From an uncultured archaeon (GTDB lineage: Archaea > Thermoproteota > Nitrososphaeria > Nitrososphaerales > Gagatemarchaeaceae): a stretch of DNA of 64,000 nt. The DNA lies in assembly GCA_963817525.1 (NCBI GenBank), contig CAWFOU010000001.1, forward strand, positions 768,001 through 832,000, read 5' to 3'. Shown here one piece after another: positions 1 to 64,000 of the stretch. Under the pieces are notes generated by a model. It was not told where the DNA came from and ran no database searches. It saw nothing but the letters and a program-made list of their open reading frames with translations. How positions within the stretch are numbered: the stretch's first letter is position 1; each line of letters starts with the position of its first letter. The translations under genes were made by a program, and so were the position numbers.

Positions 1-206
1 TGAGCGTCCCGGCTTGGAAATCTATGCCATCATGGTATATGGTCGCCACTAAGGATCAGGCAATCCCACCCGATGCCGAACGGATGTTCGCCAAGCGCAT
101 GGGCGCAATCGTCGTCGAAGTGCAGTCGAGTCATGTGGCCATGACGTCGCACCCGAAAGAGACGGCCGAGCTGATTGAGAGGGCTGCAATAGCGACAGGC
201 AAGTAA
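1..206 (+). CDS. alpha/beta hydrolase, C-terminal part (5' end outside window)
   Basis: PAWKSMPSWYMVATKDQAIPP...SSHVAMTSHP matches the C-terminus of Abhydrolase_6-type proteins (catalytic Asp/His region). Confidence 0.75.
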   Translation, partial: SVPAWKSMPSWYMVATKDQAIPPDAERMFAKRMGAIVVEVQSSHVAMTSHPKETAELIERAAIATGK

Positions 207-361
207 GGCTGACCACTGTCAGGGATGCTCAAGATCTGGTTGATCAGCTTCGCTCTGGTCCTCCGTCCTCGTGCCTTCCCCATAAGGAACCAGAGTTGGA
301 GACGGAGGTCCGGGACATCCTTCATACAGGTTTGCGGGGCGTCCCGCCCAACCCCCATGAT

Positions 362-868
362 TTAGTCGGCCTCGGCGAGGGCTCGGAGCAAGTCCGCGTT
401 CTTCGGTCGATCCGGCGCATTCCTACCAACGTAGCTGTAACGCACGATTCCCCTTCCATCGATTACGAATGCCGACGGCTTCGGCAGTCGGCTTATCCCT
501 CTCGCCTTTAGCGCCTCAGGCACGTTGGCATCCAGCACCCCATACCTCTCAATCGAGCCGAAGGAGGCATCACTTAGCAATACGAACGGAAGTTGCAGCT
601 TCTTCAGGAAGTCTTTCCCTTTCTCTACCTCCTCACCGCTGACAGCGACCACCACGGCATTCAATCCTTCGAACTTCTCGTAGTCCCTGGCGATTGCAGC
701 TAGCTGCTCGTTGCAGAAAGGACACCAGCCGCCGCGGTAGAATAGAAGGACTGCCTTCCTTCCACCAATCAGGCTGCTCAGTCGTACTTTTTTCTCAGAC
801 AAGTCGCGAGCTTCAAAGTCGGGGGCGGACTCCCCCACCTGGACCTTAGCGATGTTCTCTTTTTCCAT
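362..868 (-). CDS. peroxiredoxin-like AhpC/TSA family protein
   Basis: VGESAPDF, FYRGGWCPFC motif, thioredoxin fold. Confidence 0.85.
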   Translation of the reverse strand: MEKENIAKVQVGESAPDFEARDLSEKKVRLSSLIGGRKAVLLFYRGGWCPFCNEQLAAIARDYEKFEGLNAVVVAVSGEEVEKGKDFLKKLQLPFVLLSDASFGSIERYGVLDANVPEALKARGISRLPKPSAFVIDGRGIVRYSYVGRNAPDRPKNADLLRALAEAD

Positions 869-933
869 GGTTTCCTTCGTATTCTAGGTATCAAAAGGAA
901 AGTATTAAAAGAGCAAAGTGTCAGGGGTGACAC

Positions 934-1308
934 ATGCGAGGAACCATGACGATTGACGCCTCGATCTGTCCTATCGTGGCTACAATGAAGATTTTAGGGA
1001 ACGAATGGAATATGATTGCCATCAGGTACCTGCACGACCAACCGATGAAGTATAACCAGCTCAGGCGTGCAATGGGCAGTGTGAGCTCAAAGACTCTCTC
1101 GCGCTCGCTCAAGCACTTGGCGAAGGAGGAGATTGTCGAGAGGAGAGTCCTTGAGACGTCGCCGATCTCAGTTCAATATTCCCTGACCGAAAGAGGGCAG
1201 GAGTTGAGTGAGGCGCTCTATGAAATGAAGAGTTGGGGCAGCAAGTGGTTAACCCCCAGAACCCTCCAAGAGGCGAAGGCCCTCGGCACTGACCGAGCCA
1301 AGCGCTGA
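934..1308 (+). CDS. HxlR-family winged-helix regulator
   Basis: CPIVATMKILGNEW...SSKTLSRSLKHL...VQYSLTERG; divergent from the peroxiredoxin. Confidence 0.9.
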   Translation: MRGTMTIDASICPIVATMKILGNEWNMIAIRYLHDQPMKYNQLRRAMGSVSSKTLSRSLKHLAKEEIVERRVLETSPISVQYSLTERGQELSEALYEMKSWGSKWLTPRTLQEAKALGTDRAKR

Positions 1309-1376
1309 CGATGATGTCGAAGCTCGGAGCGACTGCCCTTGAATTTCAAAGCACAAAGGGGTGGGTGGATTCCGGG

Positions 1377-1522
1377 CGTATCCTTGGATCTGCCCCGATA
1401 GGTATGGAGTACCGCCTCACAGGAGGGGCATGGAGATGAGCGGGGCTCTCTACGAGATGAAGAAGTGGGGGAGGAAGCGGCTCGCGCGGAAGGGACTCCC
1501 GACCGCCATGCTCGCGACCTAG
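1377..1522 (+). pseudogene. HxlR 3' remnant with frameshift
   Basis: translates RILGSAPIGMEYRLT / RGMEMSGALYEMKKWGRK, aligning to the C-terminus of 934..1308. Confidence 0.65.
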
Positions 1523-1533
1523 GAGGGACCGGA

Positions 1534-2980
1534 ATGAAGCAATACGACCTGATAATCGTGGGCAGCGGCTCAGCCATGAACATCGTCGACCTCATGATCG
1601 AGAGGAATCCAAAGATCAAGATTGCTGTGATAGACAAGGACGAGCCTGGGGGGATCTGCCTCACCAGGGGCTGCATCCCATCCAAGATAATGGTCTACCC
1701 TGCGGAACTCGTCAGGACGCTCGACGGAGCCGAGGTGCTGGGGTTGGACGTCGAGGTCAAGGGCGTGAGCTACGACAAGATCATGAGGAGGATGAGGTCG
1801 CTCATCGACAAGGACATCGAATCGATAAGGGAACGCCTCTCAAACTCCGAGAACATCGACTATTATCACGCACAGGCTGAGTTCATCGCGCCCTATCAGA
1901 TTAGCGTGGAAGAAGAAACCATCGTAGGCAACATGATCTTCCTGGGGACGGGCTCCAGGGCGGTCATCCCCGAGATCAAGGGCCTCGATTCCGTCGGCTA
2001 TCAGACCAGCGACTCGATAATACGCATGGAGATGAAGAACCTGCCCGGCAGCATCGCCATAGTCGGCGCCGGCTATATCGGGGCGGAGTTCGGGCACTTC
2101 TTCGCCGCGCTGGGCTCCAAGGTTACGATCATAGGCCGGAATCCCCAATTCCTGCCGGGCGAAGAACCGGAGATTTCAGTCCTCGCCGCGCGCGACATGG
2201 GAAAGCACATGGGAATCATGACCAATTGCGAAGCGCCCGAGGTGCGACTGCTGGACAACGGTATCAAGACCCTGGAGGTCTTCGACCGTCGAACCTCGAA
2301 GACGGTCAGCGTCGAGGCAGAGGAGATCCTTGTGGCCGCGGGGAGGGGTCCCACAAACGACATCCTGAGGCCAGAGGAGGGCGGCGTGAGGACAACGAAG
2401 GAGGGCTGGATAGAGGTGAACGAATTCCTAGAGACGTCCCAGCCGAATGTCTGGGCTCTCGGGGACTCGCATGGGAAATACCTTTTCAGGCACGTGGCCA
2501 ACTACGAGTCCGAGGTACTCTACGAGAACGCCGTCTTGAAGAGGAAGGTCCAGCTAGATTATCATACCCCATGCCGTGTTCACTTATCCCGAGGTCGCCA
2601 GCGTGGGATTGAGGGAGAAGGAGGCTGTGGAGAAGTACGGGGAAAGCGGAGTTCTCATTGGCTTTCACAGGTTCGAGGACACGGCAAAGGGCGAGGCGAT
2701 GGGCGTCAAGGACTACTTCGTGAAGGTCTTGCTCAAGAGGGATTCGCGGATAATACTTGGCGCGCACATCATAGGTCCGCACGCCTCAATCCTGATTCAG
2801 GAAATCATCAATCTGATGTACACAGACGACAGGAGCTCTCAGCCTATGCAGGACGCGATTCACATCCATCCGTCGCTGAGCGAGGCGGTCCAGTGGGCTT
2901 TCGGCTCTCTGATGAATCCACACGAGTATCATCACGCACTTGAGCATTACGGCCTTGCCGGTCACCCCGAATCTGCTTAG
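1534..2980 (+). pseudogene. dihydrolipoamide dehydrogenase / mycothione reductase-like flavoprotein, frameshifted near 2566
   Basis: GSGSA, GGICLTRGCIPSK, GAGYIG; dimerisation domain (PHAVFTYPE...HIHPSLSE) continues in another frame to 2980. Confidence 0.8.
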
Positions 2981-3182
2981 CTTGTCAAAGGGATATTGAA
3001 ATCGCCGGGTTGTTCGCAAACTTGAGAGCAACCATAGCCCGAAGGGGCTTGGTAATTCATCCAGGCCGACCCAAAGCTGGCAGACTAATCGGCACAACCA
3101 AGGTATAGAAATACGCGAGACAACCTGCATCGCCCTATGGCATCAGACGCGAAGTTCGAATCCGACCCTGGGTATGTAATGA

Positions 3183-3261
3183 TGGCGGGCCCGGAGAGAT
3201 TTGAACTCTCGACCCTCGGCTTCGGAGGCCGATGCCCTGATCCGTGCTAGGCTACGGGCCC
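3183..3261 (-). tRNA. tRNA-Arg(CCG), CCA encoded
   Basis: GGGCCCG acceptor, TCGGC-CTCCGAA-GCCGA anticodon arm, GAGAG-TTCAAAT-CTCTC T arm, ends GCCA. Confidence 0.95.
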
Positions 3262-3380
3262 TGGCCTGACAGGGCCGCCTACTCTAGTTATGTCTTGGGG
3301 CGGCGTCCAACCCTCGCAGGTCAGACGCAGGGCCTATAGCACGGGATAAATGGGCACACGTCGCGGGGCAGAGCTACACT

Positions 3381-5306
3381 TTGAAGTTTAGGGAGTTCGA
3401 GGCCGAGGTAAGGGGCGCGATTCTTGCGGCCGCGGAGGGGAAGGGCTACAAGCTCGCGGAGGTCGAGCTTCTCCGCCCACCCAACCCCGAGCTCGGCGAC
3501 GTCTCGAGCCCTGTCGGTCTCAGGATCGCGAGGGAGGCCCGGAAAGCCCCAGGAGTGATCGCCCAGGAGATCGCCGAGACCGTCGGCGCGAACGCGAAGA
3601 GCTGGCGTCTGATAGGCGGGGTCGAGGCCCACGACTCTGGGTACGTGAACTTCCGCACCAACTGGGGCCTCTTCGCGTACGAGCTCCTCCAGTCGGTGCT
3701 CAAGCCGGCAGGCGGCCTCCTCTCGCTGGACGCTCCCGGGGACAGGAAGCGCGTAGCCATCGAGCACACCAACGTCAACCCGAACAAGGCGCTCCACATC
3801 GGCCACGCGAGGAACCTCGTCCTTGGAGACTCCCTCGTCAGGACGATGAAGAGGCTGGGGCACGAGGTCCAGACTCTCAACTATATCGACGACTCGGGAG
3901 CCCAGGTAGCGGACGTCATCGTCGGGCTCAAGTTCCTGGGCTTCTCAGACCAAGCGCCGGATGGCGTCAAGTTCGACGCCTACTGCGGGGACGTCGTGTA
4001 CACCAAGGTGAACCAGGCGTACGAGAGGGACCCCTCGCTGAAGGAGAAGCAGCGTCTGGTCCTGAAGGAGATAGAGAAGGGGACCGGGGAGCTAGGACAG
4101 TACGCAGAGAAGATAGTCTCGAGGATCCTCGCGGCCCAGCTGGAGACGTGCTGGAGGCTGGGTGCCAGGTACGACCTCCTGAACTGGGAGTCCCACATCC
4201 TGAGGACGGGGATGTGGAAGGACGTCTTCGAGGAGTTGAAAGCGAAGGGCATAGCCGTGCTCGAGACGGAGGGAGAGAACGCGGGCTGCTGGGTGGTGAA
4301 GGACAAGGAGCTCGGGGAGGACAAGGTTTTGGTGAGGTCGGACGGCACGGTCCTCTATGTCGCGAAGGACATCCCCTATGCCGCGTGGAAGATAGGGCTC
4401 GTCGCAGACCGGTTCACATATCGCGTGTACGGCACCCAGCCCGACGGGAGCACCCTCTGGAGCACGGCCGGCGAGCTGACGGGAGAGGGGGGAGCGCCCT
4501 CGCACCCGAAGTTCGGCGGGGCTGACCTAGCCATCTCGGTAATCGACTCGAAGCAGACCAGGCTACAGAAGGTGGTCAGCAAGGTCCTCGGGCGGATGGA
4601 TGGGAAGGAGAACGAGAGGTACCTGCACAGGGCCTACGAGGTGGTCGCCCTCTCCAAGAGGTCGGCGGAGAGCCTGGGCATCACCGTCGAGAAGGAGTTC
4701 GTCCACATGCAGGGAAGGAAGGGGATCTACATCAACGTCGACACGATGCTCGACGCGTTGAGGGACAAGTCCTTCGAGGAGACGAAGAGGAGGAACCCCG
4801 AGAGGGGAGACGAGTGGTTAGACTCTGTCGCCGACGTACTGGCGGTGGCCGCGTTCAGGTTCGAGCTGGTCAAGCAGGACCCCGACAAGATCATCGCGTT
4901 CGACCTGGAGTCATCCCTCAGGCTGCAGGGGGACACGGGCCCCTACCTGCTCTACAGCTTCGCCCGCGCCAGCAGGATGCTCGCGAAGTCCGGGGCGACC
5001 GACCCGAAAGTGACCGAGGAGACGGCGGGAAAGCTAACGCACCCGAAGGAAGTATCTTTGCTCAAGCTGATTTCCGTATACGACAAGTCCGTCCTCGAGG
5101 CGGAGCACTATCTTTCGCCAAAGGAGGTGGCCACGTACGCCCACTCCCTCGCGGCGACCTTCAGCGAGTTCTACGAGGCGGTCCAGGTCAACAGCGAGCC
5201 CGACCTCGGCCTCCGGGACGCGAGGCTCGCGATGATCCAAGTGTTCAGGGAGATCCTCAAGGACGCGCTGACGCTCTTGGGCATCGGGGCTCTCGAAGAG
5301 ATCTGA
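3381..5306 (+). CDS. argS: arginyl-tRNA synthetase (archaeal type)
   Basis: EHTNVNPNKALHIGHARN HIGH motif, GDTGPYLLY, C-terminal DALR-like domain. Confidence 0.95.
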   Translation: MKFREFEAEVRGAILAAAEGKGYKLAEVELLRPPNPELGDVSSPVGLRIAREARKAPGVIAQEIAETVGANAKSWRLIGGVEAHDSGYVNFRTNWGLFAYELLQSVLKPAGGLLSLDAPGDRKRVAIEHTNVNPNKALHIGHARNLVLGDSLVRTMKRLGHEVQTLNYIDDSGAQVADVIVGLKFLGFSDQAPDGVKFDAYCGDVVYTKVNQAYERDPSLKEKQRLVLKEIEKGTGELGQYAEKIVSRILAAQLETCWRLGARYDLLNWESHILRTGMWKDVFEELKAKGIAVLETEGENAGCWVVKDKELGEDKVLVRSDGTVLYVAKDIPYAAWKIGLVADRFTYRVYGTQPDGSTLWSTAGELTGEGGAPSHPKFGGADLAISVIDSKQTRLQKVVSKVLGRMDGKENERYLHRAYEVVALSKRSAESLGITVEKEFVHMQGRKGIYINVDTMLDALRDKSFEETKRRNPERGDEWLDSVADVLAVAAFRFELVKQDPDKIIAFDLESSLRLQGDTGPYLLYSFARASRMLAKSGATDPKVTEETAGKLTHPKEVSLLKLISVYDKSVLEAEHYLSPKEVATYAHSLAATFSEFYEAVQVNSEPDLGLRDARLAMIQVFREILKDALTLLGIGALEEI

Positions 5307-5431
5307 GCGAGCGAGTCCTCGCCGCCCGGTTCGACCTGTCAGAGCGGTCTGTCCCTGTGCAGCGGCTGATTTTTATATGTAGAGGGTTTCTCATTTTAGC
5401 CATGTATCCGCCGCAGAGGATTATCACGAAC

Positions 5432-5716
5432 ATGTCGAGACAGCACGTAGACCAGGCGATAGAAGAGCTCGAGCAGTCCATCGAGGTGGACAGGACGGAG
5501 ATCGGTCATTATCAGATTCTCGAGGAGATGCTATCTGCGGCTTCTCTAAAGGCCGTTGGCGGAGGGAAGGCGCCGATGGGGCTGGACCTTGCCCTCCGCG
5601 AAAGGCAACAGGCCAGGGGCGCGCTTCAAGGGCTCAGGCAGCTAGAATACGATGAAATCAACAAGAAGCAAGAGGTGTTGAGCTTCTTCACCAGGCTCAG
5701 AGCCTACGTGACCTGA
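5432..5716 (+). CDS. small hypothetical coiled-coil protein
   Basis: open frame MSRQHVDQAIEELEQ... downstream of a TTTTATAT box; alternative start 5402. Confidence 0.5.
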   Translation: MSRQHVDQAIEELEQSIEVDRTEIGHYQILEEMLSAASLKAVGGGKAPMGLDLALRERQQARGALQGLRQLEYDEINKKQEVLSFFTRLRAYVT

Positions 5717-5831
5717 TTCGCTTTCGGTGCCACCGCGGCCCTTGTTAACTCCGTGTCGTCGAACCGCAGAATTGAGGAACGAGCATGGCAAGCTAAAAAG
5801 CCCGGTTTCTGGGGCCGTGACTCGCACTAGC

Positions 5832-5904
5832 AGCCCGTTCGTCTAGTGGTCAAGGATAGGGGCCTCTGGAGCCTCTGACCCAGGTTCGAATCCTGGACGG
5901 GCTA
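5832..5904 (+). tRNA. tRNA-Gln(CTG); anchor of the cassette array
   Basis: AGCCCGT acceptor, GGGGC-CTCTGGA-GCCTC anticodon arm, CCAGG-TTCGAAT-CCTGG T arm, ACGGGCT-A. Confidence 0.95.
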
Positions 5905-6051
5905 TCTCTCCAATTCCTGCTCTTTTTGCACTTTGTGGTCTGATTCAGGTCGCGCTTGCCCGAAGGAGTCCGCGCGGACCGTCGGTTTGTTGATTCCAGA
6001 ACATGTTACCACACACCTTAATTTCGACCATGCATTCCAGGAGAGGTTGCA

Positions 6052-7362
6052 ATGGATGTCGATTCCCAAAGAGGTATCGGCAAATCTGCCGGTCTTGCCG
6101 TAGCCGCCGCCCTTCTCGTTATCGCCGGGCTCATAGCTTTCGCAGGGACCACGAAAACTCCAGCAAGCATCTCTTCCAATCAATCGTCCCCCGCTTCGAG
6201 GGCCAGTCAATTCACGTTCTTCAATTCAACAGTCTCTCTGGACGGCCTACAACTTGGCGTGGCTCTGAATACGACGTCACTTCCGGCAGGCCAAGGTTTG
6301 TCAGCCGATGTGTATCTCACGAACACTCTGCCCAGGAACATCTCGCTCCCCGCGAATCTCACAGCCTTCGGGGGGGATTCGACCCTCGAGTCTTTGGGCC
6401 GTGGCTATCAGTGCGATGGGGCGGGGCTTCTGGGCGTACTCAATTTTGGAGTTTACCGGGGACACTATACCGCAGAGAATTTCTCACAGGAGCCCGCTCC
6501 TCTCTTGATGGAGGCTCCTGTTCCTGGCAGTTGTCCAAACCCGTACTACTACGTCCAATCGCAAACTCAGGGTTTTGAATTTGCGCCAAACAGCGACATG
6601 GCCACGCTTTCAGGGCAGAAGACGACTGAGATGCATCTCACTCTCCAAAGTATCAACTTCACAGCGGTTCCATACACGTTCTGCTGTGAGACGATTATTC
6701 AGAACGGATCGACAACGACTTCGCGAAGTGGAATGGACCTTGGAGGGTCATGGTCGCCCTCCGAGGGCGCTAGAGGTTACTGGACGATGCCCCCTAACGG
6801 CACCGCCATCCCTTCATTTGGAGGAAGCAACATACTTCAGACCGTTAATCAGGTCCACGACCTCTATCACGAGTTCGGCCCGGGTCTCTATACGATTGTG
6901 GCGGAGGACTTTTGGAACCAGACCGCGTTCGCGTATTTTGGGGTCCACCCCAACTCTTCCTCTTCGACAATCGCTTGCTTCGAAACAGGGTTCCCTTCAA
7001 CCATCTCCGTAAGGCTCGTTCAAGACGCAACGTTGCAGCCTGCACAAGGGGTTCATGTCTTCGCTTACGAATTGAACCCTTGCGGTGCGTCGAATCAGGT
7101 AGACCTTGGCGTCACGAACTCCACTGGGTATGCTCCTATTCAGCTGAACTGGAACGGAAAATACACCGTCGAAGTCGACTACAATTCCCAAACAATCTTT
7201 GGTTTCTCAGGTCAATCTTTCAATCTACCGACGCTTGACACCCTGAGCGTCCCGTCAGGGATTGTAACAGAACAGACCAACGGTTGCCTGCCAGATGCTT
7301 GTCTCCCATACACGACGACGACAACGGCTAACATCACCACTGCTCTACCGGGCGGTCCTTGA
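6052..7362 (+). CDS. membrane-anchored secreted protein (cassette 1)
   Basis: N-terminal TM segment, Ser/Thr/Asn-rich beta-type body with many N-x-S/T sequons. Confidence 0.75.
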   Translation: MDVDSQRGIGKSAGLAVAAALLVIAGLIAFAGTTKTPASISSNQSSPASRASQFTFFNSTVSLDGLQLGVALNTTSLPAGQGLSADVYLTNTLPRNISLPANLTAFGGDSTLESLGRGYQCDGAGLLGVLNFGVYRGHYTAENFSQEPAPLLMEAPVPGSCPNPYYYVQSQTQGFEFAPNSDMATLSGQKTTEMHLTLQSINFTAVPYTFCCETIIQNGSTTTSRSGMDLGGSWSPSEGARGYWTMPPNGTAIPSFGGSNILQTVNQVHDLYHEFGPGLYTIVAEDFWNQTAFAYFGVHPNSSSSTIACFETGFPSTISVRLVQDATLQPAQGVHVFAYELNPCGASNQVDLGVTNSTGYAPIQLNWNGKYTVEVDYNSQTIFGFSGQSFNLPTLDTLSVPSGIVTEQTNGCLPDACLPYTTTTTANITTALPGGP

Positions 7363-7368
7363 CTGGAT

Positions 7369-7396
7369 GGATTAGTACCTATTCGGGTGCGAACAA
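7369..7396 (+). repeat. orphan type-B site (11-6-11)
   Basis: GGATTAGTACC-TATTCG-GGTGCGAACAA, starting 7 bp after a stop codon; no tRNA 3' end follows. Confidence 0.6.
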
Positions 7397-7420
7397 CGTT
7401 CAGGCGAAGATACCACCAAT

Positions 7421-7475
7421 GAGTGTCAAATTCCACGTAAAAGCCCCTGAACAGGTGCAGCTCCTGGGCGGCCTA
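7421..7475 (+). repeat. junction J1, type A
   Basis: GAGTGTCAAATTCCACGTAAAAGCCCCTGAACAGGTGCAGCT-CCTGGGCGGCCTA (core has 2 mismatches). Confidence 0.85.
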
Positions 7476-7617
7476 TTTTCTGTTGGCGCTCTGGTGGTGC
7501 CGAATGGAGTTCTGCTCCGGAGTGGGCACTTCTCGAGTCTTCCCGGTCCGACTCTGCCAAATCGAGTAAGGAGACTCTAACGTTCGGTTTTCGGACGCCT
7601 ACTCAGCTGATGGGATC

Positions 7618-8040
7618 CTACGTCGCTAATGGATCGACAAACTTCATCTCACGACTTTTGAACCGCAAGCTCTGAAGGCTCAGCAGATCCTGATCGTGGG
7701 TCAGCATCGTTTCGATTCCGTTCCTGAGGTAGCAACCTACAATCAGAGCGTCTCTTCCCCCCAAGTTGAGCTTTGTTCCCAAGTCCAACGAAAAAAGCGA
7801 AACCGTCTTGGTGAGATTGAAGAAGACTGTCCGCCGGTCCTTGACGAGCGTACGAAGTTTCAATCGCCCGTCTGCAGGTGACATTCCTCTCTTGAATACC
7901 AGGGTATGATATGATTCATGTACCACGGTAGGGTTTAGCGCCCAAGCTTGGGTTGACAAGATGGAGTCTCTAGCTTTCACGTGCTCGTCGGTTGTTGGAT
8001 CCAAGGCGTGGACTAGGATGCTGGAATCTATGCCATTCAC
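7618..8040 (-). CDS. vapC: PIN-domain (VapC) toxin
   Basis: IDSSILV...E...GGRDALI...THDQD acidic PIN motifs. Confidence 0.85.
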   Translation of the reverse strand: MNGIDSSILVHALDPTTDEHVKARDSILSTQAWALNPTVVHESYHTLVFKRGMSPADGRLKLRTLVKDRRTVFFNLTKTVSLFSLDLGTKLNLGGRDALIVGCYLRNGIETMLTHDQDLLSLQSLRFKSREMKFVDPLAT

Positions 8041-8276
8041 TTAGCTCGCCAGATTTCTTTGATTTCATCTTCTTTGACCAGCTGCGGCTTCCTCGTTCTC
8101 TTAGGGTCCCAAGACATCGTCTCGCGGAGCGAATCCTCTGTTTCCTTTGCCTTTTTCACGGTGACAAAGCCCTTCTCCTTCTTGAACGTGACTACGCTGC
8201 CTTCCACTAGACCCAATTCATCGGCGATGTCCTTGGGTAGCACTACCCTTCTCTTGTCGTCCAGGATAGAGGTCAT
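8037..8276 (-). CDS. vapB: AbrB/MazE-fold antitoxin
   Basis: LDDKRRVVLPKDIADELGLVEG; overlaps the PIN start. Confidence 0.85.
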   Translation of the reverse strand: MTSILDDKRRVVLPKDIADELGLVEGSVVTFKKEKGFVTVKKAKETEDSLRETMSWDPKRTRKPQLVKEDEIKEIWRAK

Positions 8277-8299
8277 GTCCCACCACATCCGGTGGGACA
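8276..8299. promoter_or_regulatory. putative TA autoregulatory operator
   Basis: perfect inverted repeat TGTCCCACC-ACATCC-GGTGGGACA at the antitoxin start. Confidence 0.55.
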
Positions 8300-8496
8300 A
8301 ACTAATATGTGTTTAGGCGCTCCTGCTACCCGGCCAGAGCATCCACGACAGCCAGACCCTGGTCAAGGGTCCGATCAACGCCAACCATGAATACCCTCTC
8401 ACCATCTACGGCGCCCTCCCCCAGGAGGATTGATTTCTCCTATACAGTGATGATACAAATCTAGGCACCGAGTTGAAACTCAGCAGCACCTCAGAG

Positions 8497-8551
8497 GAGT
8501 GCAAATTTCCGCCTAATAGCCCCTAAACAGGTGCAGCCCCTGGATGGGCTA
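8497..8551 (+). repeat. junction J2, type A
   Basis: GAGTGCAAATTTCCGCCTAATAGCCCCTAAACAGGTGCAGCC-CCTGGATGGGCTA. Confidence 0.9.
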
Positions 8552-8798
8552 CCTATTTTGACCTCTATTGGTCAAAAGAGACAGCGTTGACGCTGTTACT
8601 AGGTAAAATGCCACAGATTCGGGTCATTTCACAACCAGAGCCACGAACTAGACGATTTCATCCTCACCGAGACAATGGATTCGAACCTTACTGAGGGATG
8701 AAGCCATCTCGAATCCGAAGAGGCCCGCCCCTGAACGCGTTTTCAAAGCGGATTCCGGGAAAGCTCTTGCCCACCCTATTCTTCCAAGTTGCAAGACT

Positions 8799-9134
8799 CT
8801 ACTTCGTAACACCTGGGTTCTTGGACATCAGCCATCGCTCGCCCCAGGACTTCATTTCGTATAGGGAATCGCTCAACTCGCGGCCCCTCTCAGTCAAGGA
8901 GTATTGGACTGAGATTGGCGATGTCTCCAAGACCCTCCTCTCGAGGATGTCTTGCTCTGCCAGGTGCTTGAGCGATCGTGAAAGCGTCTTGGAGCTCACG
9001 TTCCCCATCGCACGCCTGAGCTGGTTGTACTTCAAAGGCTCGTCATGAAGGTACCTGATAGCGATCATGTTCCATTGGTTGCCAAGCATCTTCATCGTCG
9101 CCACTGCAGGGCATATTGACGCATCGACGTGCAT
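8799..9134 (-). CDS. HxlR-family regulator, close paralog of 934..1308
   Basis: MHVDASICPAVATMKMLGNQWNMIAIRYLHD..., GAGGTGA SD before ATG. Confidence 0.9.
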   Translation of the reverse strand: MHVDASICPAVATMKMLGNQWNMIAIRYLHDEPLKYNQLRRAMGNVSSKTLSRSLKHLAEQDILERRVLETSPISVQYSLTERGRELSDSLYEMKSWGERWLMSKNPGVTK

Positions 9135-9302
9135 TGTCACCTCAGGTTTGTGTCGTGTTCTCCGTGTCGCCTTCTGTGTGATTTCGTTTAGAACCCTCCC
9201 TTTGTACTGCCTGGAGCCGGGGTCGCCACGCAGTGCCTGCATAACAATACGGTGCGGCTGAGGGGGCCGGCCGCCTTGCGAGCGATGGCTACCCAACCGG
9301 CA

Positions 9303-9935
9303 TCAACGTTCTGGCGCCGCATTTTCACGCCGCGGCAGGAGCATCAAGTCGGCCGCCTCTTCGGCATCCCTGAGAAGCGTCTTGCGCGGCGTGCCTATCA
9401 GCGCACCCATGGTAAGGCCACGAGCAAAATCAACGACCTGGCTTGCGCGGATGGCCACGGGAAAGTCGGACGGGATTTCGCCCGCGCTCATCGCGTCCCG
9501 GAAACGACCTTCCACTAGTCCTACGGCGTGAGCGGCCGCGTTCTGTAGGAACTGCCGGACCTCAGCATCGTTCACGAGCGGCGCGACGCACTCGAGAAGA
9601 CATCCGCGAGCTGATCCCTCCTGGGTCGCGGTTTCTACGGCGTTCCTCATGAAGGCGGCGAGCGAGTCGCGAAGAGTGCGCGGCGAGAGGAGTGCCTTCG
9701 CAGCGAGAGCCCCTTTCGTCTCTGCGTACGCCCTAAGGGCGCGCAAGAACAACGTCCGCTTGTCTCCGAAGACGGAATACAGGCTCGGCCGTCCCACGCC
9801 CATCCCTGCGACGAGGTCGTCGATCGTCACTCCGTCGTAGCCCTTCGACCAGAATACCTGGATCGCCTTTTCCAGCGCGAACCTCTCATCGAAGCTGCGC
9901 GGCCGTCCACGCGGCCTGGCGTCATTTTGCAACAT
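9303..9935 (-). CDS. TetR/AcrR-family regulator
   Basis: RGRPRSFD...FWSKGYDGVTIDDLVAGMGVGRPSLYSVFGDK. Confidence 0.9.
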   Translation of the reverse strand: MLQNDARPRGRPRSFDERFALEKAIQVFWSKGYDGVTIDDLVAGMGVGRPSLYSVFGDKRTLFLRALRAYAETKGALAAKALLSPRTLRDSLAAFMRNAVETATQEGSARGCLLECVAPLVNDAEVRQFLQNAAAHAVGLVEGRFRDAMSAGEIPSDFPVAIRASQVVDFARGLTMGALIGTPRKTLLRDAEEAADLMLLPRRENAAPER

Positions 9936-10208
9936 TTAGTTTAAATCTCCTGGAGAAGGCCATCGCACCGATATAAAAACCGAATAGTTCGTAATTAGCA
10001 AGCTTACCCTGGCCTCGCGGGGCCTCACGACTCGACCTTCACCGTTTACCACGGAGGCGCCCATGGAACATTCGATCGCACTCGTCACCGGTCGGCGCAA
10101 AACGCCGGAAGGCCTACAAGATTGCCGAGTTCGTTGAGGGTGACTCACCGGTGCCGTCAACGCACTTAGCTCATCAGATCAAGTGTCGACGCATTTCGCG
10201 TACTGCTT

Positions 10209-10967
10209 TCAGAGTTGCGACGCACCGCCATCGACCGGAAGTTCGGCACCGGTGGTGAAGGTCGCGTCGAATGCGAGGAAGAGAACGGCCTTCGCAATTT
10301 CCTCCGGCATCCCAAAGCGCTTCATCGGATTAGTAGCGATCGCCTGCTCCCTGACATGGGCGGCCACGCCTTTCTCGGGAAACACTTTGCCGATGATCGG
10401 CGTGTCGATGGGACCGGGCGTTACCGCATTGACGCGAATCTCCCGAGGCAGAAGCTCAGCGGCGAGCACGCGAGCAAATGAGCGCAGCGCGGCCTTGGAC
10501 GCTGCGTAGGTCGCTTGGTTGGGACTTCCCTTGACGTTTGCGATGGAGGTCGTGAGGACGACGGCGCCCCCCCGGTTTATCAGCGGCGCGAACTTCTGCA
10601 CCGCGAAAAACGGTCCTTTGGCGTTCAGATCGAACATCTCGTCGTACATGGCCTCGGTCGTGTTTTCGAGAGGGGCAAAGAGGGCAAATCCGGCGTTGGC
10701 GAAGAGCAGGTCGAAGGTGCCGAACTCGGCCTTCACCCGAGAGGCGAGGGCGTCGATGTCCTTCAACGAGCGCGCGTCGCTGGGAACCACGATGGCGTCC
10801 TTTCCAATCTCTTTCTGCGCCGATTCCAGGCCGGCGTGTGACCGCCCCGTCACCAGAACACGCGCACCCCCATCGAGGAGCATCTTCGCCGTGGCGAGCC
10901 CGCTGCCGCTGGTGCCGCCAGTGATCACGACTTTCTTTCCTTGGTACCGTTCCATGTGAGTTGTCAT
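10209..10967 (-). CDS. short-chain dehydrogenase/reductase
   Basis: TGGTSGSG, NAG, YAASK, VDGG motifs. Confidence 0.9.
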   Translation of the reverse strand: MTTHMERYQGKKVVITGGTSGSGLATAKMLLDGGARVLVTGRSHAGLESAQKEIGKDAIVVPSDARSLKDIDALASRVKAEFGTFDLLFANAGFALFAPLENTTEAMYDEMFDLNAKGPFFAVQKFAPLINRGGAVVLTTSIANVKGSPNQATYAASKAALRSFARVLAAELLPREIRVNAVTPGPIDTPIIGKVFPEKGVAAHVREQAIATNPMKRFGMPEEIAKAVLFLAFDATFTTGAELPVDGGASQL

Positions 10968-11104
10968 TGCGAGGTTAGGGTTGCTTTGCCTAATAATTAA
11001 CTGTTTAGTATGATAATCTCACGCGGAGGCCGCTGTCAAGGAATGTTTGAACTAGTTATTTCCATTTTGGAACTAGTTATTTCAAAATACCTTAGGACCC
11101 CGAG

Positions 11105-11121
11105 ACCTGCCGGGCCCGCCA
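11105..11121 (+). repeat. 3' end of an Arg/Lys-type tRNA (copy 1)
   Basis: ACCTGCCGGGCCCGCCA, identical at 20915-20931; last 12 nt equal the tRNA-Arg 3' end including CCA. Confidence 0.75.
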
Positions 11122-11130
11122 TCGGCCGAA

Positions 11131-11185
11131 GACTGCAAAATTCCACCTAAAAGCCCCTAAACAGGTGCAGCCCCTGGACGGGCTA
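11131..11185 (+). repeat. junction J3, type A
   Basis: GACTGCAAAATTCCACCTAAAAGCCCCTAAACAGGTGCAGCC-CCTGGACGGGCTA. Confidence 0.95.
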
Positions 11186-11289
11186 ACTTATCTCCTCAAT
11201 TCCGCCTCTATTCGCGATTCTGAGCATAAATGAGGCCACGCTATCCCCAAGAGCGCATATTGTTGCCCTGAGATGAAATGCTGGACATA

Positions 11290-11317
11290 GGTTCTTTGCG
11301 CCTCCGCCGGGGCATTT
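11290..11317 (+). repeat. 28-bp direct repeat, left copy
   Basis: GGTTCTTTGCGCCTCCGCCGGGGCATTT; 27/28 identical to 12138-12165. Confidence 0.85.
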
Positions 11318-11356
11318 CGCTCGCACGCGAGCGCTCAGACACAATGGATTTCGTAA

Positions 11357-12031
11357 TTATCCGCAGGTGTTGTAGACAGTGTTGATTTCGCCGAAGATCC
11401 AAGTCTCGTTAGAGATGAGCCAAGCACCCCCGACATCGACATATGAGGCGCCCAACCTTACGCTTTCTGCCCAAGGTTGAGTAAGATTCGCACCGCTAGA
11501 AAAAGCCGTGATGGTAGGACCGGATTCGCTTCCCTGCGCGTTGAACGTAGAATTCACGGTAGTTTCCCCCTTGACATTTGCAAAGACTCCAGGGCTAAAG
11601 TCCGTGAAGTTCATGGTGCCGGAGCGTGTCGAGTTGAACATCACATGATACAAGATGTTGATGTTGTAGATACCTGCGTATGCCCCGCTAAAGCCGTTAG
11701 GACTGCATACGAGATTGAGCGTCGCGTTGCTTTCATATTGGGCAACCAGCGCAGTCACATTTTGTGACTGTTCGCTCTGGAGGTGAGCGGCAAAGGCGCT
11801 CATGACCTCCTGGCTGGAGTTAATCGTCAACGTGGTCGTGCTCACCATGATTGTAGTCTGCGTGTTTGTTTGGTCAACCGTCGTAGTAGTAGTTCTGATT
11901 GAACCTGGACTGACGAGAGAGTAGGCGATTCCCGCGCCGATCAGCAGTCCGACGAACAGCAGGGCGACGGCAGTACGACCGACAGCGCGATGAGCGGTCT
12001 TGCGGGCCATCCGAACGTCGGTCCTGAGCAT
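11357..12031 (-). CDS. membrane-anchored secreted protein, possible NTF2/SnoaL-like domain
   Basis: TM segment, Thr-rich linker, QNVTALVAQYESNA...WLISNETW pattern. Confidence 0.65.
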   Translation of the reverse strand: MLRTDVRMARKTAHRAVGRTAVALLFVGLLIGAGIAYSLVSPGSIRTTTTTVDQTNTQTTIMVSTTTLTINSSQEVMSAFAAHLQSEQSQNVTALVAQYESNATLNLVCSPNGFSGAYAGIYNINILYHVMFNSTRSGTMNFTDFSPGVFANVKGETTVNSTFNAQGSESGPTITAFSSGANLTQPWAESVRLGASYVDVGGAWLISNETWIFGEINTVYNTCG

Positions 12032-12137
12032 ATGCCCGGCCCCATTAATACGGTTCGACAGAATGTTCGAGAGGCCCTGCCCGAGCTCCGCTACGCTTTG
12101 TCTAAAATGAAGTTGCAGGGCAATCGCCCATCATAAG

Positions 12138-12165
12138 GGTTCATTGCGCCTCCGCCGGGGCATTT
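12138..12165 (+). repeat. 28-bp direct repeat, right copy
   Basis: GGTTCATTGCGCCTCCGCCGGGGCATTT. Confidence 0.85.
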
Positions 12166-12195
12166 ACCCGTTTTCGCCCTGAACCCGACTATGGC

Positions 12196-12250
12196 AGCGC
12201 CAAATTCCCGCGTAAAAGCCCCTAATCAGGTGCAGCCCCTGGACGGGCTA
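12196..12250 (+). repeat. junction J4, type A
   Basis: AGCGCCAAATTCCCGCGTAAAAGCCCCTAATCAGGTGCAGCC-CCTGGACGGGCTA. Confidence 0.95.
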
Positions 12251-12477
12251 CCTATTTTAGCCTCTGTTTGCCTTATACGCCATGATTTACACTAATCCCT
12301 CGTAGAAAGCTTCAATTCGACTATATCACGATTCGATTTTCGGGACGACGCGTACCCAGCGCCGTCTTACGTGAGAGCCTACTCTCAATATTCATAAGAT
12401 TTCATAGTGCCGTGATTCTTAAAAATTGTTTCGTGAGCAACATCTCTATCCTTCGCCTTCTCTCTCCTACGACCAGC

Positions 12478-14988
12478 TCATGGCGAGGCAACACTGGCCG
12501 ATGGGGCGGGAGGGCTCTGAGGAAGCTGGACCTTCTTCGTTCCAGTGACTCCGACATCGCGATTCAGCCTCCCGTAGAATGGGACCTTCAAGAAGTCCGT
12601 AACGAGGAAGGATACCAACGTGTAACCCCAGACGAACCCTGCCAGCTTCCATCCCATTGCGGGAAGCAGGATGCCGTAGACCGTGATTATCGTCGCCGTC
12701 AGCTGCGTGAGTACGACCGCGAGGAGCAACACCTTCGCAGGCCTTACCGACCAGAATCGCCCCTTCGTCCTTGCCACAAAGAGCTCGAGGTGCCCGGCCA
12801 CGGAGAGCTTCAAGTATATGAACGACTGGAGGACGAGCGGGTTCAGGTGCAGGACGTCCAGCCCGATGATGAGTATCCCGAAGGACGACGCCGTCCCGAT
12901 GCCTCCCAGGAACGACGAGATTGTCAGGAGCGTGCGCATGTTCCACTTCTCGGGCTTCTTCGAGATCTTGACGTTGTCATAGGCTATCGTCATGATTGGC
13001 ATGTCGTTGAGGAGGGCCAGAAGGACAATCATCAGCGCTGTGACAGGATACAGCTGAAAAACGATGATCGAGAACGAGATGAAGAAGAGGACCCTGAACG
13101 TCTCGCTGATGCGATAGATCGCGTAGTTGGTCATGCGCTGGAATATCTCCCGGCTCGAGGTGACGGCGTCGATGATCACGGAGAGGCCGGGCTTCGTCAG
13201 GACCACGGCCGCGGCTGACTTCGCCGCGTCGGTGGCTCCCGCCACCGCTATCCCACAGTCGGCCTTCTTCAGCGCCGGGGCGTCGTTGACCCCGTCGCCG
13301 GTCATGCTGACGATGTGGCCCTTCTTCTGGAGGAGCTCGACGATCTTGTACTTGTGCTCAGGGAACACCTCGGCGAAGCCGTCGACGCCTTCTATCGCCG
13401 CCTCCGCTTCGCTATCCGACTTGCCGAGGATTGACGACGAGGTGACTATGTTGGTGCCCAGCCCCACCTCTCGGGCCACCTCCTTCGCGATGGCCACGTG
13501 GTCGCCGGTTACCATCTTGACGGTAATGCCCATGGACTGCGCGGTCTTGATCGTCGCGGCGGAGTCCTCCCGCGGCGGGTCGGTGAGCGCGACGAGCCCT
13601 ACGAACTTCCACTCCTCCCCGCCGTCGGTCTTGGCCACGCCGAGGGCCCGGTACCCCTTCTCGGCGAAGCCGACGACGTCTTGATTCACGGGGCCCTCGA
13701 CGCCCTTGTCGTGCACCAGAGCCAGGACGACCTGAGGCGCCCCCTTGGTCACCTGGAACCCGGGGCCGTCCTTGCCTTGGGCGGTCGCCTCTGTCCGCTT
13801 CGAGACGGGGTCGAACGGCTTGAACGATGAGACTTTGTAGCTCGATATCGAGGCGGGAACCCCGTCTAGGATCTTGGCCTTCGCGATGATCGCGTCATCG
13901 ATAGGGTCTTTGTCCTCGGCCCGCGAGGCTAGAGACGCGTACAGCAGGACATCGTTCACGGTGTACTTTTCGAAGGTCTTCATCTCGCCCACGGTAAGCT
14001 CGTTCTTCGTTATCGTGCCCGTCTTGTCCGCGCACAGGATGTCCACGCCGGCCATCTCGTCTATGGCGACCAGCTTGCTGACTATGGCCTCCTTCTTCGC
14101 GAGAGCCGACGCACCTACAGTCATGCAGACCGAGAGCACGGCCGGCATCGCCGCCGGGATTGCTGCGACGATGAGGACCAGCCCGAACTGTAGGATGTCG
14201 AGCGGCGCTTGGTTGCGCAGGAGCCCGACTATCGACGTGGCCGTCACCATCGCTATGGCGAGCGCGATGAGATAGTCGCCGATCTTCACCACCGCCCCTT
14301 GGAAGTGGCTCTTGGTGTGCGCCTCCTCGACCAGCCTCGTAGTCCGCCCGTAGAAGGTCTTCATCCCAGTAGTGACGACGAGCGCGTTCATCTCGCCCTG
14401 CCGGACGATCGAGGAGGAGAACGCGACGTCGCCCGAATGCTTCTCCACTGGCAGGGACTCCCCTGTCAGCGCCGATTCGTCGATCTGGAGGTACGCGCCG
14501 TCGACGAGCTTCGTGTCCGCTGGGACGATGTTGCCGAGTCGCAGGCGGACGATGTCCCCCGGTACGAGTTCCTTTGCGGGCAGGTCGGCCCACTTCCCGT
14601 CCCGCAGCACTTTTGCGGTGAGTGCCAGTCTCTTCTTCAGAAGCTCTATCTCGTTGTTGGCCTTGTTCTCCTGCCAGGACCTCACGATGACGTTCACGAC
14701 CAAGAGGGCGCCGATGATGACGAGGTCGTCCCAGTTCTTCAACACCGCCGAGATGACCGCCGCCGCCTCTATCATCCACGGAATCGGTCCCCAAAAATAG
14801 CGGAGGATAGCGACGATTGGGGCGCGCTTCTTCTCGGTTATCTCGTTCGCTCCGTACTGCTGGAGTCTATTGGCTGCTGCTGAAGCGGAGAGCCCTTTTT
14901 CGCTCGTCGCAAGTCTCTTGAACAGTTCCGCGATCGGAAGATCCTTTTCCTCAGCGGGAGTTACGTCGGTCAAGTCAGCTGCCCGCAC
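12478..14988 (-). CDS. plasma-membrane proton-efflux P-type ATPase (P3A, Pma1-like)
   Basis: FWGPIPWMIEAAA, LTGES, DKTGT, KGAPQ, MTGDGVNDAPALKKAD, LALLND. Confidence 0.92.
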   Translation of the reverse strand: MRAADLTDVTPAEEKDLPIAELFKRLATSEKGLSASAAANRLQQYGANEITEKKRAPIVAILRYFWGPIPWMIEAAAVISAVLKNWDDLVIIGALLVVNVIVRSWQENKANNEIELLKKRLALTAKVLRDGKWADLPAKELVPGDIVRLRLGNIVPADTKLVDGAYLQIDESALTGESLPVEKHSGDVAFSSSIVRQGEMNALVVTTGMKTFYGRTTRLVEEAHTKSHFQGAVVKIGDYLIALAIAMVTATSIVGLLRNQAPLDILQFGLVLIVAAIPAAMPAVLSVCMTVGASALAKKEAIVSKLVAIDEMAGVDILCADKTGTITKNELTVGEMKTFEKYTVNDVLLYASLASRAEDKDPIDDAIIAKAKILDGVPASISSYKVSSFKPFDPVSKRTEATAQGKDGPGFQVTKGAPQVVLALVHDKGVEGPVNQDVVGFAEKGYRALGVAKTDGGEEWKFVGLVALTDPPREDSAATIKTAQSMGITVKMVTGDHVAIAKEVAREVGLGTNIVTSSSILGKSDSEAEAAIEGVDGFAEVFPEHKYKIVELLQKKGHIVSMTGDGVNDAPALKKADCGIAVAGATDAAKSAAAVVLTKPGLSVIIDAVTSSREIFQRMTNYAIYRISETFRVLFFISFSIIVFQLYPVTALMIVLLALLNDMPIMTIAYDNVKISKKPEKWNMRTLLTISSFLGGIGTASSFGILIIGLDVLHLNPLVLQSFIYLKLSVAGHLELFVARTKGRFWSVRPAKVLLLAVVLTQLTATIITVYGILLPAMGWKLAGFVWGYTLVSFLVTDFLKVPFYGRLNRDVGVTGTKKVQLPQSPPAPSASVASP

Positions 14989-15716
14989 TGCCCTGCCTAG
15001 CCTTCTTATTGGTGATGACCATTAAAAGGCGCCGATTGCCCGACACCGCGAAAAAAATACGCAATAAGAAAAAGCAGTGCGGGACGGGGTATTGCGATAT
15101 CTTCCGAACAAATTCTATTTGTCTTGTGGCGGGTCTACCTTGACAGGCTTGGGCTTTTGCTCAGGGCTCGCGTCCCGTCTGGCATTGGCCTGAGAGCGGT
15201 CCGCAGTCCCTGACACACCCGGACCGCCAATAAAGCCGCTCTCAAAGGCTTGTGTGGGTTCCTTAGGATCGGAGTTGTCGTCTCGGGTCGTCGGTGCGAC
15301 GGTCGGCTCACCGCCGCCGGATTGCGAGCCAGGTTCGGGCCTCAATCAGGATAGCCGATGTCTGCGACCTTGCCTACCTTGTCTGCTTCCTCGTTCCTGC
15401 TCCAATAAGTCTGCTGCTCCTTCGCGAGGTCCTCGGCGTCCTTCTGCCTCTGCGAGCGTTGTGCCATGGCGTCATCAGCCTGACCCCGGCATAGCTTGCT
15501 ATGTCTTGATTGCTGTGGGATGATGCTCTGAAAGCTCGCCACGGTGTTTTCGCGGCATTCCTACAGAAGAGACAACGTGTCAGAACCGGCCCTCGAGCAA
15601 ATATTGTCATAAGGGCTTTCCTAAGCTAGCGTCCCAAGGGACCTCCACGCAAACTTGCAATCGTTTCAACAAGCTGGGAGAGAATAGAACCACTCCGGGG
15701 TAAACCCGGCCGGGTG

Positions 15717-15771
15717 GATGTCAAAATCGGCTCTAGAAGCCCCTAAACAAGGTCAGCCCCCGGACGGGCTA
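15717..15771 (+). repeat. junction J5, type A
   Basis: GATGTCAAAATCGGCTCTAGAAGCCCCTAAACAAGGTCAGCC-CCCGGACGGGCTA. Confidence 0.9.
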
Positions 15772-15830
15772 TTTCCTGTGTAATGCTGGTATCTCTTTCG
15801 ATATTAGGAAGCATAATGCTCCCTTCGGTC

Positions 15831-16511
15831 ATGGGTCAGAAAGAGAGGAGAACACAGTCATCGCCCATCAAGGGAAAGCTCATCACCGAGACCTTCGACT
15901 TTGACGGTGGTCGGCAGGTAACCGTGTACCTGCCGCCGGTTCAGGCCGAGGCTGTCGTATTCGCGGGTGACGGCCAGTTGATCTCACAGTGGGGGCGGTG
16001 TCCTCGAGGGAGCCGACGTTGGGCCGACAATGATTGTCGGTGTCCACCGGAAGGACGACGAGATGCTGCGGCTCCACGAGTACTCGCCGGTCTTTGACGC
16101 AGAACGGTTCGCGGCACACGAGAAGTTCTTCATCGAAGACGTCCGCCATTGGGTGCGGACGCGTTTCGGAGTCGCGCTGCTCGCCGAACGCACGGCGGTG
16201 CTAGGCGTCTCCGCGAGTGGAGAGCTCGCCCTCGCCATGGGGATTCGACATCCCGATATCTACGGTTCGGTCTTCTGCGCTTCGCCGGGTGGAGGATACC
16301 GACCGCCTGCCGTGATGCCGAATTCACTCCCGCGCGCGTACCTTGTCGCCGGCAAGTTGGAGCCATTCTTCCTCGCGAACGCGACCCGTTGGGCGGTAGC
16401 GTTGCGCGGCGCGGGTGCGGACGTCGTCATGACTGAGCGCGTCGGTTCGCACGGCGGCGCGTTTTGGGGGATGAGTTCCCGCTGATGGTGGCCTGGGCGT
16501 TTGGACGCTGA
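15831..16511 (+). pseudogene. enterochelin-esterase-like alpha/beta hydrolase with two frameshifts
   Basis: RQVTVYLPP, GVSASG nucleophile elbow, GSHGG; shifts at G runs near 15990-15995 and 16466-16470. Confidence 0.7.
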
Positions 16512-16520
16512 TGGAGTCGT

Positions 16521-16561
16521 GGGACAAATCGAACCAAAAGCCCCGAATCCTAGACGGGCTA
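16521..16561 (+). repeat. junction J6, type C
   Basis: GGGACAAATCGAACCAAAAGCCC-CGAATCCTAGACGGGCTA; last 18 nt are 17/18 identical to tRNA-Gln. Confidence 0.85.
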
Positions 16562-16593
16562 CAGGTTTATGTACTAGCGGGAAAGTAAATGGG

Positions 16594-16845
16594 ATGGGAA
16601 TTCTGATGGGCGAGGCAGTCATAGACGAGCGAGGAAGGATAGTGATTCCGAACGAGATAAGGTCAGAACTCAAACTGAGACCCGAGCAGAAACTCAGGAT
16701 ATCCAGGAAAGGGAAGGATCTGCTGCTTTCGCCGGAGGTAAGTGCGGACGAGTTCATTTCAGAGCTGAGAGGCTGCGTGCACGGCTCGAAGATCAAGCCC
16801 GCCGACCTCAAGAACATCTGGGGTGTCGGCCATGCTCACCATTGA
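16594..16845 (+). CDS. vapB: AbrB/MazE-fold antitoxin
   Basis: IDERGRIVIPNEIRSELKLRP. Confidence 0.85.
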   Translation: MGILMGEAVIDERGRIVIPNEIRSELKLRPEQKLRISRKGKDLLLSPEVSADEFISELRGCVHGSKIKPADLKNIWGVGHAHH

Positions 16846-17245
16846 CACGAACATCTGGGCCTACTACTTGGACAGTGACTGTTCGGAGCATCGATCGGTC
16901 GTCGGACCGGTGGAGAAGGCCCTCAGGTCAGAGCAGATAGCGATAAACACAATAATCGTGATGGAATTGGCCCACTTTCTCGTCAAGAGCCTTGGAGCTC
17001 CGATAGGCGGAGAGAAGTTGGACGAGTTCCTTCGATTCCCGCTGGTCATCACGGACTTTGATTACCGGCACGCCCTCGGCGCAATAGAGATGCTGAAGAA
17101 GTACTCGCACTTGGGCATCGGGGGCAGGGACGCAACGCTCTTGGCCATGATGGACGGCGCCGGCGAAAAGAGGATAATGACTCACGACGAACCGCTGAAG
17201 AAGGTCGACTGGATCGAATCTATCGACCCAGTCAAACTGGCCTGA
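16832..17245 (+). CDS. vapC: PIN-domain (VapC) toxin
   Basis: IDTNIW...E...GGRDATL...THD. Confidence 0.85.
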   Translation: MLTIDTNIWAYYLDSDCSEHRSVVGPVEKALRSEQIAINTIIVMELAHFLVKSLGAPIGGEKLDEFLRFPLVITDFDYRHALGAIEMLKKYSHLGIGGRDATLLAMMDGAGEKRIMTHDEPLKKVDWIESIDPVKLA

Positions 17246-17248
17246 GAC

Positions 17249-17303
17249 GGCGCCAAATTCCCGCCTGAAAACCCCTAAACAGGTGCAGACCCTGGATGGG
17301 CTA
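17249..17303 (+). repeat. junction J7, type A
   Basis: GGCGCCAAATTCCCGCCTGAAAACCCCTAAACAGGTGCAGAC-CCTGGATGGGCTA, 4 bp after the PIN stop. Confidence 0.9.
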
Positions 17304-17415
17304 CCTATTTTAGCCTCTGTTTGCCTAATCCGCCATGATTTACACTAATCCTTCGTAAAAAGCTTCAATTCCAACTATATCACGATTCGGTTGTTGGGAC
17401 GACACGTACGCAGCG

Positions 17416-17443
17416 CATTCGGGGGCAGGCCCCGTCGGGCCCG
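17416..17443 (+). repeat. junction-like site ending in an Arg/Lys-type tRNA 3' end
   Basis: CATTCG-GGGGCAGGCCC-CGT-CGGGCCC-G, same register as the Gln sites, followed by the TCCTCAATT tail. Confidence 0.6.
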
Positions 17444-17532
17444 CTGTCATTCCTCAATTTTTACTCTATTTGCGTAGAACGGCCAGATTCTGCCCTGTCA
17501 AGAGCAAAACGTCCAATCATTGACCATATTTT

Positions 17533-18282
17533 TTACTTCCATCGCGTCAGTATCTCTTCCCTGCGGAAGGTAGCCCTCGCTGCGATAAACAGAATCAGGT
17601 CACCCGCGAGCAGTGCCCCCGCGATGAGAAGCAGGCTATTAGTGACGCCGAGGTTGACCAGGTTGATCTCGCCCCCGACGTATATCGCTATGAAGGGGGC
17701 TGCCGCCACTGCGCCGAGCTGCTGCGCGATCCGGACGTCGCTCACTCTCGACGAAACTATCACGTTCCACTCCACGCTCAGCACGACCGCGAGAGGGACC
17801 ATCAGGAACAAGACAATCCAAGAGTTCAAGGTTGGAAAGAAGTAGTAGCCCAGCTTGGGCTCGGTGACCAGATCCATCAGGGCCATGAAGATGACCGACC
17901 CGCTCAGGATCGCGGCCATCGGCGGCAGGAACGCCGAAATCCCTTTGCCGAGCAGGATCTCGCCGTCGGTCACTGGGGCCGCCAGGAGCCGATCGAGGCT
18001 CTTCTCCAGCTTCTCGCCCACTATGCTGTACGACGCAATGTAGGTTGGTATCACGCCAGAGAGCATCAAGAAGAAGAATTGGAACGCGGGCAGAAGTACG
18101 GTCAGTTCCTGCGGTGATGTTCGCTGGCTGGCCGCTCTGAAGTGTTCCAAGTAGTAGATTACTGCAGGGAATAGGATACCTACCATTACGGGTACGAAGA
18201 AAGTGAGGTAGAGTATGTTCTTCTTCCTCAAGAATACCTTGAAGTCCTTCGATGCTATGATCCACGACTTTGCGAGTCTCAT
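17533..18282 (-). CDS. ABC-2 type exporter permease
   Basis: SYSIVGEK...LLAAPVTDGEILLGK, about six TM segments. Confidence 0.85.
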   Translation of the reverse strand: MRLAKSWIIASKDFKVFLRKKNILYLTFFVPVMVGILFPAVIYYLEHFRAASQRTSPQELTVLLPAFQFFFLMLSGVIPTYIASYSIVGEKLEKSLDRLLAAPVTDGEILLGKGISAFLPPMAAILSGSVIFMALMDLVTEPKLGYYFFPTLNSWIVLFLMVPLAVVLSVEWNVIVSSRVSDVRIAQQLGAVAAAPFIAIYVGGEINLVNLGVTNSLLLIAGALLAGDLILFIAARATFRREEILTRWK

Positions 18283-19202
18283 GTGTCGCCGCGCCTCACA
18301 AGTTTCAGGTACGTGTCCTCCAAGCTCGATCCTACGGTCGTGACAGACCTGACTTGGCCTCCGGCACTATAGATAGCGTCAGAGATGACCACATTCTCGG
18401 TGTCCGGGTCTTTCACGTCGACGGTCAGCGTGTTGCCATCAACGGTCATGTTATTGAGAGGCAGCTTCCTCAGCGCAGCCAGGACCGCGTCGGTCATCTG
18501 CACGAGCTGAATCACCGTCTTCCTCCCGCTTACCGAACGCTCCAGCTCTTGCGGCGTTCCCATCGCCATCAGCTTCGTGTTCAGGATGGCAATCCTGTCG
18601 CAGATCCTCTGGGCCTCGTCAAGATTGTGCGTGTTTAGGAAGATGGTCCGCTTCTCCTTCTTAAGCTCCAGGATGAAGTCCCTCACGGTCTTTGCCGCCT
18701 CGGGGTCGAGGTTCGCTGTGGGCTCGTCCATGAAGAGCACCTGCGGCTCGTGGACGAGGGCGCACGCAATCCCGAGCTTCTGCTTCATCCCTTTCGAGTA
18801 CGTTCCAACAGTGACGTCCCTCTTCTCCCAGAGCCCTAGCATCGTGAGGAAGCGCTGTATGCTCTCCTTCCTCTGCGCCTCCGTGCGGTCGTAGAGCTTC
18901 CCGTAAAAATCCAAATTGTCGTAGGCGCTGAGGTCGTCATAGAGCCCTACGCTATCGGGCACCATTCCTATCACCTTCCTTAGCTTCAGCGCGTCGGCCT
19001 CTTTTCCCACCTCATACCCGGCGACGCTCGCCTCACCGCTTGTCTTCGAGATCAGGCAGCAGAGCATCCGCACCGTGGTAGTCTTCCCCGCCCCGTTGGG
19101 CCCGAGGAAGCCGAAGACCTCCCCATCGTCGACGCGGAGGGTCACGCCATCGACTGCGGTCAGGTCGCCGAACTTCTTGGTAAGGTTCTCGGTCTCAATC
19201 AA
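18279..19202 (-). CDS. ABC exporter ATP-binding protein
   Basis: GPNGAGKTT, YSKGMKQ, FMDEP. Confidence 0.92.
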   Translation of the reverse strand: MIETENLTKKFGDLTAVDGVTLRVDDGEVFGFLGPNGAGKTTTVRMLCCLISKTSGEASVAGYEVGKEADALKLRKVIGMVPDSVGLYDDLSAYDNLDFYGKLYDRTEAQRKESIQRFLTMLGLWEKRDVTVGTYSKGMKQKLGIACALVHEPQVLFMDEPTANLDPEAAKTVRDFILELKKEKRTIFLNTHNLDEAQRICDRIAILNTKLMAMGTPQELERSVSGRKTVIQLVQMTDAVLAALRKLPLNNMTVDGNTLTVDVKDPDTENVVISDAIYSAGGQVRSVTTVGSSLEDTYLKLVRRGDT

Positions 19203-19231
19203 ACTGCGTCACCGATGAGAAGTGCCCCGCT

Positions 19232-19528
19232 CTATTTGCCCGCGCTAGAACTCTGTACAGGCTTGCCATCCACGAGCACGCTGATTTTTCTCCCAAAGGC
19301 CCAGCGCGTCATTCCGAGGTCGACTTCGACTTTGTGGACCTCTGAACTCCCGACGTCGAAGGCGAACTTTTTCGCGCCAGGCGATAAGAGGGATTCGTCG
19401 ATGACCTTCTGGCCATCCAATTCGATACGGATTCTCTTCATGACCTGATTGGCATCGACCGTGAGAGCGTGCTTCTCCCTCTCGCCTACCTCGAAACTAG
19501 ACTTTCCCACGGGTTTCGAAATAGTCAA
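19232..19528 (-). CDS. hypothetical protein
   Basis: 98-aa beta-rich ORF upstream of the ABC genes. Confidence 0.55.
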   Translation of the reverse strand: MTISKPVGKSSFEVGEREKHALTVDANQVMKRIRIELDGQKVIDESLLSPGAKKFAFDVGSSEVHKVEVDLGMTRWAFGRKISVLVDGKPVQSSSAGK

Positions 19529-19627
19529 AGCGGATATAAAAAGTCCGAAAGGTACAAGTTTTGTACCTATAGCCGCATCTTATATTGTGGAAGCAGTAAG
19601 ACAAAGAATGAAGATGCCAGAGCCGAA

Positions 19628-20305
19628 ATGATGGATAATGGAGCGGTCGATGCCGCTCCCTCTGAAGTGAGGCGCGCGGTCAAACGAGCCATTCTCCTCA
19701 ACGAATACTTGCTTCGCCGAGCTTGGGGTGTGCTGTTCCTCGCACTTTCGTTCTCAATGTTCCTTTCGACCTTTGGAACGCCTATCGTTGACTCGCTGGA
19801 GTCAGTCGGGGCCGCAAGCACCCTACCAATCAACGTGATTGCGAGCGGCTGCGCCGTGATTGCCATCCTCTGGGCGTTCAAACGAGTGCGAAACTCCGCG
19901 GAAATCACCCACCCCGAAGGCGACCGAGCTTGGTCAAGGCTGCTTGGTTACCGCTTTGTCGTGCCTCTGTGGATCGCATTCGACGCAGCCGCGATTTTGA
20001 CGTTCGCGCTTGCAAGAAGCCAAGTTCCGCTGGTTCTCTTTTTGGTGCACCTTGGACTGGCCGTCTACCTGTATTACGCCCTAAGACTCTCTTTTTCGAA
20101 GAGGATCCCTGGAGAGGCTGTTATCGCAATAGCTTCGCTCTCGTTGGGTAGCATCGCGTCAATCGCTTTGCTGTCAATTACCGCGAGCGCTGGGCCGTAC
20201 GTGCTCCTCGCGGGGGGCACGATTCTCACTTGGACCTTCTCCGGAATCTACGCGCGTACCAGACCTATTCCAGAATTCGAGGAGGAGCGTACCGGGCTTG
20301 AATGA
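19628..20305 (+). CDS. hypothetical multi-pass membrane protein
   Basis: about six hydrophobic segments; overlaps the downstream HTH gene. Confidence 0.7.
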   Translation: MMDNGAVDAAPSEVRRAVKRAILLNEYLLRRAWGVLFLALSFSMFLSTFGTPIVDSLESVGAASTLPINVIASGCAVIAILWAFKRVRNSAEITHPEGDRAWSRLLGYRFVVPLWIAFDAAAILTFALARSQVPLVLFLVHLGLAVYLYYALRLSFSKRIPGEAVIAIASLSLGSIASIALLSITASAGPYVLLAGGTILTWTFSGIYARTRPIPEFEEERTGLE

Positions 20306-20657
20306 CGACGAAATCAGCAAACGGGATTATGACAAGACCGCCAAGGATGAGACGATTAGATCGCTAAATGAGCAGCTCGGCGACTCGGCCCTCAAATCGT
20401 CCGCTCGAATCCTGATACTGGTGTTGCTCGCACAGGCTCGAAGGATGAGCTCAGTAGAACTAAGGACGCTCACAGGACTGGGAAAGGGGAGCCTCGAGAA
20501 CCACCTGAATAAGCTTGAGAGCTTCGGTTATGTCAAGGTAAGCAACGCAAAGTCCCTAGGAGCAAGGGGTTCTCCAAGGCAAATCGTCGAGATTACTGAG
20601 AATGGACTAGGTGTTTGTCGCGCTCTTGTGAGAAGCATCTCGAGTTTGGCTCTCTGA
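20298..20657 (+). CDS. winged-helix (ArsR/HTH_34-like) regulator
   Basis: RILIL...ELRTLTGLGKGSLENHLNKLESFGYV...ITENG. Confidence 0.8.
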   Translation: MNDDEISKRDYDKTAKDETIRSLNEQLGDSALKSSARILILVLLAQARRMSSVELRTLTGLGKGSLENHLNKLESFGYVKVSNAKSLGARGSPRQIVEITENGLGVCRALVRSISSLAL

Positions 20658-20699
20658 TAATCGCCACCGCTACGATGTCTACCAATGAGCGGGTCCTTT

Positions 20700-20738
20700 G
20701 GATTCGTACCTGATGAGGTGCAGCCCCTGGACGGGCTA
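20700..20738 (+). repeat. junction J8, type B
   Basis: GGATTCGTACC-TGATGA-GGTGCAGCCCC-TGGACGGGCTA. Confidence 0.92.
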
Positions 20739-20914
20739 TCTCCTCATTTTGCGCCCCATTTAGCCCACCCGATTTAATACACACTTTTCACAGGCGACAC
20801 GCTTAATTATCTGACCATAGTGGTAATCCGACCAAGAATCCTGTTCCTTTTCAACTGCATGAGAGAATGGATTCGAACCCCGGCATACGGACGATTCCGT
20901 CGAGCCGTCTCAGA

Positions 20915-20962
20915 ACCTGCCGGGCCCGCCACAAATATCTCCCCGGGCTGGATTCGAACTTC
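20915..20962 (+). repeat. Arg/Lys-type tRNA 3' end plus downstream inverted T-loop motif
   Basis: ACCTGCCGGGCCCGCCA-18 nt-GGATTCGAACTTC; same module lies behind the real tRNA-Arg. Confidence 0.8.
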
Positions 20963-21002
20963 CCGCATTGCAACCAGGTTGCGCAAGAGATATTCTTGAC
21001 GA

Positions 21003-21735
21003 CTATAGTATGTTCAGGTCGCTCGCTGCATGATAAGATGGAACCAACGGACGGAATCCGAGACTACGAATTTTTTGAGCGCTAACCAGGCCGCTCCAAG
21101 GGTTTGTCAAAGGAGTCACTGGATCTGCAAGCTTCGCGGTTTGACCCGTCAGGCGGATGACCTCTTGGAGAGTAATCGGCGAGTCATCGGCGACGTTGCA
21201 TATCTCACCGCCCATTGCAGAGACACCCATTGCCAGCTTCACGGCTTGTGCTATGTCCAGATGGTGCACCATATGCAACCTAAATGCCGGATGCAGATTC
21301 ATCCGCTCAAAATACGGAATCGATTCCGGCAGATGCGGGTCCCCAGCGCCGTATACGAAAACGAAGCGCAGGATCCGAACGTCAAGTTGTTTCGCCGCGT
21401 GCATGCCGAGTAAGAGTTTTTCCGAAGACGCCTTGCTCGCGGGGTAGGCAGCCGATGGACTAACGTGATCGCTTTCTAGGCCAGGCGCGGCCTCATTGTT
21501 GTAAACATTGCTAGTGCTTGAAAAAACAAAACGGATCCCTGTGTTAATTTGCGAAGCCGCTTCGGCTAAATTTCTTGTGCCGACCTCGTTAACACTTTTG
21601 ATCTTTTCAAAATCCTGACTGCGAAAGAAAGCCGCAAGGTGCACTACGGTGTCAACGCCGTCAAGGGCGCTCTGCAGGCTTTCACGCTGCAGGATGTCGC
21701 CCATGAAAGTCTCCGCCCCTTTGGCTTTGGCCTTC
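21003..21735 (-). pseudogene. NAD-dependent epimerase/dehydratase, 5' truncated
   Basis: VVHLAA, YPASK present; N-terminal GxxGxxG missing. Confidence 0.75.
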
Positions 21736-22125
21736 CTTACGGTCTCGTGAACCGGCTCCTCAAACCATTCGGTCTGACTCGAAGCTCCTGGTCCGTCCTC
21801 TACCAGGTCAACGGAACCGGGCGAATCTCTCAGAAGGCGCTTCAGGAGGACCTTGGCATAGAATCAGGAAGCATGGCCATAGTTGTAGACGGCCTCGTCC
21901 GGAAGGGTTGGCTTGGCCGGACCTCAAGTGAGAAGGACCGCCGCGCTAACGATCTGGAGCTCACTCCCAAGGGTGCCGGCGGTGGAAGACTGTCCCAGAC
22001 ATAGCTTCGGTCATGAGAAAGGAGATCATGCGTGGCGTCACGGAAGAAGAAGAGCAACTAGCAGTGGGGCCGTCCTGAAGAAGTGTTCCTCGAACCTCGC
22101 GAAGAGCATCGCTCAAACGGACTAA
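21736..22125 (+). pseudogene. MarR regulator, 5' truncated and frameshifted
   Basis: LKPFGLTRSSW...LVRKGW...DRRA...LTPKG, then frame changes near 21977 and 22066. Confidence 0.7.
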
Positions 22126-22202
22126 TCGTCAGGGAACACCGTTGGAGCTGCCTTGGGAAGTATTGCATGAAGTAACGAGCTGTCCGCCCCGACGGGCAGA
22201 AT

Positions 22203-22241
22203 TGATTCGTACCTAATCAGATGCCGCCCCTGGACGGGCTA
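22203..22241 (+). repeat. junction J9, type B
   Basis: TGATTCGTACC-TAATCA-GATGCCGCCCC-TGGACGGGCTA. Confidence 0.9.
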
Positions 22242-22274
22242 ACTTGTTAGCTCAAAGCCTGTCGATTGGCTACC

Positions 22275-22646
22275 TTACATGACCCGGACTTTTGACTTTG
22301 GGAGAAACTTCAGGAAATCCTTGTCGCCAGTCCAGACCGTTGCGCCATACCTCTTGGCAGACGACGCAATAAGCGCGTCCAAGAGGTCTTCCTTGGTTGG
22401 CTTCATCCTCGCGGCTTCTTCTGCATCTGCCCTGATGAAAGGTGCGACCTCGACTCCCGCAATCTCGAGAAACTTGTCATAATTTGCTGAAGACATCTTG
22501 GCTGTGAAATATCCCCACAGGATTTGGAGGTGGCTTATCGCTGAGACATAGAGTTGTAAGCCTGTTCCCGACACCCGGAGCATCTCCGCGCGAGTGCTCT
22601 CCCTCTTCTCGTCGCTAAGAATCGAAGTGTCTAGAAAGACCTTCAA
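22275..22646 (-). CDS. vapC: PIN-domain (VapC) toxin
   Basis: VFLDTSIL...DALIA...WTGDKDF. Confidence 0.85.
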   Translation of the reverse strand: MKVFLDTSILSDEKRESTRAEMLRVSGTGLQLYVSAISHLQILWGYFTAKMSSANYDKFLEIAGVEVAPFIRADAEEAARMKPTKEDLLDALIASSAKRYGATVWTGDKDFLKFLPKSKVRVM

Positions 22647-22887
22647 TCAAACCAGACCTCGCTTGCCTGATGTGGCTCTTGATCTTGCTCATGTCCCCGG
22701 CTAGGTTGTCAAGCGCCGCCAGAACCATTTCCACATCAACGTCAGAACCAGAGACCTTCTTGATCATGATCCGTTCGTCTCGCGTCTCCTCGAACACCAC
22801 GCTGTCCCCTGGCTTGATCCCGGTCCTCTCGGCGATCCTCTTTGGAATTGTCACCTGCATCTTCCGCGTGACTTGGTACTGCCTCAT
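22615..22887 (-). CDS. vapB: AbrB/MazE-fold antitoxin
   Basis: VTRKMQVTIPKRIAERTGIKPGD. Confidence 0.88.
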   Translation of the reverse strand: MRQYQVTRKMQVTIPKRIAERTGIKPGDSVVFEETRDERIMIKKVSGSDVDVEMVLAALDNLAGDMSKIKSHIRQARSGLIEGLSRHFDS

Positions 22888-22990
22888 AGTACTACTTTCT
22901 TACTGTCAGCTGGTATAAAAAGACCCACCCCAGTCGTGGCATGAAAGCCAGGTTGCTCGGCATAGAGGGACTTGCGGCCCTCGGTCATGC

Positions 22991-23045
22991 GAGCACAAAT
23001 TTCCGGCTAAAAGCCCCTAAACAGGGTCAGCCCCTGGACGGGCTA
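22991..23045 (+). repeat. junction J10, type A
   Basis: GAGCACAAATTTCCGGCTAAAAGCCCCTAAACAGGGTCAGCC-CCTGGACGGGCTA. Confidence 0.93.
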
Positions 23046-23187
23046 TTCGCTCAATTGCGCCTCCGTTGACCGAACGCCGCAGTAATCTTACTATAATGTG
23101 CGTTTAGCGGTCACAACCTATCTGTCAAATCTGTGAGCAAAAGAAACCTTGGCAATGGCGCACATAATATTTATAAGCACGCATATT

Positions 23188-23201
23188 ATATGCATGCATA
23201 T
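23188..23201. promoter_or_regulatory. putative MarR operator
   Basis: perfect palindrome ATATGCATGCATAT over the VOC start, downstream of a TTTATAA box; degenerate copy at 23173-23186. Confidence 0.5.
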
Positions 23202-23586
23202 GCAATCCGAAATAAGGTACAAGTTGGGAATGATAACTCTGTTCTGTAGACACGTTGCCGAGACTAAGAGTTTCTACATCAATAAGCTGGGGCTGACTGA
23301 GATAAGAGAAATGACCTCACCTACTTTCGCCACTTTGATGACCAACGGGGGCAGCTTGATAGGTCTGCAAGATGTCAAGACGTCTCTGGGTGGACAAACG
23401 AGTACTCACGGTGAAGTGGAACTTGGACTAGAAGTCGAGGATGTCGACGCGACATACGAGAAGTGGAAGGAAAACAACTCTGAAGTGACCTCGCCTCCTG
23501 TCGATCTCCCCTTTGGGCGCACCTTTCAGGGAAAGGACCCTGAGGGACATCTGCTTCGGATATACAATACAAAGAAGCGTCAGTAG
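23200..23586 (+). CDS. VOC/glyoxalase family protein
   Basis: FYINKLGL...VEDVDATYE...PFGRTFQGKDPEGH. Confidence 0.85.
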   Translation: MQSEIRYKLGMITLFCRHVAETKSFYINKLGLTEIREMTSPTFATLMTNGGSLIGLQDVKTSLGGQTSTHGEVELGLEVEDVDATYEKWKENNSEVTSPPVDLPFGRTFQGKDPEGHLLRIYNTKKRQ

Positions 23587-24044
23587 TGGTGATAACAACG
23601 AAGCGAGAGGATACGAAATACTGGATTATCGTCGCATCCAGGGACCACGTTCAAAGAGGCGTGGAGGAAGGCATCTGTCAGACCTGTCACGGTAGGGGGG
23701 CACCATTGAGGAGGATGAGTGAGGGAGACTGGGTCGTATTCTATTCATCGAAGGAAAGATATGATGGTGTTGAGAAGTGCAGGAAATTCACGGCAATCGG
23801 GAAAGTTAAGAATGACCTTGTCTATCAGGTTCGAATGAACGAAGATTTCGCTCCTTTCCGTCGGAGTGTAGAGTTCTTTCCCTCCTCGGAGGTCCAGATT
23901 GAGCCGCTGATTCCATTTCTTTCTTTCATCGCGAACAAGAAGTCATGGGGATACGTATTCAGGTTCGGCCTGACCCAGATTCCCAGAAACGATTTCCTGG
24001 CGATTGCTTCGAGAATGCTTCCGGCCCTTCAGGAGGTAGTTTAG
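23586..24044 (+). CDS. EVE domain protein
   Basis: YWIIVASRDHV...CHGRGAPLRRMSEGDWVVFYS...WGYVFRFG. Confidence 0.88.
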   Translation: MVITTKREDTKYWIIVASRDHVQRGVEEGICQTCHGRGAPLRRMSEGDWVVFYSSKERYDGVEKCRKFTAIGKVKNDLVYQVRMNEDFAPFRRSVEFFPSSEVQIEPLIPFLSFIANKKSWGYVFRFGLTQIPRNDFLAIASRMLPALQEVV

Positions 24045-24048
24045 GGGA

Positions 24049-24546
24049 TTGGAGGGCAAACGCCCGGTCAAGTTTTCCAAGGCAAGGCCCGAGGAGAGCC
24101 CGGGTTACATGTTCTGGCAGACGAGCAATCTGTGGCAGCGGAAGATGGTCAAGGCGCTGAAGCCTACAGGCCTGACGCCTGTGCAGTTAGTTCTCCTGGC
24201 GGGGGTGGCCTGGCTCGAACGGGGATCCGAGCCAATAAGCCAAGTCAGGTTGGCCCGTCAGGCAAAGACCGACGTGATGATGACCTCTCAGGTACTCAAA
24301 AAACTGGAATCTAGGGGGCTGGTGAGCAAGAGACCAAGTGAATCAGATACCAGAGCTAACGCCATCACATTGACAGAAAAGGGGGCAGAGAAGGTCGCGA
24401 AAGCATTGATAATCGCGGAGAAAGTTGACTCGGACTTTTTCCAGCCTTTGGAAGGGAAGCATGACGAGTTCCTGACGGCGCTGGGAGCATTGACCAAAGC
24501 AAACGACCATGAGGGAACAAAAAATGACATTTCACCACAAGAATAG
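24049..24546 (+). CDS. MarR-family regulator
   Basis: SPGYMFWQTSNLWQR...DVMMTSQVL...DTRA...LTEKG. Confidence 0.88.
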   Translation: MEGKRPVKFSKARPEESPGYMFWQTSNLWQRKMVKALKPTGLTPVQLVLLAGVAWLERGSEPISQVRLARQAKTDVMMTSQVLKKLESRGLVSKRPSESDTRANAITLTEKGAEKVAKALIIAEKVDSDFFQPLEGKHDEFLTALGALTKANDHEGTKNDISPQE

Positions 24547-24642
24547 TTCTTGCAAGGAGAGCTCAAGTCGGCCGCCGCCTCGTGGGTTCGTCACCTGTCA
24601 TCGTGACTTCCGATGGCCCGCCACCTAAACATCACGATGTGT

Positions 24643-24681
24643 GGATTCGCACTTGAATAGGTGCGGCCCCTGGACGGGCTA
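24643..24681 (+). repeat. junction J11, type B
   Basis: GGATTCGCACT-TGAATA-GGTGCGGCCCC-TGGACGGGCTA; GGCCCGCCA lies 19 nt upstream. Confidence 0.92.
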
Positions 24682-24716
24682 TCTTCTTAATTCTAACTTG
24701 GCGTGGGGCGTGTCGC

Positions 24717-25193
24717 ATGGCCGCAGTTCGGAAGAAGAAGGCGTACGAGAAGTATGCTTGGGTAATCCCATTCGTGATGGGGCTATTTTTCATGCTCTCG
24801 ATGGCCGTGACCTTCCTTTCGCCAGTAATCCTCACCGGTGCCGAGGGCGCCGTCGAGAGCCTCACAGGACTGACGTTTTCCCAGTTGGCCGCGTCGAATC
24901 CAGGCGTCGCCAACTACATTTACCATCTCATCAGAATCCTCGCGATCTTCAGCTCAGGTCTCGGGGCCTTCTTCGCGGTCGTATCGGCGACGGCCTACAG
25001 GAGGGGAGAATTGTGGGCCTGGTACCTGACGTAGGTCGTCCCCGTGCTCTTCCTGCTCGACATTGCCAATGACTATGTCGCGTTTGGATATGTGGACGTT
25101 AGTTCGATGTTCATTGTCGCGATTTTGGTCCTTGGTCTCCTCCTACCCTACAGAAAGTTCTTCCCCATGAAGCAGCCTTCGGACGCTTCATAG
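24717..25193 (+). pseudogene. membrane protein with internal TAG at 25032-25034
   Basis: frame continues past TAG with two more hydrophobic segments (…GLLLPYRKFF) to a stop at 25193. Confidence 0.7.
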
Positions 25194-25232
25194 CCGGTAT
25201 CGCCTTCGCGGGCGCCTGCGCCCTGCCAAGAT

Positions 25233-26217
25233 CTAGGCACGGGGACTCTCGTGGCCAATCGTGATGACCACGTTTCCTGCCTTCTTCCCTGTGTCCACAT
25301 ACGCGTGAGCCTCTGCGATCCTTTCCAGAGGATACTCCCTATCGATCACTGACCTTACCTTTCCGGATTCGATGAGGTCTTTCAGGAAGGCCATGTCTTC
25401 GGGCTTGTACGAGGCCGCCCCGCCGATCACTCTCTTGCCTCCCGAACCTAATAGCTTTCGAAGAAGTTGCGACAATCCCGGGTTCCCCATGAGATAGAAT
25501 CCGTTCTCCTTTGTCGACCTCAAGCATGTGGAGAAGGGAGCCTTGCCGATGACGTCAAAGATGACATCGTATGTCTCGCCGTTCTCACCAAAGTCGTCCT
25601 TGGCATAGTCTATGACCTTGTCTGCGCCTATGGACCGGAGCATGTCCAGTTTTCCGTCCGAGTCGACCGCCGTCACTTCCGCCCCTGACGACTTGGCAAT
25701 CTGCACGGCAACGGTGCCTATGCTCCCGCCAGCCCCGATGATCAAGACCTTCTGTCCCATCTGGATTTTCGCCATTCTGAGGAAGTGCACCGCGTGCAGC
25801 CCCCCAAGGGGCATCGCCGCAGCTTCTTCGTAGGTCATGTTGGGAGGTTTCGTCGATATCAGTCCCTTTGCGGGCAGGCAGTCATATTCAGCATAGGCGC
25901 CCAGGTGGAAGCCGGTCAGAGCGAAGACCTGGTCGCCCGCTTTGAACCTGCTGACGTTTGTGCCCACAGATTCGACCTCTCCGGCCAACTCTTGCCCCAA
26001 GATTGCCCTTCTCGGTCCTCGCAACCCAAACCCTATTCGCGCTGCCAGCCACAACAAGATGGGCATCTTGAATCTTCGAATCTCGCAGTCCCCCCATAGT
26101 CACCGTTGTCGCGTGAACCCTGACCAGCACTTCATCGGCCTTGGGTCTGGGTGTCTCGACCTCTCTGAGCTGAAGGACCTCAGAAGGCCCATATCTCGTG
26201 CACACTACTGCTTTCAA
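25233..26217 (-). pseudogene. NAD(P)-dependent alcohol dehydrogenase / quinone reductase (MDR), frameshifted near 26092
   Basis: MKAVVCTRYGPSEVL N-terminus in one frame, GQELAGEV...GAGGSIG in another; shift in a 5-base homopolymer. Confidence 0.8.
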
Positions 26218-26338
26218 CTGATGAAACGCGATTGCCGTCCGCCCCTATATGGGGTCGGTCCTCTCCCGGCTGTCGCCCATGCCGAGCCTTTTGAGAGTCG
26301 TCTGCCTTTGTGGAATCTAGATTTTCCCTAGAGCAGAT

Positions 26339-26377
26339 GGATTCGCGCCTATTCAGGAGCAGCCCATGGACGAGCTA
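26339..26377 (+). repeat. junction J12, type B
   Basis: GGATTCGCGCC-TATTCA-GGAGCAGCCCA-TGGACGAGCTA. Confidence 0.85.
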
Positions 26378-26514
26378 TTTCCGCTCGCGCGGTAGGGACT
26401 GCTGGATAGAGTTCTCCTCCGGAGTGGGGACTTTTCGAGTATGCCAAGTCCGAGTGAGGAGATTCTGGCCCTAAGCATTCGGCCTTCAAAGTCCTACTCA
26501 GCTTGGGATTTTGT

Positions 26515-26582
26515 GTCGCTAACGCATCGACGAACTTCGTCTCACGATCTTTGAACCGCAACCCCTGGAGGCTTACCAGCAG
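26515..26582 (-). pseudogene. PIN toxin 3' remnant
   Basis: LVSLQGLRFKDRETKFVDALAT versus LLSLQSLRFKSREMKFVDPLAT of 7618..8040. Confidence 0.8.
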
Positions 26583-26596
26583 CCTACGAGCTCACT

Positions 26597-27580
26597 TTAC
26601 GATACTCCCGGAGTGACTGACGTTACAACCGAAGTTGCGGTTGTTACGGGCGTTGCAATGGCCGCTGCCGCGCCTGGTATCATGTCGAATGTCTCATATA
26701 CTGTGATCTCCCCTTCTCTCACTTCAATGATGGAACCCTCCAGCGGCCTCAAGGTGTCCGGGATGTGGAAGTGTAGCTCTCCGCCTAGCGGGAGTTGAAC
26801 CTCGTACTTAGGAGCCCCATTACCGTCGATGGTGAAGAGTCGCTCCCCTTTGCAGTACACGGTGCACAGCTGTAGCTGCCTGTTGCGTCCTTTGACAACG
26901 AGTGCAAACTCGCTGGCAGGATAGGGCGACACGACTGGCTCTCTTATGACTTCCAGCGTGATGTCTAGGTACAGCTTCATATCCGTGAGGACCATCACCT
27001 GATCGCCCGTCTTGACCTCGGCTCCCTCCTCGTCGTTGGGGTAGACGACGAAACGGCCCGCTCCCGTTACCCTCTCGATCCTTCCTTTGACGATCTTTGA
27101 CTCGGAGGTTATGACCGTCGTACCGTCTTTCTGAACCACCTCCATTATGGGCTGTTCCAGTTTGACTCCTTGCGCGGCGGCGGTCGGGCTCATCGCGACG
27201 AAGTCATCAATCTTCTTCAGTATCTTCTTCTCAACCTCCACGTTCCAAAGCATCTCCCCGACATCAAGGGGCAGGAATAGTTCAGAAATCAGCAGAGTCT
27301 CTACGGTGGCGACGCCTATGTTCTGGACCCATTTGCCTATCCCCACCCTTACCGAGAAGTTGTTCGGCTCCCCCTGGATCAGTATATCGAGAGCCCTTTC
27401 AGAAGTAATTACTTCCCTGAGGAAACCGCCCTTCTGTGCCTGTATCAACATGCCTCCCTGAGTGGCCCTCGGGGTTTGGAGCTTGAAACCATCATCCTGG
27501 AGATAACGGACTATGCGGTCCCTAAGTCCGACCAGATCGGTATTTCTTCCTTGATATCGGACAGTCTTGTCGGCTAACAT
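26597..27580 (-). CDS. hypothetical two-domain protein
   Basis: 327-aa ORF, no recognised motif. Confidence 0.7.
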   Translation of the reverse strand: MLADKTVRYQGRNTDLVGLRDRIVRYLQDDGFKLQTPRATQGGMLIQAQKGGFLREVITSERALDILIQGEPNNFSVRVGIGKWVQNIGVATVETLLISELFLPLDVGEMLWNVEVEKKILKKIDDFVAMSPTAAAQGVKLEQPIMEVVQKDGTTVITSESKIVKGRIERVTGAGRFVVYPNDEEGAEVKTGDQVMVLTDMKLYLDITLEVIREPVVSPYPASEFALVVKGRNRQLQLCTVYCKGERLFTIDGNGAPKYEVQLPLGGELHFHIPDTLRPLEGSIIEVREGEITVYETFDMIPGAAAAIATPVTTATSVVTSVTPGVS

Positions 27581-27662
27581 GCTCTCTGGCCACCATTGAT
27601 ATCAACGGCTAAGTGCATCTAGCAACAATCTTCTAGAATGAAAGGCCGAGCCCTCGAGAGTC

Positions 27663-28412
27663 TCATTTCCACTTTGTTAGTATCTCTTCCCTCTTGAAGG
27701 TGGCGATGCTCAGATAGAAGAGGAGCAGGTCTGCCACCAGGAAAATGCCTGACATGATGAGCAGATTGATCGTGGTCAATTGAATCACCCCGATCTCCGT
27801 CAGCACGTAGATGATGAAGAAGGGGAAGACCATCACTCCGGTTATCTGCTGCACGCTTCGAACGTCGTTGGCGCGTGCGGATAGGATGACGGTCAGCTCG
27901 ACTGAGAGAATGCTAGCGAGCGGCGCGAGGACGAGTAGGCTCACTCCGAAGCTCCAGTTTGGATAGTAGAGATAGCCTAGCCCGGCGTGAGTGACTAGGT
28001 CTATCAGGACCATGAAGACTACCGAGCTAGCCCAGATCGCGGCAATCGGCGGGATGAACGAAGCGATGCTCTTTCCCAGCAGAATCTCACCGTCCGTCAT
28101 GGGAGTTGCAAGCAGCGGTTCGAGGCTCTTCTGGATCTTCTCGCCGACTATACTGTACGAGGCAATTCCAGCCGGGAGACTCGCCGCTAAGATCACATAC
28201 CAAAACGAAAACGCGTTCAGAAACGGGGCAACGGATGCTGATATGGCCCCTGTGCCAGCGACGCTTTCGATCGCAACAAGTACCGCGGGAAATCCCAATG
28301 CAACACCGAATGGGGACACCATCGTAGCGTAGAGGACCCCCTTCCTCCTCTTGAAAATCTCAAAATCCTTCGACGCGACCGACCACGCGTTCTGCAGGTC
28401 CACTTCTCTCAC
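27663..28412 (-). CDS. ABC-2 type exporter permease, paralog of 17533..18282
   Basis: SYSIVGEK...LLATPMTDGEILLGK...FKREEILTKWK. Confidence 0.85.
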   Translation of the reverse strand: MREVDLQNAWSVASKDFEIFKRRKGVLYATMVSPFGVALGFPAVLVAIESVAGTGAISASVAPFLNAFSFWYVILAASLPAGIASYSIVGEKIQKSLEPLLATPMTDGEILLGKSIASFIPPIAAIWASSVVFMVLIDLVTHAGLGYLYYPNWSFGVSLLVLAPLASILSVELTVILSARANDVRSVQQITGVMVFPFFIIYVLTEIGVIQLTTINLLIMSGIFLVADLLLFYLSIATFKREEILTKWK

Positions 28413-29329
28413 TGGCTCCTGACCAGTTTCAGGTACACGTCCTCCAGGGTCGAACTCGCCTCCGTGACGAACTGGATACGGCCTCCCGCGGTTACGATTG
28501 CACTCATAATGTCAGGGTTCTCCTTCTCAGGATCACCCACCCCTATGACGAGCTTGTTGCCCTCGCCCACCTCGACGCCTCCGGTTGCGACCATCTTCGC
28601 TGCAGATATGATCACGTTGTTGACGCTCTCGAGCTTGACCACAATCTTCCGGCCGCTGGCCGACCGTTCGAGGTCTGCCGGGGTGCCCAGGGCCATCAGC
28701 TTGGTGTTCAGAATCGCGATCCTGTCGCAGATCCTCTGTGCCTCGTCGAGATTGTGCGTGTTGAGGAAGATGGTCTTCTTCTCCTTCTTCAGGTCGAGTA
28801 TGAAGTCCCTGACCGTCTTGGACGCTTCCGGGTCGAGGTTGGCAGTAGGCTCGTCCATGAACAAGACCTGCGGATCGTGAATGAGAGCGCGCGCTATGGC
28901 GAGCTTCTGCTTCATCCCCTTGGAGAAGGTTCCTGCCGCCAGATCCTTCTTATCCCATAAACCAAGCAGCTTGAGGAAGTATTCTATCCTCTCACTTCTC
29001 TTCGGTTCTTCGACCTTGTAGTATCTGCCGTAGAAATCCAAGTTCTTGTACGCGGTGAGTTCCTCGTACAGACCAACGTTGTCCGGAACCAGTCCTATGA
29101 CTCTCCTGATTTTTGGTTGATCTGAGCTTTTTCCGATGTCGTATTCCCCAATCTTGGCGGTACCGCTCGTCTTCGATATCAGACATGTCAGCATTCGTAC
29201 AGTGGTGGTCTTCCCGGCGCCATTGGGTCCGAGAAACCCGAAGACTTCCCCATCGTCGACGCGGAGGGTAAGATCGTCGACTGCAGTAAGGTCCCCGAAC
29301 TTCCTCGTAAGGTTCTCGGTCTCAATCAA
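28409..29329 (-). CDS. ABC exporter ATP-binding protein, paralog of 18279..19202
   Basis: GPNGAGKTT, FSKGMKQ, FMDEP; TTG start by alignment with the paralog. Confidence 0.92.
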   Translation of the reverse strand: MIETENLTRKFGDLTAVDDLTLRVDDGEVFGFLGPNGAGKTTTVRMLTCLISKTSGTAKIGEYDIGKSSDQPKIRRVIGLVPDNVGLYEELTAYKNLDFYGRYYKVEEPKRSERIEYFLKLLGLWDKKDLAAGTFSKGMKQKLAIARALIHDPQVLFMDEPTANLDPEASKTVRDFILDLKKEKKTIFLNTHNLDEAQRICDRIAILNTKLMALGTPADLERSASGRKIVVKLESVNNVIISAAKMVATGGVEVGEGNKLVIGVGDPEKENPDIMSAIVTAGGRIQFVTEASSTLEDVYLKLVRSQ

Positions 29330-29413
29330 CTTGAGTTGGTTTCGACTGTCCGCGAGATGTGATATATGAATTGAGGCACAGTATGGAAGCCTGACCACTC
29401 TAGTCGACCCCGC

Positions 29414-29452
29414 GGATTCGCACCTTGTTGGGTACCGACCCCGTCCGGCCTA
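29414..29452 (+). repeat. type-B site with a non-Gln tRNA-like 3' end
   Basis: GGATTCGCACC-TTGTTG-GGTACCGACCC-CGT-CCGGCCT-A. Confidence 0.65.
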
Positions 29453-29483
29453 TCGCTCCCTGTTCCCGATACAGCGGACCGCT

Positions 29484-29996
29484 TCAGCGCAGTCTCTTGA
29501 CCATGAATCGAAGTGCCACCTTGGCGCCTCCGACCCTCTCTACAGCCTTCCCGGACTCGGTGAATCCGGCCTTTCTGTAGAAACTGATTGCCCTCTCATT
29601 GGTCGCTTCCGTCTTCACGCGGACGGAATAGAACCCGCGCTTCCTCGCCGAGTCAAGGGCCTTGCGGAGGAGCCTCGATCCGACCCCCTTTCCGGTCGCA
29701 CCTTCCAGCACCGCTATGCCTGAGAGCTCCCCTTCCCTCGCTTCAACCTTTCTTATGCTGGAGAAGCCGATGATTCTTCGTTCCTCCTCAGCAACCATCA
29801 TCTGGATGGTGGGGGTGGCAAGTCTCTTTTTCAAGAACTCCTCGGAGGCGATTTCCCTGATTGCTCCATCCGTGGCCCCCGCGAACCCAAGCGCGCTGGC
29901 TCCCGCCTCCTTCCACGCCTCGACTAAGAAGACGGAAAGCTTCGAGACGTCGTTTGGTCTCGCTGGTCTTATCACAAGAGAGGTTGGTTTCTCCAT
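29484..29996 (-). CDS. GNAT acetyltransferase
   Basis: GKGVGSRLL acetyl-CoA motif, NERAISFYRKAGF. Confidence 0.85.
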   Translation of the reverse strand: MEKPTSLVIRPARPNDVSKLSVFLVEAWKEAGASALGFAGATDGAIREIASEEFLKKRLATPTIQMMVAEEERRIIGFSSIRKVEAREGELSGIAVLEGATGKGVGSRLLRKALDSARKRGFYSVRVKTEATNERAISFYRKAGFTESGKAVERVGGAKVALRFMVKRLR

Positions 29997-30148
29997 CCTC
30001 AGAGGGTCAGGCGGCGGTTTCGCAACCAAACTGGGCCATCATAAGCCTCTCCGGAATTAAGGATTCTGACGGTCGAAGGGCACAAGTCCAAGAAAACCAC
30101 CGGTATGCTGTCCGATTCGACGCATTCAGGGCTAACTTGGAGACCAAA

Positions 30149-30165
30149 CAGCCCCTGGACGGATA
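30149..30165 (+). repeat. junction J13, degenerate
   Basis: CAGCCCCTGGACGGATA. Confidence 0.7.
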
Positions 30166-30210
30166 ATTGACTTCCGCACCGACATGAGATTGGCTCCGGA
30201 ACGGGGTACC

Positions 30211-30245
30211 GGGACAAATCGAATTGAATCGTGACAATCCTGGAC
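30211..30245 (+). repeat. junction J14, type C, degenerate; apparent array end
   Basis: GGGACAAATCGAA-12 nt-AATCCTGGAC in the same register as J6. Confidence 0.65.
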
Positions 30246-30555
30246 ACTAGCGCTCTTCCTGCCGAAAAGCGGCGCGTTTGGGAGCCGTTGAATGAACGGG
30301 GACACAACTGAGCCCTACTTGCCGATAGGATACGGGAGGGAGGCACCAGGCGAACGCGGCGGTCCAGACGGCCGTCCCGACGGGCCGACAGTGCTCGTAC
30401 CGCTGGTCTGGATACCGTGGGCTCAAAGATAGAACAGGAATCCGAATTCGTGCGCCACTCGGCTCATATGTCGGGAACTCGACCACAGACGGGGACGAAG
30501 ATGAGTTACCTCATGGCGCTTTCGGGGGAGCAACCCTAAGGGAGCCAAAGAATCG

Positions 30556-31710
30556 TTGGACCGAGCCTATTATTCAGCCCTGAACAAGACCAGTGTCTCC
30601 TGCAAGACCTGCGAAGTCACTGAGTCGTTCTACTCCAGCATGAGCGTCAAGAGGTTCAGGCTGGAGCATGTGGGTCACGAGGTGATTGACGGCGGCGTCT
30701 ACTTGCCGACAAACCCCAGACAGGATACCGAACACGCGGAAAAGGTGAGGTTGCTGAAGGTGCTGGTAGAGTTGGTCATGCTCCCATCCTACCCGAGTCC
30801 CGTCTTCACGATCACCGGGGTCAAGGACAATTTGAAGAACGCTTTCGTCCAGGTCGTTTCCCCGAGCCAACGCGACCAGGTCAGAGAGACCCTGGAGAAG
30901 GGCAAGTACTTGGATTCTGGTTCAAGCGACACGGTCTACGTCTGGGAGCCCAAGTCGATCAGCTTCTCGGAAGACGCGAACATGGCGATGAGCTTCGGTC
31001 ATTCCTCCGCCCTTGACCCAAATGTCGTCGATCCGCGTGCCTCCGCCGACGAGCATCCGCAGGACGACGCCCCTTCGGTCTCCGGGAACGGTCATGAGAT
31101 TCAGGTTTCTCTGTCCGGCGGGGAACAGACTGCGGTGGTGCTCAGCCAGCCCGCTCCTCGAGAGGCCCCAGTTCTCGATACCCCCGCTGCTCCCTCGGAT
31201 TCCGCGGCGCCTCCCCCTGAACCCGCCGCCTTGCCGGAGGCCGCTCCACAGACCCCGGCGCAAGAGAGCATTGACTCGGCTGCCGCGGTCCCTCTCCCTG
31301 AGACAGAAGCTCCCGCAACACCCTCGCCCGAGCCGGCGGAGGCGTCGATCCCGGCGGAGCCTGAAGGAAAAGAAGCGGACGCTATGCGCCCTGCCGAAGG
31401 CCAGCCAGACGCCAAGGTCGAGGACGACAAGTATCTCCTAGTCTCGCGGTCTTGGTACATCGAAGGGGGGTCCAAGAACATGGGAGAAGCCGTAAGGATC
31501 TCAAGGATCCTGAGGCCCTTCAGGTGGACGGTCGAGCCCGCGTACACCATCGGTGTCATGGTAGACGACATTCTCAGCGTGGAGACAGCAAACGGCGAGA
31601 TAGGCGGAGACATGACGAAGGAGGTTGAGGGGGCCGGGTACAAACTCGCCCGCGTCAGCGTGGTAAAGGGAAAGCCTGTCGCCTGGTTCAAGAAGGAGCG
31701 GGTGTCCTAA
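30556..31710 (+). CDS. hypothetical protein with N-terminal CxxC...H and Pro/Ala/Glu-rich linker
   Basis: 384-aa ORF, SCKTC...LEHVGH. Confidence 0.7.
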   Translation: MDRAYYSALNKTSVSCKTCEVTESFYSSMSVKRFRLEHVGHEVIDGGVYLPTNPRQDTEHAEKVRLLKVLVELVMLPSYPSPVFTITGVKDNLKNAFVQVVSPSQRDQVRETLEKGKYLDSGSSDTVYVWEPKSISFSEDANMAMSFGHSSALDPNVVDPRASADEHPQDDAPSVSGNGHEIQVSLSGGEQTAVVLSQPAPREAPVLDTPAAPSDSAAPPPEPAALPEAAPQTPAQESIDSAAAVPLPETEAPATPSPEPAEASIPAEPEGKEADAMRPAEGQPDAKVEDDKYLLVSRSWYIEGGSKNMGEAVRISRILRPFRWTVEPAYTIGVMVDDILSVETANGEIGGDMTKEVEGAGYKLARVSVVKGKPVAWFKKERVS

Positions 31711-32519
31711 TGCGATTCCTGGGTCGGAGCCTTTGCTCGCCACTCTGAGTATTCCTCGAGGAACCGAAACCCCATCCGCTCGTAGATCGGTCTGCCCATC
31801 TCGGTCGCCTGGAGATAGCTGAGGGCGCAGCCGGCGCTTCTGCTGTCCTCGATGCCCCGCCAGGTCATCGATTCCCCGTACCCCCGGCGCCTGAACTCAG
31901 GAAGGGTGCTGACGAAATAGATTCCCGCGACTTCACCGGTCGTTATGCGCGTCGACGTCGCGACAGGCTTGTCCCCCACGTACCCGACGTAGCTAGAGCT
32001 ACGGGGCCCGGGTCCCGCCGTCCCGGCGAGGAGCGCAGGCCTCCAGGCCTCGAGCCGCTCGACCGGCACCCCCATTCCGACCGCCCCCGTCCGTATGAGG
32101 TCGGAGACCCCCAGAGGGTCGCTGACCTGTCGTATCTCGAGCCCCTCGGGGGCAGCGTGGCGGCCGTCCGGGATCGGGTCGAGGAACATCCCCGGCACGG
32201 CGTCCCTTTCTGTCAGGCCCGCCTTCTCTATTACGGGCTGCAGCTCGTCCAGGGTCTCGGGAAGGGTCACGATGCGGAAGTCAGTGCGCGTCCGAACGAA
32301 GAGCCGGTCGATCCCTTCCTGGACCTCCCGGAGCGAGGTCGGATGGTTGAGCCCGAACACCACGTTGAGCCTCGGCCCCGGTGTGCCTGAGCGCACCGCC
32401 GTCAGTCCACCTATGGTCTCGACCGAGCCGCCCGGGACGATCCGCGCCAGGAACTCGGACCTCCCGACCAGGTTCTGATGGCACGCCTCGGCGAGGGACA
32501 CGGACAATCGACAGAGCAC
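31707..32519 (-). CDS. GNAT acetyltransferase
   Basis: STLPEFRRRGYG, LQATEMGRPIYERMGF; start uncertain. Confidence 0.8.
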   Translation of the reverse strand: MLCRLSVSLAEACHQNLVGRSEFLARIVPGGSVETIGGLTAVRSGTPGPRLNVVFGLNHPTSLREVQEGIDRLFVRTRTDFRIVTLPETLDELQPVIEKAGLTERDAVPGMFLDPIPDGRHAAPEGLEIRQVSDPLGVSDLIRTGAVGMGVPVERLEAWRPALLAGTAGPGPRSSSYVGYVGDKPVATSTRITTGEVAGIYFVSTLPEFRRRGYGESMTWRGIEDSRSAGCALSYLQATEMGRPIYERMGFRFLEEYSEWRAKAPTQESH

Positions 32520-32593
32520 CCCGAATTTAAGAGCAGGGTAGGGTTCGTCGCCCCCCAGCTAGCCTTAATAATTTCAACCACCGCGTAGAGCCA

Positions 32594-33646
32594 GTGAAAA
32601 GGCCCAGGCGCGCTCTCCTCTTGGGGCTATCGATCGTCGCGATGGTAGCCTTGGCTCCGTACTTTCTGACCCTCGCCCACGCCACCCCCCAGGGCATCCC
32701 TCCCTCGTTGGAGATTGCGGTGGGCTATGGGGACACGGAGAGGGGGGTGGGCGCGTACCACGTCGACTTCCCCAGCCCGTGGTGCGGCACCCCCGGCGTC
32801 CAGTTCATAGGGTCGTCGACGAACTACAACGGCAACTCGACCAGCGAGAGCAACTGCGTCGCGGGCGACTGGGACGGTGGCGCGATCCTGGTCACGAACG
32901 CAGGGTCGGCCCCGGTAACCTTGACCAATCTCACCGTCGTGCTCTCTTTGCCCGCCTCAGGGAGCGCGGGCAAGCCGAGCTGCTCGCAACCCCCCAGGCC
33001 GATAACCTTCCACCTCTGGTTCGGGCAGCAGTACTACTTCGGCAACGCGTCTGACCCCGCGTATGCAGGCGGCCCCATCGCCCTCCCTCCGGGAGGGCAG
33101 GCCATTTTCGCGGGGACGAGCTCCGACGGCGCTTACGTCTGCCCCAGTGGCAACTACCCGGAGGGCCCGGTCAATGGGACATACGATTTCGACACTAGCG
33201 ACTCCAACTTCCTGTCCGGCTGTACCCCCACCAACGACACAGCCTCCGACCCCAGGATTACCTTCACGGCGGCCGGGTACGCGCCCACCACCTACGTAGA
33301 CGAAGGCCACGTAATCGACACCGGCGGGATAGACCCCGGGATGTGCAGCTCCACCCCGGCGAACCCAGAGTGGCCGAACGAGTCGCTAGGCTGGAGGCTC
33401 GTCAACAGCACCTGCGGGGAAGGCTGCGCGGAGAACCAGTTCGAGGCGTCTGCTCAGACCGTCTCTTCGCAGCACTCGACTAGCGTCTCCGCGACTTCGC
33501 AGCACTCGACTAGCGTCGCAGCGACTTTCACTTCAACTTCTTCTGCGGGGGGAACCGCGGCCATCTACGCGCTTGCGGGGGTGGCGGTGGTCGTGGTCGC
33601 TGCCGCCGGACTCTTGGCGCTCAGAAGGCGCAAGACAGTCCCCTAA
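32594..33646 (+). CDS. secreted protein with C-terminal TM anchor
   Basis: signal peptide, Cys-containing domain, S/T linker, TM plus RRRK. Confidence 0.75.
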   Translation: MKRPRRALLLGLSIVAMVALAPYFLTLAHATPQGIPPSLEIAVGYGDTERGVGAYHVDFPSPWCGTPGVQFIGSSTNYNGNSTSESNCVAGDWDGGAILVTNAGSAPVTLTNLTVVLSLPASGSAGKPSCSQPPRPITFHLWFGQQYYFGNASDPAYAGGPIALPPGGQAIFAGTSSDGAYVCPSGNYPEGPVNGTYDFDTSDSNFLSGCTPTNDTASDPRITFTAAGYAPTTYVDEGHVIDTGGIDPGMCSSTPANPEWPNESLGWRLVNSTCGEGCAENQFEASAQTVSSQHSTSVSATSQHSTSVAATFTSTSSAGGTAAIYALAGVAVVVVAAAGLLALRRRKTVP

Positions 33647-33713
33647 TCATTCGGCCAGCCCGACATTCGCGACACACATTTAATATCAAAAATCTTGGCG
33701 AGGGTGACAAAGA

Positions 33714-34229
33714 TTGGCCGACGCACCGCGGGGCATGGTCAGCACGACAGCAGTGGCGGCGATTGTCGTTGCGATGATCGTGGTGGTCGTAACCGTAGGC
33801 GCCTTCTTCGAGTCTCAGGGGCCTCCGGTGACCTCTCTCACGACCGCGCGGCCCCCGAGCGAGGCCCAAGCATGCGTCTTCTCCAGCCCCCCGGCGCTCC
33901 AGGCATCCACCGCCCTGACTGTGAGCTTCTCGGGATGCCTAGCGCCTGGGGCATCCGGGACGTACCTGATAGCAGCGACTGGGCCGGACCAGTTGAACAT
34001 GACCGGGGCCATCACGGGGAGGCTCCCCTTCCGCGTCACGATTGCGGGCGCGGCCATCGGGAACCTCTCAGCGACCGCCGGGACGGTCTACGCCGCCAAC
34101 GACGCGGCCTCGGTCAGCCTGCCCGGGGTCGTCCTGATGCCGGCGAGCGGATACGCGATCACCGTGACGAACCAAGGAGGCCAGAACTCCACGGTGACAA
34201 TGGACCTACAGCTATCGCCCCTTTCCTGA
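33714..34229 (+). CDS. membrane-anchored hypothetical protein
   Basis: N-terminal TM; GCLAPGASGTYLIA motif shared with 34780..35403. Confidence 0.7.
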   Translation: MADAPRGMVSTTAVAAIVVAMIVVVVTVGAFFESQGPPVTSLTTARPPSEAQACVFSSPPALQASTALTVSFSGCLAPGASGTYLIAATGPDQLNMTGAITGRLPFRVTIAGAAIGNLSATAGTVYAANDAASVSLPGVVLMPASGYAITVTNQGGQNSTVTMDLQLSPLS

Positions 34230-34288
34230 GGCCGAAGGGGAACCCGGGTCTGATTAGAAACTATATACCGGTGATTTCGAGTCTCCTC

Positions 34289-34513
34289 ATGGGACTGAAA
34301 CTCGTCATTCAGGACGACAACGGGAAGGTGCTGGGGATGGTGGACGCGACCTCGCGCGGGAAGACCAAGCCTTTCAGCTCCGGCTCTGCGGGGTACTATG
34401 TAAACGGCAAGATGTCGCTCCCCTCCGTCATCGACGGGGAGACGAGGACGCACCAGATCAGCTGCAGCCTGGTAGAGATCGGGACGAAGGGCAAGTACGA
34501 GCAGGCAAAGTAG
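34289..34513 (+). CDS. small hypothetical protein
   Basis: MGLKLVIQDDNGK..., TATA-like box about 25 bp upstream. Confidence 0.6.
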   Translation: MGLKLVIQDDNGKVLGMVDATSRGKTKPFSSGSAGYYVNGKMSLPSVIDGETRTHQISCSLVEIGTKGKYEQAK

Positions 34514-34779
34514 GCGTCCGCCAGCTCTTCGGCTCTTTCAAGGGCTCTGCAAGGAGGCGCCGCTCTGCCTCGGTCGCCACGGGGCTCTACCCCTTCAGCG
34601 TGGTGGATACGTTCGCTGTCGCTGCGGGCACCGCCATCGCCGCGCTTTTCGCCGCATACTTCGCGCTCAGACGGGGGGCCTTTCGCTGAACCCTACCCCG
34701 ACCTCGCCTTGTTCCCGCTTTGCCTTGTCCCGGAGGCTTTGGGACGTCTTAAATACGGACGCCCTCATAATGGCGTCTG

Positions 34780-35403
34780 ATGCAGACGAGTGATAGGTCC
34801 GGGATGGGCAGGGCGGTCGCGGCTGTTGCCGTCATCGTGGTCATCGTGGTAGCCGGCGGCTTGGGCTTCGCCCTGACCTCCAAGGGGACGCACTCGACGA
34901 CTTCCTCCTCTTCGACGACGTCGAGCACCACGACGTCCTCCACGACCACTTCCCAGACTTCAAGCTCGGCGGTCACGAACACGACGAGCGTGACCTCGTC
35001 GACTACGACGTCTTCTACCTCGACAGGATGCACCTTCGCCCAGGCGGCGCCGGAGATAGCGGCGAACTCGACGGCGAACTACTACACAGGATGCCTCACC
35101 GCGGGAGCGACGGGCGTCTACCTGCTGGCCATCTCCGACCCTCACGGGATAGTGGTGCAGGGAGTAATCAAGAGCCAGTACCCGATGGAGGTCACCTTCG
35201 CAGGGACTCCTGTCGACAACCTGTCCGCGGCCGCGAAGGGAGCCCAGGGGCTCACGGCGAACGACACGACTGTAGTCCCGATGACCGACATCTCCCTCAT
35301 AGGCTCCAGCGGATACTCGATCACGTTCGTGAACGAGTCCAACCAGAACAACACGATCATAGTCAATCTGACGCTCATCGACTTTGACTCGTTCGAAGGC
35401 TAA
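34780..35403 (+). CDS. membrane-anchored S/T-rich protein, paralog of 33714..34229
   Basis: TM, S/T linker, GCLTAGATGVYLLA. Confidence 0.75.
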   Translation: MQTSDRSGMGRAVAAVAVIVVIVVAGGLGFALTSKGTHSTTSSSSTTSSTTTSSTTTSQTSSSAVTNTTSVTSSTTTSSTSTGCTFAQAAPEIAANSTANYYTGCLTAGATGVYLLAISDPHGIVVQGVIKSQYPMEVTFAGTPVDNLSAAAKGAQGLTANDTTVVPMTDISLIGSSGYSITFVNESNQNNTIIVNLTLIDFDSFEG

Positions 35404-35496
35404 CATCCGTCACGAGAGAAAAGTCGCCCGCGCCCCGCGAGGCAGCCGGACCGGCGTTGCTATGTTGCAGATACCCGGGCGTTTCGAGCGTCCGTA

Positions 35497-36192
35497 CTAG
35501 GGCCCTTTCGGGCCGCCCCTACCTCGGGCCAGAAGGACCAACAATATCACCACGACTATCAGGGGGATGCCTACTCCCACGGCGAAGAGCGAGGAGGAGA
35601 CCCCTGCGCTGGAGTTGACCGTCTGAGTGGTGGTTGAAACGGAAGTGCTCACTGTGACGGTCTGGCCTCCCGAGAGCGGAAGACCCAGCATGTACACTAT
35701 GATGCTGCCCGTCAGCTTTAGCGGGACGTTGAGCGTCCCGTTGTAGTAGGAGACGAAGGCCACGAGGTTGGCGGTAAAGTTGGCCTGGGTGTAGTTGCTC
35801 GGGATCTCCATTGCGATTGTGTTCACTATGAGCTGCCCGGCTGTCAGGGTGATGGGAGGAGAAAGGCCTATCGCGAAGTTGGGGTTGGAATTGGAGGGCG
35901 GGAGCTGTGGGGAGCTGACCGTCTCGTTGAACAGCGTGAGGTTCCCCGCGGGCGGCTTGTCGGAGTTGACCACGGTGATGTCGAATATCTCGTTGCCCCC
36001 AGGGTAGTTCCCCTGCGGGGCCGCGTTCAAGGTGGCCCAGACGGGCTCCACCGCCTGGGAGTAAGGAACCGCGAGACACTCACCGGCCCCTTGACCGCAC
36101 GCCGCGCGCGCGGGGGCCGCCGCTAGGAAGGAAAGTACCAAGAGCGTGAGCACGCCCGCTGTGACAAGCTTCGGAAGACGGTTCTGCATCAC
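35497..36192 (-). CDS. secreted protein with C-terminal TM anchor
   Basis: signal peptide and C-terminal hydrophobic segment. Confidence 0.7.
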   Translation of the reverse strand: MMQNRLPKLVTAGVLTLLVLSFLAAAPARAACGQGAGECLAVPYSQAVEPVWATLNAAPQGNYPGGNEIFDITVVNSDKPPAGNLTLFNETVSSPQLPPSNSNPNFAIGLSPPITLTAGQLIVNTIAMEIPSNYTQANFTANLVAFVSYYNGTLNVPLKLTGSIIVYMLGLPLSGGQTVTVSTSVSTTTQTVNSSAGVSSSLFAVGVGIPLIVVVILLVLLARGRGGPKGP

Positions 36193-36269
36193 GAGAGCGA
36201 GGCGAGGGGACGATATAACATCTGTGGTGGCGCTAGACCGTGGCCGGGGTCCCGAGGCGGCGCGGGGTG

Positions 36270-37139
36270 CTAGTCATCGGAGTTCCGATGGGAGATCCCG
36301 AGCGCCTCCCAATACGTGGCGGGCGTTCCTATGTCTATCCACGACTCGTCGGTCCTCAGCTCGACGCCGGTGACCTTCTTGCCTTCCTTGAGCAGCGTCG
36401 AGATGCCGTCGGTCAGCTGAAGCTCTCCCCCTATCCCGGGGCCTGCCTCCTCGATGGCGTCGAAGATGGAATGCCTGAAGAGGTAAACCGGAGTGACAGC
36501 CAGGTTCGACTTTGGGACCTTGGGCTTCTCCACTATCTCGTCGACCGCGACGAGGCCCCGGGAGCTCTTGCCGGTGGCGACCCCGTACATCCGGGGGTCG
36601 GGGACCTTCCTGAGCGCCAGGGAGCACTCGGCGCCCTCCTCGAAGGAGGAGAGCAGTCGCCTGAGGTGGCCAAAATCGGAGCAGTACACGTAAGCGTCCC
36701 CCGCGTGAACCAGGAACGGGTCGTCCCCCGCGAAGACCTTCGCCTGGAGGACCGCGTGGCCGAACCCCAGGGGGACGGGCTGGTTAACCCACATTATGCT
36801 CGCCTCGTCGACGCGCCTGTAGAACCTCTCGAGGGCCGATGCCATCGAGGCCTTGGCCGCAGAGCTCTCCTTCTTGGTGAGCCGGCTGAGGTAGTCGCCG
36901 TCCGGCGTGAAGTGGTCCTCTATGGCCCTCTTTCCGCGTCCCACCACGAAGCAGAACTCCCTTATCCCAAAGTCGAAGAGCTGCTCGAAGACCAGCTGGA
37001 CCAGGGGCTTTATGCAGAGCTCGCCGCCCTCGTTGGCGAAGACTGGGAGCATCTCCTTCGGCTGCACCTTTGTCGCCGTCAGGAGCCGCGTCCCGAGCCC
37101 GGCGACAGGGATGACCGCCTTGATCTCCTTGGGCTCCAT
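36270..37139 (-). CDS. galU: UTP--glucose-1-phosphate uridylyltransferase
   Basis: KAVIPVAGLGTRLL...PKEMLP, GFGHAV, ELQLTD. Confidence 0.85.
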   Translation of the reverse strand: MEPKEIKAVIPVAGLGTRLLTATKVQPKEMLPVFANEGGELCIKPLVQLVFEQLFDFGIREFCFVVGRGKRAIEDHFTPDGDYLSRLTKKESSAAKASMASALERFYRRVDEASIMWVNQPVPLGFGHAVLQAKVFAGDDPFLVHAGDAYVYCSDFGHLRRLLSSFEEGAECSLALRKVPDPRMYGVATGKSSRGLVAVDEIVEKPKVPKSNLAVTPVYLFRHSIFDAIEEAGPGIGGELQLTDGISTLLKEGKKVTGVELRTDESWIDIGTPATYWEALGISHRNSDD

Positions 37140-37144
37140 GCGCG

Positions 37145-38389
37145 TCAGGCCCTGCCCTTCACCGTCGGGGCGTCCTCCTGAGGTTCGACCGCCAAGGCAC
37201 GAGTGTTGGAGTCGAAGATCATCGTCGCAGCCTGTCCAAGCGTCCTCTCGGCAAGGGCGGGAAAGTCGTACCGGCGGGAAGCCTCGAGCACCGCCTCGAC
37301 GTTCATGCGCGTCCTCGGGTGCCTGCTCACGATGGAGCAGCAGTCCTTGTACTGGGCTATCGAGTCCTCGTACGTCCCGATGGCCTCGGCCAGCTTCACG
37401 ATCTCGGACTTGTCGTAGCCCACGACGGGCCTCAGGGTGGGCATCGAGGCGCCCGCGTCGATGCAGGCGAGGTTGTAGAGCGTCTGCGAGGCGACCTGGC
37501 CGAGGTTGTCCCCCGTAGAGGTGGCGATCGCCCCCAGACGGCGCGCGACCTTCTCTGCCACTATCCTCATGAAGTGCCTAAAGACCACCGGCTCGTAGTC
37601 CGGCCGCAGGTCGCTTGTGGCGACCTGGTAGTCGGTGAAGGGGACGAGGACCATCTTCCCGCCCCCGATGCCGAACCTGGCCAGGCTCTTCAGGAGGCTC
37701 CCCATCTTCGTCTCGAGGATGTCAACGGGGCTGGGGGCGACGTAGAAATGGACGTAGGTGAGGTCGCACCCGCGCTTCATCATGAGCCAGGCCGCCACCG
37801 GCGAGTCGATCCCTCCGGAGAGAAGGTGTACGACCTTCCCCGTCACCCCGACTGGCAGCCCTCCCGGCCCCCGCTCCTTCGAGGTGTGCAGGAGGACCCG
37901 GTCGGAGAGGATATCGACGAAGAGGGTGGCCTGCGGGTGCGAGAGGTCGACGGCCAGCCCCGTGTCCTTCATGACGTCGTCGCCGAGCTTCACCGCCATC
38001 TGCTGGGAGGAGAGCTCGTAGCTCTTGTTGGCCCTCTTGGCGGTGACCCTGAACGTGCCGGCGTTGGACTCGTCCCTCTGGAGCGCCATCTCGGCGGAAG
38101 CCGCCCTCCTCACGCTCTGGTAGTCTAGCGGGCATTCCAAGACCCTCGCCAGCCAAGCCACACCGAAGACGCCCTTCAGTACGGAGGCGGCGTCGTTCAG
38201 GGCCTCGGGGTCGCCCGGTTTCGAGACGACGAACCTCTGGTCGACAAGGTCCACATTGAACTTCCCGAGCGGCTCGAGCTTCTCGAGGAGGTTCCTCTCA
38301 AGGTGGTGCTCGAAGTAGGACCGGTTGTTTCCCTTGGTCCCTATCTCCGCGTAGTGGACCACGAGCGACGTGCGAGGGAGGGCGGCCAA
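37145..38389 (-). CDS. thiI: tRNA 4-thiouridine synthase
   Basis: THUMP domain, LLSGGIDSPVA, GDNLGQVASQT, DCC. Confidence 0.92.
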   Translation of the reverse strand: MAALPRTSLVVHYAEIGTKGNNRSYFEHHLERNLLEKLEPLGKFNVDLVDQRFVVSKPGDPEALNDAASVLKGVFGVAWLARVLECPLDYQSVRRAASAEMALQRDESNAGTFRVTAKRANKSYELSSQQMAVKLGDDVMKDTGLAVDLSHPQATLFVDILSDRVLLHTSKERGPGGLPVGVTGKVVHLLSGGIDSPVAAWLMMKRGCDLTYVHFYVAPSPVDILETKMGSLLKSLARFGIGGGKMVLVPFTDYQVATSDLRPDYEPVVFRHFMRIVAEKVARRLGAIATSTGDNLGQVASQTLYNLACIDAGASMPTLRPVVGYDKSEIVKLAEAIGTYEDSIAQYKDCCSIVSRHPRTRMNVEAVLEASRRYDFPALAERTLGQAATMIFDSNTRALAVEPQEDAPTVKGRA

Positions 38390-38484
38390 ACTCTGGCCAG
38401 TGCTCCCCTCAGCTGGATATAAAGGCGGGGACGCGCACGCGGAAACGACCTTGAAAATGCTTTTTCAAGGCGTGGGACCGGCGC

Positions 38485-41031
38485 TTGGCGTCCATGCCAG
38501 CTTCGAGAGGGTCTTTTCACATCCCGGGGGCTACGCGGCACCTTCCCCCGGACAAGGAGTTCCATGCTGAGCACATAGCGATACAGCTGAAGGTCGACCT
38601 AGAAAAGAAGCAGGTCGGCGGGTCGTGCAGGACCCGGCTCGTCCCCCTCAGGGAGGGGATAGGCGCCCTGCACCTCGACGCCCGAGACATGCGCATCACC
38701 GGGGTGACCCTCGACGGGGTGAGGGTCCCGTACGAGCACGACGGCCGTTCGCTGACGGTCTCCCCTCCAGGTCCCTTGGCCATCGCGGCCCACGAGCTCC
38801 GGGTCGACTACTCCGCGGAGCCGAAGCAGGGCGTATACTTCGTGTCCCCGGACGAGAAATTCCCCGACAAGCCGGTCCAGGCCTGGTCGCAGGGCGAGCC
38901 GGAGTTTTCGAGGTACTGGTACCCGTGCCGGGACCATCCCAACGACAAGGCGACCTCGGAGACGACGGTCACGGTCCCCGCGGGATACGCGGTCATCTCC
39001 AACGGAAGGCTGGTCTCGAAGAGCGAGGAGGGAGCCTGGACGACCTTCCACTGGAAGGAGGAGGTCCCCCACTCAGGATACCTGAACTCCTTCGTCGTCG
39101 GCAAGTTCGGGTTGATAGAGGACGAGGCAGAGGGGATCCCGCTTCAGTACTACTTCCCCGAGTCGAAGCGGGGCGACGCCCTCCGGCTCTTCGGGCTCAC
39201 ACCGGACATGCTCAGGGTCTTCGAGTCCCTCACCCGCATGAAGTATCCCTATGAGAAGTACGCGCAGGTGGCGGTCCACGACTTTTTGATCGGGGGAATG
39301 GAGAACGTGAGCGCCACCACCCTGACGGACACGAGGTTCCCCGACGAGAGGTCAGAGGAGGACTACGCAGCCAGGTACTCAAGGCCAGACAGGAGCCACA
39401 TAGAGCTGGTCGCGCACGAGCTCGCCCACATGTGGTTCGGGGACCTGGTGACCGCGAAGCACTGGTCGCACCTGTGGCTCAACGAGGGCTTCGCCACCTA
39501 CTTCCAGGCGCTCTACACGAAGGAGAAGTACGGCGAGGACGAGTTCAGGCACGACATGCTCTCAAAGGCGGACTCCTACTTCGAGGAGGACGAGTCGATG
39601 TACCGGAGGGCGATAGTGGACGACGTCTACGTGTACTCGGACGACGTCTTCGACTCGTACGCGTACGAGAAGGCGGCGTGGATGATCCACCAGGTGAGGT
39701 ACATACTCGGCGACGAGATGTTCTTCGACGCCACGGCCGAATACCTGAAGCGGTTCGCGAGGTCGAACGCCGACACGCACGACTATCGCAACGTGCTGGA
39801 GGAGAAGAGCGGGCTCTCTCTCGAGGGTTATTTCGAGCAGGCGTTCTTCAAGGGCGGGCACCCCGAGTTCGAGGTAGGGTTCTCCTGGGACGAGGGGACG
39901 CACACCGCCCAGGTGTCCGTCAAGCAGACCCAGCAGACGGACGACCTCACGCCGATATTCTCCCTTCCCTGCGAGATAGCGTTCTACGTCCCCGGGGCCA
40001 CGGGCGCGGCCAAGAACGGCGGGAGGCACGTCAAGAGGGTCAACCTTGGCGCCAAGGAGGAGAGGTTCTACTTCGAGCTGCCCTGGAAGCCGATGATTGT
40101 CGAGTTCGACCCCGAGGAGCGGCTCCTCAAGAAGATAAAGTTCGACAAGCCCGTCTCGATGCTGCTAAGCCAGCTCGACGTCAGCGTCGACGCCTCCAGC
40201 AGGAGGAGGGCGGCGGAAGGGCTCGCCTCGTTCAGGGGAGCCCCCGAGGTGGTCGAGGCCCTCGAGAGGGCGGTCAGGAGGGAAGACCAGCACCACTCGG
40301 TCAGGTCAGAGGCGGCGAGGTCGCTCGGCAAGATCGGCACAAAGGACGCCCTGGAGGCGCTCCTGGGGCTGACCGGCCTGAGGGACAGGAGGGTCAGGCG
40401 CGCAGTGGTCGCGGCCCTAGGGGAGTTCAAGGACGAGAGGGTGGCGAAGCCCCTCGCGGCGGCCCTCAAGGGAGACGAGAGCCCGTACGTCCAGTGCCAG
40501 GCCGCCATCTCATACGGGAAGGCCAAGCTCCCCGACGCGTTCGGGGTGATCGTGTCCGCGGTGGGGACGCCCTCCCCAGAGGACGCCATCACCGAGGCCT
40601 GCCTTGAGGCGCTCGGGTATGTCAAGGACCCTAGGACGAGGGGATTCCTCAGGGAGCACCTGCCCTACGGGCGGCCGACCCGGGTCCGAGTGGGCGCCCT
40701 GAAGGGGCTCTCGCGCCTAGGCTGGCTCGAGGAGGAGGACGTGGGGACCATGAGGGATATCATCGTCGAGGACAAGGAATACACGATCAGGACGCAGGCC
40801 CTCGAGGCCGTCTCGGAGCTGCTCGACAGAAGGCTGCTCCCCGCGGTAAGGGAGGCCGCCCAGAAGGACGAGGACCCCCGCGCGAGGAGGAGGGCGATGG
40901 AAGTGGCGCTGAGGCTGGAGAACGCGTCGTCGGTGGAGAGGGCGCTCAGCGACGTCAAGGACGACCTCGAGCGGGCGAAGAGCGAGAGCAGGGAGCTCCG
41001 CGAGAGGTTCTCCGGCATGAAGCTCTCGTAG
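38485..41031 (+). CDS. M1 aminopeptidase with C-terminal HEAT repeats
   Basis: GGMEN, HELAH...WLNEG motifs, HEAT-like helical repeats. Confidence 0.92.
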   Translation: MASMPASRGSFHIPGATRHLPPDKEFHAEHIAIQLKVDLEKKQVGGSCRTRLVPLREGIGALHLDARDMRITGVTLDGVRVPYEHDGRSLTVSPPGPLAIAAHELRVDYSAEPKQGVYFVSPDEKFPDKPVQAWSQGEPEFSRYWYPCRDHPNDKATSETTVTVPAGYAVISNGRLVSKSEEGAWTTFHWKEEVPHSGYLNSFVVGKFGLIEDEAEGIPLQYYFPESKRGDALRLFGLTPDMLRVFESLTRMKYPYEKYAQVAVHDFLIGGMENVSATTLTDTRFPDERSEEDYAARYSRPDRSHIELVAHELAHMWFGDLVTAKHWSHLWLNEGFATYFQALYTKEKYGEDEFRHDMLSKADSYFEEDESMYRRAIVDDVYVYSDDVFDSYAYEKAAWMIHQVRYILGDEMFFDATAEYLKRFARSNADTHDYRNVLEEKSGLSLEGYFEQAFFKGGHPEFEVGFSWDEGTHTAQVSVKQTQQTDDLTPIFSLPCEIAFYVPGATGAAKNGGRHVKRVNLGAKEERFYFELPWKPMIVEFDPEERLLKKIKFDKPVSMLLSQLDVSVDASSRRRAAEGLASFRGAPEVVEALERAVRREDQHHSVRSEAARSLGKIGTKDALEALLGLTGLRDRRVRRAVVAALGEFKDERVAKPLAAALKGDESPYVQCQAAISYGKAKLPDAFGVIVSAVGTPSPEDAITEACLEALGYVKDPRTRGFLREHLPYGRPTRVRVGALKGLSRLGWLEEEDVGTMRDIIVEDKEYTIRTQALEAVSELLDRRLLPAVREAAQKDEDPRARRRAMEVALRLENASSVERALSDVKDDLERAKSESRELRERFSGMKLS

Positions 41032-41036
41032 GGCGG

Positions 41037-41750
41037 TCAGGCCAGCCGGACGACCAGTTGCTCCAGCTCAGGTAGCGAGCCGAGGACATAGTCCGCCCCG
41101 AGTCTGCCGAGCGCCTCGGAGTCGTACCTTGCCGAGGCGATCGAGGCGATCCTTATCCCCGCGCCCCTCGTCGCGATGATGTCGGTGGGGCTGTCGCCCA
41201 CGTAGAGCACCTCGCCCTTTCCCAGGCCTAGGGCCTTGAGCGCCGTGGTTATCCCCTCGGGGCGGGGCTTCATCGCGGGGAGGTCGTCCCTCGTGAAGGT
41301 GCGCGCGAAGTACCTCTCGAAGCGCAGGTTCTTCATCGCGTAGCTGCTCGCCGCCCTCCCGCTGTTGGTCAGGAGGGCGAGGGTGATGGGCACCCTCCCC
41401 TCACCGCCGAGCCTGGAGAGCATGGCCTCCGCACCCGGTAGGAGCTGAGAGTGACGGATCCACCCGACCTCGAGCGCGTCGAGGGCCTGGAAGGTGCGCC
41501 TCTTGACGCTCTCATAGTCGGCTTTCACGAGGCCCCGCTCTATCTGGGCCTTTGCCAGGTCGAGGATGTCCTGGACGTAGAGCCCCTTGGAGTTGGCGTC
41601 GATGAGGTCCATCCTAAAGCCGCTCCGAGTGAGCTCCTGGGCGATCTCCCTCCTGAATGCCGAGCCGTCGACGTGGAGCGAGATGAGGGTCCCGTCCAGG
41701 TCGAAGATTATCCCCTTGAGCAATCGCGCACCCGTTGCCGACGGGGTCAT
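41037..41750 (-). CDS. HAD-family hydrolase
   Basis: FDLDGTL, KPRP, VGDS. Confidence 0.88.
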   Translation of the reverse strand: MTPSATGARLLKGIIFDLDGTLISLHVDGSAFRREIAQELTRSGFRMDLIDANSKGLYVQDILDLAKAQIERGLVKADYESVKRRTFQALDALEVGWIRHSQLLPGAEAMLSRLGGEGRVPITLALLTNSGRAASSYAMKNLRFERYFARTFTRDDLPAMKPRPEGITTALKALGLGKGEVLYVGDSPTDIIATRGAGIRIASIASARYDSEALGRLGADYVLGSLPELEQLVVRLA

Positions 41751-41764
41751 TAGGTAAGCTTTGC

Positions 41765-41896
41765 TCAGATCTTGCCCTTCTCGAAAAGGATCAGGATGGC
41801 GAGCCCCGCCAGGCCGAGGGCGACCACCAGGATTACGAGGGGCTGCGAGACGTCAGACTGCGCGGTCAGCGGGGCGAGGGCTTGGATCGAGACCAT
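41765..41896 (-). CDS. 43-aa single-TM protein (below ORF-track cutoff)
   Basis: MVSIQALAPLTAQSDVSQPLVILVVALGLAGLAILILFEKGKI with an AT-rich box about 35 bp upstream. Confidence 0.45.
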   Translation of the reverse strand: MVSIQALAPLTAQSDVSQPLVILVVALGLAGLAILILFEKGKI

Positions 41897-42070
41897 GCGT
41901 CCACTGATAGGCAAGGACGGACGGGCCACTTAAATATTTGCGGGCGCTCGTCTTCCCGCGCCTCGTCCTCATCCGCGCGACTTTATCCGGCCGCACACAG
42001 AACGGAACGCACAGCAAGGTAGAAATAACGAAAGGAGGGCGCGTCGCAAAGGGAAAATGGCGAGAGAGTT

Positions 42071-43522
42071 TTGCTTGAAGAATACAAAGAGCTAGCGGAC
42101 CTTTGCGTCCGGGATGCGCGGAGGCTGGGGGCAGACTACGCCGAGGCGCGTATACACGGCGGAAGGGGGGCAGGCTTCTTGCTGAAGAACGGCGAGCCCC
42201 AGCCCTCTATGATCGACGACAGCTTCGGGATCGCCGCGCGGGTGATAGTGGACGGCGCGATGGGCTTCGGGGCGACGAACCTTCTCTCCAGGGAGAGGGT
42301 GAAGGACCTCACCACATCCACGTTCAAGATGGCGAGGTCGTGTGCGCGCCTCGTGAAGGAGCCCATCGCGATGGGCGACTCGAAGACTGCGACGAGGAAG
42401 GTCAAAGTGCAGGAGAAGGAGGCCGTGGAGGGTGCTGACCCAGGCTGGCTAAAGTCGGTCTTGGTGGAGATCGACAAGAGGGTGGTCGAGGTCGCGGCGG
42501 GGGCGGGGGGAGTAAAGATACCCAACAGGATAATGGTCGCTTCGGCGGGGGCGGAGGAGAAGTACATAGTGACGAGCGACGGCTCGAAGGTAGAGAGCAG
42601 GGTGCCCCGCGTCCACTACTTCGGGATACTCACGGCGCTGAAGGGGGGCGAGGCCGCCCAGAGGATGATCCAGCAGGGCGAGACGGGCGGGCTGGAGATA
42701 GTCAAGAGGGTACGGCTCTTCGAGCTCGTCGAGGAGGAGGCGCAGACCCTGGTCGAGGTCCTCGACCATGCCGAGAAGGCGCCCACCGGGATAATGGACG
42801 TCGTCCTCTCACCGGAGCTGTCTGGGATCGCCGCCCACGAATCGGTGGGGCACCCGCAGGAGGCAGACAGGATCCTCGGGAGGGAAGGCGCGCAGGCAGG
42901 CGAGTCCTACCTGTCGAGTGACAGCCTGGGGATGAAGGTGGGTAGCGACGAGGCCTACGTGAGCGACGACCCCACGCTCGCGCACTCCAACGGGTTCAGC
43001 CCCGTCGACGACGAGGGGGTCGTGTCGGCGAAGAGGCGGCTGATAGTGGGCGGGAAGATAACGGAGTTCCTCCAGAACAGGAGCACGTCCTCCCTGCTGG
43101 GCGTGAAGAACAACGGGTCCTCACGGTCGGCGGCTTTCGACAGGGAGCCGATAATCAGGATGTCCAACACCTTCGTCGAGCCCGGCGACTACGCGACGAC
43201 GGAGGAGCTGCTCAAAGAAGTCAAGGACGGGATATACCTAAAGTCGTTCACGGAGTGGAACATCGACGACAAGCGCCTCAACCAGAGATACACGGGGCTG
43301 GAGGCCTACAGGATAAAGAACGGGGAGACGACGAGCCTCGTCAAGGCGCCCGTCCTGGAGATCACCACGCCGGCGCTATGGGGGAGCGTGAGAGGGAGGA
43401 GCAAGCGGCTCGAGTTCGAGGCGGCGAACTGCGGCAAGGGCGACCCGATGCAGGGGATACCCGTGTGGACTGGCGGTCCGGACACGCTGCTCGCCGGCGT
43501 GAGGATAGTGGGCGGGAGCTGA
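42071..43522 (+). CDS. tldD: TldD metalloprotease
   Basis: HESVGH motif, RMSNT, CGKG. Confidence 0.92.
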   Translation: MLEEYKELADLCVRDARRLGADYAEARIHGGRGAGFLLKNGEPQPSMIDDSFGIAARVIVDGAMGFGATNLLSRERVKDLTTSTFKMARSCARLVKEPIAMGDSKTATRKVKVQEKEAVEGADPGWLKSVLVEIDKRVVEVAAGAGGVKIPNRIMVASAGAEEKYIVTSDGSKVESRVPRVHYFGILTALKGGEAAQRMIQQGETGGLEIVKRVRLFELVEEEAQTLVEVLDHAEKAPTGIMDVVLSPELSGIAAHESVGHPQEADRILGREGAQAGESYLSSDSLGMKVGSDEAYVSDDPTLAHSNGFSPVDDEGVVSAKRRLIVGGKITEFLQNRSTSSLLGVKNNGSSRSAAFDREPIIRMSNTFVEPGDYATTEELLKEVKDGIYLKSFTEWNIDDKRLNQRYTGLEAYRIKNGETTSLVKAPVLEITTPALWGSVRGRSKRLEFEAANCGKGDPMQGIPVWTGGPDTLLAGVRIVGGS

Positions 43523-44898
43523 TGGGTATGGCGAAGATGATGGGCCCTGACGAGTCGAACGAATTCGGAGTGGGGGTCGCGAAGAAGCTCGGCGTCGACG
43601 AGGCGATACTCATGACGGTGATCTCCAGCGAGCGGATGGCGAGGTTCGCGAACAGCTCGGTGACGGTAGCCAAGAACGTCAAGGAGAGCGGGCAGGTGGT
43701 GTACCTCGCGAAGGGAGGGAGGCGGATAATCGGGAGCTCGTCGAACCCGGAGAGGGCGAGCCTTAAGGGGTTCATCGAGCTGCTCTACAAGAGCATGATG
43801 AGCCTCCCGAAGGACCCTGGCTTCGTCCCGCTGCCTCCGCAAGGGCGCGCGTACAGGCCCAAGCCCAGCCACGACAAGAAGCTGGAGGAGGCGGAGGGGC
43901 TGCTGGCCGACTACGTCGAAGACGCCGTCAGCGCCGCGGAGTCGTCCGGCGCGAGGAGGACGGCGGGCAGCCTAGAGGCCGGGGTCGCGTCCCACCACAT
44001 CATGACCACCACGGGGACGGTGGGGAGAGACACCAGCTCTAGCATACTCCTCAACATCAGGGCGTTCACCGACCGGGACGCGAGCGGGCACGGGCTCTCG
44101 TGCTCCGCGACCGTGCGGGGGTTCCGCCCCGCCGAGGCCGGGGAGAGGGCGGGGACCCACTCGAAGAGGATGCGCAACGCGAGGCAGCTCAATGAGGAGG
44201 GGAAGGAGTACCAGGTCCTGATGAGCCCGACGGTGGCCTCGAACCTCCTCGGGCTGGTGGGAGACTTCGCCTCGGCGTTCTCGATAGAAGCGGGGACGTC
44301 ATACCTTGTCGACAAGCTCGGGAAGAAGGTTGCCTCTGAGGCGCTCGACGTGACGGACGTGAGCAAGGGCGGGGGGTGCCTGAACGTCCGCGCGTTCGAC
44401 GACGAGGGTCAGCCCACGCAGTCGACGCCCATCATAGAGGCCGGAGTGCTGAAGAGCTACCTGCACAACCTCTCGACCGCGAAGAGGTTCAAGACGAAGA
44501 GCACCGGGAACGCGGGGCTCATCGAGCCCGGTCCCTGGAACCTGGAGATAGGCGCGGGGGACTCGACCTACGACGAGATGGTGAAGGAGATGAAGCGCGG
44601 CCTCGTCCTCACGAGCAACTGGTACACCCGCTTCAAGAACTACAGGACAGGGGAGTTCTCCACAGTGCCGCGGGACGGGACGTACCTCGTAGAGTCCGGG
44701 GAGGTAAGGGCCCCGATAAAGGGGATCAGGGTAAGCGACAGCCTCGAGAGGATGACCTCCTCGATACGCCTCCTCTCGAAGGAGAGGGAGTGGGTGCAGT
44801 GGTGGGAGGTCGACACGCCTACCCTCTGCCCTTGGGTCCTGGTGGACGGGGTGACGGTCACCAAGGCGTACGGGGAGAGCCCCCCTCAGGGCAGCTAG
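43522..44898 (+). CDS. tldE: TldE/PmbA protein
   Basis: RFANS, FDDEG, STGNAG; ATGA-coupled to tldD. Confidence 0.88.
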   Translation: MGMAKMMGPDESNEFGVGVAKKLGVDEAILMTVISSERMARFANSSVTVAKNVKESGQVVYLAKGGRRIIGSSSNPERASLKGFIELLYKSMMSLPKDPGFVPLPPQGRAYRPKPSHDKKLEEAEGLLADYVEDAVSAAESSGARRTAGSLEAGVASHHIMTTTGTVGRDTSSSILLNIRAFTDRDASGHGLSCSATVRGFRPAEAGERAGTHSKRMRNARQLNEEGKEYQVLMSPTVASNLLGLVGDFASAFSIEAGTSYLVDKLGKKVASEALDVTDVSKGGGCLNVRAFDDEGQPTQSTPIIEAGVLKSYLHNLSTAKRFKTKSTGNAGLIEPGPWNLEIGAGDSTYDEMVKEMKRGLVLTSNWYTRFKNYRTGEFSTVPRDGTYLVESGEVRAPIKGIRVSDSLERMTSSIRLLSKEREWVQWWEVDTPTLCPWVLVDGVTVTKAYGESPPQGS

Positions 44899-45009
44899 AG
44901 CGAGCGTCGAACCGAAGGTGTCCGCGTAGACACGACTACCAGGAAGAACCAGCTCAAGGGTCTCTGGCCCTCCATCGAGCGGCAGTTCTCGAGGCAGGGC
45001 TCTAGGCTC

Positions 45010-45468
45010 ATGGTAGTGAGGAAAATGCTCGAGTACGGGATAAGGGTGTCCGACGAAGGGAAGCTCTTCGTGGGAGGGATGGAGGTCGACTACTCGGCGC
45101 TGGCAAGAGACGCCCACACGGACAGACGCGTGGTAAAGCAGACCGCGGAGCAGATAAAGGGCGACCCCTTCCTCTTCTCGATATTCTCGGGGTTCGCGCC
45201 CGTGGGCGCGAGCCTCCTGCACGTGGTCTCGAGCATAGGCTGCTCCGCGATAATCATCGAGGCGGACCCCCGAGCGGCGGGGATCATCTCGAAGGTCACG
45301 GGGGTGCTCGCCGAGCACGGGATAGTGGTGAGGCAGGCGCTAGCGGACGACCCGGACATGGTCAAGGACGCCCACCTCACGCTGATAGTCGAGGGGGCGG
45401 TGGGCGGGAGCGTGATCGGGGAGCTCGAGGAGCTCGAGATGGTCCGCGGGATCACGGTCAGGAAGTGA
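45010..45468 (+). CDS. ACT-domain regulator of amino-acid metabolism (archaeal); true start probably upstream
   Basis: HTH-like N-terminus plus GIISKVTGVLAEHGIVVRQ ACT domain. Confidence 0.75.
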   Translation: MVVRKMLEYGIRVSDEGKLFVGGMEVDYSALARDAHTDRRVVKQTAEQIKGDPFLFSIFSGFAPVGASLLHVVSSIGCSAIIIEADPRAAGIISKVTGVLAEHGIVVRQALADDPDMVKDAHLTLIVEGAVGGSVIGELEELEMVRGITVRK

Positions 45469-45472
45469 CCGC

Positions 45473-46042
45473 CTACTTCTCGAGCATCCGGGAGAAGGTC
45501 CAAGAGACGGTGTTGAGGATCTCGGTCATCCTCTCCTTCTCGCGGTAGTTCTCGACCACGAGCGCTGAGATCTTCCCACCCTTCTCGGAGACGCTGTACC
45601 TGAGCTCCTCTCCCTTTTTCAGGCGCCCCTTTGAGACCGAGTCCTCGTCGGCCGTCTTCATCCCGGAGAGTATCTTTCCGAGGAGGAACGACCTGAACGG
45701 GGGCGTCTCCGCCTTGAGCGTGACCTCTGCGACGGGCTCGATCTTCAGCTTCTGCCTCGTGACCTGGGCGACGGCGATGGTCTCGCCGCCCCTGTCCTTC
45801 TTCAGCTCCCGGATCTCCGGGATGGGCTCGCCGGTAAGCTCGTTCTCCTCCCCCGTCGGGGCGCGCGGTCCCGCCGCCGCGAGGGCCGCCGCGGGCTTGA
45901 AGCTCGAGGCCCTGAGCGCCGAGTCTACCACGGAGAGGGCCTCCTTCAGCCTGTCGACCTCCTCCTGCAGCTGTCCTATCCGCGTCTCGATCCAGAGCTT
46001 CAGGTCGGCGTTGCGCCTTAGCTCGTCGTCGCTGGCCGCCAT
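45473..46042 (-). CDS. hypothetical protein with N-terminal coiled coil
   Basis: 189-aa ORF with host-like codon usage. Confidence 0.7.
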   Translation of the reverse strand: MAASDDELRRNADLKLWIETRIGQLQEEVDRLKEALSVVDSALRASSFKPAAALAAAGPRAPTGEENELTGEPIPEIRELKKDRGGETIAVAQVTRQKLKIEPVAEVTLKAETPPFRSFLLGKILSGMKTADEDSVSKGRLKKGEELRYSVSEKGGKISALVVENYREKERMTEILNTVSWTFSRMLEK

Positions 46043-46411
46043 TGCGCGGCCCCGCCCACCGGGCAGGCTTAAAAATTTCGGTTCCTCTGCCTTTGCATTA
46101 GTGTCGTCTTCAAGGATTCGAGTTCCTGCCTTAGCTCCTTGTTCTCCGACTCGAGCTTCGCTACCCGCCCCTCAGGCTCGGCGCGCCTCTTCTTGTGCCG
46201 TTCAAGCTCGCTCGCCGGAGCATCGTACCCAGAGGCGTTCCCTTCCGGCATCTGGAGGACGGACGATTTCATTCGCCGAAACGGCCGCATGTCGAGAAAT
46301 CCCTTCGGTCAGGTCGATTCAACTTCAGAAAGGTAAGCGTGTAACGACCCAGATGATTGTTATGTTTCTATCTGAGGCTTGGCTTAACAGCCTCGAATAC
46401 AAATCCTATGG

Positions 46412-47488
46412 GTGCGTGGTTTAACAAGGATTAGGACCGGGACGGCAGCTGCCTTAGTGGTGATGTTCCTCGTCCTGGGCGTCGCGGCCATCCACCCGGT
46501 CGCGGCCATCCACATGGTGGCGATGGACAACACTACGTCTACCTCAACTTCTGCTCCCCCTACGTCTACTACCTCTACGTCTACCTCTACCTCCACGTCT
46601 AGCTCTACGTCCTCTACGTCCACGTCTAGCTCTACGTCCTCTACGTCCACGTCTAGCTCTACGTCTAGCACCTCTACGTCTACCTCAACGTCTACGTCTA
46701 GCTCTACGTCTACCTCAACGTCTACGTCTAGCTCTACGTCTAGCTCTACGTCCACGTCTAGCTCTACGTCTAGCACCTCTACGTCTACCTCAACGTCTAC
46801 GTCTAGCTCTACGTCTAGCACCTCTACGTCTAGCTCTACGTCCACGTCTAGCTCTACGTCCACGTCTAGCTCTACGTCTAGCACCTCTACGTCTACTGCG
46901 TCTACCTCTACCTCAACGTCTGCTTCCTCTACCTCTACGTCCTCTACCTCAACGTCCACCTCTAGGTCCGCTACAACACCTCCTACTACTAGCACAACCT
47001 CCAGCTCAACGTCTACCTCTGCTACGACACCTCCTACTATTACTAGCACAACCTCCAGCTCAACGAAGACAATTACTTCGACCACCACCGCTACAGTGAC
47101 CGCGACCTCTACCTTAGTAGCGCCACCTGTGACGACTACATCGACGACGACGGCGCCTGCGGTGACCCTGACCCAGACGGTGACCTCCACTGGCGTGTTG
47201 ACGCTCGACGCTCCTGACGGGCCTCCTTCTACTGTGACCACCACGGTCACTGGGGCGGATCAGACCGTCACCACCACACAGACTGTGTCTCCAGCCCTAT
47301 CATCTGACAGTCCCTCGTCGACCGCGGTGAGCTCGCTGACGTCCACCTCGGCACCGGGCGCCTCAAGTGGACAGCCTTCACAGGCAGTCATCGGCGCCAC
47401 CCTCGCGGTCTTCGCCGTCATCGCTGTGGGGGGCGCGGCCTACTCGATTGGCAAGAGGGACGCTCTTTTCAACAGCGGGGGCGGTTGA
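46412..47488 (+). CDS. mucin-like Ser/Thr-rich cell-surface protein
   Basis: signal peptide, long S/T tract, C-terminal TM. Confidence 0.75.
   Translation: MRGLTRIRTGTAAALVVMFLVLGVAAIHPVAAIHMVAMDNTTSTSTSAPPTSTTSTSTSTSTSSSTSSTSTSSSTSSTSTSSSTSSTSTSTSTSTSSSTSTSTSTSSSTSSSTSTSSSTSSTSTSTSTSTSSSTSSTSTSSSTSTSSSTSTSSSTSSTSTSTASTSTSTSASSTSTSSTSTSTSRSATTPPTTSTTSSSTSTSATTPPTITSTTSSSTKTITSTTTATVTATSTLVAPPVTTTSTTTAPAVTLTQTVTSTGVLTLDAPDGPPSTVTTTVTGADQTVTTTQTVSPALSSDSPSSTAVSSLTSTSAPGASSGQPSQAVIGATLAVFAVIAVGGAAYSIGKRDALFNSGGG
46532..47064 (+). repeat. imperfect hexamer tandem repeat (TCTACG/TCTAGC/TCCACG)
   Basis: directly visible low-complexity tract coding S/T. Confidence 0.9.
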
Positions 47489-48306
47489 GCCGATGGCATC
47501 AGACAGATCCACCTGGTATCCCGGTCGGCCCACAGAAGATACCAAAGACCGACCTCATCAACGCGCTCTAGGACATCCACGAGAGAACAGAGATGCGGTA
47601 TGGGCAGATAGTCAATAACGCGCTTCAGCTAAGATATGGACGAAGGGCTGCGACTGCGGGAAAGACGAAGGCCCTCTCGAAGGTAATGATTGGTGCAAAT
47701 GATGGAATCGTAATGACGTTGCGTGCGACATCTTCGACACCCATGATGAGAAGTTCACCAAAGCCTTGGAGGGGTTCAGGAGGGCTCACCTGCATTCAGC
47801 TTCAGCCGTACCAATCCCTTTCGCAAGGGGAATGGTTAGCGAACTTCGTTCAGAGCGAGGATGGTTGTTTCGCCACGTAAAGAGGCAGGCGGAATACGCA
47901 GCTGCATGTGAGGGAGTGCCGGTCATGACCCTGTCACATAAGGACACGAGAGGGCACCACGATGGATTGTCCGAGATGCGGGGGAGAGGATGCAAGTGAC
48001 AGTCCGGGGCGATTATGAGCACCATCGCCAGTAGTGGCGCCGGACGTGCGAGAGACGGTACGACCGCGACCTTGTCGCCGTCCTTGACATTTCAAAAAAA
48101 GGGGGCGGTTGAGATTCGACCGTTCGAAACGGAATGAAGGCGAGGCAGAAGGAGCAATGAAGGGAAAGCTGGCACCGAGTGAAGAACTAGCAAGCCTCCG
48201 ATTAGGCGCCTCGAAACTGTGTCGCCGCGCGCGTAGGACACAGTAGAGGCAAAAAGTTGGCAGACGGGGCGGGCCGGCTCAAGCATTTATCTCGTGGCTA
48301 AACGGC

Positions 48307-49218
48307 GTGCGACAACCGTTGACCGCGAGCGCGCGCCTGGGGTCGCTGAGCGTCGGGGATGGGTTCCCGGTGCGGATAATGGCCGCGGTCAACGCCAGCC
48401 CGGAGTCGTTCTACAAGGGGTCGGTCGCCGGCAGCGCGAAGGCGGTTTCGAAGCGCGTGAGGCAAGCCGTGGAAGACGGGGCGGACGTCGTCGACATCGG
48501 CGGGGCGTCGACCGCCCCCTACCTCGAGGCCGCCGTCTCGGAGGGGGTCGAGCGGTCTCGCGTGCTCGCGGCTCTCGGCGCCGCGATGGAGGCGCTCGAA
48601 GGGCGGAGGACACCGATATCGGTCGACACCGTCCGCGCCTCGGTCGCCGACGCGGCGCTCAGGGGGGGCGCGTCCATCGTGAACGACGTCTCAGGCCTGA
48701 AGGACGACCCGCTCATGCCCAAGGTGGTGAAGGAGAGGGGCGCCTCGCTGCTCGCCATGGCCCACTCCAAGGTGACGTCCATGGCCGGGCCGATAGCGCG
48801 GGTGAGGAGCGCGCTGGGCGAGTCGCTCCGACTCGCCGAGAGGGCGGGGATAGAAGAGGACCGTTTAGTGCTCGACCCTGGGATAGGCTTCTTCAGGGAT
48901 CAAGCGGGCAGGATTGGCTCGCACCAGACGGTGATGCCCTGGTACGAGTGGGACTGCGAGGTGGTCGCGAACTTGAGGGCCCTGAGGGGGCTGGGGAGGC
49001 CTCTGGGCGTAGGCCTGTCCCGCAAGTCGTTCCTGGGGGAGATCCTCGGTCTCGACAAGCCAGAGGATAGGCTCGCGGGCTCTCTCGCGGTCACCGCGAT
49101 AGCGGTGATGAACGGGGCTCGCCTGGTGAGGACCCACGACGTCCGCGAGACCCGTCAGGCCGTCAGCGCCGCCGAGGCCGTGAAGGCAAGAGGTCCGCGA
49201 GGGAGCCGGGCCTCTTGA
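48307..49218 (+). CDS. folP: dihydropteroate synthase
   Basis: VNASPESF, DIGGAST, DPGIGF, SRKSF, RTHDV. Confidence 0.92.
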   Translation: MRQPLTASARLGSLSVGDGFPVRIMAAVNASPESFYKGSVAGSAKAVSKRVRQAVEDGADVVDIGGASTAPYLEAAVSEGVERSRVLAALGAAMEALEGRRTPISVDTVRASVADAALRGGASIVNDVSGLKDDPLMPKVVKERGASLLAMAHSKVTSMAGPIARVRSALGESLRLAERAGIEEDRLVLDPGIGFFRDQAGRIGSHQTVMPWYEWDCEVVANLRALRGLGRPLGVGLSRKSFLGEILGLDKPEDRLAGSLAVTAIAVMNGARLVRTHDVRETRQAVSAAEAVKARGPRGSRAS

Positions 49219-49687
49219 CCACCTTCTTGTCAGACGCCAGGCCGTCCAGCATCGCGGCCGCGCTCTTCTTGAGGACAGGGTGGACGAGCCTGGGCCTGAC
49301 CTCGGCGAGTGGCACCAGCACGAAAGCCCTCTCCGCAATCATAGGATGGGGGACCGTGAGCGTCGGACCCGAGAGGACCTCGTCGCCGTAGAAGAGGATG
49401 TCCAAGTCTATGGTTCGTGGGGCGTTCCTCCCGGCCTTCCGGTCCCGCCCCATCTTCTTTTCAATCCCACCCAGCCGCGCCAAGAGGCGCATGGGCTCAA
49501 GGTCAGTCTCGACGACCACCACGCCGTTGAGGAACCAGCCCTGGTCCTCGCGATACATCGGTTGGGTCTCGTAGACCGAGGACGCGGCCACGAGCGCCGC
49601 CCCGCGCGCGATCTCGGCAACGGCGCGGCGGAGGTTGTCCTCCCGGTCACCTAGGTTGGAGCCGAGCGCTATGACGGCTTCTACCAA
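49163..49687 (-). CDS. folK: 6-hydroxymethyl-7,8-dihydropterin pyrophosphokinase
   Basis: ALGSNLGDR, PRTIDLDIL, PHP...RAFVL. Confidence 0.95.
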   Translation of the reverse strand: MVEAVIALGSNLGDREDNLRRAVAEIARGAALVAASSVYETQPMYREDQGWFLNGVVVVETDLEPMRLLARLGGIEKKMGRDRKAGRNAPRTIDLDILFYGDEVLSGPTLTVPHPMIAERAFVLVPLAEVRPRLVHPVLKKSAAAMLDGLASDKKVVKRPGSLADLLPSRPRRR

Positions 49688-49690
49688 GGG

Positions 49691-50059
49691 CTAGGCATCC
49701 CTTTGTCGCTCTATCTCGATCCCTATCGAGGGGTCAGCCGAGTACTTCTCCTTGCGCACCCTCACCGCGACTCGCTCCGCCCCGAGCCTGTCCAGCGCGA
49801 TGGAGGCGATGCCCTCCGCGAGGCTCTCGAGGAGCCGGAACTCGCCCTCCGAGACGAACTGCGAAAACATGCGCTTCGCCTCGCGATAATCGGCCGTGTC
49901 TTGGATCCTCCCGCTCGCCGCGGCGCGGCGCAGGTCGAGGAAGAGGTTGACATCCACGAGGACCTTCTGGCTCAGGCGCCTCTCCTCGTCCGTTACGCCG
50001 ATGCGGCAGTCGAGGCGGAGGCCCTCTATGAAAATCCTGTCCATCGCGAAGTTTGGCAT
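49691..50059 (-). CDS. folB: dihydroneopterin aldolase
   Basis: DRIFIEGL...IGV...ER...Q...DY...LLE. Confidence 0.92.
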   Translation of the reverse strand: MPNFAMDRIFIEGLRLDCRIGVTDEERRLSQKVLVDVNLFLDLRRAAASGRIQDTADYREAKRMFSQFVSEGEFRLLESLAEGIASIALDRLGAERVAVRVRKEKYSADPSIGIEIERQRDA

Positions 50060-50118
50060 ACCCGCGCGCCAAATGATAAGCGTTGGGCCTCTCGGCGCGA
50101 GGGGGCCTCGCTCTTCGT

Positions 50119-50787
50119 TCAGGCGGAGGCTGGTGAGACGTAGGTCTCCATGACGGAGTCCAGTATGGTGTTCTGGACGCCCAGCGAGAGGGCTGACGCC
50201 TCGAGCGAGGACTTTTCATCCCTCGGAGTGACCTGCCTCTGGAGCATCCCCCTCCATACCGCGGCGTGCCTCACGTCCGCGACCTCGTGCTCCCTGAAGT
50301 ACTCTGTCCCGTCCTCACTCGAGGTCATGCCGTAGAATGCAACGAGCCCGTCCAGCTTGGTCCGGCTGATCTTGGGCTGCTCGCTCTCGACGGAGTACAT
50401 CGCGGCCGCGCCTCTGCAGAACGACTCCCCGGTTACCGACTTTAGCTTTGATACCGCTCTCCTCGTCTTTGGCGTCCCACGATAGGCCATCAGGGCGTCC
50501 CTAGAGACCCCCATGGAAGCGGCGAACTTGGCCCAGAGCTCGACGTGCTCCGTCTCCTCCCGTATGATCTCGGAGATGACCTTCTTCGCGGCCGGGTCAT
50601 TTACGAAACGGTCGATGTTCTTGACGAGCTCAGGGACTGCCCTGACGAGCTGGAAGTATTCCATCGAGTACCCCGCAAGGTGCTCGCGGCTCAGCTTCCC
50701 CTCGGACCACATCTTGTAGAACGCGTGCTTCAGCAGGCTGCGGTCTTCTATTCCGGCGTCAAGCTCATCGACGAGTTTGCTCATCAA
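50119..50787 (-). CDS. CADD/PqqC-like heme-oxygenase-fold protein, candidate pABA synthase
   Basis: HAFYKMWSEGKL, EETEH, KLDGL, EHEVADVRH; adjacent to folBKP. Confidence 0.8.
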   Translation of the reverse strand: MMSKLVDELDAGIEDRSLLKHAFYKMWSEGKLSREHLAGYSMEYFQLVRAVPELVKNIDRFVNDPAAKKVISEIIREETEHVELWAKFAASMGVSRDALMAYRGTPKTRRAVSKLKSVTGESFCRGAAAMYSVESEQPKISRTKLDGLVAFYGMTSSEDGTEYFREHEVADVRHAAVWRGMLQRQVTPRDEKSSLEASALSLGVQNTILDSVMETYVSPASA

Positions 50788-50842
50788 AAGAGCGATTCGC
50801 GCAATCTAGATAAGGTTTGTGAGGTAGGCGGTCGTCCGCCCT

Positions 50843-51859
50843 TCAACGGATGCGGTTAGCGACCGCCTTCGCCATCGCCCGAGTCCCGGACTTGCCCCCG
50901 AGGTCGTAGGTTACTTCCTTCCCGGCGGAGACGACGGCCATCGTCGCGTCGAAGATCGCCTTGCCCGCCCGCTTCTCGCCAAGGTACTCTAGCATCCATG
51001 CAGCGGAGAGTATGGTCGCGGTGGGGTTGACCTTGTCCTTCCCCGCGTACTTTGGCGTGCTTCCGTGGGCTGGCTCGAACATGGCGTAGTCGTCGCCGAA
51101 GTTCGCCGAGTAGATCATGCCGATGCTCCCCACGAGTCCGGAGGCCTCCTCGGAGAGGATGTCCATGAAGAGGTTCGTGCCCACGATCACGTTGCGGTCG
51201 AAGCGTTGGGGGTTCTTCACCAGCTGCTGCGAGAAGTTGTCGACGAAGACCTCCTCGAGCTCGATCCCTGGATAGGCCTCCGCGTTCTTCCTCGCGGCGT
51301 CCAGGAAGATCCCGTCGGTCACCTTTAGGATGTTGGCCTTGCATATGGCCACAACCTTCTTCCATCCGCGCCTCTTTGCCTCCTCCATGGCGAACCTGGT
51401 CACCTTGCTCGACTTGTTCCTTGTGATCAGCCTGATGGCTATCCCGACGTCGTCGCTGAGCTTGTACTCTATCCCTGAGTAGAGCCCCTCCGTCCCCTCC
51501 CTCACCATGAGGAAGTCCACTGCCCCGAGAGGGCCGACCTGGTTCGGGAACGTCTTTACCGGCCTCACGTTTGCGTAGAGGTCGAACTTCTGCCTGATGC
51601 TCACGGCGACGCTCCTAGGGGTCCCGGGCGCGGTGAGAGTGGTCGTCGGCCCCTTGAAGCAGCAATCGGCGTCCTCGAGGGCTCGCCACGTCTCTTCGGG
51701 GATCATGCTCGGGCCGCCGTTCTTCTCCCACCACTCCGCCCCCGCCTCGCACGTCACGAACTCCGCCTTGGCGCCGCTCGCCTTCAAGACTAGCAGCATC
51801 GCGTCAACGAGTTCTGGACCGGTGCCGTCGCCTTTGATCAGCGCGACCTTCTTGCTCAA
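50843..51859 (-). CDS. isocitrate/isopropylmalate dehydrogenase family protein
   Basis: GDGTGPE, NLFMDILS, EPAHGS. Confidence 0.9.
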   Translation of the reverse strand: MSKKVALIKGDGTGPELVDAMLLVLKASGAKAEFVTCEAGAEWWEKNGGPSMIPEETWRALEDADCCFKGPTTTLTAPGTPRSVAVSIRQKFDLYANVRPVKTFPNQVGPLGAVDFLMVREGTEGLYSGIEYKLSDDVGIAIRLITRNKSSKVTRFAMEEAKRRGWKKVVAICKANILKVTDGIFLDAARKNAEAYPGIELEEVFVDNFSQQLVKNPQRFDRNVIVGTNLFMDILSEEASGLVGSIGMIYSANFGDDYAMFEPAHGSTPKYAGKDKVNPTATILSAAWMLEYLGEKRAGKAIFDATMAVVSAGKEVTYDLGGKSGTRAMAKAVANRIR

Positions 51860-51917
51860 AGCCCGGTTGCCCCGAGCGACACAGCTCGCGGACCGGATTT
51901 AACGGTTGGCCGCCGAG

Positions 51918-52223
51918 CTACTCCTCACCCTCCTCCCACCAGTCCGGCACCACGATGCGGAAGCCGTCCTGCTCTCGATAGGCCTCGAGGGGTTCGCACC
52001 TCAGCGAGACGACGCGAGCCCCCGGAGGGCCGACCTTAGCCCACTCGAGCAGCTTCTCGACGCCCCCCTCCTCGCCTTGGACGAGCGCCTCGACGGCCCC
52101 GTCGTCCCTGTTCTTCACCCAGCCCTTGACGCCGTTGCGGAGCGCGACCTCGCGCATCGAGGACCTGAAGGAGACCCCCTGGACCATGCCAGAGACGACC
52201 ACTTTGTAGGTGACCGCGGCCAC
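51918..52223 (-). CDS. acyP: acylphosphatase
   Basis: VSGMVQGVSFR, GWVKNRDDG. Confidence 0.9.
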   Translation of the reverse strand: MAAVTYKVVVSGMVQGVSFRSSMREVALRNGVKGWVKNRDDGAVEALVQGEEGGVEKLLEWAKVGPPGARVVSLRCEPLEAYREQDGFRIVVPDWWEEGEE

Positions 52224-52886
52224 CTATCCCACCCCGACCGATGTGGACTGGATTATCGCGACCACGCCTTCCCTGATGAAGGCGATTCCTATCGCCGCGA
52301 TCAGCAGCCCCACGACCCTCGTGAAGACCTGCGTACCGCTGGTGCCGAGCGCCCGCTGCACCCAGGAAGCTCGCTCAAGGATCACGAACGCGAACACGGA
52401 GTTGAGGAGGATCACCAAGTAGATCTCGAGCAGACCGTAGGGCAGGTTGGCGTCAATCATCACCGTGGAGATCGCCCCAGGCCCGGCGAGGAGCGGCGTC
52501 GCGATGGGGAACGCCGCTATCTCGGTGGCGGCGATGGCCCTGGTCTGCGAGATTCTGCCTCTGAGCATGTCGACCGCTATTATGAACAGGATCACCCCCC
52601 CGGCGATTTTGAAGTCGTTTATCGTGATCCCGAGCAGGTCGAAGATCAGGGGCCCGACCGAGGCGAAGATGAACAGGATCACTGTGGATATGATCACCGA
52701 GTCCCTCACGATCCTCGCGCGCTGGTCCTTGTAATCGTGGGTCAGCGCGAGGAACACGGGGACAGTGCCGATGACATCGTACACTGAGAAGAGCAGGACG
52801 AACGACGAGCCGAACGACGACACGTTGAAGGAGAAGAACGAGCTGAGGTCGAGGGCCAACCGGGCGACCTTCGCTTGGGGCCGCAA
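52224..52886 (-). CDS. MarC family membrane protein
   Basis: FKIAGG, PIATPLLAGPGAI; start uncertain. Confidence 0.88.
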   Translation of the reverse strand: MRPQAKVARLALDLSSFFSFNVSSFGSSFVLLFSVYDVIGTVPVFLALTHDYKDQRARIVRDSVIISTVILFIFASVGPLIFDLLGITINDFKIAGGVILFIIAVDMLRGRISQTRAIAATEIAAFPIATPLLAGPGAISTVMIDANLPYGLLEIYLVILLNSVFAFVILERASWVQRALGTSGTQVFTRVVGLLIAAIGIAFIREGVVAIIQSTSVGVG

Positions 52887-52947
52887 GCGCGTATAAGGGT
52901 TCGCGGGCGCCGCATCCTTGAAATACGAACCTCGGTCCCGCTGCGAC

Positions 52948-53313
52948 GTGGCGCGTCTCGAGAAGGCGATAGCGGTGCTCGTCTACGCCTCGGTGGTGCT
53001 CGGCGTCCTCTTCCTCTACGTACTGCACGGGACCGCCGGTGTCCCCGGCTTCCTCTTCCCTTCGATAGCCGTGGGCGAGGTCATATGGATCGGATGTGCC
53101 GTGGCAATCTCGAGGAAGGTCAGTTGGGCGCCCTATATGGCCGTCGTGCTAGCGGTGATAACCCTCGCCGTCTCACTCCCCCAGCCAACTCACTATGACT
53201 TTGCAGAGACAGGCCAAGTCGTGGCGTTCCTCATCTTCACAGGAGGGTCGGCGCTGCAGTTCGCGCTGATAGCGGCCGTGGGCCTGTTCGCCTACAGGTC
53301 TAGGAGAGCCTAG
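52948..53313 (+). CDS. hypothetical membrane protein
   Basis: four hydrophobic segments. Confidence 0.65.
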   Translation: MARLEKAIAVLVYASVVLGVLFLYVLHGTAGVPGFLFPSIAVGEVIWIGCAVAISRKVSWAPYMAVVLAVITLAVSLPQPTHYDFAETGQVVAFLIFTGGSALQFALIAAVGLFAYRSRRA

Positions 53314-53963
53314 GTCTTTTCATCGAATGCCGGCTCTTCGCCTTTCACGATGAAGATCACTGACCTGCCGATGTAAACCGCGTGGTCCGCTATCCTCTCG
53401 AGGTAGCGCAGAATCAAGGTTTGCGAGAGCGCGCAGCGAAGGTCTACCTTACGCGATTTCATCAGCATCTTGATGTAGTCACGATACGCGTCGTCGACGT
53501 AATCGTCCATGCCCGTTATCTTCTTGGCGAGGTCTACGTTCTGATTCGCGAAGGCCTCGACGCTCATCTTAATCATCTCCTTGGTCGTCTCGGCTGCGCT
53601 CTCGACCACGCTACGGTCGCATTTTGTGAGATCCCCGAATGTGTCGAGGACTTCCATGATGTCGTGCGCGTATCGCCCGTACCTGTAGAAGCCGTAAGAG
53701 ATTTCCATGCATGCCTTGATGTAACGGAGGTCGGATGCCACGGGCTGGAATCTCGCTATAAGCTCAATCGAGAGCTCGCTAACTTGGTCATCGAGCTGCT
53801 TGAGCTTGATCGACCACCTGTTGACATCCTGATGGTTCTTGCCGATATGGTAGGACTCGATTGCGGCCACAACGGTCTGCTGGGAGAGTTGTCCCATCTC
53901 GAGCAGAATATTCCGAAGCCTGTCCATCCCAAGGTCCATGAGTCTTGCCATTGCGACAATCAC
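53310..53963 (-). CDS. phoU: phosphate transport regulator PhoU
   Basis: [21 protein letters not shown]. Confidence 0.9.
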
Positions 53964-54802
53964 CCGAACTTGCCCGTGATGTACCGCTCGGTCAACTCTT
54001 GCTTGGGATTCTCGAAGAGCTGGGCCGTCTCCCCGAACTCGACGAGTTCGCCCAGATAGAAGAAGGCGGTGTAGTCCGCCACCCTAGCGGCCTGTTGCAT
54101 ATTGTGGGTGACGATGATGATTGTGTAGTCCTTCTTGAGCTCTACCATTGCTTCTTCGATCTTAGCGGTAGCCGTCGGGTCTAGAGCCGAGCACGGCTCG
54201 TCCATTAAAAGGACCTCGGGCTGGACGGCGATGGCCCGTGCGATGCACAGCCTCTGCTGCTGCCCTCCCGAGAGAGCGGATCCCGGCTTGTGAAGGTCGT
54301 TCTTGACCTCCTCCCAGAGGAATCCCATCTTCAGGCTCCTTTCTACCACCTGGTCCAGCAGCTTCTTGTCCCTCACGCCGTTGAGCTTGAGTCCCGCCGC
54401 TACGTTGTCGTAGATTGTCATGGTCGGGAATGGGTTAGGCTTTTGGAACACCATCCCTATCTTCCGCCGGACGGCGACGGGGTCCACCTTTGGACCGTAT
54501 ATGTTCTCGTCGTCGAGCATGACCTCTCCCTGGACTTTCGCTCCCGGGGTGAGCTCGTGAATCCTGTTGAGGCATCTGATGAACGTCGTCTTTCCGCAGC
54601 CCGAGGGCCCCATGATGGCCGTGACGTACTTTCCCGGGACGTCGAGGTCGATTCCCTTCAGGACTTCTGACTTTCCGAAGCCTGCCTTCAGCTCCCTGGT
54701 CCTCATCTTGGTGCCGAAGGAGACGGTGCTGGTTTCTGCCGACATCGTTGAGCCCTCCCTCACAGCCTCGTTCTCTCTCTCTTTCTGCATTTCCATTGTC
54801 AT
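53960..54802 (-). CDS. pstB: phosphate ABC transporter ATP-binding protein
   Basis: [23 protein letters not shown]. Confidence 0.95.
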
Positions 54803-54808
54803 CTCAAT

Positions 54809-55684
54809 CTAGGTCTCGGGCCTGACGTTCGACATCCTCCTGCCCACGGTAAGCTTGATGATTAGGTTTAGCGCCAACATGAACACTATCAAGACCAGTG
54901 CGGCGCCCCATGCGTCGTCCTGCCATTGGACGAAGGGCGAAATACCGTAGGTGTAAATGAGCAGCGGCAAGGCGGCAGTCGGCTCCATCAGGCTCTTGGA
55001 GTAGAAGGTGTTCCCTTCCGCGGTGAAGAGCAGAGGGGCGGTCTCGCCCGCAGCCCTGGCTATTGCGAGGATTATGCCGGTGAAGAGCCCAGCTCGCCCC
55101 GTAGATATCACGATGCTGGTCACGGTCTTCCATCTAGCCACCCCCAGCGCCATCGAGGCCTCTCTGAGGTTCCTGGGGACTAGCTTCAGAGACTCTTCCG
55201 TCGTCCTGGCTACTATGGGGAGCATGATGATTGCTAAGGCCAGCGCCCCGGCGAGTGCGGAGAACGTCCCTGTCGCCAACACGACGAGGACAAACACGAA
55301 GATTCCAACCACGATGGACGGGAACTCGGCCAGGACGTCGTTCATGAAGCTCGAAAGGAATGACAGCCTCGACTCGGGCCATTCGGAGAAGAATATCCCG
55401 GCTCCGACTCCTATCGGAATGGAGATCAGCGATGCGATTCCCACGATGATGAACGAACCCACAATCGCGTTTGCTATGCCCCCCCCGGAGATACCCACGG
55501 GCGTAGGGAGGTGCGTGAAGAAATCTACGTTGAGGACGGGGACCCCCTTTATCGCCACGTCCGCGAGTATGAATACGAGAGGGGCCACCGCTAGGCAGAC
55601 AGCGAGATAAACAAGACCGGTCATTGCATTGTTCGTGAATCGCCTGCGTCTATCCATTCCCGAGTCAGCCGTGAGCCCCGCCAA
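54809..55684 (-). CDS. pstA: phosphate ABC transporter permease
   Basis: PSIVVG, ARAAGETAPLL. Confidence 0.93.
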   Translation of the reverse strand: MAGLTADSGMDRRRRFTNNAMTGLVYLAVCLAVAPLVFILADVAIKGVPVLNVDFFTHLPTPVGISGGGIANAIVGSFIIVGIASLISIPIGVGAGIFFSEWPESRLSFLSSFMNDVLAEFPSIVVGIFVFVLVVLATGTFSALAGALALAIIMLPIVARTTEESLKLVPRNLREASMALGVARWKTVTSIVISTGRAGLFTGIILAIARAAGETAPLLFTAEGNTFYSKSLMEPTAALPLLIYTYGISPFVQWQDDAWGAALVLIVFMLALNLIIKLTVGRRMSNVRPET

Positions 55685-55696
55685 TCTCTTCTCCTC

Positions 55697-56644
55697 CTAG
55701 AGTTTTGCCTTGCTAATCCGCGACATGCGCCAGAGCAGCGTCCTGGCGAAGATGTTTATTGCCAGCGCGACAAAGAAGAGTATCAGACCCAGCTCGATTA
55801 GCGCGGCCGTGCTAAGAGGAGAGGAGGACTCTGAGAACTGGTTAGCAATAGCGCTGGCGAGGGTGTATCCTGGAGAGAATAGGTCGGCGGTAATCCTTGT
55901 GGCGTTGCCGATAACCATCGTGACCGCCATGGTCTCGCCGACCGCCCTCCCCAGCCCTAGGATTGTTGCGCCGAACAGCCCAGAGCGCGCGTATGGCAAG
56001 ATCCCCTTTGTTATGACCTCCCAGTCCGTCGCCCCTATGGCGTACATGGCCTCCCGCTGGCTGTTGGGAACGACGTTCAGTACATTCCTCGAGATCGCCG
56101 AGACGGTCGGGATTATCATGATTGCCAGGATGATTCCAGCCGTAAAAAAGTCGAGCCCGAATGGCGTTCCGGAGAACGTCGGGATGAACCCCACGTAGCG
56201 GTGGAGAGGCCCCTCGACGTAGACCTTGATGAAGGGGCTCAGGACGAAGAGGCCCCACAGCCCGTATATCACGCTCGGGACCGCGGCCAGGAGCTCGACG
56301 GTTGTGCCGATGATGTGCGCCTCGTTCTGACGGCTCTTCAGCTTCTCCACAAGGAAGACTGCGACGCCGATGCTGACCGGCAGTCCGATGAGGAGGGCGA
56401 GGGCGGACGTGAGCAAGGTCCCGTAGATGTATGGGAGAGCGCCGTAGACGTTATGCACAGGATCCCACGTCCTCCCGATCAGGAAGGAGAAACCGTACTG
56501 TTGGAGGGATACTCTGGAGCCCACGAAGAGCTCGTAGGCCAGGGCCGCCATGAGGATGATTATGCCTACCGCAGCGGCGGCCACCAGGTCCTTTAGCGCG
56601 CGGTCCCCCTTGAAGGGGAAGCCGCTGCCGCCGCCTTTGTTCAG
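55697..56644 (-). CDS. pstC: phosphate ABC transporter permease (probable CTG start)
   Basis: PSVIYGLWG, GRAVGETMAV; GAGGAG SD 6 nt before an in-frame CTG. Confidence 0.92.
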   Translation of the reverse strand: MNKGGGSGFPFKGDRALKDLVAAAAVGIIILMAALAYELFVGSRVSLQQYGFSFLIGRTWDPVHNVYGALPYIYGTLLTSALALLIGLPVSIGVAVFLVEKLKSRQNEAHIIGTTVELLAAVPSVIYGLWGLFVLSPFIKVYVEGPLHRYVGFIPTFSGTPFGLDFFTAGIILAIMIIPTVSAISRNVLNVVPNSQREAMYAIGATDWEVITKGILPYARSGLFGATILGLGRAVGETMAVTMVIGNATRITADLFSPGYTLASAIANQFSESSSPLSTAALIELGLILFFVALAINIFARTLLWRMSRISKAKL

Positions 56645-56685
56645 TCTAATCTCCTCATAATCAAAAAAGGGAGCCTAGCTTGTGG

Positions 56686-57945
56686 CTAGGGTCCGTTGTA
56701 AAGTGGTGTTCCGTTGTACGTGATTGATTGGATTGTCGTATCGTCGAGCGTTACCACGTTGGACGGCATCGGCACGTATCCTATGTTGGTTCCTGCCTTC
56801 TGCGCGTCGTTGATGACCCACCAGAGGAAGTTGACCAATGCTGTGCCCTGCGCCTGGCTGGCCTGCGCCTGGTAGACGACCAAGTAGGTGAAGGTTGTGA
56901 TTGGGTAAACGGTGGTAGCCGCTGTGTCGTTGTAGATGTTGTTGATGATGGATACACTGCTCCAGACTCCGTTGCCTGCAGGCAGTGGGCCAGATGCGCC
57001 CGCTGCCACCGCCGCTGCGATGTTAGTCAGGTTCGCAAGGACGTAGTTGCCGGCCGCGTTCTCTACCGATCCGTAGCTGATTAGGGTTGGATTGACGATG
57101 ACATATGCGATTTCTAGTGGTCCTATGGAGTATTTGGTATTCTCGATGCAACCCGCTACACCCTCGTTGCCCTTGCACCCGAGGCCTACGGGCCAGTTGG
57201 GTAGCGTTGCCGTTCCCACCTTGGTCTTCCAGGCCGCGCTCGAGTCAGAGAGATAGTTCGTGAATGCGAACATCGTCCCGCTCGAGTCAGACCTGTGGAC
57301 TACGGTGATTGGCTGTGCAGGGAGGGTGGCTCCTGGGTTGAGTGCTTGGATTGCCGGGTCGTTCCACATTGTGATGTTGCCCATGAATATGCTTGCAAGC
57401 ACCGCTCCAGTGAACTTCAGGCCGTTGGTAATCCCCGGCAGGTTGTACGCAGGTACTACTGCGCTGGCCGACTCTGGGATTACGACGACTTGGGAGGGGA
57501 AGGCGGTGTATTGGGCGGAGGAAGGAGGCGCGTCAGAGGCACCGAAGTCGACGACCTTGCTTGTAAGGTCGGTGAGTCCGGCGCCGCTACCTACGCTCTG
57601 ATAGTTGACCATCACGTTGCCCGTGTACTGCTGGTAAGCGAATGTCCATGCGGACATGAGTGGGAAGACGAGGGTCGATCCCGCACCGTTAAGGGTCGCA
57701 GGGGCGCCAGTGGTGGTGGAAGCCGTGGTGGTAGATACGGATGTCGAGGTTGTAGTTGAGACTGAGGTGGAGACTGCGGTAGTCGTTGATAGGGCTGTAG
57801 TTGTCGAAGTCGCGGTGACGGTGGTCGTAGTCTTGGAGCCTGAGGCGGCTAAGTACGCCCCCGCGCCCACGACTATTATCGCTACCACCGCAATCGCTGC
57901 GACTAATGTTGTGCTGATTCCTGTTCTTGAAAATTTCATCTTCAA
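56686..57945 (-). CDS. pstS: phosphate-binding protein
   Basis: GAGST, GSGAG, DFGASD, RSDSSGT. Confidence 0.95.
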   Translation of the reverse strand: MKMKFSRTGISTTLVAAIAVVAIIVVGAGAYLAASGSKTTTTVTATSTTTALSTTTAVSTSVSTTTSTSVSTTTASTTTGAPATLNGAGSTLVFPLMSAWTFAYQQYTGNVMVNYQSVGSGAGLTDLTSKVVDFGASDAPPSSAQYTAFPSQVVVIPESASAVVPAYNLPGITNGLKFTGAVLASIFMGNITMWNDPAIQALNPGATLPAQPITVVHRSDSSGTMFAFTNYLSDSSAAWKTKVGTATLPNWPVGLGCKGNEGVAGCIENTKYSIGPLEIAYVIVNPTLISYGSVENAAGNYVLANLTNIAAAVAAGASGPLPAGNGVWSSVSIINNIYNDTAATTVYPITTFTYLVVYQAQASQAQGTALVNFLWWVINDAQKAGTNIGYVPMPSNVVTLDDTTIQSITYNGTPLYNGP

Positions 57946-58213
57946 GCCGGCAACGGCTTCACACCCGATATATGGCTCCCCGAATTATTCTATTGCGTAA
58001 TATAGAGTCGCCATCTAACTATGGGTGCGCTATAGTTCACTGCGCAAGAGAGGTGTTTCGACCAGCTTTCTGTCCTCGCGATACGATTTGGCGGACGGAC
58101 GAGAATTCGACGGGCTTCTTCGTGTGAATTCCAACCAAAAATACGCGCCGTTTGCCTCGTCATAGGGTCAAAAAGCGATGGATTGGCCTAAAATTCACAG
58201 CATTGACGCAAGA

Positions 58214-58232
58214 TATATAGAGCCACTATATA
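58214..58232. promoter_or_regulatory. candidate phosphate-regulon operator
   Basis: perfect TATATAG-N5-CTATATA; related copies at 57999-58017 and 58018-58036. Confidence 0.5.
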
Positions 58233-58243
58233 CACCTTGGACA

Positions 58244-59272
58244 ATGGAAATCAGGAAGATACAGATAACGGGCGGGAACAGCTATGTGGTCTCTCTTCCA
58301 AAGTCGTGGGTCAACGACGCGGGCCTGAAGGCGAAGGACGCGGTCCTCGTCATGCCCCAGGCTGACATGTCGCTCCTTGTCGTCCCGAAGAACAACCTCA
58401 GGAAGGAGACTAAGAGCGAGGTGCTCATCGAGTTGCAAGAGACCACTGACAGGGACACCGCCCTCAGGACGTTCATCTCGTACTACCTCGCCGGATACGA
58501 CGTGATCAGGCTGAGGATCTCGGGCTCGAGCTCGGGCCTCAGAACTCACCTGAAGGAGGCGATAAGGAGGAAGCTGATCGGCATCGAGATAGTCGAGGAG
58601 ACATCGAACGGGATAACGACGCAGTGCCTCTCCGGCTACTCCGACCTCCCCCTGAAGAAGGCAATAGAGAGGATGTCTATAATCGCCTCGGGGATGGTGC
58701 AGGACGCGGTTACTTCTCTCCAGACCGGCGACCTCTCCCTGGCGGAGGAGGTGAGCATGAGGGACGACGAGGTCGACAGGTTCTACCACTTCATCGTCAG
58801 GCAGCTCAACATGGCGGTCCGGAATCGCGCCATAATCGAGGAGGTCGGCCTGGTCGCCGCGAGGGACTGCCTCGGGTACAGGCTAGCGGTGAAGAGCATC
58901 GAGCGCGTCGCGGACCACGCAGCGGGCATAGCGAGGCTGGTGCCCACCCTGCGCGCCGACTCGCTAGGAAAGGTCCTCAAGGAGGTGGTGAAGATGAGCG
59001 AGCTCTCGCAGAAGGTCCTCGGCCAGGCGGTGAGCTCCCTCGTCGAGCTCGACGTGAAGAAGGCGAACGAGTCGATCAACCTCACGAAGAAGGTCATAGA
59101 GATAGACGAGAAGATGACGAGCGAGCTGCTCAGGCCTGGGATGGAGCCCACCACGGTAGGCTGGTTCAGGCTCGTGCTCGAGAGCGTGAGGAGGGTGGCT
59201 GAGTACGGCTCGGACATCGCCGAGATCGCCGTTGACCTGACCGCGAAGGAACCCAACAACCTCGGCTCATAG
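58244..59272 (+). CDS. archaeal phosphate uptake regulator (AbrB + PhoU domains)
   Basis: RKIQITGGNSYVVSLPKSW, DDEVDRFY, ERVADH. Confidence 0.92.
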   Translation: MEIRKIQITGGNSYVVSLPKSWVNDAGLKAKDAVLVMPQADMSLLVVPKNNLRKETKSEVLIELQETTDRDTALRTFISYYLAGYDVIRLRISGSSSGLRTHLKEAIRRKLIGIEIVEETSNGITTQCLSGYSDLPLKKAIERMSIIASGMVQDAVTSLQTGDLSLAEEVSMRDDEVDRFYHFIVRQLNMAVRNRAIIEEVGLVAARDCLGYRLAVKSIERVADHAAGIARLVPTLRADSLGKVLKEVVKMSELSQKVLGQAVSSLVELDVKKANESINLTKKVIEIDEKMTSELLRPGMEPTTVGWFRLVLESVRRVAEYGSDIAEIAVDLTAKEPNNLGS

Positions 59273-59274
59273 GC

Positions 59275-60066
59275 TCAGAAGACGGAGCTCAAGTAGCCGC
59301 CGTCGATCGTGAACATCGCCCCGTTCAGGTAGGCCCCCTTCTCGCTCGCGATGAAGGCGGCCAGGGCGCCGACCTCCTCAGGCTCTCCATACCTCCCGAG
59401 GGGGATGCCCTTGACCATCTCTCTGAGGGCCTCCTCGACCGTGGTCCCCGTCTTGGCGGCCCGATCCTCCACGAGGTGGAGGGTCCGGTCGGTCCTCACG
59501 TATCCCTGGATTATGCCGTTGGAGGTGATCCCAAGGGGGGCGAACTCCCTCGAGAGCGACTTTGAGAGCCCGGCGATCCCCAGCCTCACCGTATTCGAGA
59601 GGACGAGGTTCGCTATGGGCTGCTTCAGCGTCAAAGACGTGATGTAGATGAGCCGCCCCCACTTTTTGGCTGTCATGTAAGGGATTACCGCCTGGGTGAG
59701 CGTCACCGCGCTCAGGAGCAGGAGCTTGGTGGCCTCCTCCCAGTCCGCGTAGGTAAGCTCAGCGAAGGTCCCGGGCTTCGGCGGGCCTGTGTTGTACACG
59801 AGGACGTCCACGCCCCCGAACCTCCTCGAGGCCTCGTCCACCAGGCGCACCAGGTCTGCCCGGACGGTCATGTCGGCAGGGATGGCGAGCACCTCGGCCC
59901 CGGTCTCCCGGACCAGGCTCTCGCTGGCCTTCTCGAGGTTGGCAGGGCTCCTCGAAGAGATCACGAGCCGCATCCCTTCGCGGGCCAGGATCTTCGCAGT
60001 GCCCAGCCCTATCCCCTTGCTGGCCGCGGTGACCAGCGCGACCTTCCCTTCGAGGCCTAGGTCCAC
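59275..60066 (-). CDS. short-chain dehydrogenase/reductase
   Basis: TAASKGIG, NTGPP, IDGG. Confidence 0.9.
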   Translation of the reverse strand: MDLGLEGKVALVTAASKGIGLGTAKILAREGMRLVISSRSPANLEKASESLVRETGAEVLAIPADMTVRADLVRLVDEASRRFGGVDVLVYNTGPPKPGTFAELTYADWEEATKLLLLSAVTLTQAVIPYMTAKKWGRLIYITSLTLKQPIANLVLSNTVRLGIAGLSKSLSREFAPLGITSNGIIQGYVRTDRTLHLVEDRAAKTGTTVEEALREMVKGIPLGRYGEPEEVGALAAFIASEKGAYLNGAMFTIDGGYLSSVF

Positions 60067-60070
60067 TGGC

Positions 60071-61168
60071 TCAGTCCTCGCGCCATTTGAAGAACCTCAC
60101 AGCGAGGGCGAAGATGACCGCGGAGAGCACCACCAAGACCCCCACGTCCACCAGCGCGGCCGAATAGTTGCTGTAGAGCATCACATTGTTGAGGCCGTCG
60201 ATGACGTAGAATAGTGGTAGGACGTGCGCGACGGTCTGAAGGTAGTTCGGCATGGACGAGACCGGGAAGAACGTCCCCGACAGGAACATCATCGGGAAGG
60301 TGATCAGGTTGCCCACGACGGCTGCGGATTCGACGCTCTTTGAGACCGTCCCGACCAGCATCCCCAGCGAGACGAAGAGGAATGGCCCGAGGACAAGGAA
60401 GGGGATTATCCCCAGAGTGTAAGTGATGTGGGCCCCGAAGAAGAGCGTCCCGGCAGTGGTCATCAGGAAGAAGGAGACGAACGTGAGGAGGATGTACCAG
60501 GTGATCTTGGAGATGAGCCATTCCGTCTTGGTGAGCGGAGTGAGCGAGAGCTGCTTGAAGATCTTGTCCCTCTTGTACTGGGAGCTGATATTCACAAGCG
60601 CGAACATCGGGCTCGTGAGCACAGAGAAGCCGATGAGACCGGGCACGAGGTAGTCGATGTACTTGAAGCTCTTCGACGCGACCGAGACTTGCGTTGTGCC
60701 CACTATCGCGCTGGCGCCCGCCGCCTTCAGGTTGAACTCGCTGACGACCGCTTGGGTGACACCCACCACTGCCCCGAAGACGCTCGAGGTGGGATTGCCA
60801 AAGATTGTGACGTCCACCGGCGTTTTGTTCGCTAGGGCCGCCTCAAACCCAGAGGGGATCTGGATCCCGGTGGTGCCTGAGTGTGCAGCGAGGTATTGCG
60901 TGAAGTTGCTCCCAGGAGTGACAAGAGTGATTGACATTGCGTTGGTCGAGTTGAGCGCGGTGATGAATCCCAGACTCGCGGTGGAGTTGTCGTCGTTGTT
61001 CTGGACGAAGACCGGCACGGTGCTCGAGCCGGTGTTCGAGAAGATCGCCCCGAAGAGGAGTATGAGGATGATGGGGAAGATGAGCGAGAAGAAGAGCCCA
61101 ATCCGCGCCCTGACGTAGCCGCGCCCGAACACGGTCAGGTCAGCCCTGATACGCCTGAAGCTGACCAA
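60071..61168 (-). CDS. ABC-2 permease
   Basis: TM, extracellular domain, PMMFLSGTFFP. Confidence 0.88.
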   Translation of the reverse strand: MVSFRRIRADLTVFGRGYVRARIGLFFSLIFPIILILLFGAIFSNTGSSTVPVFVQNNDDNSTASLGFITALNSTNAMSITLVTPGSNFTQYLAAHSGTTGIQIPSGFEAALANKTPVDVTIFGNPTSSVFGAVVGVTQAVVSEFNLKAAGASAIVGTTQVSVASKSFKYIDYLVPGLIGFSVLTSPMFALVNISSQYKRDKIFKQLSLTPLTKTEWLISKITWYILLTFVSFFLMTTAGTLFFGAHITYTLGIIPFLVLGPFLFVSLGMLVGTVSKSVESAAVVGNLITFPMMFLSGTFFPVSSMPNYLQTVAHVLPLFYVIDGLNNVMLYSNYSAALVDVGVLVVLSAVIFALAVRFFKWRED

Positions 61169-61169
61169 G

Positions 61170-61934
61170 CTAGAACCCTCTCCGAGGACGGGTCGGGGCA
61201 GCCTCCGCCCCCGTGTCCTCGCCGACGAGCTTGACGAAGACGTCCTCGAGGCTCTCGCCCGACTTTCCCGAGCCGTGCTGGGCGATTATCTCGACGGGCG
61301 TCCCTGAGGCGATTATCTTTCCGTGATCCATGATGGCCACCTCGTCCGCGAGCTCCTCGGCCTCCTCGAGGTAGTGCGTGGTGAGCAGGACGCTCCTGTC
61401 CTCGCTCTTCAGGTTGCGGATGACCTCCCAGACCGCCCTCCTGGCCTGGGGGTCGAGCCCGGTCGTAGGCTCGTCGAGGAAGACCAGCTGGGGGTCGTTC
61501 ACGAGCGAGAGCGCGAGCCCCACCTTCTGCTTCTGCCCTCCGGATAGCTTCGAGAAATATACGTCCGCCGAGTCCTCGAGGATGACACGCTTGAGGATCG
61601 CTTCAGCGTCTGCCGTGACCCCGAAGAGATCCGCGTAGTACTTGATGGCCTCCCTCGGTGTCGCGTAGTCGACGAACTTGAAGCCCTGGGGGATGACTCC
61701 GATCTTCTTGTGCAGCTCGTACCCTTGCTTCCACGGGTCGAATCCGAGGACCTTGACCTCTCCCCCGTCCCGCTCCCTTAGCCCTTCGAGTATCTCGATG
61801 GTTGTCGTCTTTCCAGCCCCGTTCGGCCCTAGGAGCGAGAAGACCTCGCCGTCGTCGACAGAGAAGGATACGCCGTTCACGGCCTGAAGGGATCCGTAGG
61901 CTTTCATGAGCGACGAGACCTCGATGTTCGCCAT
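61170..61934 (-). CDS. ABC ATP-binding protein
   Basis: GPNGAGKTT, LSGGQ, DEPTTGLD. Confidence 0.92.
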   Translation of the reverse strand: MANIEVSSLMKAYGSLQAVNGVSFSVDDGEVFSLLGPNGAGKTTTIEILEGLRERDGGEVKVLGFDPWKQGYELHKKIGVIPQGFKFVDYATPREAIKYYADLFGVTADAEAILKRVILEDSADVYFSKLSGGQKQKVGLALSLVNDPQLVFLDEPTTGLDPQARRAVWEVIRNLKSEDRSVLLTTHYLEEAEELADEVAIMDHGKIIASGTPVEIIAQHGSGKSGESLEDVFVKLVGEDTGAEAAPTRPRRGF

Positions 61935-62030
61935 CAGGATTGCGAATCGACGCTGACCTCTTTACTTCTTTAACCTATTGTTACCGTGCGGGCAATTCTT
62001 ATAGCGACCCGAGGAGAAACGCCGCTTCGG

Positions 62031-62402
62031 ATGCCGGCCGACTATCTTCTAGCCTACGACGCCGAATGCGGCCCCTGCTCGCGGTTCAAGGCCGTCGTGA
62101 GCTTCCTCGACGCGAAGGGGAGGCTCGAGTTCGCGTCGCTCGGGGAGGCCGACAAGGTGGGCGCGCTGGCGGCCGTTGAGCCGGCGCTGAGGTATCGCTC
62201 CTTCCACCTAGTCTCTTCGGGAAAGGGGACGCAGAGCGGCGCCGAGGCGCTTCTGCCTCTCGTCCGGGTGCTGATCCCGAGAGGCGCGGCGCTCACCCGC
62301 GGCCTCGAGAGGGTCCCAGGGTTCCGACGGACTGTCGCCTTCGGCTACGCCGCGCTGTCGAGGCTCCACGACTCTGGCTCTTGCGGCACGGGGGGGCGCT
62401 AG
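62031..62402 (+). CDS. DCC1-like thiol-disulfide oxidoreductase
   Basis: YDAECGPC (DxxCxxC). Confidence 0.75.
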   Translation: MPADYLLAYDAECGPCSRFKAVVSFLDAKGRLEFASLGEADKVGALAAVEPALRYRSFHLVSSGKGTQSGAEALLPLVRVLIPRGAALTRGLERVPGFRRTVAFGYAALSRLHDSGSCGTGGR

Positions 62403-62405
62403 AGA

Positions 62406-63380
62406 TTGGCTCGCACCGCAGGGCAGGAGGAGGCGGCGATGGAGTGGCTCCTGGAGGAGACGGAGCCCTCGGTCCGCTATCTCGCGCTCACGCAGCTCCT
62501 AGGGAAGACAGAGAAGGACCCCGAAGTAAAGGCCGCGAAGGCGAGCATAGGCAAGAACGAGGGCTGGGCCGCCCAGATTCTGGCGAAGCAAAAGCCCGGC
62601 GGGTGGTGGGTCCATCAGGAGAACCTCTATCGCCCCAAGTACCTCTCGACGAACTGGATGCTCCTCATCCTCTCGGACTTGGGGATGACCAAGGGCGACC
62701 CGAGGATCGGGAGGGCCGCCGAGCTGTGGAGGGACAGGTTCTCAAAGCCGGACGGCGGGTTCGGCTCTGATGGCGCGAGCAGGAGCCACCTGTGCATAGC
62801 GGGGAACACAGCGAGAGGCCTAATCAAGTTCGGTTACGCGGAGGACCCGAAGGTCAAGAGCGCGCTCGAGTGGCTCGTGAAGGAACAGTCTAGCAACGGC
62901 GGGTGGTCGTGCTACGGCTCGGGCGGGAACCTGGACTCGTGGGAGGGGATGAGCGCCTTCGCGGCCCTCCCCAAGCAGCAGTGGACGAAGGGCATCAAGA
63001 GCGCCGTCGAAAAGGGTGCCGAGTTCTACCTCCGCAAGTCGATGGACCAGCAGGGTGCGCGCTATGAGCCCTGGTATAGGTTCCACTACCCCGTCCACTA
63101 CTACTACGACCTTCTGGTCGGCCTCGACTTCATGACCGCGCTGGGGTACGGCGGCGACAAGAGGTTGGCGGGCGCGGTCGCCCTGCTGAAGGAGAAGAGG
63201 GGTCCCGACGGCAGGTGGGATCTGGACAGGGTCCACCCCGACGTGGAGGGGGCGATGTCAGAGTGGTACTCGAAGCACGTGAACCAGGCCCCGACCCCCT
63301 TCGCGCTCGAGAAGCCGGGGCGGCGGAGCAAGATGGTGACCCTACGCGCGATGACCGTGCTGCGCAGGCTCGGCGAGTGA
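62406..63380 (+). CDS. prenyltransferase/squalene-cyclase repeat protein
   Basis: QKPGGWW, QSSNGGW repeats, YPVHYYYD. Confidence 0.75.
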   Translation: MARTAGQEEAAMEWLLEETEPSVRYLALTQLLGKTEKDPEVKAAKASIGKNEGWAAQILAKQKPGGWWVHQENLYRPKYLSTNWMLLILSDLGMTKGDPRIGRAAELWRDRFSKPDGGFGSDGASRSHLCIAGNTARGLIKFGYAEDPKVKSALEWLVKEQSSNGGWSCYGSGGNLDSWEGMSAFAALPKQQWTKGIKSAVEKGAEFYLRKSMDQQGARYEPWYRFHYPVHYYYDLLVGLDFMTALGYGGDKRLAGAVALLKEKRGPDGRWDLDRVHPDVEGAMSEWYSKHVNQAPTPFALEKPGRRSKMVTLRAMTVLRRLGE

Positions 63381-63461
63381 TGGCAGGGGGGCGCGTCCGG
63401 GTCCGACGGTCGCGCGGGCCGGAACAACCTATAAATCGACTCGCTCGCGCGAGAGTTTTGA

Positions 63462-64000
63462 TTGAGGCTATCGCTCTCGAACTTCCTATGTCTGGCGATC
63501 GCCCTTCTGATCGTCATCCCCTCAGGGACGCCATCGGCGGCCGCAGGCGTGGCTCCCGGCCAGGCTGCCTCAGCAGCCTCGTTGGAGCTCGACCTCAAGC
63601 CGGCCCAGGTCCCCGAGTCCACGGTCCTCAACACGATGGTCCTCTTCGCCACGGTCACCAGCGGCGGTCAGCCCATCCCTAACGCCACCGTGGCGTTCAG
63701 CGACGCGTTCGGCTCGACCTTCACGCCCCCAACTGCCTCCGCGAACGCCTCCGGTATCGCGGTCACGGAGATGCTATTCATCGACCCCAACCCCTTCAAC
63801 GACAACATCACGGCCGTCGCGACCGACCCTGGATACAGCCCGGCGAACGCGACGGTCGTGGTCTACGTCCAGCCCCTCTCCAACCAGCAGCTGGCGGTCA
63901 CGGCAACGGTCGTGAATGACGCCGCTTCGGGAGGGAGCAGCGAGGTGATCCAGGGATACGTAGGGACGGTCTATTCCTCATCAACAAAGTGGCACGGGGT
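63462..64000 (+). CDS. secreted Ig-like repeat protein (runs off window)
   Basis: TTG start, signal peptide, ATVTSGGQPIPNATVAF...NASGIA Big_1-like motif. Confidence 0.65.
   Translation, partial: MRLSLSNFLCLAIALLIVIPSGTPSAAAGVAPGQAASAASLELDLKPAQVPESTVLNTMVLFATVTSGGQPIPNATVAFSDAFGSTFTPPTASANASGIAVTEMLFIDPNPFNDNITAVATDPGYSPANATVVVYVQPLSNQQLAVTATVVNDAASGGSSEVIQGYVGTVYSSSTKWHG

Follow-up and report, generated by a model that had tools for sequence, protein, structure and literature searches.

A conserved module behind tRNA-Arg 3' ends of an uncultured thaumarchaeon: the probable attachment-site arm of small, mostly integrase-less integrative elements

Integrons consist of the integrase IntI, an attI site and attC arrays of promoter-poor cassettes with one or a few genes each, which are rich in toxin-antitoxin genes. 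Bacterial cis-mobilizable elements are integrase-less segments bounded by att sites, which are stacked at the 3' ends of tRNA or other genes and are presumably moved in trans. Tycheposons target tRNA genes and build variable islands with partial tRNA repeats; they are bacterial and use other recombinase families. They are known from marine cyanobacteria (bioRxiv 10.1101/2020.12.28.424599). For the Thaumarchaeota, passages of Krupovic et al. 2019 (PMC6563490) report elements with tyrosine integrases, which insert in the 3'-distal part of tRNA genes with a median att length of 17 bp, and mention both site re-use forming arrays and an element nested within another. In SSV-type integrases the gene itself spans the attachment site, and compensating frameshifts occur at the att borders, as set out in a passage of Badel et al. 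2020 (PMC7253208).

The non-ammonia-oxidising soil Thaumarchaeota are uncultured and the acquisition of accessory genes by these organisms is little known. The window analysed here, i.e. the whole stretch of 64,000 nt, comes from an uncultured archaeon and holds two tRNA genes, tRNA-Arg(CCG) and tRNA-Gln(CUG). Around both of them copies of a short module are found, defined as a tRNA 3' end (...GGCCCGCCA) followed after 17-20 nt by the inverted T-loop decamer GGATTCGAAC. This module probably represents the tRNA-proximal P' arm of an attP-like site, carried by small and mostly integrase-less integrative elements located at tRNA-Arg 3' ends. The features of the window are collected in Table 1.

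Table 1. Features of the window; arm and junction labels follow the proposed reading.
Feature	Position	Strand	Description
tRNA-Arg(CCG)	3183..3261	-	ARAGORN; Infernal 64.3 bits
Putative attachment core (O), last 12 nt of tRNA-Arg(CCG)	3183..3194	-	CCGGGCCCGCCA
Spacer	3164..3182	-	19 nt
13-mer with inverted T-loop	3151..3163	-	GGATTCGAACTTC
Putative beta-type P' arm, left end of 8.3-kb island	3030..3182	-	19-nt spacer, GGATTCGAACTTC and about 120 nt of conserved non-coding sequence
Predicted box, ATG and 37-codon frame	3104..3250	+	box TATAGAAATA at 3104-3113, ATG at 3137, translation MASDAKFES..VMMAGP..; antisense across tRNA-Arg 3' end
tRNA-Gln(CUG), anchor of cassette array	5832..5904	+	ARAGORN, Infernal; last 13 nt CCTGGACGGGCTA
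Repeats of CCTGGACGGGCTA, 12 copies	7463, 8539, 11173, 12238, 15759, 16549, 17291, 20726, 22229, 23033, 24669, 26365		up to two mismatches
Site X, composite junction	11103..11185	+	Arg(UCG)-type core ACCTGCCGGGCCCGCCA (core 11110-11121), 6 nt, Gln type-A arm 11128-11172, Gln core 11173-11185
Separate inverted T-arm fragment	20869..20881	+	GGATTCGAACCCC; 36 nt before Arg-type core of site Y
Site Y, complete Arg-type junction	20882..21000	+	P arm ending ..CAGAACCTGCC, core CCGGGCCCGCCA at 20920-20931, 18-nt spacer, GGATTCGAACTTC at 20950-20962, delta-type arm
Opposite-strand frame at site Y	20810..20968	-	from ATG 20968, reads MREVRIQPGEIFVAGPAG..; translation
Site Z, hybrid junction	24615..24681	+	Arg-like core GGCCCGCCA 24615-24623, 19-nt spacer, GGATTCGCACTTG 24643-24655 as start of Gln type-B arm, Gln core 24669-24681

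The original prediction had described a tRNA end followed by an inverted T-loop at three places of the window, and all three were recovered at the positions given there. The 12-mer and the 13-mer behind tRNA-Arg(CCG) recur identically at site Y, with a spacer of 18 instead of 19 nt, while at site Z a shorter core is followed by the related 13-mer GGATTCGCACTTG. This last 13-mer doubles as the left arm of the adjoining Gln junction, as had been proposed when the place was called a hybrid site. A fourth exact copy of CCGGGCCCGCCA, absent from the original prediction, is located in site X on the plus strand, 52 nt ahead of the Gln core at 11173; no decamer accompanies it.

The arrangement is a repeat family and far exceeds chance. 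With 51 copies of GGCCCGCCA and 86 sites of the form [AG]G[AG]TTCGNAC in the genome, 0.003 pairs at a distance of 17-20 nt were expected, and at least six were observed. The stricter pattern GGCCCGCCA-N17-20-GGATTCGNAC gave four matches in this genome and nine in seven of the 96 other genomes of the family (within the genus, in six of 22), and the same pattern written backwards gave none in all 97 family genomes. The spacer itself is conserved (consensus approximately CCAATACTTCCCCAGAGTT): a score of at least 10/19 against the consensus was reached at 12 of the 86 anchors in the genome, compared to 0 of 61 in the reversed genome. Seven of the nine best genome copies of the module adjoin a tRNA-end-like core ending in CCA. 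Metagenome contigs yielded 99 exact pattern matches, about 24 of them with the module spacer; the remaining 75 are unrelated to the module and many represent convergent tRNA genes. Viral contigs yielded no match to the pattern. When the regions downstream of all tRNA genes were inspected, as the original prediction had suggested, the decamer was present within 60 nt in just one of the 36 ARAGORN calls of the genome, that of tRNA-Arg(CCG), and the module is therefore not a general tRNA trailer.

Fragments of tRNA 3' halves and inverted T-loops abound in the genome as a whole. An origin of these fragments as split or permuted tRNA genes was considered and rejected, as ARAGORN with introns found nothing there.

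The 3' end GGGCCCGCCA is common to several tRNA-Arg genes (CCG, UCG and CCU), and six tRNA genes of this genome end in it. A tRNA ending in CCTGCCGGGCCCG, which the original prediction had looked for, exists as tRNA-Arg(UCG) on contig C7:1220035-1220112. Its last 16 nt are identical to the cores at 11106-11121 and 20916-20931, whereas the neighbouring tRNA-Arg(CCG) matches these for only 12 nt. No Lys tRNA is involved, so that of the Arg/Lys-tRNA locus first proposed as a source the Lys part falls away. The module is situated directly after tRNA-Arg(CCG) in this genome and in L003/L044, L113, L064, L146 and L143, after tRNA-Arg(UCG) in L038 and L098, and after tRNA-Arg(CCU) in L097 and L109. 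The presence of the same arm behind three isoacceptors in different genomes bears out the link of the module to tRNA-Arg 3' ends as an end-piece of mobile cassettes. It also follows copies of the last 12-16 nt of tRNA-Arg that are not tRNA genes. A second array is located at tRNA-Arg(CCU) (C8:68666-77379), with three junctions that share a 16-nt core, two of which carry the module. At least four tRNA genes of the genome bear stacks of small cassettes with genes for stress response, transport, regulators and toxin-antitoxin systems, and these stacks are delimited by a few types of conserved arm. Its ArgRS relatives assign the organism to the Nitrososphaerota (Thaumarchaeota), among MAGs from soil and peat, in which the order tRNA-Arg, ArgRS, tRNA-Gln is conserved as well.

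Direct repeats of the adjacent tRNA 3' end were identified at three tRNA genes. For tRNA-Arg(CCG), the copy at 3183-3194 is followed by the next core at C1:762850, 8.3 kb away; tRNA-Arg(CCU) has three 16-nt repeats on C8, and tRNA-Gln has 12 copies. The island between the two cores of tRNA-Arg(CCG) encodes HxlR regulators, a peroxiredoxin (AhpC), three alpha/beta hydrolases, an MBL-fold protein, a SnoaL protein and a disulphide oxidoreductase. It contains no integrase gene and no int(C) at its far end. Among relatives, the site behind tRNA-Arg(CCG) was found either empty or differently filled: the sequence after this tRNA is unrelated to the module in L001, L004, L005 and L016, and L003 has another sub-type of the module. 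Genes located beyond the island in the genome studied here have homologues after the tRNA in L016, L001 and L004. Since relatives without the module show the beyond-island genes after the tRNA, the module can be assigned to the tRNA-proximal end of an inserted variable island.

Three sub-types of arm, alpha, beta and delta, can be told apart by the sequence past the decamer. The beta arm behind tRNA-Arg(CCG) aligns over about 150 nt with two other copies (C8:75982 onward and L036), after which the cargo is unrelated in all three, and it terminates in a GCCC-CTTC-GGGC hairpin. Behind the alpha arm lies a conserved gene of 236 aa, for which neither Pfam nor PDB gave a match. The delta arm is common to site Y, C7:156524, L039 and others, and resembles C7:75923 too. 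A search of PHROGs and NCBIfam with the unannotated island proteins returned nothing but a weak integrase match for the truncated gene C7:84042.

Downstream of tRNA-Gln(CUG), the Gln cores divide the region 7463-26365 into cassettes of 0.8-5 kb, and degenerate copies of CCTGGACGGGCTA are located further on, near 29440 and 30154. Among the cargo are PIN/MazE pairs, TetR and SDR genes, a P-type ATPase, ABC transporters, glyoxalase, EVE and MarR proteins, while the first ORF past the tRNA encodes a secreted Ser/Thr-rich protein without a Pfam or PHROG match. The array has no integrase, and no PF00589 match was found anywhere in the window. The left arms of the Gln cores are of two kinds, type A being present in five and type B in six of 23 genus genomes, with 0 in the controls. 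Type B has the form GATTCG[CT]ACCT-N4-AGGTGC-AGCC ahead of the Gln core. Contigs assembled from four DNA runs on 5800-25799 showed joints at Gln cores (5904>16545 and 17286>20725) and many breaks at repeats. At both joints only 26-28 nt are present on one side, approximately the repeat length, and as these sides are no longer than the repeat the joints show no mobility. Reads from a circle or an empty site were not recovered.

Sequence comparison supports the assignment of the copies inside the Gln array as Arg-type junction sequences. The composite of site X, with one base changed in the Arg core, is also present at G031:C2:196240 within the Gln array of that genome; because the same composite occurs there, it belongs to its cassette, with which it moves, and did not originate in the present genome. 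Site Y is located 193 nt past a Gln core; relatives share no more of it than the core-plus-module part (5 of 22 genomes). At site Z, the chance of finding the 9-mer at that spacing before one of five type-B arms is about 2e-4. Since an Arg core is absent from all six type-B arms of relatives, site Z is a unique fusion; its decamer and likeness to the module may derive partly from the type-B arm family itself. The proposal that cassette ends had been recombined into the Gln array thus stands in part: Arg-type junctions are present, but site X is shared with G031 and type B forms a separate conserved family.

On the opposite strand, the module carries an A/T-rich box, a start codon and a short frame directed across the core (Table 1). 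Of 32 distinct copies, 24 have an in-frame ATG at a distance of 12 or 18 nt ahead of TTCGAATCC, compared to 3/32 and 1/32 for the other frames, and 20 of the 24 ATG-bearing copies have an A/T-rich box (e.g. AGAAATA) 17-36 nt upstream of it, the intervening sequence being variable. The frame reads M-x(3-5)-K-F-E-S-x7-V-A-G-P across the core. At site Y, V-A-G-P is regained at the core despite the 18-nt spacer and two indels. Judged from these positions, box and ATG look like a predicted archaeal promoter with a leaderless start. In all 37 copies the frame stops 7-109 codons past the core and contains no integrase sequence. Variability within the spacer was 0.98, 0.55 and 0.83 bits at codon positions 1, 2 and 3, respectively, which is not coding-like.

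Seven integrase-like genes are detected in the genome with PF00589. The truncated integrase gene C7:84042, situated near a module, led to a larger and divergent family of tyrosine integrases, which is present in 20 of 23 genus genomes with at least eight matches in this one. The family profile matches archaeal XerA (E 1.9e-6), one of four members exceeds the Pfam threshold, and databases call the members site-specific integrases. Genes of this family abut cores of the GGGCCCGCCA type (C1:1153250-1154746, L173, L172 and C7:145579), i.e. integrases lie beside cores identical to those of the module. Among the 120 database members listed, most start just before a ..S.Y..LLED motif. This usual start lies downstream of the core, at a distance of about 60 nt to roughly 35-50 codons, and is preceded at 19-22 nt by a TTATTAGG box, so the arm between core and start carries the predicted integrase promoter. 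A 13-mer, TTTCCGCCTAATA, is common to integrase-side arms and to the Gln type-A arm at 8512-8524. It links the arms of both tRNA types to a single integrase family by descent, which is not evidence for one enzyme acting on both, as the one system of the original prediction would require. Neither in nor beside the 13 family-genome and 24 metagenome copies of the module was an integrase found, the nearest being 0.7-1.1 kb away behind a further junction. Homology between the P arms preceding modules and the integrase-side arms was sought and was not convincing. A true split integrase is encoded at tRNA-Ser(GGA) (C1:964972-976017). The only PF16795 match of the genome (C1:965538-965804) belongs to that element and is not near any module, and none of five module-bearing relatives has a match.

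The enzyme acting on these sites is likely a member of the divergent tyrosine-integrase family that is supplied in trans. According to the proposed explanation, the elements would insert by site-specific recombination into the 3' end ...GGGCCCGCCA shared by several tRNA-Arg genes. Each insertion would leave an intact tRNA, the P' arm (spacer, GGATTCGAAC and about 30-150 nt of sub-type-specific sequence) and, at the opposite border, a duplicate of the tRNA end, and repeated insertion would give arrays with junctions of the order P arm, tRNA-end core, P' arm. Recombination by the integrase could take place between the core of a circular cassette and either the tRNA end or a junction already present, and the module could be bound by the recombinase or by a helper and set the direction. 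Cassettes entering Gln arrays would retain their old Arg-type sites and so form composite junctions. The Arg cores of the Gln array could be read in this way, Y as a complete junction, X as a P arm and core placed against a Gln arm, and Z as a core and module fused to a type-B arm. Among the points against the P'-arm reading is the distance of 22 nt between the decamer and the palindrome CGGGCCCG, which exceeds what an ordinary core-type site of a tyrosine recombinase would allow. Inverted integration via this palindromic core was tried as an origin of the inverted T-loop and rejected, as it predicts the decamer at 3-4 nt from the palindrome and not at the observed 22 nt.

A tentative and rather improbable extension of this explanation regards the arms as a cis toolkit with which one integrase family in trans shuffles cassettes between several tRNA-Arg genes and tRNA-Gln, the module serving as its recombination-state switch. 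The outward promoter and leaderless start would then give a product set by recombination, either an extended integrase or the genes of the neighbouring cassette.

The main rival explanation takes the module as an int(N) stump, i.e. the promoter together with the initial 16-20 codons of a 'suicidal' integrase gene of the SSV type, which has the att site inside its own 5' end and upon integration would leave this stump beside the tRNA. The conserved A/T-rich box, the ATG and the M-x(3-5)-K-F-E-S-x7-V-A-G-P frame through the core would fit such a stump. In addition, the Int(C)-like stump C7:145579 and the L172 integrase are open at the core in the A-G-P frame and remain so up to the integrase body, L172 also carries a module-like box, an ATG and GTTCAGATTG ahead of the core, and the split integrase at tRNA-Ser(GGA) shows that such genes exist in this genome. 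The V-A-G-P frame kept at site Y despite two indels can be compared to the compensating frameshifts in the passage of PMC7253208. However, an integrase-type arm joined to the module was found in none of the 97 family genomes, and phmmer with a 119-aa frame derived from the module returned only peptides of 47 and 53 aa from the whole library of 1.84 billion representatives. Most of the 120 members listed start downstream of the core with a box of their own, the far end of the tRNA-Arg(CCG) island lacks int(C), variation is not in excess at third positions, and spacers of 18 and 20 nt occur. Taken with these results, an int(N) origin of the module is considered unlikely.

The remaining alternatives have lower probability still. 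A transcribed structured RNA, be it a 3' trailer or processing signal of tRNA-Arg, a tRNA-like RNA or a small RNA, could be suspected from the position directly after the tRNA, from the decamer, which could pair with the T-loop, and from the hairpin of the beta arm. It is made very improbable by the absence of the module behind the same tRNA in four of six relatives that have tRNA-Arg(CCG) next to ArgRS, and by its presence behind tRNA-end fragments that are not tRNA genes. Furthermore, a consensus fold of 27 copies reached just -3.1 kcal/mol with no covarying pairs, Rfam at E<=10 over positions 1-33000 returned only the two tRNAs and four weak unrelated matches, and at the modules neither ARAGORN nor Rfam found a tRNA or another family. 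Chance resemblance or decayed inverted tRNA fragments with no common function might be expected where such fragments abound, and both the unrelated fragment at 20869-20881 and the 75 of 99 unrelated metagenome matches count in its favour; the excess over 0.003 expected copies, the conservation of spacers across genomes and the empty control pattern leave this reading hardly any room. Large serine recombinases use long, weakly palindromic sites, and the stretch of about 53 bp formed by T-loop, tRNA end and inverted T-loop has been weighed as the attL of such an enzyme. A rough dyad does exist: measured from the CCA end, the T-loop is about 24-30 nt to the left, and about 29 nt to the right the inverted decamer is found. 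Nevertheless, no match to PF00239 (Resolvase) or PF07508 (Recombinase) was detected in the 95%-complete genome, and core identity over 12-16 nt is what tyrosine recombinases typically show (a passage of Krupovic et al. 2019, PMC6563490), which makes a serine attL the least probable of all the readings considered.

If trans-acting integrases do move the cassettes, the P'-arm elements would amount to a gene-capture device built on tRNA ends and integron-like in effect. They could also supply compact and defined attachment sites, together with the enzymes, for archaeal genetic tools. For expression governed by the recombination state, the box and start codon directed across the core offer a candidate.

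The passages of PMC6563490 already describe, for Thaumarchaeota and other archaea, both insertion at tRNA 3' ends by way of short att sites and the formation of arrays through site re-use. The elements of Krupovic et al. 2019, as portrayed in those passages, are from the same phylum and share with the present ones the tRNA 3' insertion and the short att, the cores here measuring 12-16 nt. In contrast, the cassettes described here are of 0.2-8 kb, mostly integrase-less, arranged up to about 14 in a row and provided with conserved arms, and some junctions mix the ends of two different tRNAs, features that those passages do not mention. The passages of PMC6563490 and PMC7253208 do not describe a family of arms with a 19-nt spacer and inverted T-loop at three tRNA-Arg isoacceptors, nor a promoter-like box with a start across the core, nor Arg-type junctions embedded in a Gln array; the literature survey was not aimed at the module motif, and no claim of absence from print is made. 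With SSV-type integrases, as presented in the passage of PMC7253208, the module has in common a frame with its own start across a tRNA-derived core, indels at att borders and related integrases at different tRNAs. It differs in that in no copy examined does an integrase body continue the module frame, and in that genes of the local integrase family mostly begin past the core.

Like the bacterial cis-mobilizable elements, the cassettes form an integrase-less, att-bounded stack beside one target, but here the host is archaeal, one arm family extends across tRNA-Arg isoacceptors, Arg sites lie in a Gln array, and a conserved promoter-like box and start codon face outward. Tycheposons are also tRNA-targeting and give variable islands with partial tRNA repeats, but are bacterial. 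With integrons the array shares the promoter-poor cassettes of one or a few genes, the conserved recombination sites between them and a cargo rich in toxin-antitoxin pairs. It differs from them in having no integrase or attI at its head, sites that are tRNA-end copies with arms instead of attC hairpins, and genes on both strands. If the toolkit reading were true, the system would be a tRNA-anchored archaeal counterpart of the integron.

Behind tRNA-Gln(CUG), the window carries a long array of cassettes that do not encode an integrase, and further cassette arrays were found elsewhere in the genome (see table). Type-A junctions, which carry one of the two kinds of left arm in the Gln array, can be depicted as imitating the acceptor/T-arm minihelix of tRNA-Gln, in the layout AGCCCCT-AAA-CAGG-TGCAGCC-CCTG-G-ACGGGCT. 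Two ABC-transporter cassettes of this array (17823-19209 and 27950-29336), each encoding an ATPase and an ABC-2 permease, are copies with 73-78% identity, separated by a distance of exactly 10127 bp.

Cassette arrays and integrase loci (G000, genome under study; C1, C7 and C8, its contigs)
Feature	Location	Associated tRNA	Remarks
Integron-like array of integrase-less cassettes	window 5832-30200	behind tRNA-Gln(CUG)	~13-14 cassettes
Cassette array with Gln-type junctions	G000:C1:83357-85459	behind tRNA ending CCTGGCCGGGCTA	
Cassette array	G000:C8:68666-77379	behind tRNA-Arg(CCU)	MazF-like toxin gene among contents
Large tyrosine-integrase family, 430-520 aa	G000:C7:84042-84761 and 89892-90041		in 20/23 genus genomes
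11-kb element	G000:C1:964972-976017 (outside window)	in tRNA-Ser(GGA)	flanked by ~57-nt repeat

In four soil DNA runs, the summed contig depth over positions 9135-11135 and 13137-13803 was 5-20x that of the remaining array. The SDR/TetR genes lie in these stretches, as does a portion of the P-type ATPase gene, and the elevated depth probably reflects related genes from other organisms. Elsewhere in the window, overlapping direct repeats are densely packed between 46514 and 47053 with spacings in multiples of 3 (12-72 nt); this run is probably a repetitive coding region.

A conserved protein of 236 aa always follows the alpha-type modules, a sub-type of the tRNA-proximal P' arm (L040:732-1439(-), L045, L037, L042 and L044 among the other sequences compared, and G000:C8:77483-78190). 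It contains histidine phosphatase-like motifs (..LRHS.R.., ..GH..). Searches of Pfam, PHROG and PDB sequences returned no matches. Many genes of the 430-520-aa tyrosine-integrase family, most members of which are missed by Pfam PF00589, begin inside or directly adjoining tRNA-derived sequence, and they occur in either orientation with respect to the tRNA. In the tRNA-Ser(GGA) element, the N-terminal integrase frame at the near end runs into the tRNA and the C-terminal part (PF16795 match) lies at the far end, this being a truly split integrase of the SSV type.

Follow-up and report, generated by a model that had tools for sequence, protein, structure and literature searches.

The tRNA-Gln locus and its units

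We analysed a window of 64,000 nucleotides from the 2.8-Mb metagenome-assembled genome of a soil Nitrososphaerota (G000). argS and a tRNA-Arg gene form the left flank of the locus and housekeeping genes its right flank; between them, an intact tRNA-Gln(CUG) gene is followed by about 13 units of 742-3521 bp, each with 1-4 genes in either orientation. The first-pass annotation had already arrived at about 13 units and both orientations, while its ranges of 0.7-3.8 kb and 1-5 genes are replaced by these values. The units end in copies of the last 13 nt of tRNA-Gln(CUG) (the core, 5892-5904), and upstream of the core copies stand conserved arms of 30-45 nt that fall into three classes (A, B and C). 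The features are as follows.

5832-5904 (+), intact tRNA-Gln(CUG), found by ARAGORN and Rfam
5905-7475 (+), unit 1: 436-aa membrane-anchored secreted protein rich in N-x-S/T sequons (6052-7362, +), no family match; junction 7426-7475 (+), class A arm, core with 2 mismatches
7476-8551 (+), unit 2: VapC PIN (7618-8040, -) and MazE/AbrB-type antitoxin (8037-8300, -); class A junction 8502-8551
8552-11185 (+), unit 3: TetR regulator (9303-9935, -) and short-chain dehydrogenase (SDR; 10209-10967, -); class A junction 11136-11185
11186-12250 (+), unit 4: 224-aa membrane-anchored secreted protein (11357-12031, -), no family match; class A junction 12201-12250
12251-15771 (+), unit 5: P-type cation ATPase (12478-14988, -); class A junction 15722-15771
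15772-16561 (+), unit 6: esterase-like partial ORF (16030-16485, +); class C junction, arm match 16520-16548 and core 16549-16561
16562-17303 (+), unit 7: VapB (16594-16842, +) and VapC PIN (16823-17245, +); class A junction 17254-17303
17304-20738 (+), unit 8: ABC-2 permease (17533-18282, -), ABC ATPase (18279-19202, -), 278-aa membrane protein (19469-20305, +) and ArsR-type wHTH (20298-20657, +); class B junction 20689-20738
20739-22241 (+), unit 9: NAD-dependent epimerase/dehydratase (21003-21704, -) and MarR regulator (21639-22004, +); class B junction 22192-22241
22242-23045 (+), unit 10: VapC PIN (22275-22646, -) and MazE-type antitoxin (22615-22887, -); class A junction 22996-23045
23046-24681 (+), unit 11: glyoxalase-family protein (23149-23586, +), EVE domain (23586-24044, +) and MarR (24049-24546, +); class B junction 24632-24681
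24682-26377 (+), unit 12: zinc-type alcohol dehydrogenase/quinone oxidoreductase (25233-26066, -); class B junction 26328-26377, core with 2 mismatches
26378-29463 (+), unit 13: 327-aa protein without family match (26597-27580, -), ABC-2 permease (27663-28412, -) and ABC ATPase (28409-29398, -); degenerate class B junction 29413-29463 (+)
29464-30245 (+), segment after unit 13: GNAT acetyltransferase (29484-30029, -), then two decayed remnants (30165 and about 30245)
30246-36288, variable distal zone without clear junctions: 384-aa protein, GNAT and several S/T-rich surface proteins

The units are self-contained and complete functional modules, among them three VapBC pairs, sets of a regulator and an enzyme, ABC transporters and a P-type ATPase. 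Unit 3 also contains a copy of an unrelated repeat, R2 (8705-8765, -). The distal zone is partly common to two relatives, G018 and G012, in differing order, and the right flank conserved among the relatives begins at about 34286/36289.

Junction anatomy and restriction to tRNA-Gln

Allowing two mismatches, the 13-nt tail has 18 matches in the window against 2.12 ± 1.55 expected, a count reached in none of 100 shuffles. On the + strand, the stretch from 5892 to 26377 contains 14 of them, namely the tRNA itself, an armless 2-mismatch match within an ORF (6237-6249), which is probably due to chance, and 12 clean junction copies, all +, that end at 7475, 8551, 11185, 12250, 15771, 16561, 17303, 20738, 22241, 23045, 24681 and 26377. 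Three decayed copies on the same strand complete the set: the degenerate class B site at 29413-29463 (nhmmer E 0.22), a remnant ending at 30165 whose core has a deletion and exceeds the 2-mismatch limit, and a remnant at about 30245 in which a weak class-C-like arm is followed by no more of the core than its first 7 nt (nhmmer E 0.48). The first-pass annotation had listed 14 same-strand copies; its first 12 are recovered at exactly these ends, its last two are the degenerate remnants that fail the mismatch test, and the site at 29413-29463 is new.

Genome-wide, the repeat stays with the tRNA-Gln genes. The tRNA-Gln(CUG) gene has 10 copies of its own last 13 nt downstream, against 0-3 for the remaining tRNA genes (34 tRNA genes in the genome), and across all 2.8 Mb of the genome the profiles of arms A, B and C match only two places: the window array, and a second, small one at C1:83.3-85.5 kb that follows tRNA-Gln(UUG), a gene with an intron. 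The contamination estimate for the assembly is 8.75%, yet both tRNA-Gln arrays share one 1.17-Mb contig.

We pooled 82 sites from the window's genome, its relatives and metagenome contigs. The conserved non-tRNA sequence noted earlier upstream of the copies is real, and class A, B or C covers 62 of the 72 pooled non-tRNA sites. The pyrimidine-rich tail is likewise real but partial: of the 82 sites, 15 have one 7-mer immediately 3' of the core, and 16 have another some 14 nt further on. An alignment of 53 junctions shows that the 4 nt preceding the core and the first base of the core are the inverted complement of core bases 8-12; the two halves enclose a 6-bp spacer, and 94.7% of cells are complementary. 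Core sites of tyrosine recombinases are laid out in this way. Upstream of the core lies another inverted repeat of 6 bp, 84% paired, in which both sides have changed in 13 cells, whereas shuffles give 6.3 ± 1.8 (0 of 500 reach the observed value). Mean column identity is 73%, so the sites are conserved in sequence. The core also tracks its host: the tRNA-Gln tails of G007, G001, G010 and G021 differ at 1-2 positions, and the repeats downstream carry each genome's own variant. We propose that the 13-nt tail of tRNA-Gln(CUG) acts as a reusable attachment site.

Distribution and exchange among relatives

Of the 23 genomes in the genus, 10 have sites recognised by our junction model, R1. When 185,579 species genomes were scanned for the exact pattern, matches came from this genus alone. 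A further 14 metagenome contigs carry arrays. The 57 pooled units have a median length of 1636 bp (range 442-5078 bp). Between the same flanks, array length varies from 2-4 junctions (the tRNA locus of G009, G018 and G022) to 12 in the window; in the arrays of G009 (contig C2) and G012 a full tRNA-Gln no longer adjoins.

We checked for three patterns named beforehand as contrary to cassette capture, namely identical gene order in distant relatives, breakpoints away from the junctions and a repeat dispersed without relation to tRNAs. Arrays instead differ in content and order across genomes and contigs, as had been expected, the three exchange points that could be resolved all fall at repeats, and the repeat is bound to tRNA-Gln as described above. 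The VapBC unit at 16562-17303 recurs in the second array at 98.95% identity with the order of neighbouring units swapped, and in G018, G009, G008 and G014 at 95.5%, 93.5%, 90.0% and 84.5%, respectively. It ranks seventh in the window, second in G018 and third in G008, and in G009 it adjoins the right end of the TetR-SDR unit, the two blocks overlapping by 17 nt at the core. Shared cassettes are 84-95% identical across species, compared with 74-80% for argS and the right flank. The TetR-SDR block common to the window and G009 spans only 9226-11185 within unit 8552-11185, and the gene pair is also present on contig C7 at 97.8% identity without att sites. One rearrangement breakpoint in G012 lies 369 bp inside a cassette. 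Contigs assembled from four runs of one study gave no evidence of excision; two joints in them (5904>16545 and 17286>20725) are those expected from the paralogous second array.

Candidate recombinases and models of cassette movement

As the first-pass annotation had supposed, the units lack an integrase of their own: no window unit encodes a recombinase, and phmmer searches with eight integrases against 3613 ORFs of array loci gave no match inside units except one weak zinc-ribbon match, to a protein that Pfam assigns to RDD. Outside the array, the window's genome has seven tyrosine-recombinase-like genes, six matching PF00589 (Pfam Phage_integrase) on contigs C7, C8 and C9 and one found by a laxer search on C1, 31 kb before the window; none of the seven is flanked by tRNA-Gln-like repeats. 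Y1 transposases and serine recombinases were not found in this genome. Across the genus, PF00589 matches are patchy (0-8 per genome), with none in the array-bearing G008, G006 and G014 (88, 76 and 82% complete).

In relatives, integrases lie next to tRNA-Gln itself. A 418-aa ORF of G012, P0002, begins about 13 bp past the same tRNA-Gln(CUG), and structure prediction gives it a fold matching those of XerA, lambda Int, Cre and Tn1549 Int (probability 1.00). Its homologues or N-terminal fragments stand directly behind tRNA-Gln(UUG) or a tail remnant in 5 of 10 loci fetched from other genomes, the fragments behind tRNA-Gln(UUG) in G046, G042 and G005. From the alignment, the position expected to hold the first catalytic arginine in this family appears not to be arginine. 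P0002 has no homologue in the window's genome by tblastn (best E 2.1), and by blastp only a distant relative among its integrases (24% identical, E 1.4e-7). In G007, a 451-aa integrase lies about 50 bp behind tRNA-Gln (PHROG integrase, E 2.8e-6) in a 7.9-kb element; the unit after this element shares its arm but has no integrase. That arm recurs, 97.7% identical, on an integrase-less 2.6-kb unit in G010. These divergent tyrosine integrases are candidate helpers. No integrase is tied to arm class A, B or C, and no helper element with these arms was found in the genomes, viral contigs and metagenome contigs searched.

The units are without integrase and the same packets occur in other orders in relatives; they therefore resemble cassettes that depend for their movement on an enzyme from elsewhere. 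We favour, with a probability of about 0.6, tandem accretion of non-autonomous cassettes at tRNA-Gln, moved in trans by tRNA-Gln-specific tyrosine integrases. This reading builds on the junction anatomy, the restriction to tRNA-Gln, the recombinase-free units, the differences between species, the three exchange points at junctions and the tRNA-Gln-adjacent integrases of relatives. A cassette would be transiently circular, carrying an attP-like site made of an arm (A, B or C), a core identical to the tRNA tail and the partly conserved pyrimidine-rich stretch. Recombination of this site with the tRNA tail would be the work of a tyrosine integrase that an autonomous element with the same target tRNA provides in trans, and we infer that such an integrase serves arm classes A to C. 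Integration would restore the tRNA and displace older cassettes outward, so that the tRNA would remain a reusable entry point. Recombination between junctions could delete, excise or reshuffle cassettes, which may also spread between species of the genus.

The units could instead be decayed stumps of full elements that lost their integrases, passively inherited and now immobile. It is described that integrase-bearing archaeal elements re-use one site in tandem and that integrase genes are lost after integration, and the paired elements of G007, the integrase fragments of G046, G042 and G005 and the decayed distal junctions of the window all fit such an origin. However, an integrase fragment occurs in none of the 57 pooled units and in no window unit, and the units are functionally complete modules whose cores have conserved sequence to either side. 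Moreover, one 742-bp unit (VapBC) has the same two ends wherever it occurs, which is in five genomes and, in one of them, in two arrays; its rank differs, and it is 84-99% identical where core genes reach 74-80%. We consider this origin unlikely. The lack of an array-linked recombinase, with only argS/tRNA-Arg and housekeeping genes in the flanks, the three array-bearing genomes without a PF00589 match and the patchy integrase content of the genus make it quite improbable that a resident, vertically inherited recombinase (a divergent host tyrosine recombinase or an unrecognised family) is dedicated to cassette capture at tRNA-Gln, the role that IntI has at attI, even though arrays in 10 of 23 genomes at both isoacceptor genes, the missing helper for arms A-C and the seven recombinase-like genes of G000 would suit it.

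That the repeats act as RNA or single strands, either as tRNA-like minihelix processing signals or as hairpins of HUH/IS200 or integron type, seems highly improbable. Arm and core can be drawn as an acceptor-like plus T-arm-like minihelix with 83.6% of cells paired, and the 6-bp hairpin upstream of the core shows some covariation, but covariation in the minihelix does not exceed that of shuffles (score reached in 196 of 500, percentage paired in 174 of 500). The genes lie on both strands whereas every repeat shares the strand of the tRNA, the sites are conserved in sequence, unlike attC, the genome is devoid of Y1 transposase, and Rfam matches are limited to the two tRNAs.

The cassette-capture reading of the first-pass annotation holds in that the units are integrase-less, have att-like junctions, are tied to tRNA-Gln and vary in content and order, with the resolved exchange points at junctions. 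Its claim of no described equivalent is not supported in that form, since related ideas are known from CIMEs, IMEX arrays, tycheposon island remnants and archaeal tandem site re-use. CIMEs, found in Firmicutes with ICEs and IMEs, are att-flanked, lack recombination genes, and lie in tandem with an integrase-bearing element at the same chromosomal site, on which they depend; they are bacterial and few per site, usually one. The integrase-less, att-flanked units and the G007/G010 arm type resemble them, whereas up to 13 units of 0.4-5 kb, three standardised arm classes, an archaeal host and the lack of a helper in the same genome do not. IMEX (integrative mobile elements exploiting Xer) have no recombinase of their own and stand in tandem at dif by means of an enzyme encoded elsewhere. 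Here, too, recombinase-less elements pile up at one chromosomal site, but the site is a tRNA tail and no Xer-type host enzyme is implicated.

Tycheposons of Prochlorococcus share tRNA-anchored hypervariable islands, repeated integration, partial tRNA copies between units and the outward shift of older units; they carry an integrase and often replication genes, and their integrase-less material is described as degraded remnants rather than standardised cassettes with a conserved arm. Accounts of thaumarchaeal and other archaeal tandem elements and of tRNA 'gene capture' describe, in their accessible parts, tyrosine integrases at tRNA genes, att cores of 8-13 bp and site re-use, but for integrase-bearing elements of at least several kb (proviruses, casposons, conjugative or cryptic elements); these parts do not mention arrays of integrase-less mini-cassettes, and 'tRNA-Gln' is absent from that of the thaumarchaeal survey of integrated elements. 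Integrons are reported from archaeal metagenome-assembled genomes in a preprint whose available text describes attC/IntI systems and uses 'tRNA' 0 times. The array works like an integron, with small cassettes tagged at one end, one reusable site, toxin-antitoxin cassettes and species-specific content, yet it is not an integron: no IntI lies beside it, its sites share 13 nt with a tRNA and are conserved in sequence where integron attC sites are defined by structure, and its cassettes bring their own regulators and hold 1-4 genes, oriented either way.

The tRNA-Gln(CUG) locus and its cassettes

The 2.82-Mb assembly under study (G000; 15 contigs, estimated to be 95% complete and 8.75% contaminated) contains an archaeal SSU rRNA (1476 bits), and its GC content of 59-61% agrees with the published range for Gagatemarchaeaceae. 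The window is C1:768001-832000 of this assembly, and the public runs that contain its sequence are soil metagenomes. The locus is flanked by argS and tRNA-Arg on the left and by housekeeping genes on the right, and its tRNA-Gln gene, itself intact, is followed by direct repeats of the tRNA tail on the same strand. We counted 18 window matches to this 13-nt tail (hereafter the core) at two mismatches or fewer, against 2.1 ± 1.6 expected; none of 100 shuffles reached 18.

5832-5904, + strand: tRNA-Gln(CUG), preceded by tRNA-Arg(CCG) and argS
5892-5904, + strand: core, the 13-nt tail of this tRNA
29413-29463: additional decayed junction

The first-pass annotation had listed 14 tail copies. Twelve of these, from 7475 to 26377 and all on the + strand, were recovered as sites, but those at 30165 and about 30245 are decayed remnants, and the junction at 29413-29463 lies beyond that list. 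The two-mismatch match at 6237-6249 falls within an ORF, lacks the conserved upstream sequence of the other sites and is probably due to chance. The spacer between argS and tRNA-Gln (window 5306-5831) is about 526 bp long in G000 and in one relative (G022) and only about 80 bp in another (G018).

Between the tRNA and approximately 29.46 kb, the junctions delimit 13 self-contained modules of 742-3521 bp. Their earlier description as some 13 small units of whole genes on either strand thus survives, except that each holds one to four genes and not one to five. Several units encode their own TetR, MarR or ArsR regulator.

Contents of the window units
Three VapB/VapC pairs
TetR and short-chain dehydrogenase
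P-type ATPase
Two paralogous ABC-2 transporters, one with an ArsR-type regulator
MarR and epimerase
Glyoxalase, EVE and MarR
Zinc-type dehydrogenase
Esterase-like fragment
Two secreted proteins

No recombinase was found among the gene products of the 13 window units; integrase genes are absent from all of them, which fits the earlier view of the units as non-autonomous. Pfam matches of unit genes included no primase, helicase or polymerase domains. Elsewhere in G000, six PF00589 matches at E ≤ 0.001 all lie on contigs C7, C8 and C9, and a seventh, weak match lies on C1, 31 kb upstream of the window; no tRNA-Gln-like repeats were found flanking any of the seven. Y1 transposases and serine recombinases were not found in G000.

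Several proteins encoded at 6052-7362, 11357-12031 and 32594-36192, secreted or anchored in the membrane, have many N-x-S/T sequons and runs of S/T and match no family; they lie both in and beyond the array, so that the island also varies cell-surface proteins. The two ABC-2 cassettes (17533-19202 and 27663-29398) are paralogues with 73-78% identity, and further ABC-2 paralogues occur in the ordinary chromosome at C7:173256-174927 and at C1:761521-762777, the latter just upstream of the window. The epimerase-MarR unit resembles C7:156519-157969 (75-81%).

Junction anatomy and specificity for tRNA-Gln

At the window sites the core is preceded by one of three conserved arms: class A at seven sites, class B at four and a decayed one, and class C at one site and a remnant. 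We aligned 53 class A and class B junctions from G000, nine relatives and metagenome contigs, and obtained a mean column identity of 73%. In this alignment, the four nucleotides before the core together with core base 1 complement core bases 8-12 across a 6-bp spacer; the pairs are almost invariant, with 94.7% of cells complementary. Judged from the sequence, this arrangement of half-sites and 6-bp spacer is that of a tyrosine-recombinase core site; tRNA-Gln itself holds only the right half-site. A second inverted repeat of 6 bp with a 4-nt spacer lies upstream. It is paired in 84% of cells and shows compensatory changes at two pairs (13 compensatory cells, compared with 6.3 ± 1.8 after shuffling; 0 of 500 shuffles reached this number), and it could form a hairpin or a dimer-binding site.

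11153-11158 and 11163-11168: upstream inverted repeat, 11185 junction
11169-11173 and 11180-11184: core inverted repeat of the same junction, spacer 11174-11179

A tRNA-like minihelix, with arm and core as mimics of acceptor and T-arm, can be drawn, but its covariation is no greater than in shuffles and we rejected it as an RNA structure. The conserved tail proposed behind the core held only in part: among 82 pooled sites (26 class A, 22 class B, 14 class C, 10 real tRNAs and 10 others), 15 have one 7-mer directly after the core and 16 have a different one about 14 nt downstream.

Genome-wide, G000 contains 18 copies of the core at one mismatch or fewer, of which 11 belong to this array and three lie at C1:83.3-85.5 kb, while the remaining four are coding-like and have a different final base. 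Arm profiles from which the core had been removed matched the G000 genome at two tRNA-Gln arrays only, confirming that the repeat is tied to tRNA-Gln and is not dispersed. Likewise, tRNA-Gln(CUG) has 10 downstream copies of its own tail, and every other one of the 34 tRNA genes has at most three.

C1:83257-85471: second array, with intron-bearing tRNA-Gln(UUG), a 75-bp tRNA-tail remnant and two units

Window units 7 and 6 recur as the two units of the second array, in swapped order: the VapBC unit (unit 7, 16562-17303) is 98.95% identical to its copy and the esterase-like unit 6 is 86% identical. The tRNA-Gln(UUG) gene is interrupted by introns, and ARAGORN either overlooks or miscalls it; its anticodon was read manually.

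Arrays in related genomes and signs of movement

Of the 23 genomes examined in the genus, 10 contain sites that match the junction model R1 (12 in G000; among the relatives, seven each in G008 and G014, five in G009, four in G018, three each in G006 and G012, two each in G020 and G022, and one in G013). An exact 23-mer pattern occurred in 8 of the 22 other genomes of the genus and in none of 18 genomes from the other genera of the order, and a degenerate pattern run against 185,579 species genomes matched five MAGs, all of this genus. Arrays were also found on 14 metagenome contigs, with a maximum of seven junctions in 12.8 kb. Pooled over all array loci and delimited by cores with at most one mismatch, a rule that undercounts decayed junctions, the units (n = 57) have a median length of 1636 bp (range 442-5078 bp).

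Identity of the VapBC unit 7 and of flanking sequence to G000
G018: VapBC 95.5%, argS 79.6%, right flank 76.2%
G009: VapBC 93.5%, argS 74.5%, right flank 74.3%
G008: VapBC 90.0%, argS 76.6%
G014: VapBC 84.5%

Other cassettes are also shared between species: identity reaches 88-90% for the ABC transporter unit 13 in G009, G022 and G012 and 84.5% in G014, and it is 93% for the TetR-SDR block of unit 3 in G009. The anticipated differences in cassette content and order between species were borne out: the VapBC unit is seventh in the array of G000, second in G018 and third in G008, and the variable stretch between common flanks (to the left argS and the tRNA, to the right the sequence from window 34.3/36.3 kb on) measures about 30 kb in G000, 4 kb in G009 and 5.6 kb in G018. 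In G009, the TetR-SDR unit has the VapBC unit at its right end, with a 17-nt overlap of both blocks at the core. Some homology between genomes stops inside units, away from junctions. The tRNA-Gln tail itself varies, differing at two positions in G007, G001, G015 and G010 and at one in G021, and the repeats behind the tRNA in G007, G001, G010 and G021 (six of them in G021) match the resident tRNA variant, as predicted by site-specific recombination with the resident tRNA.

Five soil-metagenome runs of two studies, available as contigs, hold the sequence, and the contigs of four of them, all from one study, were compared with the array. Two contig joints, 5904>16545 and 17286>20725, were considered as precise cassette losses and rejected, because the paralogous second array yields the same joints: both carry the junction letters of that array, with a short side of 26-28 nt and differences of about 2%, and therefore give no evidence of excision. 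In G012, the array and right flank are inverted and lie 341 kb from argS and tRNA-Gln (loci L034 and L055/L010; G012:C5:405-426 kb and 767 kb). An att-mediated inversion was rejected here because the breakpoint falls 369 bp within a cassette. An array of G009 (loci L003/L004; C2, 195-210 kb) spans about 15 kb with seven cores at two mismatches or fewer, lies on a different contig from both tRNA-Gln genes and ends in a 24-nt tRNA-tail fragment. Rearrangement has detached both this array and that of G012 from the tRNA.

Candidate integrases and the origin of the arrays

Candidate recombinases were found directly behind tRNA-Gln in relatives. In G012, an ORF of 418 aa (P0002) at L034:9223-10479 begins about 13 bp after tRNA-Gln(CUG), with argS upstream. 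Its Pfam match is weak and below the cut-off (E 0.0045), and it is 24% identical to an integrase of G000 (E 1.4e-7). Its AlphaFold model (mean pLDDT 72) has a fold that matches XerA, lambda Int, Cre, XerH and Tn1549 Int, with 27 PDB chains matched at E ≤ 0.001. Among 41 genomes sampled from the family, nine contain homologues; at five of ten loci, tRNA-Gln(UUG) or a remnant of its tail is immediately followed by the gene or by an N-terminal fragment of it, and the other five loci are short and have no tRNA on them. In the alignment of this protein family (A3), inspected by eye, all five covering members have a residue other than Arg at the expected first catalytic arginine, with the later H-x-x-R, H and Y motifs retained.

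A second candidate, in the one-contig genome G007, is an integrase of 451 aa that follows tRNA-Gln at a distance of about 50 bp, at locus L048:16289-17641 on the - strand; it has a PHROG integrase match (E 2.8e-6) and shares 26% identity with an integrase of G000. The element headed by it is 7.9 kb long and terminates in an arm type of its own and a decayed core; beyond this, a 3.5-kb integrase-less unit ends in the same arm and a perfect core. A 97.7% copy of this arm is found on a 2.6-kb integrase-less unit beside the tRNA in G010, showing that one arm type is common to an autonomous element and to integrase-less units. The long ORF behind the tRNA of G010 is an Arg-rich frame with no blastp integrase match, which we took to be spurious. 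Sequence searches of the PDB with P0002 and the G007 integrase gave nothing useful.

We consider it probable, at roughly 60%, that the cassettes are mobilised in trans. The main rival explanation takes the units for decayed stumps of once-autonomous elements. A frameshifted integrase-like gene on C2 of G009 lies 4.9 kb past the tRNA-proximal end of the array and outside its units. A phmmer search with eight integrases against 3613 ORFs from all array loci found no match inside any unit (a weak integrase-like match in a unit of G014, at 1575-2329, resolves as a zinc-ribbon/RDD membrane protein). No helper carrying arm A, B or C was found in G000, relatives, viral contigs or metagenome contigs. 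Exact scans of viral contigs with the class A/B junction and a longer tRNA tail gave no match, these contigs hold no relatives of P0002, and three array-bearing MAGs have no PF00589 match.

In a broader reading, which we hold only tentatively, this genus of soil Nitrososphaerota might run a platform for cassette exchange, analogous to integrons in function and built from different parts. The tail of tRNA-Gln, at both isoacceptor genes, would serve as a reusable entry site, with three standardised arms of 30-45 nt tagging self-contained, regulator-equipped gene modules. A recombinase from elsewhere, either brought by transient helper elements or resident, would insert, excise and shuffle cassettes, and this traffic would produce a cassette pool common to several species.

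In function the array resembles an integron or stacked CIMEs, yet it departs from integrons in recombinase linkage and cassette make-up, and from autonomous integrative elements in encoding no integrase. An integron has an IntI-type recombinase gene adjoining its insertion site, whereas no integrase ORF accompanies this array between its argS/tRNA-Arg and housekeeping flanks. The attC sites of integrons are imperfect palindromes defined by structure with little sequence conservation; the present junctions are conserved in sequence, share 13 nt with a tRNA and do contain a 6-bp inverted repeat. Integron cassettes are mostly single promoterless ORFs in one orientation, in contrast to units with several genes and regulators on either strand. 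Tail repeats on the tRNA strand beside an intact tRNA gene recall tRNA-targeting integrative elements, which however encode their own integrase, unlike the 13 window units and those at other loci. CIMEs are likewise att-flanked without recombination genes and rely on an autonomous element with the same att or arm, a pairing seen here for the arm type of G007 and G010; integrases also lie behind tRNA-Gln in G012 and in other genera, and our searches for a helper with arm A, B or C found none. Tycheposons carry a tycheposon-clade integrase and a replication module; the units contain no integrase, and no replication domains were seen among their Pfam matches. IMEX use the chromosomal dif site and host Xer recombinases, whereas the site here is the 3' end of tRNA-Gln.

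Integration by tyrosine recombinases at a tRNA tail, with tandem re-use, is an already described class of mechanism. The literature compared comprised PMC6563490, PMC8371274, PMC10640624, 10.1101/2020.12.28.424599 and 10.1101/2022.02.06.479319. The initial claim that the system has no described equivalent is too broad as worded. In the literature searched we found no account of arrays of cassettes without integrases at a tRNA gene of an archaeon, although tandem cases may be listed in the supplementary element tables of PMC6563490. The unusual part is what results: miniature cassettes that lack an integrase, bring their own regulators and carry standardised arms, stacked in long arrays and common to several species.

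If the cassettes do move in trans, archaea would possess a second route to integron-like gene sharing, resting on ordinary tRNA-targeting site-specific recombination in place of IntI and attC. This would account for the exchange of small adaptive modules among species of slow-growing soil Thaumarchaeota whose genomes show no plasmids or proviruses; metal and drug efflux, redox enzymes together with regulators, and toxin-antitoxin pairs are among these modules. A survey that takes an integrase as the defining feature of an integrated element would overlook arrays of this kind altogether. The 13-nt core, the arm of about 45 nt and the candidate integrases are also possible parts for genetic tools; we know of no such tool in this phylum.

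An additional repeat, R2, is about 50 nt long and contains a GC-rich hairpin of 8 bp; G000 has eight copies at E < 1e-6 (five on C7 and three on C1). It may be a MITE, a terminator or a further att site, and we found no link between it and the tRNA-Gln system.

Window 8705-8765, - strand: R2 copy inside unit 3
C7:152632, 155847, 159898, 984330 and 986250: R2 copies
C1:1053942 and 1151244: R2 copies

The TetR-SDR pair of unit 3 has a 97.8% copy on C7, which lies between two R2 copies and has no att sites; this copy may show the entry of chromosomal genes into cassettes, or the reverse.
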